From an uncultured Gemmatimonadaceae bacterium (GTDB lineage: Bacteria; Gemmatimonadota; Gemmatimonadetes; Gemmatimonadales; Gemmatimonadaceae): a DNA stretch of 64,000 nucleotides. The translations under genes and the position numbers were made by a program. How positions within the stretch are numbered: the stretch's first letter is position 1; every line of letters begins with the position of its first letter. Under the pieces are notes generated by a model. That model ran no database searches. It was not told the origin of the DNA and saw nothing but the letters and a program-made list of their open reading frames with translations. Shown here one piece after another: positions 1 through 64,000 of this stretch. The stretch spans positions 160,001 to 224,000 of the forward strand of contig CAWBOC010000009.1 in NCBI GenBank assembly GCA_963790305.1, written 5' to 3'.

Positions 1-618
1 GGCAAGGGCGCCGCCCGCAAGCTCCGCGCGAGCCTTCGCATCCCCGGCGTCGTTTACGGCCATCACCGCGAGGCCACCCCGCTCGCGATTGACGGGCGCG
101 AGCTCGAGAAGCTGCTCGGCTCGATCGCTCCCGGCACGACCGTCGTCGAGCTCCACCTCGGCGGGCGCATGTCGAAGACGCTCATCCGCGAGATCCAGCG
201 TCACCCGTACAAGCGTCAGGTGCTGCACATCGACTTCCAGGAGCTCGTTGCCGGTGAGAAGATCACCGTGAACGTTCCGATTCTGCTCGTTGGCACCGCC
301 GCGGGCGTGAAGGACGGCGGCACGGTCGAGGAAGTCATGCGCGAGGTGTCGATCGAGGTCGATCCCGCCAACATTCCCAACCACTTCGAGATCGACATCT
401 CGGCGCTCGGGATCAACGACTCGGTGCACGTGAGCGACATCAAGGTGCCCGAGGGCGTCGAGCTCCTCGAGGACCTGGAGGCGACGGTCGCCGTCGTCGC
501 TCCGCCGCGGGTTGAGGAGGAGCCGCCCGCACCCGTCGAGGGCGCCGTGGAAGCGGCCCCCGAGCCGGAGCTCATCCGCAAGACGAAGGATGAGGAAGAA
601 GGCGGCGAGGGCGAGTAG
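1..618 (+). CDS. rplY: 50S ribosomal protein L25/CTC (5' truncated by window edge)
   Basis: Frame 1 is open from base 1: GKGAARKLR...IPGVVYG...IQRHPYKRQVLHIDF, plus a CTC C-terminal domain and acidic tail. Lies upstream of pth, the usual context. Confidence 0.96.
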   Translation, partial: GKGAARKLRASLRIPGVVYGHHREATPLAIDGRELEKLLGSIAPGTTVVELHLGGRMSKTLIREIQRHPYKRQVLHIDFQELVAGEKITVNVPILLVGTAAGVKDGGTVEEVMREVSIEVDPANIPNHFEIDISALGINDSVHVSDIKVPEGVELLEDLEATVAVVAPPRVEEEPPAPVEGAVEAAPEPELIRKTKDEEEGGEGE

Positions 619-635
619 CGCTTCTTGTCAGGCGC

Positions 636-1220
636 TTGAAGGTGATCGTGGGCCTGGGCAATCCGGGCCGAGAGTACGAGCTCACGCGGCACAACGTCGG
701 CTGGATGGTCGTCGACCATCTGGCCGACGTTTGGCATTTCGACGGCTGGCGACGTGACGGCGACTCGCTGGTCGCCGCCGGACGCGCGGTTGGCTGTGCC
801 GTGCGACTCGTGAAGCCGCAGACCTTCATGAATCTGAGTGGAGGCGCACTGCGGCCGTATCTCCGCCGTCCCATGTTCGATCCCCCGAAGGACCTCCTCG
901 TCATCGTCGACGACGTCGCGCTCCCCCTCGGCCGCCTGCGCCTGCGGCCCGAGGGAAGTGCGGGCGGGCACAACGGCCTCAAGAGCATCGAGGGGGCGCT
1001 ATCATCACGCACGTACGCGAGAGCACGTGTCGGTGTGGCACCTCTCGATCCACGACGGCGCGGGCCGGACCTCGCCGACTTCGTGCTGTCCCCGTTCGCG
1101 AAGGATGAGCGCGTCGAGATGCTCGCCCAAATGTCGCGCTACACGAGCGCCGTAGAGACCTGGCTCACTGATGGTATCGAGCGCGCAATGAGCCTCTACA
1201 ACCGGGAGCCACCCGAGTAA
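636..1220 (+). CDS. pth: Peptidyl-tRNA hydrolase
   Basis: [23 protein letters not shown] and [12 protein letters not shown] motifs; TTG start. Confidence 0.97.
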
Positions 1221-3265
1221 TGCTGACCAACGTTGCGTTCTTCGCCTGGTGGGCCGGAGCGATCGGCATGGCGCTCGCGCTCGCGCTGTATCTGTGGATT
1301 CGTCGGCAGCCGCAGGGGAATGACGTGATGCGTGGCATTGCCGAGCAGATCCACACCGGGGCCATGGCGTTTCTGCGACGTGAGTACATGGTCGTCGTTC
1401 CCTTTCTGCTCGTGGTGGGCGCGCTGCTCTACCGCGCCGTGGGCGAGCGCACCGGCTACGCCTACGTCGCCGGGGGTCTGTGCTCGATCATCGCCGGCCT
1501 TGCCGGGATGAAGGCGGCCACGCGCGCCAACGTCCGTACCAGCGAGGCCGCGCGCGGGACCGGTCAGGCCCGCGCGCTCCGCATCGCGTTCGACGGTGGC
1601 GCGGTCATGGGCCTCAGCGTCGCCAGCCTCGGCTTGTTAGGCATTGGCGTCATCTTCAGCTGGCTCGTGCCCGGAATCGTCACCAACGATCAGTGGCGCG
1701 AATTCTCGGAGACGATCGCCGGGTTCGCGATGGGCGCGAGCTCGGTCGCGCTCTTTGCGCGCGTCGGGGGCGGGATTTACACGAAGGCGGCGGACGTCGG
1801 CGCGGATCTGGTGGGGAAGGTCGAGGAGGGCATCCCCGAGGACGACCCGCGCAATCCGGCGACGATCGCCGACAACGTCGGCGACAACGTCGGTGACGTC
1901 GCGGGCATGGGCGCCGACATCTTCGAGAGCTACGTGGGGGCGGTGATCGCGACGATCGCCATAGCCGCCACCATGCCGACGATCACGAACAACTTCAACG
2001 CGGTCTCGCTGCCAATCGCCTACTCGATGGCGGGGCTCGTGGCGTCGATTGCCGGCATCGGACTCATGCGCGTGCTCGCGCGCGGCAATCCGGCGAACGC
2101 GCTGCGAATGACCACCTTCGCGGCGGCGGGACTCTTTCTCGTGTTCGCGTTCGGCCTCACGCTGCTCCTGCCCATCGGACAGACGCGCGGTGACGGCTCC
2201 GCCTTCCCTGTCACCGGGCCATTCTGGGCCGTCGTCGCAGGGACGCTGGCCGGCATCCTGATCGGGCTCGTCACCGAGTTCTACACGGCCGGCCCCCCGG
2301 TCCGCCGCATCGCGGCATCCTCGACCACTGGTGCGGCGACGAACATCATCGCCGGCCTGGCGGTGGGAATGCAGAGCGCGGTCATCCCGATTCTCCTCAT
2401 CGCTCTGGCGACGTACTCGTCGTTTGCCGCCGCGGGACTCTATGGCATTGCCATCGCCGCCGTCGGCATGCTGGCCACCGTGGGGGTGACGATGTCGGTC
2501 GATGCCTACGGCCCGATCGCCGACAACGCGGGTGGCATCACGCAGATGGCGCACCTCGGCCCCGACGTCCGCCGCATCACCGATGGACTCGACGCGTTAG
2601 GCAACACGACCGCCGCCATCGGCAAGGGCTTCGCGATCGGAAGCGCCGCCCTGACCGCGCTCGCGCTCTTCAGCGCCTATGCGACGGCCGTGGGACTGGG
2701 CGATCGCGGCCTCGACCTGCTCAATCCGATGGTCGTCATCGGTCTCTTCATGGGCGGCGTGATGCCGTTCTTCATCGGGGCGACGACGATGACGGCGGTC
2801 GGCCGCGCGGCGCAGGGAATGGTCGCGGAAGTTCGGCGTCAGTTCCGCGAGATCCCGGGCCTTCGCGAGGGAACCGCAAAGCCCGACTCGGCACGGTGCG
2901 TCGACATTTCGACGCGTGCGGCGCTTCGGGAGATGATCCTCCCCGGCATGAGCGCCGTGGTCGTTCCGGTGATCGTGGGTCGGTTCATCGGAATCGAGGC
3001 GCTCGGCGGCCTGCTCGCCGGCGCCACGGTAACCGGGGTGGTGCTCGCGCTGTTCATGGCGAATGCGGGCGGAGCGTGGGACAACGCGAAGAAGTACATC
3101 GAGGCGGGGGCGTACGGGGGCAAAGGCGGTGAGCCCCACAAGGCAGCGGTGGTCGGCGATACGGTCGGGGATCCGTTCAAGGATACGGCAGGGCCGAGTC
3201 TCAACATTCTCATCAAGTTGATGAGCGTGGTGAGTTTGGTGCTGGCCCCGTGGTTCATTTCGTGA
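1220..3265 (+). CDS. hppA: Membrane-bound ion-translocating pyrophosphatase (K+-dependent signature)
   Basis: [40 protein letters not shown] and [10 protein letters not shown] motifs; many hydrophobic helices. Confidence 0.96.
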
Positions 3266-3271
3266 GACAGA

Positions 3272-3310
3272 AGATGTCAGAGGTCAGACGTCAGATTTCA
3301 GAATTCAGAG
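3272..3310. repeat. Left arm: tandem NNTCAGA heptamers flanking the four-helix-bundle gene
   Basis: agat-gtcagag-gtcagac-gtcagat-ttcagaa-ttcagag; imperfect inverted match to 3741-3780. Confidence 0.9.
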
Positions 3311-3688
3311 GGCGCCAGTGGAGACTTGCTGTCGTTTCTCGCGTGAATGGCTTTGAGCAGACCGGTCAGCATGCGTTTGACCTCGCGAGTGTTCCGATCG
3401 TAGGGTGGCGTAGCGGTCACCCGACAGGTAACCGAGATCGCGTGACAGCAATAGGTGATACTCGAGTTCAATCGCAGACCCGAGCGCTATCTTGATGAAG
3501 CGCGCTAGTTCAGCCTGCGATGCGCGTCCGCATCCCTCGACAATGTTCGCGCTGACGGACACGGCAGCGCGCCTTGCCTGCGTGGCAAGACCCTTATCGC
3601 GACGGAGCGCGCTCGACGACTCTCGGTAGACCTGAAGCGTGAGGGCGTGCGCCTTCCTCCACACGAGCAAGCGCTGAAAGTCGATCAT
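3298..3688 (-). CDS. Four-helix bundle protein (23S rRNA IVP / Avd-like family), one frameshift near 3390
   Basis: MIDFQRLLVWRKAHALTLQVY...QARRAAVSVSANIVEGCGR...FIKIALGSAIELEYHLLLSRDLGYL. The family-typical ending REVKRMLTGLLKAI continues in a shifted frame to TGA at 3298-3300. Confidence 0.9.
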
Positions 3689-3740
3689 GCTCGATGAGAG
3701 CAGTTGCGCTTCCATCGGACGACGCAGACATCCTGGTGCA

Positions 3741-3780
3741 CTCTGAAATCTGACATTCTGTATTCTGACGTCTGACATCT
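3741..3780. repeat. Right arm: tandem TCTGANN heptamers, inverted relative to 3272-3310
   Basis: ctctgaaatctgacattctgtattctgacgtctgacatct; reverse complement is agatgtcagacgtcagaatacagaatgtcagatttcagag. Confidence 0.9.
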
Positions 3781-3802
3781 TTGCCGTTCACAACGAACCC
3801 AA

Positions 3803-4903
3803 ATGCTGAAGCTCGGAATCGTCGGCCTCCCCAACGTCGGAAAATCCACGCTGTTCAACGCTCTAACGGCGGCCGCCGCCCCCGCGGAGAACTACCCGTT
3901 CTGCACCGTCGACCCCAACGTCGGCATCGTCGAGGTCCCCGACCCCCGCCTCGGCAAGCTCGCCGAGATCGTCAAGCCGAACCGCACCGTCCCGGCCGTC
4001 GTGCAGTTCGTCGACATTGCAGGACTCGTAAAGGGCGCGGCGCAGGGGGAGGGGCTCGGCAACAAGTTCCTCGCGAACATCCGGGAGACGGACGCCATCG
4101 TGCACGTGGTGCGGTGCTTCGAGGACCCCGATGTGCTGCACGTCATGGGCTCCGTGGACCCGGTGCGCGACCGCGAAGTCATCGAGTTCGAGTTGGCGCT
4201 CGCCGACCTCGCATCGGTCGAGAAGCGGCTCGATCGCGTGCAGCGTGCGGCGCGGGCCGCGGAAAAGGAAGCCCTCACCGAGCTGCCGGTGATCGAGCGC
4301 GCCCACAAGCTCCTTTCCGAGGGGCGCGGGCTGTGGGAGGCGCGCCTGACGAGCGAGGAGCTTGCGCTGCTCGCGCCGCTAGGGCTGTTGACGGTGAAGC
4401 CGGTGCTGTACGCGGCCAACGTCGGCGATGCCGAGCTCGCCGGCGACGAAGGGCCGCACCTCCGCGCGCTGCGCGAGGCCGTGGCGCGCAGCGGGGAGCA
4501 CGCCGAGGTCGTTCCCTTCTCCGCGAAGATCGAAGCCGAGCTGCGTCAGCTGCCGCCCGAGGACCGCGCCGACTTTCTCGCGTCGTTAGGGCTGGAGGAG
4601 GCCGGTCTCGACCGCGTCATCCACGCCGGCTACCACCTCCTCGGTCTGCAGACGTATTTCACCGCCGGCGAGCAGGAAGTGCGCGCGTGGACGATCCATC
4701 GCGGTGACACGGCGCCCCGCGCGGCCGGCGTGATCCATACCGATTTCGAGCGAGGGTTCATCCGCGCGGAGACGGCGGGCTACGACGACTTCGTGTCTAC
4801 CGGAGGCTGGAAGGGGGCAAAGGAGCGCGGAATCGTGCGGTCCGAGGGAAAGGAGTACGTCGTCCGCGACGGCGACGTGATGCTCTTCCGCTTCAACGTC
4901 TAG
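3803..4903 (+). CDS. ychF: Redox-regulated ATPase YchF
   Basis: GIVGLPNVGKSTLFNALT, ENYPFCT, DIAGLVKGA; TGS end GKEYVVRDGDVMLFRFNV. Confidence 0.97.
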   Translation: MLKLGIVGLPNVGKSTLFNALTAAAAPAENYPFCTVDPNVGIVEVPDPRLGKLAEIVKPNRTVPAVVQFVDIAGLVKGAAQGEGLGNKFLANIRETDAIVHVVRCFEDPDVLHVMGSVDPVRDREVIEFELALADLASVEKRLDRVQRAARAAEKEALTELPVIERAHKLLSEGRGLWEARLTSEELALLAPLGLLTVKPVLYAANVGDAELAGDEGPHLRALREAVARSGEHAEVVPFSAKIEAELRQLPPEDRADFLASLGLEEAGLDRVIHAGYHLLGLQTYFTAGEQEVRAWTIHRGDTAPRAAGVIHTDFERGFIRAETAGYDDFVSTGGWKGAKERGIVRSEGKEYVVRDGDVMLFRFNV

Positions 4904-4954
4904 CCAGTAGCCGGCGCCTCACGACCTCGCTACATTTCTCAGCTCACAACTGAC

Positions 4955-5010
4955 ACCCTCCTCCTGCTCCGGCAACCAGCGGGGGGCGGCCATTACGACC
5001 AAAGGGAGGC
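4955..5010 (+). promoter_or_regulatory. Probable S6:S18 ribosomal-protein leader RNA
   Basis: ccctcctcctgctc...gaccaaagggagg directly upstream of rpsF: an anti-SD CCCTCC that can pair with the GGGAGG SD, and a CCR motif just before the SD, as in the known S6:S18 leader. Confidence 0.65.
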
Positions 5011-5018
5011 TTGCCACT

Positions 5019-5381
5019 GTGACCCGCCAGTACGAAGCGGTCTACATCTTCGACTCCACGCTCGAAGACACCGCAATCAACGACAAGATCTCACGCTTTC
5101 ACGGTCTCCTCGCCGCGACCGGCGATGTCGCCGTCGACCATTGGGGACGCCGCCAGCTCGCGTATCCCATCGGGCAGAAGGAAAACGGCTACTACGCCAT
5201 CGCGCGCTTCGAGGCGGAGCCCGCGAAGCTCCCCGAATACGAGCGCGCGCTCAAGCTCGATGACGGCGTCGTGCGCTATCTCATCACACTGCACGAGCAC
5301 GAGGTCGGAGCGCCGGCGATCGAGCCGGGAAGCGAGATCGGCCTTCGTCGCCGCGATGACGACGAGGAGGACGAAGAATGA
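5019..5381 (+). CDS. rpsF: 30S ribosomal protein S6
   Basis: YEAVYIF...[10 protein letters not shown]...VVRYLI with acidic tail; GTG start after an SD. Confidence 0.95.
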
Positions 5382-5605
5382 TGCGCCGACCCCAGAAGGC
5401 CTGCCCGTTCTGCGAATCGCGCATTCGCTACGTGGACTACAAGGATGACCGCACGCTTGGCCGCTTCATCACCGACCACGGCAAGATTCTGCCGAGCCGG
5501 TTGAGCGGAATGTGCGCGCGCCATCAGCGGCAGCTGTCGACGGCAATCAAACGGGCACGCTATCTCGCTCTGATTCCGTACATCAAGGGCCACCACCAGA
5601 CCTGA
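5378..5605 (+). CDS. rpsR: 30S ribosomal protein S18
   Basis: CPFC...VDYKD...[34 protein letters not shown]. Confidence 0.97.
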
Positions 5606-5607
5606 GC

Positions 5608-6657
5608 ATGGCCGACGGCCTTGCGCCGGCGCCGCGCGAGCGAGGGTGGGCGCGTCTCGCCTTTGCTCTCGCGGCGTTCTTGTTGGTCCCACTCTTCCCG
5701 GCCGTGCGCGCGGTGCTCCCGGTGGAGCACACGCTCATACTGCTCGTTCCCACCATCGCCGTCTGCTTCCTCCTCGGCTGGTGGGCCGGCGGACGGTTGT
5801 CGCTGGCGCTGGTGTGGCTGGCGTTCGCAGCGTGGGTGCTCGCGCCAGGATCCCCCGACGGTCGGTGGCTCGTACTACGATCTGGCTCGGGCGTGGGGGC
5901 TGCTCCTCGCCGGGGCGTTCGGTGTGACGTGCATCCTCGGCAAACCAGGGCCCTTCTTCACGCGCGTGCTCTCGGCGATCGGCCTGGCGCTGCTCGTTGG
6001 GCTCGCTCATGGGTTGGCGGGGCGCACGTCGTTTCGTCGTGTCGAACGCGTGCTCGATGAGCAATACGAAGTACGCAATCGCCAATCGGTGGAGGCGCTC
6101 GGCATATCGCTGCGCAGCGTGGCCGACCGCGTGCCATCGATGCGTGACGTCATGACGAGCGAGACAGTGGATCAAACCGCCTTCGAGCTCAACCGCTTGT
6201 CGGAGGGCGCCTCGCCGTTGTTCCCTGCCCTGCTCGCGCTCGAGTCGCTCGTCGTGTGCGCGCTGGCGTGGACGTTGTATCACCGCCTCGTCGCGCGCCC
6301 GTATCGGCCCGCCGCTGGCGGCGCTGCGGGAGTTTCGCTTTCACGACCACCTGGCCTGGGGCCTGATCGTCGGGCTCACCCTCGTGCTGCTGCCGGCGTT
6401 CGGCTCACTCGCAAGGCTCGGACAGAACCTGGTATTGTTCTTTGGTATGTTGTACGCGTTGCGCGGTCTTGGCGTGCTCGACAGCTTCGTTCGACGCAGT
6501 GCCGCGCTCGTGGCGATCGCCGCGGTGATCGCGATCCTCAATCCTCGTCCCTACGCTGCCCTCGCTGGCGCTCGCCGTGATGCTGGCGCTGTTCGCCGTG
6601 CTGGGTGTGAGCGATGCGTGGGGAGACTGGCGGCGACGCCTGCGCGCCGCATCCTGA
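5608..6657 (+). CDS. DUF2232/YybS-like membrane protein, broken by about three frameshifts
   Basis: Hydrophobic segments spread over several frames (MADGLAPAP..., YYDLARAWGLLL..., FRFHDHLAWGLIVG..., LGVSDAWGDWRRRLRAAS*). The position between rpsR and rplI is typical. Confidence 0.7.
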
Positions 6658-6689
6658 CCTCGTTCCACTGCACTACCGGAGCCCTTCTC

Positions 6690-7133
6690 ATGGAAATCAT
6701 TCTTCGCCAATCGGTCGAGAACCTCGGCAAGCCCGGTGACATCGTGAAGGTGTCGCCCGGGTACGCCCGCAACTACCTCCTTCCCCGCGGTCTCGCGTAC
6801 GAGGCGACGCCCGGCAACCGCAAGCGCATCGCGATGGAAAAGGCGCGGCTCGAGGCGGCCGAGGCGGAGCGCATCAAGGCGGCGCAGTCGCTCGCCGAGC
6901 GCCTGGAGAGCGTGCAGCTCACCTTCTCGGCCCGCGTCGGCGACGAGGAGAAGCTGTTCGGCTCGGTGACGACGGCCGACATCGCCCAGCAGCTCGAGGC
7001 ACAGGGCTTCGACATCGAGAAGCGGCAGATCGACCTGCACGAGCCGATCAAGTCGCTCGGCGTCTACAAGATCCCGGTGCGCCTGCACGCCGAGGTGAAG
7101 CCCGAGATCAAGGTGTGGGTGATCAAGCAGTAG
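6690..7133 (+). CDS. rplI: 50S ribosomal protein L9
   Basis: MEIILRQSVENLGKPGDIVKVSPGYARNYLLP...KLFGSVT...PIKSLG; true start is the ATG at 6690. Confidence 0.97.
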   Translation: MEIILRQSVENLGKPGDIVKVSPGYARNYLLPRGLAYEATPGNRKRIAMEKARLEAAEAERIKAAQSLAERLESVQLTFSARVGDEEKLFGSVTTADIAQQLEAQGFDIEKRQIDLHEPIKSLGVYKIPVRLHAEVKPEIKVWVIKQ

Positions 7134-7231
7134 GTGCGTCGAGGTGCTCGAGGTAGGTCGAGGTGGCTCGAGGTGACGACCGGTCGTCACCTTCGAGCAC
7201 CTCGAGCACCTCGAGCACCTCGAGCACCTCG
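7132..7231. repeat. Inverted array of 9-mer GAGGTGCTC/GAGCACCTC repeats around a perfect 22-bp palindrome
   Basis: Left arm of degenerate aggtgctcg units, centre aggtgacgaccggtcgtcacct (7171-7192), right arm (tcgagcacc)x4. Confidence 0.9.
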
Positions 7232-7335
7232 GGCATTGGCATACCCAATGCCGCGTCCATACCGGAACAAAGACCTGTCGCCGACGGTACCACCGCCGAC
7301 GCAGTGCGTTCATCAGATTCCTGAACGGTCTCCGA

Positions 7336-7717
7336 ATGGCCCAGTCGACGACCACTCTCTTCGCTCGCCACCGCCCAACGCGCTGCTGCGCTCGCCCTCG
7401 ACCTCAAGGCCACCGACGTCGTCCTCCTCGATCTCTCCGGCGTTTCCGACGCCACTGACTTCTTCGTCATCGCCAGCGGCACCTCCGATACCCATGTTCG
7501 GTCCACGGCCGAACACATCATGGAGGGGCTCAAGAAACGAGAAGGTGTCGCACCGCACCACATCGAGGGTCTACAGCAGGGACGGTGGGTGCTGCTCGAT
7601 TACGTCGACGTGATCGTGCACGTCTTCCATCCGACACTGCGTGAGTTCTATCAGCTCGAACGTCTGTGGAGCGACGCCGAGCGCGTCCCGATGGACCGCG
7701 AGGGAGGACAACCGTGA
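7336..7717 (+). CDS. rsfS: Ribosome silencing factor RsfS (probable frameshift near 7355)
   Basis: ALDLKATDVVLLDL...DFFVIASGTSDTHVRS...WVLLDYVDVIVHVF...REFYQLERLWSDA. The nearest upstream ATG (7336) is out of frame. Confidence 0.88.
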
Positions 7718-10700
7718 TCGAACGGAGATTGGTGCTGGGCGCGCTCGCCGCCGTGCTGGCGATCGCCCCGCGCGCGGAGGCCCAGTTCTACTTCGGGCAG
7801 AACCAGGTCCAGTACGACTCGTTCGACTGGAAGGTCATCGAGACCGATCACTTCCTCGTCCACTACTACCCGGGCGAGGAGACGGCGGCACGTGATGCGG
7901 CGCGAATGGCCGAGCGGGCGTACGGGCGGCTCTCGCGGATCCTGGGCCACGAGTTCCGCGAGAAGAAGCCGATCGTCCTCTTCGCGTCGCGCTCCGACTT
8001 CGGGCAGAACAACGTCACCGGCGACCTCGGCGAGTTCACCGGCGGGGTGACCGAGGCGCTGCGTCACCGGATCCTGATGCCGTTCACCGGCGACTACGGG
8101 TCGTTCGAGCAGGTGCTGACGCACGAGATGGTGCACGAGTTCCAGTACGACATCTACTCTCGCGGGAAGGCGGGCGCCGGGCTGCAAACGCTCCAGCAGC
8201 AGGCGATGCCCTATTGGTTCGCGGAGGGAATGGCGGAGTACCTGTCACTCGGGCCCGGAGATCCGTTCGCGAACACGGTGATGCGGGATGCCGCCCTCAA
8301 TGGTCGGCTGCCGACGATCGAGCAGATCGACGATGCGTCCCGATCAGCACAATCCCTACGACATCGGCCAGGCGCTGTGGGAGTACGTGGGCGACCGGTG
8401 GGGCGACGAGGTGATCGGCGCGATCCTGCAGGCCGCGCCCAACGTCGGCGTCGAGCGCGCGTTCCGGCGCGAGCTCGGCAAGTCGCTCGAGGACCTCGGC
8501 GACGAGTGGAAGGAGGCGATGCAGGTGAAGCACCTGCCGCAGATCGCCGACCTGGAGCGCGCACGGAAGTACGCGCAGCCGCTTGCTCTCCGAACGTCGC
8601 AGCGGTGGCGCCATCTTCCTCGCGCCCGCCCTCTCGCCCAACGGGGAGCAGATCGTCTTCCTGTCCAACGGGAGCTTCCTGCGCGGGCAGATCTTCATCG
8701 ACCTCTGGCTCGCCGACGCGCGCACGGGAAAGCGCCTCAAGCGTCTCGTGAAGAGCACGACGAACCCGGAATTCGAGGAGCTGCGTCTGCTCTATTCGCA
8801 GAGCTCGTTCTCCCCCGATGGCCGCACCCTCGCGTTCACCGCCCAGCGAAAGGGCAAGGACGTGCTGTACCTGCTCGATGTGCGGAAGCAGAAGGTCATT
8901 CGCCGGATCGACACGCAGCTCGAGGGTGTGACCGGCCCCTCGTGGTCACCCGACGGCAGCCGCCTCGTGTTCTCCGGCCACCTGGGCGGCATCAGCGATC
9001 TCTACATCGTCCAGTCCGACGGAAAGCAGCTCACGCAACTCACCAACGATCGGCACGGCGACCTGCAGCCCCAGTGGTCGCCCGACGGGAAGAAGATCGC
9101 GTTCGCCAGCGATCGCGGCGCGGAGACGGACTTCAACGTCCTTCGCTATAGCGCGTGGAAGATCAGCACCTACGACCTCGAGTCGGGACGCATCGACGTC
9201 CTTCCCGGACAGGACGCGCACAACATCAATCCGATGTGGTCGCCCGACAGCCGCTCGATCGCCTACGTCTCGACGCGCACGGGCATCCAGAACCTCTTCC
9301 TGTACGAGCTCGAGACGAGCGAGCACTTCCAGCTGACGAACGTCGTCGGCGGAATCACCGCGGCGACCAACTACAGCCCGGTGATCTCCTGGGCGCGTCA
9401 AGCCGACAAGCTCGCGATCACGTACTACGAGAACGGCGACTACACGATCTGGGCGATCGATAATCCTCGATCGCTGAAGCGCTCGCCGTACCGCACGCCG
9501 GATCCCCGCATGCCCCTGGTGGCGGGCGCCGTGAAGGCGGATACGATCCTCGTTTCGAGCGCCGATCGCGCCAACGGATACCGGGGTCGCGTATCCGCCG
9601 CCGCCGACACCACCAACGGCAGCAGTTCACTTCTCGTATTACCGCTCCCCAGCGGGTATTCGTCCGTCGCGGAACGCTCCGCCAGCCGCCGAGCTCGCCT
9701 CGCGCGGCGGCCCCATTAGCGTCGCCGCGCTGCTCGACAGCGCCGCCATGGCGCTGCCTGATGCGGGAGGGTTCAAGACGTACGACTACAAGGTTCGTTT
9801 CAGCCCTGACTACGTCGCGCGTCCCACCATTGGGTACGAGCAGTACAACTTCGGCCGAGGCTTCTTCGGCGGAACACAGATCGTCCTGAGCGACATGCTC
9901 GGCAACCATCGCCTCGCCTTCTCGGGCGAAGTGAATGGACGGTTGAGCGAGGCGCGCGTGTACAGCGCGTACACCAACCTGTCGCGGCGCATGCAGTACG
10001 CGGTGGGTGCCTACCAATCGCCATACTATTTCCCGGAGGTTGGTGCGCTGCAGCCGGTGGGCGATGGAGTTTGGGAAGAGATCTACCCGATCACGCGGCT
10101 CATCGAGCGACAGGTCTTCGGTATCGGCATCTACCCATTCGATCGATTCACGCGCACCGAGTTCGGGGCACGGCTGTCGAACGTCGACCGTTCTTCGCTG
10201 TTCATTGGGCGTCTGATCAACGAGTTCACCGGCGCATCGACACCGTTCCAGATTCTCGACGAAGTCCATCAGCCGAGCATCAACTACGTCCAGCCCTACG
10301 CGGCGTTCGTGTCGGACAACGTGCTTTGGGGCTACACGGGCCCGATCATGGGGCGGCGCTACCGCTTCCAGGTCGAGCCGATCATCGGCACGTACAAGTG
10401 GATGGACTACCTCGTCGACTACCGACGGTACGATCCCATTCTGTTCAATTTCCTCACGCTTTCGACGCGTCTCCTCGCCAGCGTGTCGGATGGACGAGAC
10501 GCGGACACGCTTCGGAAGTACATCGGATACCCCGAGCTGCTGCGCGGGTACGATCGCGAGGAGTTTGCGCTCAACGAGATTCGGCAGTGCGCGTTCAACG
10601 ACCCGTCGAGCGACGACCCACGGTATTATCGCTGCTCCCCGCTCGTCGGCAGCCGCATCGCCGTCGCGAACGTCGAAGTGCGGTTCCCGCTGCTGCGGCG

Positions 10701-10974
10701 GGTGGACATCGGTCTTCTCCCGATCTCGCTGCCGCCTATCGAGGGTCTGGTGTTCTACGACGTGGGCCTTACCTGGTTCGAGGGGCAGAATCTGCATTGG
10801 TCCCGGCCCGCCGGCTTCGACCCGGCGTTTCAGCGGCACGCGCTGCGGAGCTACGGCTTCGGCGTTCGGGTGAACCTCTTCAACTTCGCATTGCTGCGGT
10901 GGGACTACGCGATCCCGCTCGACGATCCGCGGCGGGACAAGTACTGGAGGTTCTCGCTGGGGCCGAGCTTCTGA
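7714..10974 (+). CDS. Secreted HExxH peptidase + TolB/PD40 beta-propeller + Omp85/BamA-type barrel, about three frameshifts
   Basis: Signal peptide AEAQ; FGQNQVQY; HEMVHEF and WFAEGMAEY; repeated PxWSPDG blades; LRGY and G(x)GVR barrel motifs; C-terminal FSLGPSF. Pieces lie in ORFs 7666, 8288, 8583 and 9748. Confidence 0.82.
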
Positions 10975-10977
10975 CCT

Positions 10978-11120
10978 AGGGGTCAGGAGTCAGGAGTCAG
11001 GGGTCAGGGGTGGAAAGGCGCGGCAGCTCCGCTGCCGCGCTCATTATGAAGGGGCCGCTCGCGCGTAGCGCGGCGGCCCCCTTTCCACCCCTGACCCCTG
11101 ACTCCTGACTCCTGATCCCT
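10978..11120. repeat. Inverted TCAGG(A/G)G heptamer arms enclosing two hairpins
   Basis: 10978-11018 versus 11080-11120 is a 41-bp inverted repeat with one mismatch. Internal stems at 11018-11040 and 11051-11080. Confidence 0.93.
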
Positions 11121-11154
11121 TTGATGCCCACGGTACCATCGCTATTTTCCGCGC

Positions 11155-12663
11155 GTGCGCACCCTCCTCGCGCTGGCATTCGTGCTCGCGGCCTGCTCTG
11201 GCTCCGAGCGCGGCGATGATCCAACCGCCAGTGACTCACCTACGGTCATGTCCGCCGGCGGCGCCGACCGCCTTCTCCTGCGCTTCGCGCGGGCGGGTGG
11301 ACCGGTGCGCGCGTTTGCGTATCCCAAGGTCGACTCCCTGGTATGGACCTCCCGCGCGGCGGTTCCCTCCGTGCAGCGCGTCCTGGGGTTCGACTCCGAC
11401 GCCGGGAGCGTAGCGGCGCTCGACACGAAGGGCGTCCCCCTCCGCGTCGACCTTCGGACTGGTGACGTGGCTCGCGAGACAAAAGCCAAGTTGTCCTACG
11501 CGGCATCGCAGGACGGCAACGCGATCTACGGCGTCGCCGTCGATGGAACGATTCGGCGCCTGACGCCCGCGGGGGAGTGGCGCTTCAAGCCGCCGACGGC
11601 GCCCCGCGAGCTGTTCCCTCAGTCCGATGGCGGCCTGCTCGTCGTTGCTGACGCGCGCAGTGGCACGACCGTGTGGCGGATGCATCCACCGCAGGAATCG
11701 CTCGTGGACACCGCTCGGCTTCCTCTCGCGCAACAGGCGATTGGAACGCCGCTCGGCGACCGTCTGTATTTCACCGTCGACACGGGGCTGATCGGCGTGC
11801 GCGCGCGCGATCTCGTCCCGGTACCGAGTGTTCGCGTGCCGCAGCGCATTCGCTCCGCCGTTACGACGCCGAGCGGGGATCGCATCTATCTGCTGACGGC
11901 CGGCTCCGCCGATTTGATCGTCGTCGATCGTTATGCGGAAGAGATCGCCGCACGCATCACTCTTCCCGACACGTCCCGCGAGCTTCGCATGGATCCGACC
12001 GGGCGTTTCGTGCTCGCCCGGGCCGCGGCGAAGGACTCGGCGTGGGTCGTCGCCGTCGCTACCGATACGCTCGTCGGGCGCGTGGCGACCGCCTGGCGTG
12101 ACGACCTCCCACTCGTCACGCCAGACGGCGCCCTGGCGCTGCTGCGCGGCAACGACGTGGTGCTCGTCGACAGCGACTCCCTCGAGGCCATACGACGCGT
12201 CGCCGGTGGTGGTCGCGATTTCTGGTATTTCATTGAGTGGAACGGATTCCGCCCGCGCAGCGCGTCGCTCGACGAGCCGGTGCAGTTCGAGGGAATGGAC
12301 ACGACCCCTCCCGATTCGGGCGACACGCTCGACCCATTCGCGGCCACCCCATCGCCCGACTCGCTCTCGCCTCCGGCGGACAGCGTCGCGGCTGCGCCTC
12401 GCGACACGACCCCCCCACCGCCGGCGCCGGCGACGAGCCCGGGGTTCACCGTGCAGTTCGCAGCGCTGCGATCGGAGGCTGCGGCAACTGCAGCGGCGAA
12501 CGAGATTCAGTCCGAGGGGCAGCGAGCGCACGTGGTGCGCACGACGCAGGGAGGACTCGACATTTGGCGCGTCGTGCTCGGTCCGTATCCCACGCGGGAA
12601 CGCGCCGAACAGGTCGCGCGGACCACGGGGCGATCGTACTGGATCTACGAGGGACGACCGTAG
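11155..12663 (+). CDS. Lipoprotein with probable beta-propeller, Pro-rich linker and C-terminal SPOR domain
   Basis: Lipobox LAAC; C-terminal FTVQFAAL...WRVVLGPYPTRERAE (SPOR pattern). Confidence 0.75.
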   Translation: MRTLLALAFVLAACSGSERGDDPTASDSPTVMSAGGADRLLLRFARAGGPVRAFAYPKVDSLVWTSRAAVPSVQRVLGFDSDAGSVAALDTKGVPLRVDLRTGDVARETKAKLSYAASQDGNAIYGVAVDGTIRRLTPAGEWRFKPPTAPRELFPQSDGGLLVVADARSGTTVWRMHPPQESLVDTARLPLAQQAIGTPLGDRLYFTVDTGLIGVRARDLVPVPSVRVPQRIRSAVTTPSGDRIYLLTAGSADLIVVDRYAEEIAARITLPDTSRELRMDPTGRFVLARAAAKDSAWVVAVATDTLVGRVATAWRDDLPLVTPDGALALLRGNDVVLVDSDSLEAIRRVAGGGRDFWYFIEWNGFRPRSASLDEPVQFEGMDTTPPDSGDTLDPFAATPSPDSLSPPADSVAAAPRDTTPPPPAPATSPGFTVQFAALRSEAAATAAANEIQSEGQRAHVVRTTQGGLDIWRVVLGPYPTRERAEQVARTTGRSYWIYEGRP

Positions 12664-13955
12664 TGGTCGCGCACGCCTCTGCGCCCGCGACGCGGTGGGA
12701 CGAGGCCACGCGCGACGTCGCGCCACTGCTGCAGGATCGGACGTGCATCGTCGTCGTCGGTGAGCAGGACGATGACGCCGCCAACGTCGCTCTCGCCCTC
12801 GCCCAGATCCACGTTCGGACGCGACGTGTCGCCATCGTGGATGCCGTGGGGGAGCTCGCGCCGCTCCAGAAGCTCCTGCCTCGCGACGCGCGATCCCATG
12901 GGGTGATCGATCATTTCGTGCATGGCGTGTCGCTGCGCAAGATCGCCCACTCCGTGAATCGTGAAGGGACGATGTTCGTCATCCCGAGCGGGGTCGGGCC
13001 GTTCGAATACGACACGCTCCTGCGCCGTGAGCGGTGGCGCCGCCTGACGATGGCGTTTCGTGGCGAGGGCGCCCTGCTCTGCATCGTTCTCCCTCCCAAT
13101 GCCGAAGGGCTGGTGGGTTTCGTCGAGGATACCGACGGGATCGTCCTCGTGGGCGACGTCGCGTATTCCGAAACGAGGCACATCATCGCGAACGTGCCAC
13201 GTGTGAGACGGAGCAGCTCCGACGCGAGCGTCGTTCCGTCCGGCTCGACGCCTCGACCGGGCCTTCTCGCGCGCGTCACTCGTCAGGCGCCTGCCAGGCG
13301 CGCCGCCCTCTTGGCCGCCGGTCTCGTGGCTCTCGTTGCCGGCGGCGCCCTGTTCGCGTGGGACCGCACGGATGATGTCGATGACGCTGCGGCGACGGGC
13401 GACATCGCTACGGCCGGCCCGGCCGCCGAGGCGCAGCGCGCCGGCACGGTCGGCCTCACCGAGAGCGATTCTGCTGCTGCCGCGATCTATTCCGTCGATG
13501 TGCTCATGCTCAACAGTCTCGCCGCCGCGAGCCGCCACCTTACCACTCGACTCGGTGCGATTCCCGCGGCGACGTTCTCCCCCGTGCAGCTCGGCACCGA
13601 CAGCGCGCGCTGGTACCGCCTGCTCGTCGGTGCGTGGCGGGAGCAGCGGCAGGCGGACTCGGCGCTGATGGCGCTGCGCGCTGCAGGCGTCCTCGAGATG
13701 GGCATTGGCTCGGTGCGACGTACGCCCTTTGCGGTGCGGGTCGCCGAGGACCTCAGCCCGACCGCGGCGAAGACTCGTGCGGTGGAGCTGCGAGCGCAGG
13801 GATTCCCGACGTACGCGCTCGAACGTGACGAGGGTCACGCTGGCGTGTACGCTGGTGCATTCGAGACCCCCTCGCAGGCGATGGCGCTTCTCGACATGTT
13901 CATGCGTGCTGGAATCGACGCGAATGTTGCTTACCGGATAGGGAGAGGAATCTAG
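12663..13955 (+). CDS. Membrane protein: degenerate BY-kinase/MinD-like N-domain, one TM helix, SPOR-like C-terminus
   Basis: GTG overlaps the previous stop; AANVALALAQ..RRVAIVDA; TM LLAAGLVALVAGGALFAW; WYRLLVGAW and VYAGAFET SPOR-like motifs. Confidence 0.65.
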   Translation: MVAHASAPATRWDEATRDVAPLLQDRTCIVVVGEQDDDAANVALALAQIHVRTRRVAIVDAVGELAPLQKLLPRDARSHGVIDHFVHGVSLRKIAHSVNREGTMFVIPSGVGPFEYDTLLRRERWRRLTMAFRGEGALLCIVLPPNAEGLVGFVEDTDGIVLVGDVAYSETRHIIANVPRVRRSSSDASVVPSGSTPRPGLLARVTRQAPARRAALLAAGLVALVAGGALFAWDRTDDVDDAAATGDIATAGPAAEAQRAGTVGLTESDSAAAAIYSVDVLMLNSLAAASRHLTTRLGAIPAATFSPVQLGTDSARWYRLLVGAWREQRQADSALMALRAAGVLEMGIGSVRRTPFAVRVAEDLSPTAAKTRAVELRAQGFPTYALERDEGHAGVYAGAFETPSQAMALLDMFMRAGIDANVAYRIGRGI

Positions 13956-16900
13956 GTGCGACTGCGAAAGCTCGAGCTCCACGGATTCAAGTCCTTCGCC
14001 GACCACGTCGATCTCGACTTCGAGTCGGGCGTCACGGCGATCGTCGGCCCGAATGGGTGCGGCAAGTCGAACGTCTCGGACGCCGTTCGCTGGGTCCTCG
14101 GTGAGCAGCGCGCGCGCCTGCTGCGCGGCGCGAAGATGGAGGAAGTCATCTTCCAGGGCTCCTCGGCGCGGCGACCGGTGAACATCGCCGAGGTGTCGCT
14201 TCACTTCGAGAACGATGACGGCGCCCTGCCCGTCCCGTTCAAGGAAGTGGTGATCACTCGCCGCCTATCGCGCAGCGGCGAGAGCGACTATCTGCTCAAC
14301 CGCGCTCCCTGCCGCCTGCGCGACATACAGGACCTCGTGCGCGGCACGGGACTCGGCGCCGATTCCGGCGTGGTCATCGAAGCGAGGATGATCGACGCGC
14401 TGCTCTCCGATCGGCCGGACGATCGGCGCGAGCTGTTCGAGGAGGCCGCCGGCGTGGGCCTCTATCGCGATCGCAAGCGCAGCACCGAGCGACGGCTCGA
14501 GGAGACGACGCTCGATCTGTCGCGCCTCGATGATCTCATCAACGAGGTCCAGAGCCAGGTGCGGTCGCTCGCGCGTCAGCGCAAGCGTGCCGAGCGACAC
14601 ACGGAGCTCACGGCGCGGCGTTTCGCGCTCGAGCTCACGCTCGTGTCTCGCGACATGGAGGCGTGGAGCGAGGAGCTGGTGCAGCTCGAGGAGCGCGTGG
14701 TCGCGCTTCGGGCCGAGGTTCCTCGATCCGATGAGCGGGTTCGCGTTGCTGAGCGGGCTCGTGAGGAAGCGCATCATGCGCGTGCGGCGGCCGAAGGTCA
14801 GCGCGCGGAGCTTGCCCGTCTCGTGAGCGCCCAGCAGGAGGATGTGCTGCGCCTCGAGAGCGAGATCGCCGTTGCCGAGGAGCGCCAGCGGAATGCGACG
14901 GCGCGACGGGAGCGCGCGGAAGAAGAGCGACGCGCGGGCGAGGAGCGCGGCTCGCGTCTCGCCGCGGATCGCGAAGGGGCTGGCGCGGAACGCGCGAGAC
15001 TCGAGGCTGAGCTCGCCGCCGCGCAGGAGGCACTCACGGAGCGTGTGCAGGCGGAGGAGGGAGCCCGAACGCAAGTCGCCGAGGCGCGGCGGTCTACCGA
15101 GGATTCGGAGCGCGCCATGCGCGAGCTTCGCGACGAGCGGCGTCGCCTCGAGCTCGATCGGGAGGGCGCGACGCGGGAGATCGAGGAGCTTGGCCAGCGA
15201 ATCGACGGACTCCACGAGGAGCGCGAGACTCTCGCCGAGGCGCTTTCGCTCGCCGCCGCCCGCCTCGATCTCGCCGAGCGGGATCTGGAGGAAGCAAAGA
15301 CGGCGGCTGTCATGGCCGAAGAAGCGCTCGGCATCGCGAGAACGGCGGCAACGGATGCGAGAGCGCGCGAGAGCGCTGCGCGGGACGAGTTGTTCCGGGC
15401 GGAGGAGGCACATACGAGCCTGCTGGGACGCGTCAACGCGCTGGAGACGCTCGAGCGCGAGCGCGTGGGGCTCGCTCCGGCGGCTGCGAAGCTGCTGCAG
15501 GAGCGGGGTCGTTTCGGCGAGGGCGCCATTCTGGGGCCGCTGTCTGACTTCATCAGCGCCGAAGCCACGGGCGCGATGCTCGTGGAGCGGTTTCTTGGCC
15601 CGAGTGTGCATGCCGTGCTGGTGCGCGACGCGGAGGCGGCGGACAGCGTGCGCGCGTGGCATGCCACGACGAACCCCGGCCCGTTGCTCCTTCTGCCACT
15701 CGATGCCGCTGATCCCGACTGGGAGATCAGCGATGCACTCGCGGGGCTGCTCGAGGTTCAGGACCTCGCCCGGCCCTGGGTACGCTCGCTGCTGGGCCAG
15801 GTTCGCCCCATCGATGAGGGGGCGGCCTTTCTCGACAGCCGTGGCGCCGTGTGGCTGCCTGGGCGCACGGCCGGACCAGGTCCGCTGCGTCGTCGTGCCG
15901 AGCTGTTCGAGCTCCGCGCCGAGCTCGGCGCCAGCGACGCCGCTCGTCAGGCGGCGAATGCCGAGGCCGACGCCGCGCGCGCGGCCCTCGATGTCGCTGA
16001 GCGCGGAACGACGGAAGCGGGCGATCTGAGCCAGGGTGCGCATCAGCAGGTCCGTCGTGCTGAAGAGCGACGCGCCGAGGCGGAGCGGGACGTCAAGCGG
16101 GCGACTCGAGAGCTCGAGAGCCTCGATACACTCGTCGATCGCCTAACGACACGTCGTGCTGATCTCTCGATGCGCGCCGCCGAGCTCGATGAGCGTCTTC
16201 AGGAGCTGGCGAACGCCCTCGACATTGCATCCGGTTCGCTGTCCGAGTGGCGCACGCGGCTCGTCGCCCTGGAAGGCGAGCAGGACGACACGCGAGAAGC
16301 GCGCACGCGCGGTCAGGTGGAGGTGGCGCAGGCGCAGGCCCGCCTTCAGGTCGCGCGCGACCGCGAGCGGCATCTCGCCGATGAGGCGGACGTCGCAACG
16401 GCGCGTCTTCAGCAGTTGCTGGCGGAGCTCACCGACATCACCTCGACGGACAGCGTGCTCGCCGGCCGCATGGCAGAGTGGCAATCCGATCTCGAGACGC
16501 GACGGGCGACGTTCGCGGACGGACGCACCCGCCTCGCCCGTTCGGAGGATGGCGTGCGTCACGCCGACGCGTCTCTGGACGAGACAGAGCGAGCAGTCGA
16601 CGAAGCGCGGCGACTTGCCACGTCGCTCGCGGAGGAGCTGCACCACGCGGAGCTTCGCTTGACGGAGCTCTCGGGACGGCGGACTGCCATTCGGGAGCGC
16701 CTGGAGGCGGAGTGGCGTCGTCCGCTGGAGGAGATGCTCGCTACACGTACGGAAGTCCAAGGGGAAGACCAGGCCCTGCGAGCGGAGCTCGAGGCGATTC
16801 GCGAGCAGCTCGAGGCGATGGGACCGGTGAACCCGCTGGCGATCGAGGAGCACGAGGAGGAAGTGAAGCGCCTCGACTTCCTCACCGCCCAGCGCGCCGA

Positions 16901-17486
16901 TCTCGCGGCCGCACGGAGCTCGCTCCAGCAGGCGATTCGCGAGATCGACTCGACGGCCCGCGAGCTTTTCCTCGCCACCTTCACCCAGGTGCGCGAGAAC
17001 TTCCGACAGATCTTCATGACGTTGTTCGGCGGCGGCGAATGCGACCTGCGGCTCGAGCATCCCGACGCGCCGCTCGAGTGCGACATCGAGATTCACGCGT
17101 CGCCACGCGGGAAGCGGACGCAGCGGATTCACCTGCTGTCGAGCGGAGAGCGTGCGCTGGTCGCGCTATCGCTGCTCTTCGGCATCTTCCTCACGAAGCC
17201 GAGTCCCTTCTGCCTGCTGGACGAGGTCGACGCGCCGCTCGACGACCAGAACATCGGCCGGTTCGTCCGAATGCTGAACCAGTTCAAGCAGAGCACGCAG
17301 TTCATCGTGATCACCCATAACCCGCGCACGACCACCGAAGCAGCCGATGCCGTGTACGGCGTGACAATGCAGGAGCCCGGGGTGTCGTCGCTCGTGAGCG
17401 TGCGACTGCGCGGTGGAGCGTCGGTGGACGAGGCGCTCGAGGGACGACTGGAAGCGGACGAGGCGGCCGTCGGCGCAGGAGCATGA
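13956..17486 (+). CDS. smc: Chromosome segregation protein SMC
   Basis: GFKSF, GPNGCGKSN Walker A, long coiled coils with hinge, GPVN, LLDEVDAPLD Walker B, QFIVITH. Confidence 0.97.
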   Translation: MRLRKLELHGFKSFADHVDLDFESGVTAIVGPNGCGKSNVSDAVRWVLGEQRARLLRGAKMEEVIFQGSSARRPVNIAEVSLHFENDDGALPVPFKEVVITRRLSRSGESDYLLNRAPCRLRDIQDLVRGTGLGADSGVVIEARMIDALLSDRPDDRRELFEEAAGVGLYRDRKRSTERRLEETTLDLSRLDDLINEVQSQVRSLARQRKRAERHTELTARRFALELTLVSRDMEAWSEELVQLEERVVALRAEVPRSDERVRVAERAREEAHHARAAAEGQRAELARLVSAQQEDVLRLESEIAVAEERQRNATARRERAEEERRAGEERGSRLAADREGAGAERARLEAELAAAQEALTERVQAEEGARTQVAEARRSTEDSERAMRELRDERRRLELDREGATREIEELGQRIDGLHEERETLAEALSLAAARLDLAERDLEEAKTAAVMAEEALGIARTAATDARARESAARDELFRAEEAHTSLLGRVNALETLERERVGLAPAAAKLLQERGRFGEGAILGPLSDFISAEATGAMLVERFLGPSVHAVLVRDAEAADSVRAWHATTNPGPLLLLPLDAADPDWEISDALAGLLEVQDLARPWVRSLLGQVRPIDEGAAFLDSRGAVWLPGRTAGPGPLRRRAELFELRAELGASDAARQAANAEADAARAALDVAERGTTEAGDLSQGAHQQVRRAEERRAEAERDVKRATRELESLDTLVDRLTTRRADLSMRAAELDERLQELANALDIASGSLSEWRTRLVALEGEQDDTREARTRGQVEVAQAQARLQVARDRERHLADEADVATARLQQLLAELTDITSTDSVLAGRMAEWQSDLETRRATFADGRTRLARSEDGVRHADASLDETERAVDEARRLATSLAEELHHAELRLTELSGRRTAIRERLEAEWRRPLEEMLATRTEVQGEDQALRAELEAIREQLEAMGPVNPLAIEEHEEEVKRLDFLTAQRADLAAARSSLQQAIREIDSTARELFLATFTQVRENFRQIFMTLFGGGECDLRLEHPDAPLECDIEIHASPRGKRTQRIHLLSSGERALVALSLLFGIFLTKPSPFCLLDEVDAPLDDQNIGRFVRMLNQFKQSTQFIVITHNPRTTTEAADAVYGVTMQEPGVSSLVSVRLRGGASVDEALEGRLEADEAAVGAGA

Positions 17487-17911
17487 TCCGCGCGGCGGTC
17501 GCCTGCGCGCTGCTCCTCTGCTCTGGCGCCGCCGAAGCGCAGACGAGCGAGCCACCCCGCGCTACGCTGCTCTACCAGAACTTTCCGAATCCGTTTCCGT
17601 CCGACGGCATCCTGGCAACGTGCGTATGGTTCGATCTCGCGCGCGCCACCGATGTGCATCTCCAGGTTCTCGACATCCGCGGGAATGTCGTACGCACGCT
17701 CGTTCCCGCCGCGAGCACGCCAGCGCAGCTTTCCGCTGGTCGCTACGGTCGCGGGACCGGCGACATTCCGAACGGGTTCGGCTGCGACGGCCAGTTCATC
17801 TGGGACGGCACGGCCTCCGACGGCAGTCTCGTCCCCGCGGGTGTGTATCTCTTGCGCCTGCGTGCCGACGGCGCGGACATCGTCCGTCGGATGCTCTTTC
17901 TCGGTCGCTGA
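17483..17911 (+). CDS. Small secreted protein consisting of a FlgD-Ig / T9SS-type-A-like domain
   Basis: Signal peptide, then LYQNFPNPF...VLDIRGNVVRTL...WDGTASDGSLVPAGVYLLRL. Confidence 0.75.
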   Translation: MIRAAVACALLLCSGAAEAQTSEPPRATLLYQNFPNPFPSDGILATCVWFDLARATDVHLQVLDIRGNVVRTLVPAASTPAQLSAGRYGRGTGDIPNGFGCDGQFIWDGTASDGSLVPAGVYLLRLRADGADIVRRMLFLGR

Positions 17912-18678
17912 TGCGCCTGACGACGGTCGGCACGGGAACCGTGACGCCATCCCCGTCGCGCGTTTGCGCTGGCCATCTCCTGACGACGGGCTCCGTGTCG
18001 ATCCTCCTCGACTGCGGGAGCGGCGTCGTGCACCGGTTGGCGCGTGCCGGCGTCGACTGGATGGCGATCACGCACGTCGCGATCACGCACTTTCACGCCG
18101 ACCACCTGAGCGATCTCGCCTTCCTGATATTCGCCTGGCGCCATGGCGCGGCGCAGCCACGAACGGCTCCGGTCGACATCATCGGTCCCCCCGGCACCGA
18201 TGCGCTGCTGACACGATTTGCCGACGCGTTCGGCGGCTGGGTTCGAGAACCGGGGTATCCGGTGCGCGTGAGCGAGACTTCTCCTGGCAGTGTCGTCGAT
18301 CTCAGCGGTGAGGTACGGCTGAGCGCGTTCAAGGTTCCGCACACGGAGGAAAGCGTGGCCTATGACCTCGTGCACGACGGGCGACGCGTGGTCTACACGG
18401 GCGACACGGGATTCGACGAGGGACTTGGACGGTGGGCGGCGGGATGCGATCTTCTCCTTGCGGAGTGCTCGCTGCCGGACGACCAGGAAATGGCGATTCA
18501 CCTCACGCCGCGGCGCTGTGGCGAGCTCGCGGCGGTCGCGCGGCCCCGAACGCTGGTGCTCACGCACTTCTACCCGCCCGTGGAGCAGGTGGACATCCGC
18601 GGTATCGTGCATGAGCGGTTCGACGGAACGCTCGTGCTCGCGGAAGACGGGTGGTCCATGGAGATCGAGGAGCGGTAA
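17911..18678 (+). CDS. MBL-fold metallohydrolase (RNase Z-like)
   Basis: GTG..P, LLDCG, THFHADH, YTGDT and LTHFYP motifs; ATG at 17911. Confidence 0.88.
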
Positions 18679-19731
18679 TGCTCGTTGTGATGGAGCACGG
18701 GGCCACGCCCGAGCAGGTCGCGGGCGTCGTCAGGCTGATCGAGGAGCTCGGCTACCAGGCTCGCCCGATGCCTGGCTCCCAGCGCACGGCCATCGGGCTC
18801 GTCGGCAACGATGGGCGCGTCGAGGGATCGCGGTTCGAGACGCTGCCCGGCGTCGCGCAGGTCATTCACGTCACCAAGCCGTACAAGCAGGCCTCTCGCG
18901 AATGGCGTCCCGAGAACACCATCGTCACCATCGCGCCGGGCGTGCACGTCGGCGGCGACGATATCACACTCATTGCTGGACCGTGCTCGGTGGAGTCGGA
19001 GGAGCAGATCGTCGCCGCGGCGCGCGCCGTACGCGCGGCGGGAGCGTCATGTCTCCGCGGCGGGGCCTTCAAGCCGCGCAGCTCCCCGTACTCGTTTCAG
19101 GGACTTGGGAAGCGCGGCCTCGAGATGCTCGCGCTCGCGAAACGCGAGACCGGTCTCGCGATCGTCACCGAAGCGATGGATGACGAAGGCGCCGAGCTCG
19201 TCGCCGAGTACGCCGACTGCATCCAGATCGGCGCGCGCAACATGCAGAACTACTCGCTGCTGCGTACCGTCGGACGGTTAGGCAGGCCGGTGCTGCTCAA
19301 GCGGGGGCTGGCAGCGACGATCACCGATCTCCTCCTGAGCGCCGAGTACATCCTCAGCCGAAGGAAACGAGCAGGTCATCCTCTGCGAGCGCGGCGTGCG
19401 CAGCTTCGATACCGCCGCGCGGAACATGCTCGACCTGACCGCGATTCCCATCGTGCACAAGCTGTCGCACCTGCCGATTCTCGCCGATCCCAGCCACGGA
19501 ACGGGACTTCGGGACAAGGTCATTCCGATGGCGCGCGCCGCGGTCGCCGCGGGCGCGGATGGCATCCTCGTCGAGGTGCACCCGAACCCCGAGCGCGCGC
19601 TGTCCGACGGAGCGCAATCGCTCTTCCCGGAGCAGTTCGCGCAGCTGGTGGGGGAGCTTCGCGCGATCGCGACCGCCATTGGCCGCACCGTAACGCCAGT
19701 GCCCGGAACCTCTGCAGCCGGAGTGGCGTAG
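18678..19731 (+). CDS. aroF: DAHP synthase (type I-beta, N-terminal regulatory domain), frameshift near 19357
   Basis: [40 protein letters not shown]; continues as [11 protein letters not shown]...DPSHGTG...EVHPNP in the next frame. Confidence 0.92.
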
Positions 19732-19737
19732 AACTAC

Positions 19738-19801
19738 AACGAGGAATGAGGCAACGACGAAGTTGTGATGTGGGTCCACTTCCTCGCTCCTCATTCACGT
19801 T
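19738..19801. repeat. Short degenerate inverted heptamer element (AA(C/T)GAGG)
   Basis: aacgagg-aatgagg-caacgacgaagt ... acttcctcg-ctcctca-ttcacgtt. Confidence 0.65.
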
Positions 19802-19819
19802 CCGGGAAACCTTCATACG

Positions 19820-20485
19820 ATGACTGCATCAATTCGAGCTGTTCTGTTCGCCGCAGCCCTCGTGGGGGCGCCCGTCGCTTCGGCGGGTGCGCAGTCGCCG
19901 GGCGCGACACTCGATCGCGCGGTGCGCGCGTACAAGAATGTGAAGACGGTCCGCGCGTCATTCACGCAGACGATCACCAACCCGCTCCTCGGCGCAACGG
20001 TCCGCTCGGCGGGCGAGCTCCTGCAGCGGCGTCCCAATCACGTGTCAGTGCGCTTCACGGACCCGGCGGGAGACCGCATCGTCGCCGACGGCGCGTGGGT
20101 GTGGTTCTACCTTCCGAGCAGCGTACCCGGTCAGGTCATTCGGCAACGCATCGCCAGCGGGGGCAGCGGATCGCCGGACCTCACCGCGCAGTTCCTCGAC
20201 ACCCCCGCGTCGCGATTCAACGTGACCGATCTCGGACGCGAGAAGGTGAATGGAAGGACCGCTCGCGTGCTCTCGCTGGTGCCGAAGGCAGGCGTGGACG
20301 CGGCATTTACGAAGGCCGTCGTCTGGGTAGACAGCGCCGACGCGCTCATCCGGCAATTCGAGCTCACCGAGCCGAGCGAGATCGTCAGGCGCGTGACGAT
20401 CACCAAACTGACGTTGAATCCCACGATCGCCGCCTCGACGTTTCGGTTTACGCCACCGTCGGGGACGAAGGTGATCGATCAGTAA
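19820..20485 (+). CDS. lolA: Outer-membrane lipoprotein carrier LolA family
   Basis: Signal peptide; [30 protein letters not shown]. Confidence 0.85.
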
Positions 20486-21326
20486 CGCGTAGCAGGCGCT
20501 CGATCTCTTCGAGCCGGCCATCGCTGGACGTTCCACCTTCCCGGACCCAACGCAACGCCGCCCGCGAGAGCGCTCGATAGGCATCGAGCGTGTCCGGATG
20601 CGCGCGCAGCGCATCCAGGTGCCGCCCAATCGTATCCGCGTCGCCGCGAACGATTGGCCCGGTGAGCGCGCCCGCTCCGGCGCCGCCGCGGAGATTCTCT
20701 ACTGCCGAGGCGAAGAGGGGATGTAGCGCTCGCCGCGCGACGTCGGGTGCGATTCCCACGCCCCGTAGCAGCTCCTCCGCCAGGCACATGAGCACCGTTG
20801 GAAAGTTCGAGGCGAAGACGGCGGCCGCGTGGTAGCGAGCCTTCTCGCCGGGCGGGATGTACAGCACGTTCGCGGCGACCGCCGCGGCGAGCCGCTCCGA
20901 GAGCTTCCGTGCCTCCGCATCGCCGTCAATGCCGATCCAGGCGCCGCGGAGCGTCTGAGGGGCGTGCTCGGGATCGGAGAGCGCGACGAGCGGGTGGAAG
21001 GTGCCACACGGGTGACCAGCGCGGCGTAGCGCGCCGAGGCCGGAGGGATCGGCGCTTCCGCTCGCATGGAGCACGACCGCACCCGGCGCGATCGCGGCGG
21101 TGGTCAGCGTCTCGAGGGCACTCTCGAGCTGCGCGTCACGGACCGTCACCAGCACGCACGTAGCGGAGCCTAACGATTCCGGCGGTGTGCCGGCGGTGAT
21201 CCCCTCAGCGGCGCTGGCGTGCCTGCCGTGGAGCCCGGCGACTTGCACCCCCCCGGCGCGAAGGGCGCGCGCGAGACTGCGGCCCGCCCGGCCGGCGCCG
21301 AGGATGAACACCCGGTCGCCGGTCAT
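20448..21326 (-). CDS. Rossmann-like + DUF2520 oxidoreductase (PanG-like)
   Basis: GAGRAG, HASGS, FHP, YHAAAVFASNF, ALTGPIVRGD motifs. Confidence 0.88.
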   Translation of the reverse strand: MTGDRVFILGAGRAGRSLARALRAGGVQVAGLHGRHASAAEGITAGTPPESLGSATCVLVTVRDAQLESALETLTTAAIAPGAVVLHASGSADPSGLGALRRAGHPCGTFHPLVALSDPEHAPQTLRGAWIGIDGDAEARKLSERLAAAVAANVLYIPPGEKARYHAAAVFASNFPTVLMCLAEELLRGVGIAPDVARRALHPLFASAVENLRGGAGAGALTGPIVRGDADTIGRHLDALRAHPDTLDAYRALSRAALRWVREGGTSSDGRLEEIERLLRVTDRSPSSPTVA

Positions 21327-22960
21327 GACGCGCCGGGCAGATCCTCCTGCTTGGCCGCCCGCTTGGCCGCAGCGCGGTCGAGGACCGTGCGCTGCGTGAC
21401 GTCACCGGCCAGGAGCTCGCGGGCCGTGATCACGACACGATCCTCCTCGAGCCGCCGCCTGAGCTCCGCCTGGACGCCGAAAACGTAGCGCGCGATCTCA
21501 TAGGTGAGGAGTCGCGTGACGAAGGGGCCAGCCGCCTCCCAGTCCTCGCGCGCGATCGCGATGCCGCGACGTTCCAGCAGCTGCCTGAACGCTTCAAGAA
21601 ACTCCGGCGTGACCCGGAAGTCTGGCGATGTCACCGTGCGCGACGTCTTGAGCGACAGAGCATACGCCGTGAGGGCGTCGCGGAATCGGCCGACTTGATC
21701 ACCGAGGGCACGCTGTAGCGCGAGCTCATGGTCCGCGGGATCATCGGAAATGAACAGATCGGGGGTGATCCCGCCGCCTCCGTAAATGACCCGGCCACCG
21801 TCAGTCCGATAGGCCGCGCGCTCCGTCAGCGGTATTTCGCCCGCCACGGTGGGCGAGGCCGGCTCCTCCGGCCCTTCCTCGGCATCCTCCTCGTCGGAGG
21901 CGCGGGGCTTTTGGATGCTGCGGCCCACCGGGGTGAACCAGCGGGCCGTGGTGAGCTTCAGCGCGCCACCATCGGGCATGGCGAATACCGACTGGGCGCT
22001 GCCTTTGCCGAACGTGGTTTCGCCGAGGATGACCGCGCGATCGTGATCCTGGAGCGCACCGGCGACGATTTCCGAAGCGCTCGCGCTCCCCTCATCGACA
22101 AGGACAACGAGCGGGAGACTCGGCCAGGGCTGCTGCTCCTCGTCGGCAAAGTCGCGCGTCGCCCCGTATGCGCGCCCGCGCATCGAGACGATCTCCTGGC
22201 CCCGGTTCAAGAAGAGATCGGAGACCGCGACACCCTGCTCGAGCAACCCGCCGGGGTTCCGGCGCAAATCGAGAATGAGCGCGCGAAGTCCGCGCTTCCG
22301 CATGTTGTTGATCTCGCGCTCGAGCTCGCTGGCGGTCTGTTCGCTGAACACGTCAATGTCGAGATAGCCGACGTTGCCGGGCAGCAGATCGGTGCGGCGC
22401 ACCGCGTGCACCTGGATGTCGGCTCTCGTGAGGCGGAACGGCAGCCGCGCCTCGAGACCGGGACGCTCGACCATGATGTTGACGCGCGAGCCCTTCGGCC
22501 CGCGAAGCTCGCGTGTCGCCTCGTCGACCGACCACCCTTCCGTCGACCGCCCCTCCATCTCGACAATGCGATCGCCCGTCTGAATGCCAGCACGCTCGGC
22601 GGGCGAATCCGGGAGCGGTGAGACGACCGTGATCCACCCGTCCCGCACGTCGATCTGAACGCCCAGGCCGGCGTATCGGCCGCTCGTGTTCTCGTTGAGC
22701 CGGGCGAGGCGGTCGCCGGAGAGGAACACCGTGTATGGGTCGTGCAACTCGCGCAGCATCCCTTGCAGCGCTTCGCGGTAAATGCTGTCCTGCGGAAGCG
22801 AATCGACGTACCGGTCGGTCACGTGCGAAACGACCTGATCGAAGAGGCGCGCCCCGTTGACGGTGCTCGCACTGCCACCGAGCCCGCGCTGAAGGAACCA
22901 TCCGCCGGTGACGAGCGCACCCGCCATCGTGGCGAGCGCAACGAACGCACGATACCGCAT
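21323..22960 (-). CDS. ctpA: S41 C-terminal processing protease with PDZ domain
   Basis: LDLRRNPGGLL, SASASEIVAGALQDHDRA, TFGKGSAQ, LTTARWFTP. Start uncertain (22960 or 22981). Confidence 0.93.
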   Translation of the reverse strand: MRYRAFVALATMAGALVTGGWFLQRGLGGSASTVNGARLFDQVVSHVTDRYVDSLPQDSIYREALQGMLRELHDPYTVFLSGDRLARLNENTSGRYAGLGVQIDVRDGWITVVSPLPDSPAERAGIQTGDRIVEMEGRSTEGWSVDEATRELRGPKGSRVNIMVERPGLEARLPFRLTRADIQVHAVRRTDLLPGNVGYLDIDVFSEQTASELEREINNMRKRGLRALILDLRRNPGGLLEQGVAVSDLFLNRGQEIVSMRGRAYGATRDFADEEQQPWPSLPLVVLVDEGSASASEIVAGALQDHDRAVILGETTFGKGSAQSVFAMPDGGALKLTTARWFTPVGRSIQKPRASDEEDAEEGPEEPASPTVAGEIPLTERAAYRTDGGRVIYGGGGITPDLFISDDPADHELALQRALGDQVGRFRDALTAYALSLKTSRTVTSPDFRVTPEFLEAFRQLLERRGIAIAREDWEAAGPFVTRLLTYEIARYVFGVQAELRRRLEEDRVVITARELLAGDVTQRTVLDRAAAKRAAKQEDLPGAS

Positions 22961-22985
22961 GCGCACCTCTGAAGGGGTCATTGCA

Positions 22986-23669
22986 TCACTGCTGGTGAAA
23001 CCCTGACGAGACCGCGAAAGTTTCGGGCCACGCATTGCTGAGCGCGGCTACGACACGGCTCAACACCTCATCTTCAGTGCCAGCGCCGTCAATGCCAACG
23101 ATCGGTCCCGCTTCGGGGTGGCTCGCCTGCCAGGCGGGATCGAGAAATCGTTCGAATGCCGCGTCGACGCGGTCGTGGAACTGGTCGCCGGCCCGCTCGA
23201 TTTTGTCGTGGCCCCCACGGCGATCGAGCCGAGCGCGGCGCTCCGCCGCGGACAGCGTCAGCACGATCGTGAGATCAGGGACCAGCCCCTGCGTCGCGAG
23301 CGCGTTCGCTCGGGCCACGAGCTCCGCGTCCAACCCACGTCCAGCGACCTGGTACGCATACGTCGAAAGGAAAAAACGATCGAGAACCACCGCCCGTCCC
23401 TCGTGCAGCGCCGGCTTGATCACACGATCAACGAGCTCGGCCCGCGACGCCATGAACAGAAGTGCCTCTGCCGCCGCGGTGAGCTGATACGGAACATGCA
23501 GCACCATCTCCCGAATCTTCTCTCCGGCGTCGGTCCCGCCGGGCTCGCGGAGGAGCATCGCGTCGACACCGCGGTCGGCGAGCCACTGGAGGACGCGCGG
23601 AGCTTGCGTCGATTTCCCCGCGCTCTCCTGCCCTTCGAGCACGATCAACCGGCCGCGCGACGGGCTCAT
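22986..23669 (-). CDS. tmk: Thymidylate kinase
   Basis: LEGQESAGKST, REPGGT, LDRFFLSTYAYQ, PDLTI. Confidence 0.94.
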   Translation of the reverse strand: MSPSRGRLIVLEGQESAGKSTQAPRVLQWLADRGVDAMLLREPGGTDAGEKIREMVLHVPYQLTAAAEALLFMASRAELVDRVIKPALHEGRAVVLDRFFLSTYAYQVAGRGLDAELVARANALATQGLVPDLTIVLTLSAAERRARLDRRGGHDKIERAGDQFHDRVDAAFERFLDPAWQASHPEAGPIVGIDGAGTEDEVLSRVVAALSNAWPETFAVSSGFHQQ

Positions 23670-24019
23670 CCGAGGGTAATGATCGGACTCTGCGCGCCCT
23701 TTTTGATCCCGTCGAGTATCCATTCGTTCGCGCGCATCATGAGCTTGTCGAAGTTCTCCTGCGCGACGGCGACTCCCTGATACACCCGGTGGCTCTGCAC
23801 CTTGCCCAGCAGCTCATCGAGCTTCCGTTCCATCTCCTCCGTGGGCTGCTCACCGCGCGCAATCATGGACTGTGCGTCCTCGCGGAGCTTCTCGAGCTCG
23901 CGCAAGAGCGCCACGGCCTCCCGGTCGGCGGAGAGCTCGTCGTTGGCGCGCTTTACCGCTTTGTATTCCGGGCTCTGCCCGATCAGGCGGCCGAGCTCTT
24001 TTGCTTTGTCTTCGAGCAT
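23666..24019 (-). CDS. YlbF/YmcA-family helical protein
   Basis: KAKELGRLIGQSPEYKA...D.EA..L pattern, all-helical, 117 aa. Confidence 0.7.
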   Translation of the reverse strand: MLEDKAKELGRLIGQSPEYKAVKRANDELSADREAVALLRELEKLREDAQSMIARGEQPTEEMERKLDELLGKVQSHRVYQGVAVAQENFDKLMMRANEWILDGIKKGAQSPIITLG

Positions 24020-24042
24020 CTAGGACCTCAAAGTGATAGACC

Positions 24043-24933
24043 TCATCGCCGGATTGCCAGCAAGACTCTCTCTCTTCCCGCCAAATCCCGTTCGACGCTC
24101 ACGTCGCGGTATCGACCGTCACTCATCGCAATCTCCGCCGCCAGTGAGGCGCGGCGCGTGTCGATCTCCAGGGCGAGGAGACCATCGGGCTCGAGTACGT
24201 CCGCGCCTTCGCGAATGATGGTCGTGATCGCGGCCATGCCGTTCCGGGCCGCAAAGAGCGCGACCGGGGGCTCCCAATCACGAACGCTTGCCGGCAGCGC
24301 GGCCGCCTCATTGTATGTGATGTACGGCGGATTCGACGCGAGCACCGATGCGCGCTCACCCCGGACCGGAGCGAGCAGCGACCCCTGTCGCAGGTCCACC
24401 GTGGCGCGCAGCGACTGCGAGAGCCGCGCCACGTTCGCGCGCGCACACTCGAGCGCCTCGCGGGAGACATCGGTGGCGATCACGTGGCTGTACCGCCCCT
24501 CGGTGGCGAGCGCGAGTGCGATAGCGCCCGAGCCAGTGCCAACGTCGATCGCGACGCCGTCGGGGGCACGGGCGAGAATGCACTCCACGAGGATCTCGGT
24601 CTCCTGACGAGGAATCAGCACTCGCTCGTCCACGTCGAGGGTGAGATGCCGGAACGCGGCACGACCCACGGCATACGCGAACGGCGCACCGCTCGCCCGC
24701 CGCCGTGCCGCTTCCCAGGCGCGGGAGCACAGGTCGATGGTCAGCGTCTCATCGCGATGCATGGCCGGCCAGAACCGTGGCATGTCGACGATCGCCGCGA
24801 CGATGTCACGCGCCTCCTGGGCCGCGTCCGGGATTCGGGCGCCCATTAGATGAGCGGACAGCGCGGCGACGATGTCCCCGACACGCGCAGGCGCAGCCGT
24901 GCCTAACGTCGGAAACACGAGGACGTCAGCCAT
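24043..24933 (-). CDS. prmC: Release factor glutamine methyltransferase
   Basis: [25 protein letters not shown]; downstream of prfA. Confidence 0.95.
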
Positions 24934-25990
24934 TGAGCCGCTCCTCGATGTCCGCCTGACGCAGCGCCTCGATGAGCGGAGCGATCTCCCCCTCGAGGAT
25001 CCGCGACAGCTCGTGCATCGTCAGGCCAATGCGATGGTCGGTCACGCGATTCTGGGGGAAATTGTACGTGCGAATCTTCGCCGAGCGATCACCGGTGCCG
25101 ACCTGCGTCTTGCGCATGCGGGAGCGTTCGGCCTCCTGCTCCGCCACCTTGAGGTCCAGGAGGCGTGCTCGCAATACCTCCATGGCGCGAGCGCGGTTCT
25201 GAATTTGTGAGCGTTGGTCCTGCTGGCTCACGACGATGCCGGAGGGAAGGTGTGTGATGCGCACCGCCGAGTCGGTGGTGTTGACCCCCTGGCCGCCCGG
25301 CCCCGAGGCGCGAAACACGTCGACGCGAAGATCCTTCTCCTCGATCTTCACGTCGACCTCTTCCGCCTCAGGCAGCACCGCGACCGTCGCCGCCGAGGTG
25401 TGAATGCGCCCCTGGTTCTCGGTGGCAGGCACGCGCTGCACACGGTGCACTCCGGATTCCCACCGCATGGCTCCGAACGCATCGTCCCCGTGCACCTTGA
25501 AGATGACCTCTTTCAGGCCGCCCAAGGTACCTTCGGACATGGAGATCGTCTCCCACTTCCATCCCTGCCGCTCGATGAACCGCGTGTACATGCGGTGCAG
25601 GTCGAAGGCGAAGAGGGCGGCCTCGTCGCCGCCCGTGCCAGCGCGAATCTCGACGATGGCGTCGCGCTCGTCGAGGGGATCACGCGGGATGAGGAGCGGC
25701 GTGAGCGCGCTCTCGATGCGCGCGATCTCGGCGCGCAGTCGCTCCTCTTCGGCGCGCGCTTCCGCGGCCATTTCGGGATCATCAACGCCAACGAGCTCGC
25801 GCACCTGCGCGAGCTCGCTCTCGGACCGCTCGAGGCGGGAGGCCAATTCCTTGACCGGTGCGAGCCGGCTATGCTCCCGTCCCAACTCCGCGAGCCGGCG
25901 CGAATCTCGCGCGGTGGCGGGATCGGACAACTCGCGCTCGATCTCCGCCGCACGCGTGATCGCGTCGGCGAGACGATCGCGAATGCTCAG
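24926..25990 (-). CDS. prfA: Peptide chain release factor 1 (probable CTG start at 25990)
   Basis: [18 protein letters not shown] (PxT), [14 protein letters not shown]. The frame is open to a CTG at 25990 overlapping the rpmE TGA. Confidence 0.95.
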
Positions 25991-26190
25991 CGTTCTTTAC
26001 CGTACTTCTGGCGGAAGCGCTCCACGCGGCCGGCCGTATCGACCAGCTTCTGCTTCCCGGTATAGAACGGGTGGCAGTTCGAGCAGATGTCGGTGTGGAT
26101 CTCGTCCTGGGTCGATCGCGTGACGAACGTATTGCCGCAGGCGCACTTGACCGTGGCGGTCGCGTACGTGGGGTGGATTTCGGTCTTCAC
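25987..26190 (-). CDS. rpmE: 50S ribosomal protein L31 (Cys-containing type)
   Basis: MKTEIHP.Y...CACG...[27 protein letters not shown] start. Confidence 0.96.
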
Positions 26191-26223
26191 AAGTGCCTCT
26201 CGTGACAAAGATGGTAGCAGTGC

Positions 26224-26253
26224 AATATATCCTGGACGGCCCGTAAAAGACAA
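26224..26253 (-). promoter_or_regulatory. Candidate sigma70 promoter for the rpmE-prfA operon
   Basis: Minus strand TTGTCT-N18-TATATT in an AT-richer divergent intergenic region. Confidence 0.45.
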
Positions 26254-26273
26254 GGCGACAATGGCTTGTGCGT

Positions 26274-26302
26274 TTGACAGACGTTCGTGCGCGGGATAAG
26301 TT
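26274..26302 (+). promoter_or_regulatory. Candidate sigma70 promoter for the Crp/Fnr gene
   Basis: TTGACA-N17-TAAGTT, about 40 bp upstream of the ATG at 26340. Confidence 0.55.
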
Positions 26303-26339
26303 GCCGCGGCGGTCTCACCCTCGGAACGGCGTGTTCGCA

Positions 26340-27014
26340 ATGGAAATCGTAGAGTTTCTCGCAACCGTCCCGCTTCTCTCCGGCATTGGCCGCGATGAGC
26401 TCGAGCGATTCGCGGAAGTCACTCGGGAGCGCGACTACCCGAAGGGCAGCGTCATCGTGTTCGAGGACGATCCGGGCGATTCGCTGTTCATCGTGCGGGA
26501 CGGGCGCGTGAAGGTCGTACTGGTGGGTGAGGACGGACGCGAGGTCATCCTGAGCGTGCTCGGCGTGGGCGAGCACTTCGGCGAGCTGTCCCTCATCGAC
26601 GGTCAGCCGCGCTCCGCTCACGTGATCGCGATGGATGACGCGAAGCTCCTCATTCTGCGACGCGACGACTTCCGGCGCCGGGTGGCGGAGTCTCCCGCCG
26701 TTGCGTGGGCGATGCTCGTCGAGTTGTCGCGACGCCTTCGTCGCGCCGACGAGCAGATCGGCAGCCTCGTGCTGCTCGACGTGCATGGCCGCATCGCGCG
26801 CCTCCTGCTCGACGCGGCCGATGAAGGCGCCAACCCAACGATCACGAAACCGCTCACACATCAGACGATCGCGCAAATGATTGGCGCCAGTCGCGAGACG
26901 GTATCGCGCGCCATGCGCGAGTTTCAGGATCGCGGGCTCATCAGCGTAGAGCGTCGCCAGATCACGATCGCGGATCGTGGCCAGCTCGAGCAGATGGCGC
27001 ACGTGAGAGTCTGA
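26340..27014 (+). CDS. Crp/Fnr family transcriptional regulator
   Basis: cNMP-binding [35 protein letters not shown]. Confidence 0.94.
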
Positions 27015-27018
27015 TTTC

Positions 27019-27140
27019 GGGGTCAGGAGTCAGGAGTCAGCGATCAGGGGTGTCAGGGTGAAGGTTCGAGGGACGGAAGGCGCGATTCCTGAAACCGATT
27101 CCTGACACCCCCTGATCCCAGACTCCTGACTCCTGACCCC
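27019..27140. repeat. Inverted TCAGGAG heptamer arms (same unit as 10978-11120)
   Basis: gggg-tcaggag-tcaggag-tcagcga-tcagggg-tgtcagg ... cctgaca-ccccctga-tcccaga-ctcctga-ctcctga-cccc. Confidence 0.92.
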
Positions 27141-27209
27141 ACTTACTAGGCGCCGTGACGACTGTCACCGCCCGACCCTCGCGACGACCGCGATCTTTCC
27201 TTCACCAAA

Positions 27210-28079
27210 ATGCTCCGCCTTCACTTCTGGGGTACGCGCGGGTCCATCCCTAGCCCGGGCTCACAGACCGTGCGCTATGGGGGGAACACGCCGTGCCTCG
27301 AGGTGCGCACGAGCGACGGGTGGCTGATCATCCTCGACGCTGGCACGGGGATTCGAGAGCTCGGCCGCTCCCTGATCGGACGGGCGAATGGGGCACCGAT
27401 TCAGGGGGACATTTTCCTCTCGCACGGCCACTGGGATCACATTCAGGGCCTGCCCTTCTTCGCTCCCATCTTCCAGCGCGGCAACCACTTCACCATTTGG
27501 GGCGCTCAGACCACCGAGGCCCGGGTCGAGCGGATCGTGCGGGACCAGATGTCCCCGGTGGTCTTTCCCGTGTCGTTCGAGGAGATCGAGGCGAGTATCG
27601 ACTTTCGTTCGGTATTGGGGGACAAGCTGGAAGGCCGCGGCTATACCGTGAGCGCGACGGAGGTGCGACACCCCGGCGGCGCCATGGGATATCGCTTCGC
27701 GGATGGAAACGGGCGTGGGCCTGCGCTCGTCTACATCTCGGACAACGAGCTGGGAGCGACGGAGAAGTACGATTCTCCGAACGATTGGCGTGACGATCTC
27801 GTGCGCTTCGTGCGCGACGCCGGCGTGCTCGTGCACGATGCGATGTACACACGCGAGGAGTACGACCATCATCGCGGCTGGGGCCACTCGACGTATCACG
27901 ACGTGGTGGCGCTGGCCCTCGATGCGAACGTCGAGCGATTGGTGCTCTTTCACCATAAGCCTGAGCGCTCGGACGATGAGGTCGATCAACGCGTGGACGA
28001 GTGCAAGGCGCTGGTGCGCGAGCGAGGCGGCACGACCGATGTGATCGCGGCCTCGGAGGGAATGACGCTGACCGTCTGA
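27210..28079 (+). CDS. MBL-fold metallohydrolase
   Basis: WGTRGSIP..YGGNTPC, LDAGTG, SHGHWDHIQG, WGHS, LFHH motifs. Confidence 0.9.
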   Translation: MLRLHFWGTRGSIPSPGSQTVRYGGNTPCLEVRTSDGWLIILDAGTGIRELGRSLIGRANGAPIQGDIFLSHGHWDHIQGLPFFAPIFQRGNHFTIWGAQTTEARVERIVRDQMSPVVFPVSFEEIEASIDFRSVLGDKLEGRGYTVSATEVRHPGGAMGYRFADGNGRGPALVYISDNELGATEKYDSPNDWRDDLVRFVRDAGVLVHDAMYTREEYDHHRGWGHSTYHDVVALALDANVERLVLFHHKPERSDDEVDQRVDECKALVRERGGTTDVIAASEGMTLTV

Positions 28080-28090
28080 GGGCCGGACGC

Positions 28091-30129
28091 ATGACGAGAC
28101 CAGAACCGCGGATCGCGATCTGAAGCCCCTGCTCATCGCGGCGCTCGGCCGAGCGATTCCGCATCTGCCCTCGGGACGTTCCGGGGACGACCTCGAGATT
28201 CGACGCGTTCCCTCCTTTCCCGCCGCGGCGGCACTGGATGCCTCGCGTCCCACCGTCGTCCTGGTCGACCGCGCGCTCCTCCACACGCTCGACGGCGACC
28301 TGAGACCGATGCGCGACCTCGCCGAACGTGCGGCGCTGGTTGGCGTGGGTGATCCGGGAGACGCCGAGCCTCCGGAGGACTTCCCGACCGAGCTGCTCTG
28401 CGGATTCGTCCCCGGCAATGCTGCCGCCGGGCTCGTCGCGGTGCAGCTCCGTGGCGCATTCCGTCACGCCGCCTCGCTCGTCGCCTATCGAGCGGTGCGC
28501 GCGCAGGAGCGCGACCGCCACCGGGAGCTCGCCGAGCTTACGCGCGTTGGCGTTGCGCTCACCACCGAGCGCGACTTGCTCTCGCTGCTCACCCTCATCC
28601 TCTCGCAGGCTCGTCGCATCACGACGAGCGATGCAGGATCGCTCTATCTCGTCGAGCGGGATGAGGCGGGCCATCCGGAAGCGCTGAGGTTCAAGCTCTC
28701 GCAGAACGAGACGCTGACCAGCGTGCCGCTCTCCGAGTTCACCGTGCCGATCGACAACTCGAGCCTCGCCGGGTACACCGCGGCGACGCACGAGCCGCTC
28801 GTCATCCCGGACGTGTATCTCCTGCCGGAGGACGTGAGCTATCGTCTCAATCGCAGCTTCGACGAAAAGTTCGGCTATCGGACGAAGTCGATGCTGGTGA
28901 TTCCGATGACGACGCACCGCGACGAGGTTGTCGGCGTGCTGCAGCTCATCAATCGCAAACGGCTCATGGGCACGCGTCTGACGACCCCCGAGGCTGTCGA
29001 TCGCGAGGTCCTGCCCTATGATGAGCGATCGGTGGAGCTCGTGTCGGCCCTCGCCGCGCAGGCGGCGGTGTCGATCGAGAACTCGCTGCTGTACGAGAAC
29101 ATCGAGCGGCTCTTCGAGGGGTTCGTGACCGCCGCCGTGTCAGCCATTGAAGCGCGCGACCCCGCCACGTTCGGTCACTCCGAGCGCGTCGCGACCATGA
29201 CGGTCAGCCTCGCGCGCGCGATCGATCGCGGCGGCACGGGGCAGTATCGCGGGACACGATTCTCTCGCACCCAGCTACGTGAGCTCCGCTACGCCAGTCT
29301 GCTGCACGACTTCGGCAAGGTCGGTGTAAGCGAGCAGGTGCTCGTGAAGGAGAAAAAGCTCTACTCCAGCGACATCGAGGCGATCCGCGGCCGTTTCGCC
29401 TTTCTGAAGCGCACCGCGTCACTGGAGTACGAGCGGCGCCGGGCCGAGTGGCTGCTTCGGAATGGGCGAGAGGGATACGATGCGCTGGTAGCCGAGCTCG
29501 AGGGTCGTCTTCGGCAGCACGAAGAGGAGCTGGATCGGCTGCTCTTCGCCGTCATCGCCGCGAACGAGCCGACGATCCTCACCGAGGAAGCTGGCGCCGA
29601 GCTGGCGTGTCTGGCGAAGCGAACCTTCCGCGACATCGATGACGTGGAGCGCCCGCTGCTGACCGACGAAGAGGTGCGGTTCCTCACGATCACGCGCGGC
29701 AATCTCGACGAGCAGGAGCGCCGCGAGATCGAAGCGCACGTAACGCACACTTTCCGGTTCCTTCAGCAGATCCCGTGGACGCGGGAGCTGCGCGACATTC
29801 CGCGCATCGCGTACGCGCATCACGAGAAGCTGAACGGCGAGGGATATCCGCGCGGCATTCGCGCCGAGGACATTCCGGTGCAGACGCGCATCATGACGAT
29901 CGCCGACATCTACGACGCGCTAACCGCCACCGACCGTCCCTATAAGCCCGCCGTCCCCTCCGAGCGCGCGCTGGACATCCTCCGAATGGAGGCGAAGGAG
30001 GGGATGCTCGACAAGGATCTGCTGACGACGTTCATTGAGTCGAGGGTGTATGCGCTCACAGATCCAAAGAGTTTTGGCGCGTACACGCTCGGAACTCCGC
30101 GTGAGGGCGTGCCGTCGATCGGCGACTGA
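28091..30129 (+). CDS. GAF + HD-GYP phosphodiesterase (start uncertain; probable frameshift near 28100)
   Basis: GAF motif YRTKSMLVIPM..VVGVLQLIN; LLHDFGK; HHEKLNGEGYP; IADIYDALT. The frame is open upstream of the ATG at 28309. Confidence 0.88.
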
Positions 30130-30160
30130 GTCTTTCTCAGGAGATCAACTTCCGAAGACG

Positions 30161-31699
30161 TCATCTCAGCTTTCCGTACCCTCCGCCCCCCGGCGTCTCG
30201 ATGGTGAGCACATCCCCCGGCGCCATCTCCACCCTGCACTTCGCCGGAAGCCACTTGCCGTTGAGCGAGTTCCGCCCGGCCGCACCGGCTGCGCCGCCGG
30301 CGGCTCCGCGCGGGGAACGGCGGCGGCGCTCGGTCAGGAGTGTCACCGTGCAGCGCTCGAGCACGCGATACCGCCTCACGACTCCATCGCCCCCGCGCGC
30401 CGCGCCCTCCCCGCCCGTCTTCCGGCGGATTGCGTATTCATCGATGCGGAGCGGGAGCGACCACTCGAGCGACTCGATCGGGGTGTTGCGAGTGTTGCTC
30501 ATCCCGACATGCACCGCGCTTGGACCGGGACCGCGCGAGGAGGCGCCCTGGCCCCCACCCAGTGTCTCGTAGAAGGTCCAGCCGGCGCCGCCGAGGGTGA
30601 CGTTGTTCATCGTCCCCTGCCCTTGCGCTGGCACATCGATGCCAGCGTCGGCGAGCGCCGCGAACAGCGTGTCGGTCATGCGCTGCGAGAGCTCGACATT
30701 TCCGGCGGCCACGGCGGCCGGCCACGTGGCGTTCATCACCGTCCCTCGTGGCGCGATCACCTCGACTGCGCGGGCGATTCCATCGTTCATCGGGACTTCG
30801 TCGTCGAGCATGGTGCGCAGCACGAATACCGCGGCCGCCCGCGCGACCGCCATTGGGGCGTTCACGTTCCCGCGCACCTGCGGCGACGACCCGGTGAAGT
30901 CGCAGACGAGGCGGCCCTCACGCTGACTGACCGCGGCGACCACGCGCACGTCATCTTCCGTCACCCCGTCGCCTTCGAGCGCATCCTCGGCGCGACCAAC
31001 ACGGTTGCCTAACGCTCGCACCGCCTCGCGAGCGCTCCGCTCCGCATAATCCATCAGCGCCTGGCCCGCCTGCTGCACGCGCGCAATCCCCTCTCGCGCG
31101 ACGAGCGCTCGCCACCCCGCGCGGCCCGCGGCGCACGCCCCGAGCTGCGCACGCATGTCCCCGCGCCGCTCGTCAGGCGTCCGCACGTTGGCGAGGAGGA
31201 TGGACATGACATCCTCGGCGATCCCACTTTGCGTCGCGAGGCGCACCGGTGGCAGAACCAGGCCCTCCTGGACGAGCTCGGTCGCCCCCTGAGGCATGCT
31301 TCCGGGGCTCATACCCCCCACGTCGGCATGATGCGCCCGAACCGCCGTGAACGCCGCGACGCGTCCCTCGTGTGCGACCGCCTCCACGAGCGTGAGATCC
31401 GGCAGGTGCGAGCCGCCGGCGAAAGGATCGTTGAGAATGAAGACATCGCCTGGCTGCGGCCGCCGCGCGATCACGGCGCGCACCGCCTCGGGCATTGCGC
31501 CGAGGTGAACGGGAATGTGAGCGGCCTGCGCCACCATGGCACCGCGAGCGTCGAACACCGCGCACGATGAGTCGCGTCGCTCGCGAATGTTCGGCGACAA
31601 CGCGCCGCGGATGAGCACCGTGCCCATTTCTTCCGCGATGGCCGCGAACGCGTGTGCCATCACCTGAAGATCGAGAAGGTCGAACGTCTCCGCGCTCAC
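30161..31699 (-). CDS. Hydantoinase B / oxoprolinase family subunit
   Basis: [48 protein letters not shown]. Confidence 0.92.
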
Positions 31700-33585
31700 G
31701 TCGCCCGCTCCATCATGTAGCCGCCTGTCGGCAGTGCTGCCGCGATCCACCCGGCATCAACGCGCATGGCCGCATCGGGCAATGGAATCACCGCCGGGCC
31801 TCGTACCGGGGTCGCGGGGACACCGCCCGCTCCGGTCGCGAGCCGCGCCTCACGAGCGGGCCCGAACGTGGCATGACGCAATGTCACGATCTCCACCGGT
31901 CGCTCGAGCGTGAAGCCTGCGCGCGCCGCGTGGAGCGTGGCGAACCGCCCCGCGATGGCGGCGCCGTCGTCGTCCGGCGTGACCGGGACATCGAGCTCGT
32001 GCCCCTGCCCTACGTAACGCGCATGTGCCCACCAGCGACGGTCCGCGCCTTCGCCGGTTCGCGCAGCGAGCTCCTCGCACATCGAGGCGACCGTCGCGTG
32101 ATCCAGCTGGTCGGCGTGTTTCATGACGCTTCGCATGACATCCCGACGCTCGGACGCAATCGCCAGACCTAACGCGCTCAGCACACCAGCGTGGGGCGGC
32201 ACAAGGATGCGAGTCATACCCAGCAGTGTCGCCAGTGCGCAGGCGTGAAGAGGCCCACCGCCGCCGAAGGCGACGAGGACGCATCGCCTTGGATCGATGC
32301 CGCGCTCCACGCTCACTCGACGCAGCGCGCGAGCCATCGCGGCGTCCACAGCGGCGATGATCGCGCTCGCAACGCGGTCCACCGGCGCGGAGAGTCTCTG
32401 CGCAACCGCTTCGAGCGCCCTCCCCGCTGCCGCCGGGTCGAGTGTCACTCCTCCACTCATCCGCGACGCATCGATACTCCCCAGTACAATGTGCGCGTCC
32501 GTCACCGTGGGATCGGTGCCGCCGCGGGCAAAGGCGGCGGGACCGGGGTTCGCGCCAGCAGAGCGTGGCCCTACGCGAAGTGCACCTCCCGGGTCGACCC
32601 AGGCAATGCTCCCGCCACCGGCGGACACTGTCTCGACGAGAACCCGCGGCAGCGCGATCGGCACACCGGCGATCGCGCCCCCAGGTTCAGATAACGGCTC
32701 GCCATCGAGGACCAACCCTGCATCGGCGCTCGTGCCACCAATGTCGATCGTGAGCGCGTCCTTGATTCCCGCCGCACGAGCCACGTATGCCGCGCCGAGA
32801 ATACCGCCGGCCGGCCCGGAAAGCGCGAGCGAGGCCGCTGTCTGCGCCGCGTCGGCCGCGGTGCGCATTCCCCCGGCGGACGTCATCACCGCTGGCGCGG
32901 GATACCCCGCCTGCACCAGCTCGTCCGCCACCCGCCGCAGATACGTCCCGACGGACGGTCGCAGATACGCCTCGGCGACCGTCGTCGCCGTGCGCTCGTA
33001 TTCGCGAATCTCCGGGAGCACCTCCGACGACAGCACGACGTCCACGCCGGTGATCAGTGATCTCAGTGCGGCACCTAACGCGCGCTCGTGACGACCGTCG
33101 TGAAAGGAATGCAGCAGGGCGACCGCCACGACCTCCGGGGTGCGATCGAGAGCCTGCTGCGCCACTTTCCGGACGGCGGCGGCATCGAGCGGCCGCACAA
33201 TCCCTTGCGGCTCCACACGCTCTGGCACGCCGACGATCCGGTCATGGGGGACGAGCGGGTCCGGGTGATGCTTCGTGAGATCGTAGAGCGCGGCACGCTC
33301 CTGGCGCCGCAACTCGAGCACGTCGGTGGCACCTTCGGTCGCACAGAGGACGACGCGAGCGCCCGTCCGCTCGAGGAGCGTGTTCGTCGCGACGGTCGTC
33401 CCGTGCGCGAGGTGCTCGATGTCGTTGGGTGGAGCGCCGAGCGCACGCAATGCCTCCCGAACGCCCTGACTCTGGTCCGCCGGCGTCGACAGCACTTTCC
33501 GCCCCTCGACGCGACCATCGCCGGCGATTGCGATGAGGTCGGTAAACGTTCCGCCGACATCGATGCCGACGGAATATCCACTCAT
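31696..33585 (-). CDS. Hydantoinase A / oxoprolinase family subunit
   Basis: GIDVGGTFTD, HGTTVATN, SGPAGG, DIGGTSAD, GPRSAGANPGP, FGGGGPLHA. Confidence 0.92.
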   Translation of the reverse strand: MSGYSVGIDVGGTFTDLIAIAGDGRVEGRKVLSTPADQSQGVREALRALGAPPNDIEHLAHGTTVATNTLLERTGARVVLCATEGATDVLELRRQERAALYDLTKHHPDPLVPHDRIVGVPERVEPQGIVRPLDAAAVRKVAQQALDRTPEVVAVALLHSFHDGRHERALGAALRSLITGVDVVLSSEVLPEIREYERTATTVAEAYLRPSVGTYLRRVADELVQAGYPAPAVMTSAGGMRTAADAAQTAASLALSGPAGGILGAAYVARAAGIKDALTIDIGGTSADAGLVLDGEPLSEPGGAIAGVPIALPRVLVETVSAGGGSIAWVDPGGALRVGPRSAGANPGPAAFARGGTDPTVTDAHIVLGSIDASRMSGGVTLDPAAAGRALEAVAQRLSAPVDRVASAIIAAVDAAMARALRRVSVERGIDPRRCVLVAFGGGGPLHACALATLLGMTRILVPPHAGVLSALGLAIASERRDVMRSVMKHADQLDHATVASMCEELAARTGEGADRRWWAHARYVGQGHELDVPVTPDDDGAAIAGRFATLHAARAGFTLERPVEIVTLRHATFGPAREARLATGAGGVPATPVRGPAVIPLPDAAMRVDAGWIAAALPTGGYMMERAT

Positions 33586-35144
33586 TGGCGCCGCCGGCGC
33601 AGCCAACCTGCCGTGACGAGCGCCGCAGTCGCGATCAGCGAGCTCATCCCGAGCCAGTCACCGAGGCGAACGAAGAGTGTGGTCACTGAGGCAGTCTGCA
33701 CCTGATACGTGCGGGCCGCACTCGTCTCCAGCGCGGTCTCACCATGAAAGCGGCCGAGCGGGTCGATGTACGCCGAGATCCCCGTGTTCGCGGCCCGGAC
33801 GATTCCAAGCCGATTCTCGATGGCCCGAAACGCGAGGTGCGCCTCGTGTTGATGCGGCGCGATGCTGCGTCCGAACCACGCATTGTTGGTGATGTTGACG
33901 AGAATCTCCGCGCCGCCGCGGCGATACTCCCGCGAGAGCTGCGGGAAGATCGACTCGTAGCAGATCAGAATGCCCGCGTCGCCGAATGCATAACGAAATG
34001 GCGCCTGGTCCTTGCCGCGACCAAATCCTCCGAAATACTTGAGGCCCTTGAACCAGTTCGGGTCGAGAAACGGCACGCGCTCGACGACCGGGACAAGGAA
34101 CTCCTTGCGATACGGGCCTTGTCGCGCAATGCCGCCCGTGGTGTCCGTCGTCATCGCGGCGTTGAAAATGTCGTACTCCTGCGTCCCATCGGGCGCCCGG
34201 GTGGACAGGAACTCGACGTCGATCACGCCAAAAAGAATCGGAATACGCGTGGGCGCCGACAGAGCGCGGAGTGTGTCAGCCCACTCCGGATTCTGGACCA
34301 GATATCCCGGAAGCGCGACTTCCGGCCACACCACGAGTCGTGGCTCCCCCGATCGCGTTCCCTCTCGCGTGAGACCCGCCAGGATGGAAACGATGCGATT
34401 CAGGTTCTCCTTTTGCCACTTCTCCTCCTGTGGAATGTTCGGCTGAACTATCGCGATTGGCGCAACCGCCTGCATCGCGATCGAGCCGAGGCGCCAGCGT
34501 CCGTAAGCAACCACCGCCGCCGCCAGGACCACGACAATGCCGAGCCTGACGAGTGCGCGCCGGAGGTCCGCACGCAGGAGCCAGGCGTCCGTGAGTAGCC
34601 CTGCGGTCGTCGCGATCCAGAAGCTCACGCCGCGCACGCCAGAGAGGTCGGCAATCTGCGCCAGCGTCGGCAGTCGCGAGGTCGCCAGCCCCAGGGGCAA
34701 CCAGGGAAATGCGAGGTCGCTCATGTAGTTGATCACAACCTCGGACGCCGTCCAGATGATCGGCAGCAGGATGGCGAATGGCCACCGCGTCGCGCGACGC
34801 GCCGCGTGCAAGGCGGCGATGGTCACGCCCACGACGGGAGCCATGACGAGCACCGCGCCGATGTATCCGAGGAACGAGAGCTTGGTGTAGATCGACAGGG
34901 CGATCGCGATCCAGTAAAGCGTTAGGCCATACGCCATCGCCCCGTACCAGAATCCGAACCGGAACGCCGCGCGCACTGGCTCGCCCGCGTCCACCTTTCG
35001 CGCGACGACGATCGCCACCGGAACCAGCGTGAGGAACGCTGGCAGCAGCAGGCGAAATGGCGGGAAGGCGATCAGGAAAAGCGCCGCCGACGCGAACGCC
35101 GGCAGCGCCTCCTCTCGCACCGGGAGCCAGCCGGGGCGCCTCAC
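33582..35144 (-). CDS. lnt: Apolipoprotein N-acyltransferase
   Basis: N-terminal TM helices; QPNI, WPE, K..LVP..E, ICYE and RAANTGIS nitrilase motifs. Confidence 0.93.
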   Translation of the reverse strand: MRRPGWLPVREEALPAFASAALFLIAFPPFRLLLPAFLTLVPVAIVVARKVDAGEPVRAAFRFGFWYGAMAYGLTLYWIAIALSIYTKLSFLGYIGAVLVMAPVVGVTIAALHAARRATRWPFAILLPIIWTASEVVINYMSDLAFPWLPLGLATSRLPTLAQIADLSGVRGVSFWIATTAGLLTDAWLLRADLRRALVRLGIVVVLAAAVVAYGRWRLGSIAMQAVAPIAIVQPNIPQEEKWQKENLNRIVSILAGLTREGTRSGEPRLVVWPEVALPGYLVQNPEWADTLRALSAPTRIPILFGVIDVEFLSTRAPDGTQEYDIFNAAMTTDTTGGIARQGPYRKEFLVPVVERVPFLDPNWFKGLKYFGGFGRGKDQAPFRYAFGDAGILICYESIFPQLSREYRRGGAEILVNITNNAWFGRSIAPHQHEAHLAFRAIENRLGIVRAANTGISAYIDPLGRFHGETALETSAARTYQVQTASVTTLFVRLGDWLGMSSLIATAALVTAGWLRRRRQ

Positions 35145-36145
35145 AATCGAATCTCTTTTCCCTCGTCCGCCGACTTGTAGATCGCTTCGGCGACCCGGTG
35201 GACCGTCACCTGCTCGGTCGGTACCTCGTACACCGCCTCCTCGCGCAGGACCGCGACGAAATGCGCGAGCTCGGCGCGATACGACTGGATGAACGCGCTC
35301 TCCCGTGCGGCGGCGCCACCGGGCGATACGTCCATCGGCTTGCCATTGATCTCCTTCACTACACGGAGGGGCGCGAGGCGCGCGTTCCCGCGAGATGCCA
35401 GCACCTCGAACCACCACCGGTCCTCGTCGCCGATGTAGGACCAGGTGACGTCGAACGCGAGGGACATGCCCTGGGCGCACTCGAGGTAGACGAACATCGA
35501 ATCCTCGACCGCGCTCGCGCCGCGCGCACGTTCCATCTGTGCCGACACGCGCACCGGCTCGGGAAAGTCAGCGAGCCACAGGGCGAGATCGAGCAGCGGT
35601 AAACCGTACTCGAAGAAGGCGCCGCCCCCCGCCTCGGCACGCCGGTGCCGCCATCCCTCGAGACTCTTCTTGACCTGGTAATGTCCCGCCCGCACCCCGG
35701 TGAGGCGGCCCAGCTCTCCGCCGCGCAGAAAACGGTCGAGCGCCTGCACATCACTGCGAAATCGGTGGTTCAGTGCTGCGGCGACCTTTCGCTCCGCCCG
35801 CTGCGCCGCCCCGAGCAGACGCTCGACGCCGCGGGAGGTGAGTGCGAGCGGTCTCTCGCAGAGGACGTGAACCCCCGCCTGGAGCGCGCTCAACACGTGC
35901 GGCTCATGCAGGTGGCTCGGGGTCGAGATGATCACCGCGTCCAGCTCGTCGAACTCGAGCAGATCCTCGATATCGGTGAAGACATCGGGCACGCCGAAAC
36001 GGTCGGCGAGCGACCGGGCCTTTGGACGGTCGTTGTCGCACAAAGCTACGAGCTGCGCGCCGCGCATTTTCGAGAGCACAGGTATGTGCGCGATCTGCGC
36101 GATGGCGCCGACGCCCACCACGCCGATTCGAATGGCCGGCTTCAT
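35141..36145 (-). CDS. Gfo/Idh/MocA family oxidoreductase
   Basis: GVVGVGAIA, HVLCERPLA, AGGGA motifs. Confidence 0.88.
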   Translation of the reverse strand: MKPAIRIGVVGVGAIAQIAHIPVLSKMRGAQLVALCDNDRPKARSLADRFGVPDVFTDIEDLLEFDELDAVIISTPSHLHEPHVLSALQAGVHVLCERPLALTSRGVERLLGAAQRAERKVAAALNHRFRSDVQALDRFLRGGELGRLTGVRAGHYQVKKSLEGWRHRRAEAGGGAFFEYGLPLLDLALWLADFPEPVRVSAQMERARGASAVEDSMFVYLECAQGMSLAFDVTWSYIGDEDRWWFEVLASRGNARLAPLRVVKEINGKPMDVSPGGAAARESAFIQSYRAELAHFVAVLREEAVYEVPTEQVTVHRVAEAIYKSADEGKEIRL

Positions 36146-36801
36146 GGTGAGGACGATGAGGGTTGGCTGCCGAAGAAGTAAGTAACGACTCCGCGGCCGG
36201 ACCAATAGCGCAGATTGCTCAGCAGGTTCAGGCGCGCTTGCAGCCCGAAGCTGATGCGCCCGGCCGGCGCCGTATCCACCCCCCCGAACGCGGCGAATCC
36301 CGCCGAAATATTGTCGAGGGCGCTCTCGACGAACGTATCGTTGATGAACGGCGACTCGGCGTTGATGATGTGGGCGCCCAGGCCGGCGCCCGCGTACGGA
36401 CGCAGGACCGCGTTCGGACGGGGCGTGTAGCGCATCTCGACTTCCAGGGCGATATCCGAGACGTTGATTTCGCCCAGGTCGAGCGTGTCATCGCCGGAGG
36501 GGTCGATCACCTGCTCGCGCAGTCGCTGCTCGAAGGTGTCGACGAACTCATCGCGAAATCGCGAGCCCCAGTAGTTGGCGGAGAATACCACGCGCCATGA
36601 TCGCGCAATGTAGCCGTAATCGGCAAACACGCCGAACGACTGCGCATGCTCGGCGCGCGATGCGCGAACCGGTCCGGCGGTGACGCCGAGGGCAGTGAGG
36701 CGAAGTCGATCGAGGTTGAGCCGCTCGAAGAGTGACTGTGCGTGCGCAGAGGACGGCACGAGCGCCCCGAGCATCACCAGTGGAATGAATGCCCGGCGCA
36801 T
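36142..36801 (-). CDS. Probable outer-membrane beta-barrel protein
   Basis: Signal peptide AHAQ; amphipathic strands such as RPYAGAGLGAH and GVVTYFF. Confidence 0.6.
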   Translation of the reverse strand: MRRAFIPLVMLGALVPSSAHAQSLFERLNLDRLRLTALGVTAGPVRASRAEHAQSFGVFADYGYIARSWRVVFSANYWGSRFRDEFVDTFEQRLREQVIDPSGDDTLDLGEINVSDIALEVEMRYTPRPNAVLRPYAGAGLGAHIINAESPFINDTFVESALDNISAGFAAFGGVDTAPAGRISFGLQARLNLLSNLRYWSGRGVVTYFFGSQPSSSSP

Positions 36802-36802
36802 G

Positions 36803-38179
36803 TCACTCCACCGCGGCGAGCGAGGTTCCCGGATAGTACGTGCTCAAGATGCTGCGGAAATCGAGACCGGCCCGCGCTCGCCCGATAGCCCCCCACTGAC
36901 ACATGCCGATTCCGTGTCCATATCCTCCACCCTCGAAAGTGGCTCGCGCCAGGCGTCCGGCTGCGTCCCGTTCCGTGCGGACGGAAAAATACGTGCTGTT
37001 GAGAATCTCGCCATTGGGCACGCGCATGACGAAGCGGACGTCGTTCCCCCGAACGAGAAACCGTCCGCGATCGGTGCGTACCGCGAGAGCAGCCACCCGC
37101 CCGGAAGGCGTCTTGCCATCCACCTCGAGCCCGCTCGGCGTGCCCACGCGGCCCCCGGGCACGCTCACATATTGGGTCAGATAGCGCTCGAGGGCACTGG
37201 TGAGGACAGTGCGCTCGAGCGTCTTGGTCCAGCGGAAGCGAGGCGACGGGTCGCAGTAGAATCGGTCCGAGCCGCCAATGCGATCGCTCACGCGCCGCAG
37301 ATACGGCTCATCGCGACTCCGGTACCACACCTCGGTTACTTCGGCCGTGGATCCGCCGCACGTCGAGTGATACGGAGCATTCACCGGACGCCCGCCGTAC
37401 GTAATCACCAGACCGCGTGTCGCCCATACCGCGGCATCCGCGATCGGGACTTCCGCGTCAGCCCCGCCATACACCTGATCCTGCACCGTCGCGACGAGAT
37501 CGTACGGTCGCGCCTCGCCACCTGTCATGCGCACATAGGCGTAACTGCGCGCGGCCACAGCCTGAGCGGCGACGGCGGCCTCTTCCCCTGACACGCGCCG
37601 TCCGATCTCGAGGGGCACGACACCGCGAAGATAGTCCTCCACGTGCAGTCGATTGGCGACGAGAAGTCCGTCGTCGCGAGCGATCAGTACGATCTCGCCA
37701 CGGTACCGCTTTCCATTCACGATCATGAAGTCGTGCACTGCTTCCGGTCGGGCGATGAGCGGACCAGCACGCTCCGGCGTCACAACGCCACCGCGCACCG
37801 CGTGCACCGACCGACCGCGAGCCTCCAGCCTCCACACGTCGGTCGACGGAACCCGCAGGAGCACCCCGCCGCCACTCTGATCGATGAGGCGCCACTCCCC
37901 CGTCGCGCGAATCTCGACGGCTGGCACGCCGCTGGACAATGCGACGCGGATGAGCCGGCCCGAGGCCAAGGGGAGCGAATCGACCGGCGCCGGAATGCGC
38001 CACACGGTGTCTCGCAAGCCCGCCGTGTCGGCGGGCGGCACCAGCGTGTCGCGCCGCCACACCACGGGCGGATCAGACGGGATCGGCTGCAGCGAAGGGC
38101 CGCACGCTCCGAGCACGACACTCACGCCGGTGACGACAACGCGTCGCACCGCGTTAGGCACGGGCGTCCCCCATCGCAC
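36803..38179 (-). CDS. SpoIID/LytB domain lipoprotein
   Basis: LGAC lipobox; VEDYLRGVVPLE, AQAVAARSYA, YHSTCGG, GYGHGIGMCQWGA. Confidence 0.9.
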   Translation of the reverse strand: MRWGTPVPNAVRRVVVTGVSVVLGACGPSLQPIPSDPPVVWRRDTLVPPADTAGLRDTVWRIPAPVDSLPLASGRLIRVALSSGVPAVEIRATGEWRLIDQSGGGVLLRVPSTDVWRLEARGRSVHAVRGGVVTPERAGPLIARPEAVHDFMIVNGKRYRGEIVLIARDDGLLVANRLHVEDYLRGVVPLEIGRRVSGEEAAVAAQAVAARSYAYVRMTGGEARPYDLVATVQDQVYGGADAEVPIADAAVWATRGLVITYGGRPVNAPYHSTCGGSTAEVTEVWYRSRDEPYLRRVSDRIGGSDRFYCDPSPRFRWTKTLERTVLTSALERYLTQYVSVPGGRVGTPSGLEVDGKTPSGRVAALAVRTDRGRFLVRGNDVRFVMRVPNGEILNSTYFSVRTERDAAGRLARATFEGGGYGHGIGMCQWGAIGRARAGLDFRSILSTYYPGTSLAAVE

Positions 38180-39437
38180 GCTCTACGCGCTCCAGGGTCG
38201 CGTCGATCTCGGCATCCCCATGCGCCGCCGAGACGAACCCTGCCTCGAACGGGGATGGCGCGAAGTAGACGCCACGTTCAAGCGCGGCGTGGAAGAAGCG
38301 ACGAAACAACTGCACATCGCTCGCGCGGGCATCGGCGAACGATCGAACCGGCTCCGCACGAAAGAAGAAACCGAACATCGAGCCGGCGCTGTCAGCGGTA
38401 AACGGGACACCGAGGCGAGCAGCGACCTCGCGCAGACCGGAGACGAGACGAGTCGTCCGCGCCTCGATTTTCTGGTGCAGGGGCGGCGTCAGCAGGCGCA
38501 GGGTCGCGAGCCCCGCGGCCATCGCCAGGGGATTCCCGGAGAGCGTGCCGGCCTGATACACCGGCCCCGCGGGGGCGACCATCTCCATGAGGTCGCGACG
38601 GCCACCGTACGCGGCGGCCGGCAAGCCGCCGCCAAGGACCTTGCCGAGTGTCGTGAGATCGGCGCGCACGTGAAAGCGCTCGTGCGCACCGCCGGGAGCG
38701 ATTCGAAAGCCCGTCATCACCTCGTCGAAGATCAACAGGGCGCCAGTGTCATCGGCGACGGCGCGCAACCCGCGAAGGAAGGCCGGGTCGGGTGCGATGA
38801 ACCCCGCATTCCCCATGATGGGCTCGACAATGATGGCCGCGACCCGGGCTCCGTGGATCGCCACGGCCTCGTGAACGGCGCTCAGATCGTTGAAGGGCGT
38901 GGAGATCGTCAGGGCGGCGAGCGCATCCGGCACGCCGGGAGAATCGGGCAAGCCCAACGTCGCGACGCCCGATCCGGCGCGCACCAGAAAGGCGTCTCCA
39001 TGCCCGTGATAGCATCCGTCGAACTTGAGGATGCATTCGCGGCGGGTGACCGCACGCGCGAGGCGAATCGCGCTCATCGTCGCCTCGGTGCCACTCGAGA
39101 CGAACCGCAACATCTCGACGTGTGGCATGCGGTGCCTCACGAGCTCTCCGAGCTCCACCTCGAGCTCCGTCGGGGCGCCAAAGCTCGTTCCGCGTTGCAT
39201 CGTCTCGGCAATGGCGTCGAGCACCGGTGGCGATGCGTGTCCGAGCGCGAGTGCCCCCCATGAGAGGACGTAGTCGATGTACTCGCGACCGTCCGCGTCG
39301 AAGAGACGCGGCCCTTCCCCGCGTTGGACGACGAACGGCTCCCCACCTACGCCGCGGAAGGCGCGTACTGGCGAGCTGACTCCTCCAGGGAACAGGTCGC
39401 GCGCACGCGCCATGATCGCGGCGCTGCGACCCGTCAC
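38154..39437 (-). CDS. hemL: Glutamate-1-semialdehyde 2,1-aminomutase
   Basis: PGGVSSPVRAF, SSGTEATMSA, FDEVMTGFR, GKVLGGGLP, YQAGTLSGNP. Confidence 0.96.
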   Translation of the reverse strand: MTGRSAAIMARARDLFPGGVSSPVRAFRGVGGEPFVVQRGEGPRLFDADGREYIDYVLSWGALALGHASPPVLDAIAETMQRGTSFGAPTELEVELGELVRHRMPHVEMLRFVSSGTEATMSAIRLARAVTRRECILKFDGCYHGHGDAFLVRAGSGVATLGLPDSPGVPDALAALTISTPFNDLSAVHEAVAIHGARVAAIIVEPIMGNAGFIAPDPAFLRGLRAVADDTGALLIFDEVMTGFRIAPGGAHERFHVRADLTTLGKVLGGGLPAAAYGGRRDLMEMVAPAGPVYQAGTLSGNPLAMAAGLATLRLLTPPLHQKIEARTTRLVSGLREVAARLGVPFTADSAGSMFGFFFRAEPVRSFADARASDVQLFRRFFHAALERGVYFAPSPFEAGFVSAAHGDAEIDATLERVERAMGDARA

Positions 39438-40810
39438 CGCCCAAAGCTCCCGATGCTCGGGAGCGACACCACCGGCAACGACGCGCGCGAGCGCACGGGC
39501 ACGCGCGGACTCGCGACGACGCCCTGCTGCGTCGCGAGGAAATCGACATCGTCCTGCACGGCGGTGATCGTCATGTCCACGATCGAGCCGGGCGCGGCAT
39601 CGCCGGTGAGGAAGGTGATGCCATCGATGTCGTCCGCCTGCCAGATCGCACGCGCCTCCAGGCGATCACCGCGCCGGTCGACGATGCCTCGCACCTGCTT
39701 TCCGACGAACCGCTCATACCGCTCGGCCGTCACCGCTCGCTGCAGGTCGAGCAGGCGCTCCAGCCGCTCGCGCTTGACCTCGTCTGGCACATCGTCGGTC
39801 ATCGCGTGCGCGCGTGTCCCTTCCTGTGCGCTGTACGTGAAGGCGCCGACGCGCTCGAACTGCGTCTCCTCGAGGAAATCGAGCAACCGCTGAAAATCCG
39901 CATCCGTCTCTCCCGGAAATCCGACGATGCAGGTCGTGCGAATGGCGACGTCGGGCACGGCCTCGCGCACGCGTCTCACCTTCTCGCGAATGGTGTGCTC
40001 GCGCTCGGGTCTCCGCATACGCTCGAGGACGGCGTCCGACGCATGTTGAATCGGCATATCGAGGTATGGCGCGATGCGCGATTCGCGTGAGACGACCTCG
40101 AGCAGGCGCGGCGTGAGTCCAGCGGAGTAGAGATAGAGGAGACGGAACCACGAAATCGAGGTCTCGCGCAGCAACGCTTCGAGCAGCTCGGGGAGTCGCA
40201 CGCCCTCGCGCAGATCGCGTCCGTAATGCGCGAGATCCTGCGCGACGAGGTTCACCTCGACCGCACCCTGTCGCTCGAGCTCGCGGGCTTCGTGCATCAG
40301 CTCGTCGAGCGAGAACGACCGGTGCCGCCCTCGCATGAGCGGGATCGCGCAGAAGGCGCACCCGTGATCGCACCCCTCGCTCACCTTGAGATAGCGGACG
40401 TGGGGGAGATCACCGGTGTAGACGCGTACGCCGGGGTGCTCGACCGTCGGATCGCCAAGGACGCCGCGGCGCTCGAGCTCGGGGACGAGACGATCCATCT
40501 CGGAGGAGCCGAGGAAGAGATCGACTTCGGGAAGATGCTCGAGCAGCTCCTGCTTGTGGCGCTCGACCATGCATCCGACGGCGACGACCGCCTGGCAGGA
40601 GCCGTCCTCCTTGAGGCGGCCAGCCTCGATCAGCGCATCGATGGACTCTTTCTTCGCGGCGTCAATGAAGCCGCAGGTGTTGACGACGATGACCTCGGCC
40701 GTCGAGAGGTCGCTGACGGGCTCGGCGCCGCGGCCAACGAGGCGCGCGAGGTAGCGCTCGCTGTCGACGGTATTCTTGTCGCAGCCCAGAGTGATGAAGC
40801 CGATTCTCAC
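39434..40810 (-). CDS. rimO: Ribosomal protein S12 methylthiotransferase
   Basis: LGCDKNTVDSE, NTCGFI, radical-SAM EGCDHGCAFC, C-terminal TRAM domain. Confidence 0.95.
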   Translation of the reverse strand: MRIGFITLGCDKNTVDSERYLARLVGRGAEPVSDLSTAEVIVVNTCGFIDAAKKESIDALIEAGRLKEDGSCQAVVAVGCMVERHKQELLEHLPEVDLFLGSSEMDRLVPELERRGVLGDPTVEHPGVRVYTGDLPHVRYLKVSEGCDHGCAFCAIPLMRGRHRSFSLDELMHEARELERQGAVEVNLVAQDLAHYGRDLREGVRLPELLEALLRETSISWFRLLYLYSAGLTPRLLEVVSRESRIAPYLDMPIQHASDAVLERMRRPEREHTIREKVRRVREAVPDVAIRTTCIVGFPGETDADFQRLLDFLEETQFERVGAFTYSAQEGTRAHAMTDDVPDEVKRERLERLLDLQRAVTAERYERFVGKQVRGIVDRRGDRLEARAIWQADDIDGITFLTGDAAPGSIVDMTITAVQDDVDFLATQQGVVASPRVPVRSRASLPVVSLPSIGSFGR

Positions 40811-40862
40811 TCTGAAAAGCTAGTCGGGCGGGCAGAGCCGCTCAACGACTGGGAAGGTGTTT

Positions 40863-41363
40863 CTATCGATAATTGCCGAACTTCAGCTCGACACCAAAGT
40901 CCTGTCCGCGCAGCAGGTTCATCACCGTCTGGAGCTCGTCCTTCGAGGCCGAGCTCACACGCACCTGCTCCCCCTGAATGGCGGCGGTGACCTTTTTCAT
41001 CTTCGCTTCCTTGATGGCGGCCACGACTTTTTTCGACGTGTCGCCATCGAGCGACATCTTGAGCGCGATCTCACGACGCACGGTGTCGTTGCCGGCGGGT
41101 TTCACCTCTCCGATGTCGAGATTCTTCACCGGCACCCCGCGCTTGATGAGCTTCCCCTGCAGGATGTCCATGAGCGCGCGCATCTTGTAATCGTCGTCGG
41201 CGACGAGGACGAGCTTGCTCGCGGCGCGCTGAAAGTCGATGCTCGCCTTGGATCCCTTGAAGTCGTACCGCTGCGCGATCTCCTTCTGCGCCTGATTGAT
41301 CGCGTTATCGACTTCCTGGAGGTCGACGCCTGTCGTTATGTCGAACGAGTTCGTTTGAGCCAT
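40863..41363 (-). CDS. yajQ: YajQ family nucleotide/c-di-GMP-binding protein
   Basis: MAQTNSFDI...QEVDNAINQ..KEI.QRYDFKGS...IQGEQVRV...DELQ...FGNYR. Confidence 0.93.
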   Translation of the reverse strand: MAQTNSFDITTGVDLQEVDNAINQAQKEIAQRYDFKGSKASIDFQRAASKLVLVADDDYKMRALMDILQGKLIKRGVPVKNLDIGEVKPAGNDTVRREIALKMSLDGDTSKKVVAAIKEAKMKKVTAAIQGEQVRVSSASKDELQTVMNLLRGQDFGVELKFGNYR

Positions 41364-41406
41364 GGTCTGTTGTCTTTTCTCGAGATCGGCGACTACAACA
41401 ACATTA

Positions 41407-41612
41407 CTGGCATCCAGGTTCAAAGTTGGGACGCGGATTACGCGCATGCAGCGGAAACGGCCGGATCGCTCCTGGCGCAGAGAACTCTCCTCGCGCAGGA
41501 AAAAAACACCTGCTATTTGCTCCTGTAGAGGAGAGATCGCGACACAAGGAGTGATCCGCCAAATCCGCTGCATCCGTCTAATCCGCGTCCCAACTTTGAA
41601 CCTGGATGCCAG
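41407..41612. repeat. 206-bp palindromic (MITE-like) element with perfect 34-bp terminal inverted repeats
   Basis: 41407-41440 ctggcatccaggttcaaagttgggacgcggatta is the exact reverse complement of 41579-41612. Imperfect pairing continues nearly to the centre, with 9-mer CGCGGATTA-like units. Confidence 0.92.
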
Positions 41613-41637
41613 CCTCGCTAACGGAGGACTCCACGTA

Positions 41638-43551
41638 TCAGGGCACCTGCGGCTGCACCACTTTCGCCACCCAGAAACCGGTGTTGATGTCGGACACCAT
41701 GATGTGGCCGCGATGAGGAATCGCGCTCCACGCCAGCGCCTGATTCGGGCGATAGCCATCGAGCGCGCCCGTATATACCGAGCCGATCACCCGGCCCTGC
41801 TCTCGCAGCTCGCCGCGAAGATCGCCGCTGATATCCAGCACGCGCACCCCGCCGTCATAGGCGCCGATGTAGAGCAGGTTGTCCTCCACCCAGAGGTTGT
41901 GCGCGCCAAACTCGATCGGATCGTATTGCGCCACCTTGCGCAGGTTGCGGATGTCGCTCGCATCGACGACGTGCACGATTCCGCGCGTCGGAAGGCGCTC
42001 GCGGCTCGAGATATCGAATGCGCCGTAGAGCGACTCGTCGGCGATGAAGATGTACTTCCCGGCCGGATATACGGCGTGCGTTCCGGCGACGAAGTCGGGA
42101 GGATATAGCACGCTGTGATCGTAGACGAATCGCGACACCTCCTTTGGCGCCGTAATCGTTCCACCCGCCATGCCATTGCCGACGTCGAGGATGATCAGGC
42201 CGTCCCGCCAATAGGCGAGATACGCGAGGCCATCGCGAACGTAGACGTCGTGCAGCATTCGCGATCCGCGATTCGGCGTCTCCCATCGGGTTATCTGCTT
42301 CGGCTGCTTCGGGTCGCTGAAGTCGATGATGCGCAGGGAGCCAGTGGCGTCATCGGTCGCGAATACATACCGCTTCCAGATGAACGCGCTATGGACGCCG
42401 CCCGTCAGGGTCTCGGTGAACTCCGAGAGGATCTTCGGATGGCGAGGATCGGTGGCGTCGAAGAACACGAGGCCGTTGCGACGATTCGACGCCCCTTCGC
42501 GCGTCAGCACCCCCAGCCGGCCATCCTCGGTGAGGCTCACGTCATTGACGAGATGCGCGTCGACCACGAGCGAATCGGTGAGCTTCGGCGCGGATGGATC
42601 GGTGATGTCGAACACGTACACGCGGGAGCTGATCGTCGAGACGTAGGCCACGTCGCCGAACGGCCACACCTCGGCCCCCATCGTCCCGGCCGGGAGTGGC
42701 ACGTGCGCGACAGACGTTAGGCGCCGCGGATCGGACCGCGGTACGACCTGCACCGACGTTGCGGCGGCCACGGACCCCGCGCTCGCGGTCACCGTGTACA
42801 CGCCGGGATCCTCGGCGACGAAGTACCCCTCGTGGTCGACCTGTCCCCCAGGACCGCTCACGCTCCACCGCACCGGAACGGCGCTGACTGCTGCGCCGCG
42901 CGCGTCGGCCGTGACAGCCGTGAGCTTCACCACGTCGCCCGTGCGGGCCGGCCGCGTCACGGGCTCGAGGCGCACGGTACGCACGGGATTCGCGCGCACG
43001 GCGATCTCCGTGGTGGCGCTCAGCGCTCCCGACTCGGCGACGATGGTCGCGCGCCCGGGGGCCTTGGCGGTGACGAGGCCATTCGGGCTCACCTCCGCGA
43101 TTGCTGGCGTGCGTGAGCGCCACCGCGCCGACGGAACCTGGACGGCGTCATTCGCGCTCGTCATTCCGCTGACCCCGAGCTGCAGCGTCCCGCCCACGAC
43201 GGCGGAATTGCCTTCGGCACTCTCGATCAGGAGGCGCGCCGGCGGGCGCTGGGCGACGCGCACCGTCGCGCGCCCAGGCCGACCACCCACGATGGCAAAG
43301 ACGTGAATCTCGCCCGGGTGGATGGCCGTGAGCGTGCCGGTGCTATCGATTTGCGCGATGTCGAACGGCGCCGCCGCCCACATGGGAGCCTGGGCTACGG
43401 CGCCGCCTTTGTCATCACGCGCTACGGCTCTGAGCTTGATCGAGGAGCCCACGACCATCGTCGTCTCGGCGGGCGAGACGTCGACGCGAGTAACCGTTTG
43501 GGCGGACAGTGCCAGCGGAACGAGCGTGGCCGCGGCGATGAGGACTCTCAT
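41638..43551 (-). CDS. Secreted protein with Ig-like (Big_2) domains and LVIVD-repeat propeller
   Basis: Signal peptide; WRSRTPAIAEVSPNGLVTA Ig motif; repeated (V/I)xDxSDP..P and GLIILDV blades. Confidence 0.82.
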   Translation of the reverse strand: MRVLIAAATLVPLALSAQTVTRVDVSPAETTMVVGSSIKLRAVARDDKGGAVAQAPMWAAAPFDIAQIDSTGTLTAIHPGEIHVFAIVGGRPGRATVRVAQRPPARLLIESAEGNSAVVGGTLQLGVSGMTSANDAVQVPSARWRSRTPAIAEVSPNGLVTAKAPGRATIVAESGALSATTEIAVRANPVRTVRLEPVTRPARTGDVVKLTAVTADARGAAVSAVPVRWSVSGPGGQVDHEGYFVAEDPGVYTVTASAGSVAAATSVQVVPRSDPRRLTSVAHVPLPAGTMGAEVWPFGDVAYVSTISSRVYVFDITDPSAPKLTDSLVVDAHLVNDVSLTEDGRLGVLTREGASNRRNGLVFFDATDPRHPKILSEFTETLTGGVHSAFIWKRYVFATDDATGSLRIIDFSDPKQPKQITRWETPNRGSRMLHDVYVRDGLAYLAYWRDGLIILDVGNGMAGGTITAPKEVSRFVYDHSVLYPPDFVAGTHAVYPAGKYIFIADESLYGAFDISSRERLPTRGIVHVVDASDIRNLRKVAQYDPIEFGAHNLWVEDNLLYIGAYDGGVRVLDISGDLRGELREQGRVIGSVYTGALDGYRPNQALAWSAIPHRGHIMVSDINTGFWVAKVVQPQVP

Positions 43552-43605
43552 TGCGACTCCTGTACGATGGTGGCTGACAGAAGCTTTTTCGCGGCCCTGC
43601 ATGGG

Positions 43606-45516
43606 TCAAGGGGTCCAGCGATCGTTCGCTCGCATCAAGTCCGGGAAGAGCTTGTCCGGGTCGAGCTCGACACTCACGACGCGGGGGGACGCGGCGACCC
43701 GGGTCGTGTGACGCGTTGCGCCGGAGAGCCACACATCCGCCGGTACCGTCACCCGGTCTTCGCGACCGCCTTCACGCCTGACGAGCAGAATCGCCGGCAT
43801 CGGCGCCCGCTGCCGTCGCTCGATGTCGATCTCCACCGAGTCGCCCACGACGCGCCCGCCGGCGATCGCCAGGTCCATGGTGGAGGTCTCGTAGAACCAC
43901 GTGCGCCAGAACCAGTCGAGTTGCCGGTCGCTCGCGTTCTCGAAGGAATTCCAGAGGTCGTACGGCGTCGGATGCTTGTTTCGCCACCCACGGCCATGGT
44001 CTCTGAATGCGCGCACGAAGGCACTATCGCCGATGACGCCGCGCAGTGATCGGAAGATCGAGACCGGCTTTTCGTAGCTGGCGATGACGTACGCCGCGGC
44101 CGAAGGAAATCTGTCACTGTGAGTCATCAGCGGCGCTTCGACCTCGCCGCCCGCGGCGCGGAGATAGTTCACGAACCCCGTCACCGCGGGATCGCCCGCG
44201 GCAGGGCCGAACTGATCTCGCGCGGCGCGCGTCTCGAAGTAGCTCGCCAGCCCTTCGTCGTACCATGGGTAGCGTTTCTCGTCCGACCCGATCTGCATCG
44301 GGAACCACATGTGCGCGATCTCGTGGGCGATCACGGTGTACAGCTCCTGTGGGTCGGGCACGGCCGCGATCGCGGTCAACATCGGGTACTCCATTCCGTA
44401 GACCGTCGTCTCGACGGCGGTCATGTGCGGATATGGATATGGCCAGATATCGCGCGAGAAGAATTCGACCGAGTGCCTGGCGAAGCGGGCCGACAGCTCC
44501 CACGCGGCCGCGGTCGCCCGAAACATTGTGTGAATGGCGGTCGTGTCTGGGCGGCCGTCGCCGTTAGCGTCCCCAACGACGGCGCGTGTCGCGTCCCACA
44601 ACCATCGATTCGAGGTCCCAAAGGCGAAGTCGCGTACGCCGCGCGCCACGTATCGCCACTCGAGAAGGCCATCCGCATCGGTCCGCGTACGCTCGGCGTC
44701 GCGCCGCCACACGATGTGCACGACGCTGGTGTCGGTGCGCGCGCGCTCGAGACGTGAGAGTGCGGAGTCGCTCAGGACCTCTCGAGGATTCTGAAGCTCG
44801 CCCGTCGCGGTGACGAGCCAGCCGGTGGGTATCGTCAGCCTGACGTCGTAGTCCGCGAAGCCGTAGTAGAACTCGCCGTTGCCGAGATACGGATCGGTCT
44901 GCCAGCCGTTCACGTCGTCGTAGACCGCCACCATGGGATACCACTGCGCGATGAAGAACACCTCCCCGTCCTGACCCATGCGGGGCGCGCTCGCGGGAGG
45001 AACGCGAAAGCCCCACGTGAATCCGAGCTCCACCGAGTCGCCGGGGGCGAGCGGCCGAGCGAGCGGGATCCACCCGATCGTCGCCTGCACGTCGTAGCCT
45101 CCATCCCCACCGCGCGCGAGCTCTCGGCCATCGACCGTCACGCGCTCCAGCCGCAAGCCGCCGGTGAGCGGGACGTTCTCGTTCTTCGGCGAATTCGACG
45201 CGAAAAGATTCTGGAGCAGGTGGACGGCGACACGTCGCAGCGTATCCGGTGAGCGATTGTGATAGCGAATCGTCTCTTCACCCGCGAGCTGCGCGGTCCG
45301 GGGGTCCAGTCGGGCCGAAATGCGGTAGGAAGCCCACTGCTGCCAATACCGAGGACCCGGAGGCCCCGTGTCGGTGCGCGTGCCTCGCGTGATCGCGCGC
45401 GTGAAGGCGGTGTCGGCAGGGATTCCGAGTATGGGCCCACTGACGACGGTCGGCGCGGTCACCGCGCGCGAGCATGCGACAGAGACCAGGAGAAGCAAGA
45501 GAGGGATCGTGCGCAT
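43606..45516 (-). CDS. M1 family metallo-aminopeptidase (lipoprotein)
   Basis: VAC lipobox; GMEYP, HEIAHMWF, W.DEG motifs. Confidence 0.9.
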   Translation of the reverse strand: MRTIPLLLLLVSVACSRAVTAPTVVSGPILGIPADTAFTRAITRGTRTDTGPPGPRYWQQWASYRISARLDPRTAQLAGEETIRYHNRSPDTLRRVAVHLLQNLFASNSPKNENVPLTGGLRLERVTVDGRELARGGDGGYDVQATIGWIPLARPLAPGDSVELGFTWGFRVPPASAPRMGQDGEVFFIAQWYPMVAVYDDVNGWQTDPYLGNGEFYYGFADYDVRLTIPTGWLVTATGELQNPREVLSDSALSRLERARTDTSVVHIVWRRDAERTRTDADGLLEWRYVARGVRDFAFGTSNRWLWDATRAVVGDANGDGRPDTTAIHTMFRATAAAWELSARFARHSVEFFSRDIWPYPYPHMTAVETTVYGMEYPMLTAIAAVPDPQELYTVIAHEIAHMWFPMQIGSDEKRYPWYDEGLASYFETRAARDQFGPAAGDPAVTGFVNYLRAAGGEVEAPLMTHSDRFPSAAAYVIASYEKPVSIFRSLRGVIGDSAFVRAFRDHGRGWRNKHPTPYDLWNSFENASDRQLDWFWRTWFYETSTMDLAIAGGRVVGDSVEIDIERRQRAPMPAILLVRREGGREDRVTVPADVWLSGATRHTTRVAASPRVVSVELDPDKLFPDLMRANDRWTP

Positions 45517-45571
45517 CGGCTGGTGGGTGTGCGTTCGCTGCAAAGCTGCGTCCGGCACTCAGAGAAGCAAG

Positions 45572-45600
45572 AACGGGGCGAGCCTGACGGCCGCCCCGTT
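45572..45600 (-). terminator. Probable intrinsic terminator after the sigma factor gene
   Basis: Minus strand aacggggcggc-cgtcag-gctcgccccgtt followed by cttgcttct. Confidence 0.55.
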
Positions 45601-45628
45601 TACATTGCTGAGCAGTGCGTTCGGTCCG

Positions 45629-46486
45629 TTACCCGAGATAAGACTCCAGCGCTCGGGCGCGCGACACATGGCGCAAACGTGACAGCGCTTTCTCCTTGAT
45701 CTGGCGCACGCGCTCACGCGTGATGCCGAGGAGCGAGCCGATCTGCTCGAGCGTCATCGGTTCCTCGCCGTCGAGACCGAAGTAGAGGCGCAGGATTTTC
45801 GCCTCACGCTCTTTCAATGACGCGAGCGCCTCCTCGATCGATTCCGTCAACGCCTTCTCGAACGTCTGTTCGTCGGGCGTGGGATTCAGATTGTCGGGGA
45901 GGTAGTCGAGCAGCTTGTTGTCTTCGCCGGGCGTGAGCGGCGCGTCGAGGGAGAGATGGGTCTGCGAGATCGAGATGGTCTTCGCGACCTCTTCCTCGGT
46001 GATGTCCATTCCGTCGGCGATCTCTTCGTGCGTCGGCTCGCGACCAAGCTCCTGAAGCAGCGCGTTCGCGCGCTTGCCGATGCGGTGCAGCGTGCCGGCG
46101 CGGTTCAGCGGTACGCGCACGATGCGCGATTGCTCCGCTAGCGCCTGGAGAATGGCCTGGCGAATCCACCACACCGCGTACGAGATGAACTTGATGCCCT
46201 TCGTCTCATCGAACTTGTGGGCCGCCCGGATGAGTCCGAGGTTCCCTTCGTTGATGAGATCGGAGAGCGAGACGCCCTGGTTCTGATATTTCTTCGCGAC
46301 GGACACGACGAAGCGCAGATTGGAGCGCACGAGCTTGTCGAGCGCTTCCTGATCATTCACGCGGATGCGCTGGGCGAGCCGCACCTCTTCGTCGCGAGAG
46401 ATCAGCGGGTAGATGCTGATGTCGCGGAGGTATTGGTCGAGCGACCCTTCCTCGTACGACGACTTCCTGTGTGTGGTCACTCCCAT
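45629..46486 (-). CDS. RpoD/SigA-family sigma-70 factor lacking region 1.1
   Basis: SLDQYLRDI (1.2), NLRFVVSVAKKY, DLINEGNLGL, KFISYAVWWIRQ, TRERVRQIKEKAL; about 285 aa. Confidence 0.93.
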   Translation of the reverse strand: MGVTTHRKSSYEEGSLDQYLRDISIYPLISRDEEVRLAQRIRVNDQEALDKLVRSNLRFVVSVAKKYQNQGVSLSDLINEGNLGLIRAAHKFDETKGIKFISYAVWWIRQAILQALAEQSRIVRVPLNRAGTLHRIGKRANALLQELGREPTHEEIADGMDITEEEVAKTISISQTHLSLDAPLTPGEDNKLLDYLPDNLNPTPDEQTFEKALTESIEEALASLKEREAKILRLYFGLDGEEPMTLEQIGSLLGITRERVRQIKEKALSRLRHVSRARALESYLG

Positions 46487-46559
46487 ACGGGCACCGGCTC
46501 CTCGATGCGACCTCGCCGCGCGGGGAACGCGCGGTATTGCGGACGACGACTCCGGCCCC

Positions 46560-47339
46560 TCAGTGAACGCGTTCTCCAAGGCGCCGCCACCTGATGTTGG
46601 TGAGCCACGGAACTCAATGTGAGGGGTCACGCGCATAGCTGTAATACACGACGAAGGGCTGGCCCTTCACCAGGCTGTCCGGCACGAAGCCCCAGTAGCG
46701 GCTGTCGTACGAGTTGTCCCGGTTGTCGCCGAGCACGAAATAGCTCCTCTCAGGGACGACCAGCGGACCCCAGTTGTTACGCGATGGATGGTACGGCGCG
46801 CCACTCGCGGCAGCCTGTTTTACGAGGTGATTTCGCTGCCACTCGAAGTCTTCCCCCGAAGGGTCTTCACCGGGCGCGGTGTGATCCACGTACTGCTCAT
46901 CGAGTGCGCGACCGTTGAGCCGCACGATGCCTTCGTGCATCTCGAGCGTGTCGCCAGGGAGGCCGATGAGACGCTTGACGAAGTTCTTGGTCGGATCCTT
47001 CGGCCACTCGAAGACGATGATGTCGCCACGCTGTGGACGCGCGATCGGCGGCAGATGGGCGCTCGTGAACGGAATCTCGGCGCCGTAGACGGCCTTGTTC
47101 ACGAGGAGGAAATCGCCGACGAGCAGCGTGCGCTCCATGCTCCCGGTCGGGATCTTGAATGCCTCGACGAGGAAGGTGCGGATGAGAAGGAACAGGACGA
47201 TGGCGACGACGAGCGACTTGGCCCAGTCGACGAACATCCGCAGGCGCGAGCGCGGCCGATTGAGCTCACGCAGGATTTGCCTGCGCTGCTCTTCGGTGAT
47301 CTCGACGCGGTTGGGGGTCGTCTGGGGGCGTTCCGTCAT
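46560..47339 (-). CDS. lepB: Signal peptidase I (in-frame TGA at 46614-46616, 17 codons before the apparent natural end)
   Basis: IPTGSM, VKRLIGLPGD, GDNRDNSYDSRYWG; after the TGA the same frame reads VPWLTNIRWRRLGERVH*. Confidence 0.92.
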
Positions 47340-47375
47340 CGCAGCCGGCCTCGGCTAGACAAATGAAATCGACAC

Positions 47376-47633
47376 CTACAGCCGCGCAGCCAAATGCTCG
47401 AGCGCGGACTTCGCTCCGGAAGGGAGCCGAAGCGTCACGACGGTATGCCGTCCCGACGAGGCCTTGCCCATCTCGGAGATGACTACCCCTTCCGCCTGGA
47501 GGTCACGTCGCAGGCGCGACGTACTTCCTTCGGTCGCGGCACCATCACCGCGACCCTCCAGCGCGCCGCCAACCCGTTCGCTTGCCTCCACCACCGCCGC
47601 CCGAACGATGTCACCGCGACGCACGGTCGACAT
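47376..47633 (-). CDS. Hypothetical 85-aa protein (region also hairpin-rich)
   Basis: ORF fills the gap between lepB and the aldehyde dehydrogenase gene, with plausible codons but no recognisable motif. Confidence 0.4.
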   Translation of the reverse strand: MSTVRRGDIVRAAVVEASERVGGALEGRGDGAATEGSTSRLRRDLQAEGVVISEMGKASSGRHTVVTLRLPSGAKSALEHLAARL

Positions 47634-47681
47634 AGGCTGGAATAAACCAACGGTGTCGGAGCATTTCAATGGCAAGGGCAA

Positions 47682-47773
47682 AGGTTATCGAGGTGCTCGA
47701 GGTGCGGGGGCTTCCCCCTAGAGCACCTGGAGCACCTGGAGCACCTCGAGCACCTCGAGCACCTCGAGCTCCA
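47682..47773. repeat. Inverted 9-mer GAGCACCT(C/G) array (same unit as 7132-7231)
   Basis: aggttatcg-aggtgctcg-aggtgc, centre gggggcttccccc, then gagcacctg x2 and gagcacctc x3. Confidence 0.88.
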
Positions 47774-47776
47774 CGC

Positions 47777-49277
47777 TCAATCCGGCGTACCAAGGTAGTT
47801 ATCAATCTGCGCTCGCTGGAGCGTCCCCGAGAAATCGACGTAACCCACCTTCGTTTCGGAGTAGAACTCGTAGACCTGCCATCCGCCTTCACGGTGGCCG
47901 TTCCCTGTCTGCTTTACCCCACCGAAGGGCAAATGTGCTTCCGCGCCGATGGTTGGAGCATTGATGTAGGTGATTCCGTTGTCGAGATCGCTCAGCCCCC
48001 GGAAGGCGACCGATACATCGCGGGTGTAGAGGGACGAGGAGAGGCCGTATTTCACCCCGTTGTTGATGCGGAAGGCCTCGTCAGGCGATTCCACGCGAAG
48101 CACCGAGAGCACAGGACCGAAAATCTCCTCCTGCTCGATGCGCATTCCCTGCTCCACTCGCGCGAAGATCGTTGGCTCGAAGAAATGTCCCTTCTCGAGG
48201 CCCTTCCCCGATGCTCGGCGGCCACCCATTAACAGGTCGGCTCCGCCGGCAACGCCAATGTCCACGTAGCGCTCTACCTTCTTCACCGCCGCCTCGTTCA
48301 CGAGAGGGCCGACCTCCGTGCCCTCACGACGCCCGTCGCCCAGCTTGAGCGCCCGCGCGCGCTTCACCAGGCGACTCAGGAAATCATCATGGATACCCGA
48401 CTGGAGAATGAGCCGGCTCGTCGCCGTGCACCGCTGGCCCGTTGTGCCGAACGCTCCCCAGAGCACCCCCTCGAGAGCCAGGTCAGGATCCGCGTCATCG
48501 AGTACGATCATCGCGTTCTTGCCGCCCATCTCGAGCGACAGCCGCTTGTGTAGTCGGCCGCACGTCTCGCCCACGAGGCGCCCCGTTTCCGTCGAGCCCG
48601 TGAACGACACGAGTGAGACCGCCGGATGCTCGACAATGGCGGCACCCACCGCCTCGCCGGTCCCGTGGACGAGCTGGATGACGTCAGGCGGCAGACCCGC
48701 CTCGAGAAGCACCTCAACGAACACCGTCCCCGTGTGCGGGACATCTTCGGCCGGCTTGAACACGACCGCGTTACCGCATAACAGCGCCGGAAAAATCTTC
48801 CAGGTTGGGATGGCCAGGGGAAAGTTGAATGGCGTGATGATGCCGGCCACGCCGATCGGGCGCCGGAAGCTCATCGCCCATTTCTCGCGGAGCTCGCTCG
48901 GGACGGTGTGACCGAACAGGCGCCGGCCCTCGGTCGCCGCGTAGTAGGCGGTGTCGATCCCCTCCTGCACATCCCCGCGCGTTTCGGTGAGCGGCTTGCC
49001 CATTCTCGCGCGTCATGAGGTCGGCGATCTCATCTTTCCGCCTCACGAGAATGTCCCCCGCGCGCCGGATCACGTCCCCACGCGCCGGCGCCGGCGTGCG
49101 ACGCCACCGCTCGAAGCCGCGCTGCGCCGATGCCACCGCCTTGTCCACGTCCGTGCGCGACGACAGGGGAAAGCGTCCGATGAGGTCGCCCGTGTCGGCG
49201 GGATTGACGTTGTCGAAGTATTCGCCGGTCGAAGGCTCGACCCAGGAACCGGCAATGAAGTTCTTAAATAGTTTCAT
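47777..49277 (-). CDS. Aldehyde dehydrogenase family protein, frameshift near 49004
   Basis: NFIAGSW..NPA; ITPFNFP, FTGSTETG, LEMGGKN, GQRCT, EEIFGPV. The expected MTREMGKP is split by one extra base. Confidence 0.92.
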
Positions 49278-49295
49278 AAAATCGACGTGTTAGCC

Positions 49296-49364
49296 AATGC
49301 GGACTGCGGACTGCGGACTGCGAATGCCCGCACCATAATCCTCCGCATTCCGGATTCCGCATTC
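49296..49364. repeat. Inverted heptamer A(A/C)TGCGG array
   Basis: aatgcgg-actgcgg-actgcgg-actgcg ... tccgcat-tccggat-tccgcat. Confidence 0.85.
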
Positions 49365-49367
49365 CCA

Positions 49368-49811
49368 TCATTCGCACTGCCACACGCTCGGGTGATCGAG
49401 CGTCGGTTTCGCGTAACCTACTCGCGGCAGGATCTCCTGCGCACCCAGGATCGTGCCCCACAGCACGATCAGGAGTGAGAGCACATGGGCCTTCCCGGCA
49501 CGGTGTCGCCAGGCCCACACCGCGCTCCACGAGCCGGCGCCGATCAGTACGCCGACAGCCAGCAGGTAGCCCAGAAGACCGAGCCCACAGCGCGCCTCAT
49601 AGGGCCAGAAGATCATGCCTATGCCAAGCGCAACGCTCAGCAGCAGGCGCACCATGACCCCGAACGTCGACGTGCGCGACTGCTTCTCGGCGATGGCCTC
49701 GCGCTGAGGCGTCGTCTTCGCGGCGCTCTTGGGAAAGAGCTGCTCGTCGGACACCGATTCCAGCTGCTTGTCTATCTTGGCGAGCTCGCGATCCCAGTCC
49801 TTGTCCGCCAT
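49368..49811 (-). CDS. Hypothetical membrane protein (3 TM)
   Basis: Charged N-terminus DWDRELAKIDK followed by three hydrophobic segments; co-oriented with its neighbours. Confidence 0.7.
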   Translation of the reverse strand: MADKDWDRELAKIDKQLESVSDEQLFPKSAAKTTPQREAIAEKQSRTSTFGVMVRLLLSVALGIGMIFWPYEARCGLGLLGYLLAVGVLIGAGSWSAVWAWRHRAGKAHVLSLLIVLWGTILGAQEILPRVGYAKPTLDHPSVWQCE

Positions 49812-49837
49812 TCATCCCTCGGTTCGCGGGGCGACGA

Positions 49838-51205
49838 TCACGCTTCTTCCCTCGCCAATCCATAACGTTCGATCTTCTTGTAGAGATTCGAACGCGGCAT
49901 GTCGAGCAGACGCGCCGTCTCCGAGACGTTCCAGTTCGCCTCTCGAAGCTTGGCCAGCAGGAAAGCGCGCTCGGCGGCGTCCTTGAACTCCTCGAAGGTG
50001 CGGCATTCGACGAGGGAGCCAAGGCTCGTCTGCTCGGCGGCGCGCTTCCCGACCAGGCGCTCCACATCCGCAGCCGTGATCCGTGGTCCGGATGCCAGGA
50101 TGAGCAATCGCTCCACCGTGTTGCGAAGCTCGCGCACGTTGCCCGGCCAGTCGTACTCGGTAAGGCGCTGCACCGCCTCATCCGCGAGGCCACGAGGCGG
50201 AACGCCTTCGCCCCTCGTGAGGCGGTCGGCGAAATGCGCCACGAGCTGGGGAATGTCTTCACGTCGATCGCGGAGGGGCGGGACGCTCACCGGCACCACG
50301 TTGAGCCGGTAGAAGAGGTCCTCGCGGAATTTCCCTTCCGCGATCTCGTGCTCGAGATCCTTGTTCGTCGCCGCGAGCACGCGCACGTCGACCGAGACGG
50401 GCTTGCTGCCCCCGATTCGGGTGACGACCCCGTCCTCGAGCACGCGCAGGACCTTCGCCTGCGCGGCGAGACTCATGTCACCGATCTCATCGAGAAACAG
50501 CGTGCCGTGGTTCGCGAGCTCGAACTTTCCGGCGCGATCCTGCACCGCACCCGTGAACGATCCCTTCATGTGGCCGAAGAGCTCGCTCTCGATGAGCTCG
50601 CTGGGGATCGCGGCGCAGTTGACCTCGATGAACGGTCCCTCGGCGCGCGCCGACAGCCGGTGGACAGCGCGCGCAACCAGCTCCTTCCCGGTTCCGTTTT
50701 CGCCGGTGACCAACACCCGCGCCGGAGAGGGCGCAACCTTCTCGATCTTGTCCAGCAGTGCCTTGATCGCGTAGGAGCGACCCACGATCTCGTAGCGCGA
50801 CTCGATGGTTTGCTTGAGCCGCGTATTTTCCTCCGACAACGACAGATGCTCGAGCGCGTTGCGCAGCGTGACCAGAATGCGATCGGTGTCGAGCGGCTTC
50901 TCGAGGAAGTCATAGGCGCCGAGCTGCGTCGCCTCGACCGCCGTCTGAATGGTGCCATGACCACTGATCATGACCACGACCGCGTTGGCGTCAGTTTGCT
51001 TCAACCGCTTGAGCGCCTCCAGCCCATCGATCCCCGCCATCTTCACATCCATGAAGACCAGCTGCGGACGAAAGCGGTCGTACTCGGTGATCGCATCCAC
51101 GGCGTTGCCGGCGGTCTTCACCTCGTACCCTTCGTATTCGAGGAGTTGGCCAAGTGCCTGACGAATCCCCTTCTCGTCGTCGACGACGAGGATGCGGCGG
51201 CTCAT
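49838..51205 (-). CDS. Sigma54-dependent response regulator (NtrX/NtrC-like)
   Basis: Receiver ILVVDDE..MDVKM..ISGHG; AAA+ GENGTGKE, ESELFGH..GSFTGA, WPGNVREL; Fis-type HTH. Confidence 0.94.
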   Translation of the reverse strand: MSRRILVVDDEKGIRQALGQLLEYEGYEVKTAGNAVDAITEYDRFRPQLVFMDVKMAGIDGLEALKRLKQTDANAVVVMISGHGTIQTAVEATQLGAYDFLEKPLDTDRILVTLRNALEHLSLSEENTRLKQTIESRYEIVGRSYAIKALLDKIEKVAPSPARVLVTGENGTGKELVARAVHRLSARAEGPFIEVNCAAIPSELIESELFGHMKGSFTGAVQDRAGKFELANHGTLFLDEIGDMSLAAQAKVLRVLEDGVVTRIGGSKPVSVDVRVLAATNKDLEHEIAEGKFREDLFYRLNVVPVSVPPLRDRREDIPQLVAHFADRLTRGEGVPPRGLADEAVQRLTEYDWPGNVRELRNTVERLLILASGPRITAADVERLVGKRAAEQTSLGSLVECRTFEEFKDAAERAFLLAKLREANWNVSETARLLDMPRSNLYKKIERYGLAREEA

Positions 51206-51846
51206 CGCTGCGTCGACTTGTAGAGGGTAACGTTGCCCTGCCCAATGCGGACGTCGGCAACGAACGTGGGCACCTCGAGTGGGAGACCGTCCTCCGCCAG
51301 TCCCGCGGGCCGCGTGCCGCGCGCGACGCGCTGCAACAGCCGCGGAATCATGCGCGACGGCACGGACAGCTCACGCAGCCGCAACACCTTCACGCGATAC
51401 TGCGCAAGACCGGGACGCACCAGCTCGAGAGTCCCGCCGAACTCGACCGGCTCGCGATCGCCGAGCATGGCAGCAAGAGGCCCGAGCGAGCCCGCTCCGC
51501 CGAAGTCGCTGACCTTCACCAAGGCGCGCACGTGCAGGCGGTCATCGATGACGGCGGCCTCCAGCTCCTGCGCCGACGGCGGCAGCTGCTTCGACAGCTC
51601 GTCGAAGATATACGCGGCGAGATCGGCGCCGCCGATGTTGGTGAACACGGGACCTGAGGGGCGAGACAACAGCTGGACGGACGTGCGCGCGCGCTCCGCG
51701 CCCTCCGGCGTGAGCCGCTCCCACACCGGCGCCGTCGATGTGGCCTCGGCGGCGCCGCGCGGTCGCTCCAGATACAGCCAGAGGAAGACCGCGCCGCCGG
51801 CGAGAAACACCAGGACGAGAAAGCCGAGCCGTCGCATACACCCCAT
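51202..51846 (-). CDS. Hypothetical protein with N-terminal membrane anchor
   Basis: Overlaps or abuts both neighbours in the same orientation; N-terminal TM helix. Confidence 0.65.
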   Translation of the reverse strand: MGCMRRLGFLVLVFLAGGAVFLWLYLERPRGAAEATSTAPVWERLTPEGAERARTSVQLLSRPSGPVFTNIGGADLAAYIFDELSKQLPPSAQELEAAVIDDRLHVRALVKVSDFGGAGSLGPLAAMLGDREPVEFGGTLELVRPGLAQYRVKVLRLRELSVPSRMIPRLLQRVARGTRPAGLAEDGLPLEVPTFVADVRIGQGNVTLYKSTQR

Positions 51847-52422
51847 TTACGAGTGGCCGAGCGGAACTGCGGCGAGCACGGTGTAGCGGGGCCCTGCCGA
51901 CGACAGCTCGCTTTGCATCACATCGATACTCCGCGCATCGATCGTACCCCGATACCGGACGTTTGTCGCAAGCCTCGCCATCGCTGCCACCTGCTCGGCA
52001 CTGACGTCACGCTTCACGCGCCCGAGCGTGATGTGGGGCCGGAACGCGCGCGCCTCCACCTCGTGTCCGAGGGCCTCGCAAGCGACTTCGAGATCGTGAT
52101 GGAGCAGCTCGAGCTTGGGATCAGCCCCGATCCCGATCCAGAAGATGCGTGGCGCGCGAAGATGCGGGAACGCTCCCACACCCCCCACGTCCAGACGCAG
52201 AGGTTGAAAGCGGCGCGCGACCCCGGCGAGCGCGTCACGGACTTTCGCCACATCCTCCGGCTGCTGCTCGCCGAGAAACTTCATCGTGAGGTGAATGCAG
52301 TCCGGAGCCACCCACGTGACGGAGCTCGCCGCGGCGCGAAGGGGCGCCGTCGACTCGTGGATTGCCAGTCGTTCCGATGCGGGAAGATTAATCGCGATGA
52401 AGAGCCGCACGGCCGGCGTCAT
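51847..52422 (-). CDS. thpR: RNA 2',3'-cyclic phosphodiesterase (2H family)
   Basis: RLFIAI, HLTMKFLG, FRPHITLGR (two HxT motifs), GPRY. Confidence 0.92.
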   Translation of the reverse strand: MTPAVRLFIAINLPASERLAIHESTAPLRAAASSVTWVAPDCIHLTMKFLGEQQPEDVAKVRDALAGVARRFQPLRLDVGGVGAFPHLRAPRIFWIGIGADPKLELLHHDLEVACEALGHEVEARAFRPHITLGRVKRDVSAEQVAAMARLATNVRYRGTIDARSIDVMQSELSSAGPRYTVLAAVPLGHS

Positions 52423-52609
52423 CGACGACCTCGAGCGCAAGGTGCGTAAACCCGTTGCGCTCGGCAGCATCTACCGCGAGAAAGCGAAGCTCGTCGTCGC
52501 CCAGTCCAGCGTCCGTGTCCATTCTCAACACCGCCAGCGAACCGCGCACCTCGACGATTCCATGAAGGCCGATCTCCGCCAGCGCGCGTTCGAGATTTTC
52601 CACGTTCAT
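52388..52609 (-). CDS. 73-aa protein resembling the LarE C-terminal domain
   Basis: Start overlaps the larE stop. VENLERALAEIGL.G...GSLA...GFTHLALEV aligns by eye with LarE VEHAERALRDLGL.G...GDLA...GFARVAIDL. Confidence 0.6.
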   Translation of the reverse strand: MNVENLERALAEIGLHGIVEVRGSLAVLRMDTDAGLGDDELRFLAVDAAERNGFTHLALEVVDDAGRAALHRD

Positions 52610-53460
52610 GCGGCGGTCACCTCTTGGAGAATGTTGAGAGAGCCCGACCGGAAGCCGCGCAAGTCGATCGCGACGCGAGCGAATCCCGCGGCGCGAATCG
52701 CGGCGGTGATCATGCGCATGGGAATTGGACTCAGCCAGAGGGCGAGCATCTCGCGGGAGAGCTCGACGCGCGCGAGATCGCCATGGTGCCGCACGCGCAG
52801 ATCTCCGCCGAGGCCGAGGTCACGAAGTGCACGCTCGGCGTGCTCGACCTGTCGCAAGCGCTCGGCCGTCACCGACAGGCCGTACTGAAGACGCGAGGAA
52901 AGACACGGCGACGACGGCTGCGACCAGGTGGGCAACCCACGAGCGCGCGACCGCTCGCGAATGTCGCGTTTGGTCATCCCTACTTCCACCAGCGGGGAGC
53001 GCACGCCGTGCTCACGGGCCGCCTGCATGCCGGGACGATGCCCGCCAATGTCGTCGGCGTTGGTCCCATCGATGATCACATCGAGTCCGCGCTCGCGTGC
53101 CACCGGCGCGAGCTTACCCCACAGCTCGGTCTTGCAGAAGTAGCAACGATTCGACGGATTGGCGACGTAGCGCGGATCGTCCATCTCGTCGGTGTCGACC
53201 TCCAGGACTGGCAAGCCGACGTGCGCCGCGACATCGCGCGCAACGCGCCATTGTTCTTCCGGGTACGACGCGGACCGCCCGATGACGGCAAGCACACGAT
53301 TCGGTCCGAGCGCTTCGTGGGCGACGCTCGCGAGGTACGCGGAATCGACACCGCCGCTGAAGCCGAGGAGAACAGACCCGCAATCACGAAGCCACGCCAC
53401 CAGCGCGCGCTCCTTTTCCTCGGCCAACGACGTCGCAGGGATCGCGCGGGGGTCGGTCAT
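52606..53460 (-). CDS. larE: ATP-dependent sulfur transferase LarE
   Basis: PP-loop FSGGVDS, RCYFCK, DGTNADD..RPG..A, PSSPCLSSR, GFRSGSLN. Confidence 0.93.
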   Translation of the reverse strand: MTDPRAIPATSLAEEKERALVAWLRDCGSVLLGFSGGVDSAYLASVAHEALGPNRVLAVIGRSASYPEEQWRVARDVAAHVGLPVLEVDTDEMDDPRYVANPSNRCYFCKTELWGKLAPVARERGLDVIIDGTNADDIGGHRPGMQAAREHGVRSPLVEVGMTKRDIRERSRARGLPTWSQPSSPCLSSRLQYGLSVTAERLRQVEHAERALRDLGLGGDLRVRHHGDLARVELSREMLALWLSPIPMRMITAAIRAAGFARVAIDLRGFRSGSLNILQEVTAA

Positions 53461-53510
53461 GCTTCAACGTAACCGAGCCCCCGCGGCCTGGGGAGGGCGC
53501 TGCCGGACCT

Positions 53511-53999
53511 CTACCGCAGTCGAGCGCGCGTTTCGTGATCGAGCAGCCAGCGCTTGCGATCGATGCCCCCGCCGAAGCCTGTCAGCGATCCGTCAGCGCC
53601 GATCACGCGATGGCACGGCACGATGATCATCAACGGGTTACGGCCGTTTGCGGCACCCACCGCGCGCACGGCCTTGGGCTGGTCGATGCGACGCGCGAGC
53701 TCGGCGTAGCTGATCGTCTCGCCAAAAGGGATCGTCTTCAACGATCCCCACACGCGCTGCTGGAAGTCCGTGCCGCGCGGCTCGAGCGGCAGATCGAAAT
53801 CCGTGAGACGCATGTCGAAGTATGCGTCGAGCTGCTCGCGGGCCGCGGCGAGCACGGAATCGGCGTCCGCGGGGACGCTCTCGCCATTCATGTCACTCTC
53901 GCGGGCGATGAGCAGCTGCGTTAGCGCGCTTCCATTACTGGTGAGGGTGAGCATCCCGATGGGACTGGTGACGCGGGTGCTCAGAAGGGTCTCAGTCAT
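53511..53999 (-). CDS. ogt: Methylated-DNA-protein-cysteine methyltransferase
   Basis: SPIG, GTDFQQRVW, RAVGAANGRNP, active site PCHRV. Confidence 0.93.
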   Translation of the reverse strand: MTETLLSTRVTSPIGMLTLTSNGSALTQLLIARESDMNGESVPADADSVLAAAREQLDAYFDMRLTDFDLPLEPRGTDFQQRVWGSLKTIPFGETISYAELARRIDQPKAVRAVGAANGRNPLMIIVPCHRVIGADGSLTGFGGGIDRKRWLLDHETRARLR

Positions 54000-54113
54000 C
54001 GTAGCGATCATGTCAGCGGTCTCCAGCGTGCCGCAAGAGCGCGGGTTGAGTGTGTCGAACGGGATGGAAGGTATCTCTCGGGTTCGGAGGGTGCTCGCCA
54101 TTTTCGGACGTGG

Positions 54114-55664
54114 TCATGCCGGCACCAGACTGTGCGCATCGGGCCCGTACTCTGCGACGGGGCCGAGGCGAAACCTCAGTGCTTCGGCGACGTGCGGTGC
54201 CCGGATGCTCGGATCGGCGTCCAGGTCGGCGATCGTCCGCGCGACGCGCAGCGTGCGGTGGTATCCGCGCGCCGTCAGCGCACCGCGGTCGGCCGCTTTC
54301 ACGAGAAGACGGTGTCCGTCGGCAGCGAGCCCTCCTCGTGCGTCGAGCCAGCGGCCGGGAGCCCGCGCGTTGCACTCGACGTGGGAGAGCGGCCTGTACC
54401 GCGTGCGCTGGACGAGCCGTGCCGCATCAACGCGGTGGCGCACATCGCGCGAGCGCTCCGAGCTGCGCGCAGCAGCGAGAGCTCCGACGGCGACGGCACG
54501 GACCTCCACCCGGATGTCGATCCGATCGATCAGCGGTCCGGAGAGACGCGCGCGATAGCGCGTGATGTCGCCTGCTGCGCACACGCACGCGCGATTCACG
54601 TCTCCGGCGTATCCACAGGGACAGGGATTCATCGCGCCCACGAGCAGAAATCGCGCTGGAAACGTCACGGAATGCGCAGCCCTCGCGATCACGACCCGTC
54701 CGTCCTCGAGTGGTTGGCGCAGGGCTTCGAGTACGTGACGCCGAAACTCGAGCACTTCATCGAGAAAGAGCACGCCGTGGTGGGCGAGACTCACCTCGCC
54801 AGGCCGCGGTGGATTTCCGCCGCCGATGAGGCCTGCATCGGAGATCGTATGGTGCGGCGCACGAAAGGGGCCGCGCCTGACGAGAGCACACCCCCCCGCC
54901 AGCATCCCGGCGACGGAGTGCACGGCTGTGACCTCGAGCGCCTCGCGTTCACTGAGCGCGGGCAGGATGCCGGGAAGGCGGCGGGCAAGCATGGTCTTGC
55001 CCGCTCCCGGCGGGCCGGTGAGCAGCGCGTTGTGTCCGCCAGCCGCGGCGACTTCGAGCGCGCGCTTCGCGGTGTCCTGTCCCGCGACATCGCTCAAGTC
55101 GTCCACGTCGTCAGGAATCGTCAGGCGCGCCGGTGGTGGCGTGTGGGGAAGCGCGCCTTCACGCAGCTGGCTGACGAGCTCATGGAGCGTGATCGGCGCC
55201 GAGAGGGAGACGCCGCCAACGAGGCCTGCCTCGGCGACGTTCGTCGGCGGTACGATCAGGACCTTCTGGCGGGTCCCCCTCGCGAGCATGGCGACGGGAA
55301 GCGCCCCCCGCACAGCGCGCAGCGTTCCATCGAGCCCGAGCTCACCGACCGCCATTACGCCGTCGAGGCAAGCGGCCGCCAACTGTCCGGTGGAGACGAG
55401 GATGCCTAACGCGATGGGAAGGTCGAAGCCCGTGCCATCTTTTTTCGTATCGGCCGGGGCAAGATTGACTGTAATGCGACGTGGGGGAAGCGCGAAGCCC
55501 GCATTGGCGAGCGCGGCTCCCACGCGTTCTCGGCTCTCCTTCACCGCACCCGCAGGCAGGCCAACGATCGCGAACTGAGGAAGTCCGGGAGCGGCGTCGA
55601 CCTCGACGGTGACGGCGTAGGCCTCGATCCCTATCAGCGCGGCGGAGCGGACGGCGGCAAGCAC
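54114..55664 (-). CDS. comM: YifB/ComM Mg-chelatase-like AAA+ ATPase
   Basis: IVGLP..AVKESRERV, NLAPAD, GPPGAGKT, PFRAPHH, GEVSLAHHGVLFLDE, AMNPCPCG; GTG start with AGGAG SD. Confidence 0.93.
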   Translation of the reverse strand: MLAAVRSAALIGIEAYAVTVEVDAAPGLPQFAIVGLPAGAVKESRERVGAALANAGFALPPRRITVNLAPADTKKDGTGFDLPIALGILVSTGQLAAACLDGVMAVGELGLDGTLRAVRGALPVAMLARGTRQKVLIVPPTNVAEAGLVGGVSLSAPITLHELVSQLREGALPHTPPPARLTIPDDVDDLSDVAGQDTAKRALEVAAAGGHNALLTGPPGAGKTMLARRLPGILPALSEREALEVTAVHSVAGMLAGGCALVRRGPFRAPHHTISDAGLIGGGNPPRPGEVSLAHHGVLFLDEVLEFRRHVLEALRQPLEDGRVVIARAAHSVTFPARFLLVGAMNPCPCGYAGDVNRACVCAAGDITRYRARLSGPLIDRIDIRVEVRAVAVGALAAARSSERSRDVRHRVDAARLVQRTRYRPLSHVECNARAPGRWLDARGGLAADGHRLLVKAADRGALTARGYHRTLRVARTIADLDADPSIRAPHVAEALRFRLGPVAEYGPDAHSLVPA

Positions 55665-55794
55665 GCTCCTACAGTGTCGCGCCCTCCCGTGACGGTCTTC
55701 ATCGGATCGACGCCGGGAGTTGCAGCGCTCCGCAGGGGTGTGCCATCGTTGCGCCACCAGGTACCCGCTTACCCCATCCGTGCGAGACAGCCCC

Positions 55795-56313
55795 ATGAAA
55801 TGGCTGCTAGTGACGGTCGGCGCCCTCGTTGCGATCGTGGCAGTGGTAGCGATCGTTGGGCTCCTGCTGCCCCGCGATCACGTTGCGGCCACCACGGCGC
55901 ACCTCAAGGCGCCGCCGGACAGCGTGTGGCAGGCGGTCACGGACGTGCGCGATTATCCGCGCTGGCGGATGGGCGTGCAGTCAGTCAATGTCCTCGCGGC
56001 AGAGGGCGCCTTGCGATGGCGCGAGCACGGCAGCGATGGGGCCATCACGTTCGAGCGCTCCGAAGAGCAGCGACCCCGCCGCCTCGTCACGAGGATCGTG
56101 GACGAAACCCTTCCCTTTGGGGGAACGTGGACGTATGAGCTCACTCCCGAACCGGACGGCACGGCCCTAACGATCACCGAGCGCGGGTACGTGACCAATC
56201 CCATTTTCCGCTTCATGTCGCGGTTCGTCTTTGGTCACCACCACAGCCAGGAGGAATTTCTGCGGGCTCTCGGGCGTCGCTTCGGGCAGGAGGTCACGAC
56301 GACCCGAGCGTGA
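55795..56313 (+). CDS. SRPBCC/polyketide cyclase family protein
   Basis: N-terminal TM; APPDSVWQAVTD..YPRW; GTWTYEL..GT.LTITE. Confidence 0.8.
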   Translation: MKWLLVTVGALVAIVAVVAIVGLLLPRDHVAATTAHLKAPPDSVWQAVTDVRDYPRWRMGVQSVNVLAAEGALRWREHGSDGAITFERSEEQRPRRLVTRIVDETLPFGGTWTYELTPEPDGTALTITERGYVTNPIFRFMSRFVFGHHHSQEEFLRALGRRFGQEVTTTRA

Positions 56314-56324
56314 CGCTCCGGAGG

Positions 56325-56780
56325 CTATCGCGGGCGCTCGGTCAGCCCGGATCCCGCCGGGTTGGCGCTCGTGACCGCGATCGGGATGGACACGTCGCGG
56401 TCGAGCGCCAGCGGGATGATCCAGCGAAGGTTGTCTATCACGTTAGGCGGGAGCACATCGACCCGTGCCAGGAACACGGGCTGATCCTCAGCGGTTCTCG
56501 CGCGGCGCGCCGCGTCATCGAATGCGCGAACGGCGCGGAGGCGATACTCGGGATCACGCCAGACGAGGAATTCCTCCCACGCCTCGACGTCCACGCCCGC
56601 TTCCTCGCGGACCTCGCGACGCGCGGCCTCCAGAAGATCTTCGCCGTCATGCACCTTGCCGCCGAGCGCGTTGACGCGTCCCGCCTGCCACGCCGGCCGC
56701 GTCTTTCGCACCAGGACGATTTCCCGCCCGTCAGCGGTGAAGAGCAACGCCAGCACGTAGTCGAGCGCGCGGCTCGCCAC
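56325..56780 (-). CDS. NUDIX hydrolase
   Basis: Nudix box GGKVHDGEDLLEAARREVREEAG. Confidence 0.88.
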   Translation of the reverse strand: MASRALDYVLALLFTADGREIVLVRKTRPAWQAGRVNALGGKVHDGEDLLEAARREVREEAGVDVEAWEEFLVWRDPEYRLRAVRAFDDAARRARTAEDQPVFLARVDVLPPNVIDNLRWIIPLALDRDVSIPIAVTSANPAGSGLTERPR

Positions 56781-56781
56781 G

Positions 56782-58989
56782 CTAGAACCCGACGGTCGCC
56801 GTGAGGAAGATGGCGCGCGGCGCGGTCACGAAATAATACGGGGTCGTCCCGTCGGTATAGCCGGCCGCATAGAATCGCGCGCTGCCCACGTTCATCACGT
56901 ACAGCGCGACCTCGTGACGCCCGCTCCGCCACGCGAGCCCAGCGTCCGCCAGGTACGCCAATGGCGTCATGAACGCGCGATCGCCCGTGTTCGCCAGGAA
57001 GCTCCGCCCGACGTAGCGACCGGTGACGGACATGGAAAGGACAGGCGTCATCTGCCAGTCGAGCGCGTGATTGAGCAGGACCGCCGGGGTGAGCAACGGC
57101 TCCACATCTCGATATGTGGTACCGGTCGCGTCGTCCCGGTACTCGGCGATGCGGTTGCGGCTGATCGTGGCATTCGCCGACGCGGCGAGCGCGGGCAACG
57201 GACGCCAGGTCACGTCTGCCTCGAGGCCGCGACGATACGACGAGCGGACGTTCTTGCGCAGGGGAAGTCCGATGTAGCTGAGCTCCCCCACTGGGGTGAT
57301 CTCGTTGCGAAATCGCATGTCGAACACGTTCAGGTTCGCCAACAGCGACGTCGTTCGCCAGCGGACGCCAGCCTCGCTGTCGTAGACGCGCTCGGGGCGC
57401 ACGCGCGACAGGGAACCAACGAAATCAATGTTGGTCGTGTCCACATCATCGAAGCCCGCGAACATGTCGTTGCGGGTGGGCTCACGGCCGTTCGACCCGT
57501 AGGACGCATAGAGCGTCGCTTGCCGCGAAAGCTCCCAGGTGATTCCTGCCTTGGGGTTCAGGAACGTCCAGGCAATGCTTCTGCCACCCACGCCGGACCC
57601 CGCGGAGGGCACGTACTCGAACTCCGGGTGCCGCAGCTGAACGTCGCCGTAGAGCGTCGCATCCCCGAGTGCGAGCACGGCTTTCGCGAACGCACTCTGC
57701 TCGCGCTTTCGGCCGGTGTTGTGATAGACGAGTGACTCCAGCGCGGGCCGGATGGCGAGAGAGTGGTCGCGATGGTACGCGCTCGCGTGGGCGCCAATGT
57801 CGAGATCGAACGCTCCTCTGCGCGCGCTCCAGGTGGCGAGCGCGCCAGTCACTCGCGAGGCGAGCTGGAAGTTGTAGAGGTCGGGCGCGATGCGGACGTC
57901 GTAGTCGCCGCCCGCCCAGATCGTGTACGCGGTGGCCTGCATCGCGGCCTGTTCGCCAAGCACGCGGGTCCAGGATGCACTGGCGAAATGCTGCTGGAAG
58001 TCGTCGCGCTCATCCTCGCCCAGCGGGTTGGCACGTGGGTCCTGTTCGAGATCCGCGAGCGGGACCGCCAGATACGCCAGCTCGTTCCGCGATCGGCCAC
58101 CGAACGCGGTGATCTTCACGATGTCGCGGGCGCCGAAATAGGCACCGTTGGTGAAGTACGATTGGCCCGTGTTCCCCGAGTGATGACGATAGCCCTCCGT
58201 GCAATGTGCGGAGGCGCGCACGTACATCGCGAATCGGTCATTCACCCGTCCCGACATCCACTCCGCGCTTCCGCGCGTCGTGCCGAACGAGCCACGTCCG
58301 AGCTGAACCTCGCCGCCACGCTCGGCACTGGCGAGAGCCATCGACTGAAAGTTGATGGCCCCCGCGTACGCCGCGGTGCCGTAAGAGCTCGTACCGACTC
58401 CCCGCTGGATCTGCACCGATTCGAGACTGTTGCCGAAATCGGGAAAGTTCGAGAAGTACACGAACTGGTCCTCGGGATCGTTCAGCGGTACTCCGTCGAG
58501 CGTGATGTTCACCCGAGTGTGGTCTATTCCGCGGAGACGCAGATACGTGTAGTTGGAAAAGCCTCCGGCCTCCGCGTACGACGTCACCGATGGCTGACCG
58601 GTGAGTAGGAGCGGAACGTCCTGCCCCACGTAGCGTCGCTCGACCTCCTCCCGATCCATCGTCCGCTGCGGAATCGGCGCGGCAGCGTCGCCGCGCAGCG
58701 CGGTCACGGTCACGCGCTCGAGGGAGGGCGCCGCGGGCTCGAGCTGGACAATGAGCGTGGTGTCGCTCGCGATAACGTGCTCGACCGTCTGGTATCCGAC
58801 TCGCGCGAAGCGAACGCGCGCAGGTCCGGAAAGCTCGAGGGTGAAGCGGCCCGCTTCGTCGGTCTCGGTGCCGCCCTGTGCAGCGGCCGACGCTACGACG
58901 ACACCGGAGACTGGCTCTCCGGTAACGGCGTCGCGAACCTCGCCACGCACGGTGAGCAACGCGAGCAACAGTGCGAGAAGATACGACAC
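56782..58989 (-). CDS. TonB-dependent receptor
   Basis: N-terminal carboxypeptidase-regulatory-like domain; plug LRGID..RVNITLDGVPLNDPE..VQIQRG; barrel ending in F. Confidence 0.92.
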   Translation of the reverse strand: MSYLLALLLALLTVRGEVRDAVTGEPVSGVVVASAAAQGGTETDEAGRFTLELSGPARVRFARVGYQTVEHVIASDTTLIVQLEPAAPSLERVTVTALRGDAAAPIPQRTMDREEVERRYVGQDVPLLLTGQPSVTSYAEAGGFSNYTYLRLRGIDHTRVNITLDGVPLNDPEDQFVYFSNFPDFGNSLESVQIQRGVGTSSYGTAAYAGAINFQSMALASAERGGEVQLGRGSFGTTRGSAEWMSGRVNDRFAMYVRASAHCTEGYRHHSGNTGQSYFTNGAYFGARDIVKITAFGGRSRNELAYLAVPLADLEQDPRANPLGEDERDDFQQHFASASWTRVLGEQAAMQATAYTIWAGGDYDVRIAPDLYNFQLASRVTGALATWSARRGAFDLDIGAHASAYHRDHSLAIRPALESLVYHNTGRKREQSAFAKAVLALGDATLYGDVQLRHPEFEYVPSAGSGVGGRSIAWTFLNPKAGITWELSRQATLYASYGSNGREPTRNDMFAGFDDVDTTNIDFVGSLSRVRPERVYDSEAGVRWRTTSLLANLNVFDMRFRNEITPVGELSYIGLPLRKNVRSSYRRGLEADVTWRPLPALAASANATISRNRIAEYRDDATGTTYRDVEPLLTPAVLLNHALDWQMTPVLSMSVTGRYVGRSFLANTGDRAFMTPLAYLADAGLAWRSGRHEVALYVMNVGSARFYAAGYTDGTTPYYFVTAPRAIFLTATVGF

Positions 58990-59097
58990 TAGAGTCGGCG
59001 GTTGTCGGAAGTGCGGCTCATCACCGCAATGGGCACGCCACCGTGGTGCGAGAAAGATAATGCTTGCGCCGTTTTCCCGAAGAGAGTGTCACCGCTC

Positions 59098-59637
59098 TCA
59101 ATGCGAGGCCGGAACAACGCGGGACTCGATCGCGGCGATCGCCGCTGCCTCTCGCTCCTCCCAGATCCCGCGCACGACGACGTATTGCGCACGGTATTGC
59201 TCGAGCCGCGCCGTGAACGCGCTCTGGATCTCACGCCGCGCGTGCGGGCGATCGCGCGCCGGATCAGCTACCCATGGCACGTCGATGTCGCACAACAGAT
59301 ACAGCTCGGCGAGGCGCTCGCGCGCTGCTTCTTCTATCCACGGCGGGCATCGACCGTAATAGTGCTCGGCATACACGACGGTGCTGACGAGATCGGTATC
59401 GAGAATCGCGAGCCCTTGTGCTCGGCGAAGGGCGTCGTCCTCGCCGCGCATCTGCCCGCGCGCGATTGCTTCGACGTCCGTCGCATCCAGCGGAGCCCCC
59501 TTCCGCAGCGCGTAATCGCGCGAGAACTCCGGCGACCACACCGTCGCGAAGTGGAGCGCGAGACGCTCGGCCAGCCACGTCTTGCCGGTCGACTCCGACC
59601 CGGTGACCGTCACCCGGCGTACGCGCTCTCGGCTCAC
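59098..59637 (-). CDS. NadR-like P-loop kinase (AAA_28)
   Basis: TGSESTGKT, PEFSRDY, LDTD, DVPWVADP.RD; GTG start overlaps the pnuC stop. Confidence 0.85.
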   Translation of the reverse strand: MSRERVRRVTVTGSESTGKTWLAERLALHFATVWSPEFSRDYALRKGAPLDATDVEAIARGQMRGEDDALRRAQGLAILDTDLVSTVVYAEHYYGRCPPWIEEAARERLAELYLLCDIDVPWVADPARDRPHARREIQSAFTARLEQYRAQYVVVRGIWEEREAAAIAAIESRVVPASH

Positions 59638-60218
59638 GCGAAGGCTGTCTGCGGCGCGGGCTGCTCGCGCAGCAATGCGCGCCACTGTCGCCACCCCACC
59701 ACGGCGAGGATGGTGAACAGGAGGTAGAGTACCGCTGTGGGCCAAAGCGATTTGTAGATGAACATCGCCACGTACGCCGCGTCGGCAACGATCCATACCA
59801 GCCAGCACTCGACGTACTTGCGCGTCATCATGTATTGCGCCACGAGGCTCGCGGCGGTGAGCGCAGAATCGGCGAGGGGAAGTGACGCGTCGGTCGCGCG
59901 GGCGAGCAGCGTCGCCAGCGCCGCGGTACCGCCCGCGAAGGCGAGACCCAACAGGACTATTTCACGCGTGGGTACTCGAGAGACGCGCAGGGTGCCGCGG
60001 TTCGCCCCCCCGTGAAGCCAATGCCACCATCCGTACGCCGCGAGCACGATGTACACGGCTTGAAGCCCCATGTCCGCATAGAGCTTCGCTTCGTAGAAGA
60101 CGAAGATGTAGAGGGTGACATTGATGATGCCCAGCGGCCAGTTCCAGACGTTCTGGCGGGCACTGAGGTAGACCGACGCAACTCCGAACAGGGCCGCAGT
60201 GACTTCGATCGGATCCAT
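59634..60218 (-). CDS. pnuC: PnuC-family vitamin transporter
   Basis: NVWNWPLG, LYAD..LQ, YGWWHW, DS..T..SLVAQY..RKYVECWLVWIVAD. Confidence 0.92.
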   Translation of the reverse strand: MDPIEVTAALFGVASVYLSARQNVWNWPLGIINVTLYIFVFYEAKLYADMGLQAVYIVLAAYGWWHWLHGGANRGTLRVSRVPTREIVLLGLAFAGGTAALATLLARATDASLPLADSALTAASLVAQYMMTRKYVECWLVWIVADAAYVAMFIYKSLWPTAVLYLLFTILAVVGWRQWRALLREQPAPQTAFA

Positions 60219-60273
60219 CCCGGAATGATACGTCGAAGCACGCGCTTCGGAGCCGAACGACAGAAACGCCCGA

Positions 60274-60317
60274 GGTCAGAAATCAGATTTCAGACAAACG
60301 ATCTGAAATCTGAGTTT
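60274..60317. repeat. Minimal inverted NNTCAGA heptamer element (same unit as the four-helix-bundle flanks)
   Basis: ggtcaga-aatcaga-tttcaga-caaacga-tctgaaa-tctgagt-tt. Confidence 0.8.
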
Positions 60318-60347
60318 CCGTGTGTTGACCTTCGACGGCTGTGACTT

Positions 60348-60632
60348 TTAGACGTTGCCGTGCGGGAGTCTCTTTCTGACGTCTCCAGCCCCGCGCGCCA
60401 CTCCGAATCCAACCGCCAGCCCGAACAGCAGCGCCGAGCCCGCGCCTACGAAGGGAACGATCCAGACGATGGGCGCTGCGACCGCGAGGGCAATCCCGCC
60501 AGCAATGAACGGCGCCGCCGGCGAGTGGACCGCATCGACGAACTGAAGACGGCGCCGCACGTACAGGCGCGATTGAATGAACGCGAAGGCCGAAACGACG
60601 ACCGCGCCGACGGTTGCGAGTAGCTCGATCAC
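60348..60632 (-). CDS. Small hypothetical membrane protein
   Basis: GTG start with AAGGAG SD; three hydrophobic segments. Confidence 0.65.
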   Translation of the reverse strand: MIELLATVGAVVVSAFAFIQSRLYVRRRLQFVDAVHSPAAPFIAGGIALAVAAPIVWIVPFVGAGSALLFGLAVGFGVARGAGDVRKRLPHGNV

Positions 60633-60693
60633 GGGGGGACTCCTTGAAAAACGTTGAACCTGCTGACCGTACGCTCGCCGGTGCCTTCTCGTT

Positions 60694-63600
60694 TCACTCG
60701 GGACGCCGGAGGCGGATTTGTACGACCGCGCCGCCTCGCGGGCCGTTCTCGATTCCAATCGTCCCGCCCCAGCCCTCGAGGAGCTGCCGGCTGATCGCGA
60801 GGCCGAGCCCGCTGCCACTCGTCCGCGTCGAGAAGTGCGGCTCGAAGATGCGGGGCAGCACCTCCGGCGCGATACCGTGGCCGTCGTCCTCGACGTCGAG
60901 GTGAACGTGGCTCGTGTCAATGCTCACGCGCATCTCGACACGGTGCGCGTTCGCGAGTCGAGCGTTCTCGAGCAGGTTGATCATCACCTCACGCAGCTCG
61001 TCCTCGCTCGCGAGGGCCAGCGCCGGTGAATCCGCGCCGGTCGCACGCCATTCGATCTCATCGCGGCCAAGACGCTCCAACTCGATGACATCGCGCACGA
61101 CGGCCGCCACGTCCGTCGGCTGCGCCGGCAGGCGCTCTGCGGGGGCTGTCCCGTACCGGCTGAAGCTCCGCGCGATCTCATCCAGGCGATCGATCTCGGC
61201 GAGAATGCGCGCGACGTTACGATCGAGGATCGCGTCGAAGTCGGCGCGCGCGTCCGCGCGCGCGCGGCGGAGGTGCTGGACGCCCAGGCGAATCGGCGTG
61301 AGTGGATTCTTGATCTCGTGCGCGACCTGCCGAGCCATCTCACCCCAGGCGAGCACGCGTTGCGCGCGCGCGAGATCGGTGACGTCGTCCATGGTGATGA
61401 CCGCACCGCCAACGCCGCGCGTGAGACGGGTGAGACGAACGTGCAGCTGACGCTCGCCGAGCGTTTCGTCGAATTCTTCTTCGTCCGCCTCGTGGCTGAG
61501 AAAAGCCTGAACGCGCGTTACCAGCGCCTGGGGAGCGACATCCTCCAAACGGGTCCCTGGTGGGATGCGTTCATTGAGCAGCGCATCCGCGGCGGGATTC
61601 GCGAGGGTCACCGTCATCGACCGGTCCGCGGCGATGACACCGCTCGCAACGTTGCGCAGGATCGCCGCGATGCGCCGCTGCGTTTCCTCCAGCGCGGCCC
61701 GACTCTCGCCCAGATCGGCGGCCATTCGTCGGAACGCGGTGAAGACTGGCGCGAACTCCTCTGGTGGCAGCCCGGTGAGCTGCGGCTCGCGGTCTCCGCC
61801 GGCAATCGCGAGCGCTGCGCTTTGGAGCGAACCGATGGGCTCGGCAAGCGATCTGGCCGCAACACCGCTCAACCAGAGTGCGGCCAGCGCTCCGAGCACG
61901 GTCGCGAACAGCACGAGAACGCCGAGATCGCGTCGTCGCCGCTCGAGCAGCGCCTCACCGCCGCGGGCGGGAGCAGCGAGCACATCGCGCTCCCCGGACG
62001 GCCCGGCGCTCAAGCGGTATCCCACGAGCGTGGACACTCCGCCGACTGAAAGGGTCTGACTCGCGTTCACCTCGCCGCCGAGAGTCAATGCCACATGCAC
62101 ATTGCGCGGGAGAAACCGACCGAACGCCGCGAGCGATTCGTGGAGTGCGGCGCTCGCACGCCGCAGCGCCCCGTCGCGATACAGAAAGAGCGGGGTCTGC
62201 AACCGATCCCCAATCTCGTCCAGCTTCTCGAGATCCTCGGCAGCGGCCCCCGCCCGGAGCGTCTCGCGCACCAGCAGCTCGCGCGATTGGCGTACCTCGT
62301 CCTGGAGCCGCCGGTAGCTCCAGAGGGCGAAGACGCCTGCCGGAATCACGAAGAAGAGGAACAGTGCGACGGTGAGGCGCGCGCGGTACGAGCGCGACCA
62401 CCGTCGCCGCCGTGCGCGGAGCCATCGCCCGAAGGCGCCACCCGGGACGACGCTGACCATCCATAGACCGAGAAGCAGCACCAGGTCGAACAGCACGACC
62501 AGCGTCCCACGCTGCAGCAACACGTCGAGCGAGCGCAGATCGACCTCGATGTGCGCGCGAGCTGGCCCGTTAGGCGTCGCGATGGTCCGGTCGCCGTGCA
62601 GCTCGTTGGCGTCCCGCGACCAGTGCGTCTCTCCTGCCGGCGGCAGCGGAGCGCGCGCGTCGACGTCGGTGAGCGCGAGCGAGTACGGCGGCTCACCGCG
62701 CTCGCGTGGCTCGAGACCCAGCAGCACGGAAAAGGGATCGTCGGGGATGAGCCGCGTACGTGGCTGCACGACCACCGCCGTGACCGTGCCCCCCTCGTGC
62801 GGCACGGCGAGGATGGTGTTCGTACCGGGAATGGAGGGGACGAGTCGCACGACTCTCTCACCGCGGCGGCGCGCATTGGTGACGACGGGCCCCACCTCGC
62901 GTTGATCGACATCGGCCGGCGTGAGCGAGAGCATTGCGCCGGGGAATCCGTCGGGAAGCCAGCTCGACAGCGACGCCGGATACCCTGCACCCGCCAGGTC
63001 GGAGCGCACGAAACGCCGCAGCAGCTCGGCCTCGGTGAGCGGTGGAGGCCCGGCCTCAATCGAATCGGCGAGGCGCTCCAGCAGCGCGACGGGATATGGA
63101 TCGGGCGCGGCGAGATCGCCGACATCGTCATTCGCGAGCGCGACCCGCCCCCGCACGCCTGCACCCCAGGCGAGCGTCGCCGCGCCGAACGCAGCGACGG
63201 TGGCTGCGGTCACGATGAAGGTGACATGCCGGCGCGTGAGGGCGAGTGCTCCGATCGCCGCGATCCAGAGGATCGGATACCACCCGGGCCAGCGACCCGG
63301 TGCGTCCCAGACAACCGGACCAATGAGCGCGGCTAGTGCGGCCAGTGACGGAGCGATTGCCGGATGAAGTCCCCGAGTGGCCCCAAGTACCGCGCCGCCC
63401 GCGGCTGCCGCTCCGAGCAGCAGGGCTGCGGCGGCGAGGAAGATCGCGACTTGCCACGAGAGCCACAGTCCGACCGTGATCCCGGACGCGGGCACCGTGA
63501 CGCCCCGCGCCAGGTCGCGGAGGAGAAACGGACCGAGCGACATGACGACGATCACGATCGCGGCAGCCGCCGGCCTCCACGCGGTGCGTGTCCGTGTGCG

Positions 63601-64000
63601 GAGCACGGTCAGCAGCGCGAGCAGCAGCGTCGCGCTGGAAAGGGTCAGCGCCCCGACGCTGGCAGTGAAAGGGCCGCCAAGCGTCGCCGAGTAGACGGTG
63701 GGATCGAACAGCGAAGTGTCACTCGAAAACGTGCCTAACGGGACGAGCCCCACGCAGGCCAGGGCGACGGCCAGTGTCGCCAGCCGCCAGGTGAGCGATC
63801 GCAGGCGGGCCCACGACGCGGCGAGGAAGAGCACCAGCGCGACCGCCAGCAGGATCGCGCCTCGCTCGCGCGTGCGGTCCAGGGCGAGAAGCGCCGCCTC
63901 GCCCTGGGCGGGCACCAGCGGCCGAACGCGAAAGAGGGTGTCGCCGCCGCGCCCAACGTAGGGAGTGCTTTCGGCAAGCTCCCGCACGGTTGGAAGCGCG
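60694..64000 (-). CDS. Large multi-TM sensor histidine kinase, NtrY-like (5' truncated by window edge)
   Basis: Many TM helices, HAMP, PAS-like region, H-box AWGEMARQVAHEIKNPLTPI, N-box NLLENA, DDGHG, FEPHFST, GSGLGL. Confidence 0.93.
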   Translation of the reverse strand, partial: ALPTVRELAESTPYVGRGGDTLFRVRPLVPAQGEAALLALDRTRERGAILLAVALVLFLAASWARLRSLTWRLATLAVALACVGLVPLGTFSSDTSLFDPTVYSATLGGPFTASVGALTLSSATLLLALLTVLRTRTRTAWRPAAAAIVIVVMSLGPFLLRDLARGVTVPASGITVGLWLSWQVAIFLAAAALLLGAAAAGGAVLGATRGLHPAIAPSLAALAALIGPVVWDAPGRWPGWYPILWIAAIGALALTRRHVTFIVTAATVAAFGAATLAWGAGVRGRVALANDDVGDLAAPDPYPVALLERLADSIEAGPPPLTEAELLRRFVRSDLAGAGYPASLSSWLPDGFPGAMLSLTPADVDQREVGPVVTNARRRGERVVRLVPSIPGTNTILAVPHEGGTVTAVVVQPRTRLIPDDPFSVLLGLEPRERGEPPYSLALTDVDARAPLPPAGETHWSRDANELHGDRTIATPNGPARAHIEVDLRSLDVLLQRGTLVVLFDLVLLLGLWMVSVVPGGAFGRWLRARRRRWSRSYRARLTVALFLFFVIPAGVFALWSYRRLQDEVRQSRELLVRETLRAGAAAEDLEKLDEIGDRLQTPLFLYRDGALRRASAALHESLAAFGRFLPRNVHVALTLGGEVNASQTLSVGGVSTLVGYRLSAGPSGERDVLAAPARGGEALLERRRRDLGVLVLFATVLGALAALWLSGVAARSLAEPIGSLQSAALAIAGGDREPQLTGLPPEEFAPVFTAFRRMAADLGESRAALEETQRRIAAILRNVASGVIAADRSMTVTLANPAADALLNERIPPGTRLEDVAPQALVTRVQAFLSHEADEEEFDETLGERQLHVRLTRLTRGVGGAVITMDDVTDLARAQRVLAWGEMARQVAHEIKNPLTPIRLGVQHLRRARADARADFDAILDRNVARILAEIDRLDEIARSFSRYGTAPAERLPAQPTDVAAVVRDVIELERLGRDEIEWRATGADSPALALASEDELREVMINLLENARLANAHRVEMRVSIDTSHVHLDVEDDGHGIAPEVLPRIFEPHFSTRTSGSGLGLAISRQLLEGWGGTIGIENGPRGGAVVQIRLRRPE

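Follow-up and report, generated by a model that had tools for sequence, protein, structure and literature searches.

Families of hairpin repeats paired with small enclosed genes in a Gemmatimonadaceae genome: candidate transposase-free replicators

Introduction

Nine intergenic hairpins, each built from a tandem-repeat array and its reverse complement, are spread over the 64,000-nt stretch of Gemmatimonadaceae DNA analyzed here (the window), and one of them encloses a gene for a four-helix-bundle protein. The locus raises the question of whether this gene is incidental cargo or takes part in maintaining and spreading the hairpins that resemble its surroundings. The original prediction held that gene-bearing and gene-less hairpins belong to one class of small insertion elements. 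Here, the source genome (G000, 94% complete) was compared with eight congeners (G001-G008) sampled at 0.22-0.46 Mb each.

The nine elements of the window

All nine predicted elements are present as long inverted stems (Table 1), each no more than about 30 nt from a stop codon and between co-oriented genes. Co-orientation describes the window and fails as a genome-wide rule, since convergent gaps are most often filled (148 of 290, versus 53 of 486 divergent gaps). Genome-wide, arms start a median of 3 nt from a stop codon, with a stop within -40..+30 in 323 of 439 cases. The rule that the G/A-richer arm comes first is real (461 of 462 cases genome-wide; left-arm purine content of 54-78% in all nine window elements) but, being the same on both strands by symmetry, it carries no information on the direction of transcription. 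A strict detector recovers only five of the nine elements, and none in eight of eight Markov-shuffled windows, so the genome counts given below are lower bounds. A search of the window against Rfam returned no match. Intrinsic terminators were considered and rejected, as a U-tract follows the stem in only 16 of 238 co-oriented elements and none was found at 3100-4100.

Table 1. Coordinates of the window features, with the state of each gene-less site in the congeners
Feature	Position	Strand	Stem and context	Further observations
Four-helix-bundle gene (PF05635)	3298..3688	-	antisense to hppA and ychF	
Gene-bearing cassette stem	3271-3318/3733-3781		40/48 pairs matched	
Left arm, 7-nt units, family F9/J6	3271..3318	+	begins 6 nt past hppA stop	provides the stop codon of the cargo gene (minus strand)
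Right arm of cassette	3733..3789	+	reverse complement of left arm	terminal motif of the family at its end, 14 nt upstream of ychF start
Gene-less element, 9-nt family F6/J5	7132..7231	none	overlaps rplI stop; stem 7132-7229, 45/46 pairs	different family in all 4 congeners where read
Gene-less element, 7-nt family F3/J1	10978..11120	none	40/41 pairs	spacer found again at many loci, about 90% identity
Decayed gene-less element, J7 type	19738..19801	none	stem 19744-19796, 17/19 pairs	cognate gene of J7 present in congeners, not found in G000
Gene-less element, family F3/J1	27019..27140	none	37/39 pairs	J13-type arms in G002 and G005
Gene-less element, GxxExxY-linked family F7/J11	41407..41612	none	59/66 pairs	J14- or J13-type arms in 4 congeners; G001 empty
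Gene-less element, family F6/J5	47682..47773	none	stem 47682-47764, 22/24 pairs	other arms in 5/5 congeners
Gene-less element, 7-nt, F1/J3 type	49296..49364	none	stem 49296-49363, 19/22 pairs	J7- or J8-type arms in congeners
Short decayed gene-less element, family of the gene-bearing cassette	60274..60318	none	stem 60279-60318, 16/16 pairs	four families among 6 genomes

The spacer of the first element is indeed a four-helix-bundle gene (E=1.2e-27 for its protein against PF05635), with the corrections that it lies antisense to its host genes on the minus strand and that the assembly shows a frameshift in it near 3400, after which the frame ends in a stop at 3305. An 'intact' label given to this gene in a profile-based check is an artefact, because the profile included its own row, and the profile fits the divergent clade poorly, which accounts for several 'broken' labels there. 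The ortholog at the hppA-ychF site is open in seven of the eight congeners, and no sigma-70-type promoter was found for the cargo gene. DNA contigs from four sequencing runs leave the gene uncovered; in three of the runs a different stretch of 120 letters occupies site 7132, and the joints with short sides at 3309-3755 are probably gene-less family members of other loci. No run screened for the window's words reached a fifth. Contigs from four RNA runs, in which excision of the cassette by RNase III would show, belong to relatives and leave the cassette uncovered.

Pairing of genes with repeat families

At least 461 elements were detected in G000 and sorted into 19 computed clusters. Ten genes of the PF05635 (four-helix-bundle) and PF13366 (GxxExxY) families were found, and each of the ten lies within the arms of a different family, a one-gene-per-family pairing with P=5.8e-4 when families are weighted by abundance and 0.044 when they are taken as equally likely. 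Most of the larger families in G000 have a single very small gene as partner, enclosed by the family's own repeat. Only one cargo family had been predicted; GxxExxY is a second, and the element at 41407 is linked to it. This pairing, the GxxExxY cargo and the in-place replacement at conserved sites had all been overlooked by the earlier reader.

The pairing has exceptions. Some congeners carry two J1 or two J4 genes per genome, and families were observed for which no gene was detected (F6, with 21 copies, in G000; J7 in G003 and G004; J10 in G005 and G002). Genome G005 has no GxxExxY match, yet contains many F7-type elements. As assembled, four to five of the ten cassette genes in G000 are frameshifted (the F2 and F4 genes and probably the F1 gene among them), compared with about 0.5 expected among ten genes from the assembly background of about one frameshift per 6-8 kb.

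Arms are short arrays (902 of 922 hold five units or fewer; some congener arms hold more than five), and whole elements including spacers are repeated at many loci, as in 43 of 80 F3 spacers. An arm is nearer to the arm of another element than to its own partner in 356 of 453 cases. Local arm-to-arm correction was rejected as the main force, since an arm's own partner was a better match than every other family member in only 80 of 453 cases.

The predicted enrichment of arms around four-helix-bundle genes is borne out beyond the genus: of 77 related genes drawn from several phyla, 66 have such arms on their flanks, against none of 142 controls. In outgroup genomes without a PF05635 match, 0, 0, 1 and 2 (low-complexity) hits were obtained in 100, 87, 71 and 59 kb, respectively, while gene-rich outgroup genomes, of which just 20 kb each was sampled, gave 2, 0, 0 and 0 hits. 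The cassette proteins are under purifying selection (dN/dS 0.09-0.16 in five of five groups). Fold matches of the G004 ortholog include 2GSC and 2RLD (five chains each), and the fold of Avd is matched with TM 0.78-0.82 (4DWL and 8UB7) at about 10% sequence identity. We know of no catalytic site in the four-helix-bundle fold.

Replacement of elements at conserved sites

Across the congeners, families appear and vanish with their gene, and family presence tracks the cognate gene within the genus apart from the exceptions given above. Family density is 12.8/Mb where the cognate gene is present (2 of 45 cells empty) and 3.0/Mb where it is absent (51 of 81 empty); among these genomes, which are kin, none of 20,000 permutations reached the observed difference, with or without G000.

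The sites themselves persist, but arms and spacer give way to others, in most cases from a related family. Among 1,150 junction comparisons with six congeners, 119 junctions were filled in both genomes, 102 in one and 929 in neither (odds ratio 43), and 77 of the 119 shared sites carry different families in the two genomes. The relative's family had a detected gene in that same genome in only 54 of these 77 swaps. Swaps remained within one protein clade in 43 of 73 cases versus 19.5 expected, and the unit period was kept in 57 of 77 and changed in 20. Spacers at swapped sites were no more alike than controls (0.24 versus 0.25; n=32), which rules out arm-only rewriting as the rule. Twelve copies lie deep within called ORFs, several of them plainly in frame and swapped; for the in-frame copies, the frame was kept in five of five comparisons and the family changed at two of four sites. 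At one in-gene site the spacer has stayed similar, a pattern like that of arm-only conversion.

Cassettes that bear a gene also move between sites and are exchanged for diverged alleles. In a 54-row protein tree, proteins from different sites group by arm family (J4 proteins from four sites, J1 proteins from two), and one site holds three families. At hppA-ychF, cassette identity does not follow flank identity: flanks are 91/94% and the gene 68% identical between G004 and G008, compared with 86/86% and 84% between G004 and G005. Where a congener has a gene-bearing site, a gene-less element stands at the same place in G000. Filled, gene-less and absent states thus all occur at orthologous sites, and this variation supports the original proposal that gene-bearing and gene-less elements are members of one mobile class.

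The original observation that the window shows no transposase also agrees with the genome. Neither a Y1 transposase (PF01797) nor a reverse transcriptase (PF00078) profile match was found in G000; PF01797 matches occur in three of eight congeners, none of ten Y1 loci examined is enclosed by such arms, and a reverse transcriptase was not found in six of eight congeners. Matches between the flanks of the 461 elements equal those of shuffled pairings, giving no sign of a target-site duplication, although old duplications could have decayed.

Proposed mechanism and alternative explanations

The pairing of most larger families with a gene, together with the occurrence of different families at the same sites in related species, suggests that each protein likely maintains and spreads its own family without a transposase. 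On balance, the observations lean towards the cassette being the single gene-bearing member of its hairpin family, with a protein that likely reads its own unit and likely maintains or spreads the family by overwriting hairpins at gene ends. An Avd-like pentamer, an oligomeric state suggested by solved homologues, would bind an arm's 2-5 tandem units, each subunit taking about one, with either extruded DNA or RNA as the substrate. The resident hairpin would then be broken by a structure-specific host nuclease or, in GxxExxY families, by the protein's own PD-(D/E)XK domain, and the gap could be filled by copying the bound or protected cognate element, aided by arm similarity. The protein might either promote this copying or only shield its own family from loss, and the persistence of hairpins at gene 3' ends may benefit the host at the mRNA level.

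A more general reading is offered tentatively, as a possibility that falls short of even chances: Avd-like and GxxExxY proteins may be the sequence-specific drivers of widespread transposase-free replicators, in which a pentamer reading one unit per subunit directs host repair to overwrite the resident hairpin, in a programmable and duplication-free replacement at gene ends. If true, this would give a function to two very common orphan protein families, account for heptamer repeats that have been described in Geobacter, Xanthomonas and cyanobacteria with no cause assigned, and point to a possible origin of 23S intervening sequences and of the DGR protein Avd. It would also supply a natural specificity code, in which one genus offers a dozen pairs of protein and unit with putative binding, and a second system for studying the in-place overwriting of REPIN-like repeats.

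The closeness of arm starts to stop codons, the preference for convergent gaps, the conserved sites and the bias of swaps towards related units would also be expected if the cognate protein acted on RNA, binding gene-end hairpins in transcripts for stabilization, processing or ribosome release, while selection and gene conversion remodeled the sites after each exchange of protein; in Avd itself, all five protomers contact an RNA stem-loop (10.1101/2023.10.23.563531). We consider such RNA-level regulation unlikely. The design is strand-symmetric and shows no excess of G-U over A-C in the mRNA sense (283 versus 248, p=0.14), several in-frame copies deep within ORFs are swapped, whole elements recur with their spacers, and 20 of 77 swaps come with a change of period. 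The lack of a G-U excess, the antisense gene and the in-frame in-gene copies likewise leave without support the original suggestion that long stems in the mRNA loop the cargo out.

Somewhat less probable is a passenger role for the gene, in which host repair at fragile palindromes spreads the hairpins, the gene rides in one copy, and protein-unit covariation stems from linkage and joint horizontal arrival. The missing catalytic partner, the large families with frameshifted genes, the orphan families and the layout common to two unrelated protein families fit this explanation, but purifying selection, the single gene per family in G000 and the arms around related genes in several phyla do not, and families are mostly absent without their gene even though every gene-less copy is a potential template. 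The least probable alternative, which we regard as improbable, involves no movement at all: old hairpins would stay put while slippage and concerted evolution gradually shift their units toward the motif bound by the current protein. Swaps within protein clades, the usual retention of period and the in-gene site with a similar spacer agree with such drift; it is opposed by the loss of spacers at swapped sites, by empty-versus-filled sites, by gene-bearing cassettes at different sites and by arms that are usually nearer to those of other elements than to their own partners.

Relationship to known systems

MITEs and Rickettsia palindromic elements are short non-autonomous palindromes, some of them in frame within genes. 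The present elements differ from these in showing no target-site duplication, in being keyed to genes other than transposases and in being replaced at fixed sites.

The closest parallel is REPIN-RAYT, in which a single-copy gene accompanies each family of about 100-bp extragenic inverted repeats, several systems may occupy one genome, and populations shrink without the gene (10.1101/2021.07.10.451892, 10.1101/2024.10.14.618302); one of these two preprints reports REPIN types that differ in conserved spaces, which its authors read as overwriting. Shared features are the single-copy gene with its own repeat family (ten genes for ten families in G000), a repeat population that follows gene presence within the genus, and conserved extragenic spaces with differing repeat types (77 of 119 shared sites). 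RAYT is an HUH/Y1 transposase, whereas the protein partnered with the present repeats is of the four-helix-bundle or PD-(D/E)XK type. Further differences are that the arms are built from units of 7-10 nt in tandem, that one element carries the gene in its loop, and that cassettes both relocate and are exchanged for diverged alleles.

A PF05635 gene in a short, selfish-looking insert is also found in the ORF-bearing 23S rRNA intervening sequences of Coxiella (S23p; PMC4990558). Unlike those, the cassettes described here lie between protein genes (hppA and ychF in the window) rather than in a 23S rRNA gene, are often antisense and have hundreds of gene-less relatives. The cassette protein shares its fold with the DGR accessory protein Avd, a pentamer of which several protomers read an RNA stem-loop (10.1101/2023.10.23.563531, PMC10053308), whereas the reverse transcriptase of a DGR has no PF00078 counterpart in G000.

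No prior report of the link between gene and repeat was found in the literature searched. The terms 'four helix' and 'intervening' are absent from the main text of PMC4692102, as is 'S23 ribosomal' from PMC2700814, and such neighbors may be listed in the supplements; the portion of PMC4679880 consulted does not mention these proteins. Paired tandem repeats in Geobacter metallireducens (PMC2700814) and heptamer repeats in Xanthomonas and Nostoc (PMC4692102) have been interpreted as IHF/HU sites or G-quadruplexes. As described there, they resemble the present elements in forming arrays of ~3-5 units, often as opposite-strand pairs, near stop codons, and the Geobacter class 3 consensus (PMC2700814) resembles the unit of the elements at 3272 and 60274 when that unit is taken from the opposite strand.

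Elements in the window and the source genome

All nine inverted tandem-repeat elements of the original prediction were found in the window as described, with stems of 16-59 matched pairs and the purine-rich arm on the left in 9/9, as had been claimed. A strict detector, which requires a tandem array and a reverse-complement match, recovered 5/9 of them and 0 in 8 shuffled windows. The first element carries, on the minus strand in the hppA-ychF gap, the four-helix-bundle gene that had been proposed (PF05635 match, E=1.2e-27), with the last helix sitting in a different frame as assembled; the closest named loci of a related protein in a species-collection search include Gemmatimonadales. The assembly frameshift rate is ~1 per 6-8 kb of coding DNA (control pair: none), and an aldehyde dehydrogenase and other genes of the window appear split (47777-49277, 18362-19731, 6303-7133).

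Periods of 7 and 9 predominate among all 523 pairs detected in the source genome (G000; 4.31 Mb, 13 contigs, 94% complete). Spacers of <=200 nt define 462 elements, purine-rich arm first in 461, and automatic clustering of 461 non-overlapping elements gave 19 clusters, 14 with at least six members. By provisional, unvalidated gene calls made in this analysis, elements fill 148/290 convergent, 238/1,287 co-oriented and 53/486 divergent gaps, and 21 lie inside called ORFs. The median distance from arm start to stop codon is 3 nt; arms often overlap the stop, and TAG is enriched beside elements (142/363 vs 1,022/3,957 overall). No target duplication was found at elements of this genome. Intrinsic terminators were considered and rejected, a U-tract following only 16/238 co-oriented elements.

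One gene per hairpin family

Inverted tandem-repeat arms enclose 6/6 PF05635 and 4/4 PF13366 (GxxExxY) genes of G000, one GxxExxY gene at a contig end having a single visible arm. The ten genes fall in ten different hairpin families (F1, F2, F3, F4, F9 and F10 for PF05635; F5, F7, F8 and F13 for PF13366), for which the chance probability is P=5.8e-4 when weighted by abundance and 0.044 with equally likely families, F9 and F12 being merged. F6, F11, F14 and F15 are geneless here, and congeners carry genes within such arms. By eye, 4-5 of the ten cassette genes are frameshifted; the background (28-30 shifts in 174-235 kb of the assembly) predicts about 0.5. At C5:638691-639561 and C5:741580-742381, a gene-less element of the same family directly follows a GxxExxY gene, a layout nearer to that of RAYT loci.

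Gene and family are also coupled in trans. Across all of G000 and 0.22-0.46 Mb samples from six congeners, which are kin rather than independent and whose assemblies break at hairpins, a family has a density of 12.8/Mb where its gene is present vs 3.0/Mb where it is absent, and 2/45 vs 51/81 genome-family cells are empty. J13 and J15 are present only where the genome has their gene. Exceptions to the coupling are J7 in G003 and G004, J10, F6 in G000 and, in G005, F7-type elements despite the absence of any GxxExxY match. In a phylogeny of 54 proteins, from which one row containing an internal stop was excluded, clades track arm family across sites, and four of the families with 9-nt units group in a single clade (support 90/99). 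The partnership between gene and hairpin family is almost certainly real.

Beyond the genus, inverted tandem arms surround 66/77 related genes vs 0/142 shifted controls, purine-first in 61 of the 66; the 77, a non-random sample from several phyla, are those with enough flank among the best 80 hits when the species collection was searched with a single protein. PF05635 occurs in 25 and PF13366 in 18 of 30 relatives, these breadth tallies including the unpublished genome G015, which no conclusion here rests on.

Persistent sites, changing families

At hppA-ychF, gene and arms occur in 9/9 genomes of the genus (the G003 copy internally deleted), and three other genera hold gene-less arrays of different units there. 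The eight gene-less window sites mostly carry an element in five congeners, often of a different family. When junctions of G000 were compared with those of six congeners (1,150 comparisons), the family was the same in 42, different in 77 (swaps), and neither genome was occupied in 929; 48 and 54 junctions were occupied in one genome only, a class in which many of 22 inspected calls were threshold misses. With 4 swaps from an artefact cluster left out, 43/73 fall within clades of cognate proteins (assigned by the analyst from the tree) vs 19.5 expected, though the period changes in 20/77 swaps. Copies within genes kept frame in 5/5 comparisons at four sites, two of which changed family.

In-frame elements within called host ORFs of G000 and length differences in congeners
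Location	Length difference
C10:146893-146980	+15
C13:68142-68213	-3
C5:106968-107098	-9
C9:64860-64922	-6
C9:978890-978950	-6

Gene-bearing cassettes also change place. A gene of type J4 (J, families across the genus) occupies four different sites across five genomes, and at sites that bear a gene in a congener G000 has a same-family gene-less element or remnant (three) or another family (two). Gene identity at hppA-ychF is out of step with flank identity among congeners, suggesting that diverged alleles have replaced one another, although lower codon bias inflates the synonymous distance of the gene. At 8/13 resolved sites of the genus the gene runs antisense to both of its neighbours, and across phyla both neighbours are co-oriented with it in 36/71 (rough ORF rule), so orientation is not fixed.

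Window junctions empty here and filled in at least one congener (4903-5019, 24019-24043, 30129-30161, 40810-40863, 43551-43606, 56780, 58989-59098) are candidates for an insertion assay. Families J1 and J13 have a branched spacer type in common, at different sites (window 10978-11120; L-loci in G002 and in G005), raising the possibility that related families exchange spacers by recombination.

Possible mechanism and known systems

Pairing, co-occurrence, in-place replacement and selection on the protein are established here. Somewhat favoured as their cause is protein-driven replacement, in which the cognate protein would bind its own repeat unit specifically, the resident hairpin would be broken, and the gap would be refilled by templated copying. 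Neither reverse transcriptase nor Y1 transposase was found in G000, and they occur in 2/8 and 3/8 congeners, so the catalytic step would be supplied by the host or by GxxExxY.

An RNA-level role is unlikely to be the main cause; the folding into long mRNA stems originally envisaged was not borne out, G-U pairs not being favoured in the mRNA sense. It is quite improbable that the gene is a passenger: the cassette proteins are under selection (dN/dS = 0.09-0.16), against which stand the frameshifts in 4-5 of the ten genes of G000. Drift of hairpins in place is very unlikely; spacers are not retained at swapped sites (32 of testable length).

As far as its available descriptions go, REPIN-RAYT works alike, with mixed occupancy of conserved spaces, but it is defined by a transposase and the G000 system falls outside that definition. 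The protein family is shared with 23S intervening sequences, as covered in the accessible part of PMC4990558, yet this system is not one; the fold is shared with Avd, but the system is no DGR. The main texts on Geobacter (PMC2700814) and Xanthomonas (PMC4692102), in the portions available, describe similar repeats without PF05635/PF13366 genes, and a literature search, mostly at record level with few subscription papers, found no link between these genes and hairpin repeats.

The intact G004 ortholog has a predicted four-helix fold (pLDDT 96) resembling 2GSC and 2RLD (TM 0.87) and Avd (TM 0.78-0.82), with W10, Q37, S44, N48, E51, G52, S71 and E74 among the residues invariant in 20 aligned rows. 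In the available part of a DGR structure report, all five Avd protomers touch one RNA stem-loop via the same residues (10.1101/2023.10.23.563531). One repeat unit per protein subunit would fit the arms, 902/922 of which have <=5 units.

F7-type sequence is apparently nested within F9-type arms at C7:121230-121565, possibly a replacement intermediate. Spacers of F7-type elements at C12:2462-3892 and C7:4659-6090 contain IS3-like transposase sequence (translation judged by eye), recalling the insertion sequences that adjoin Geobacter class 1 sites.
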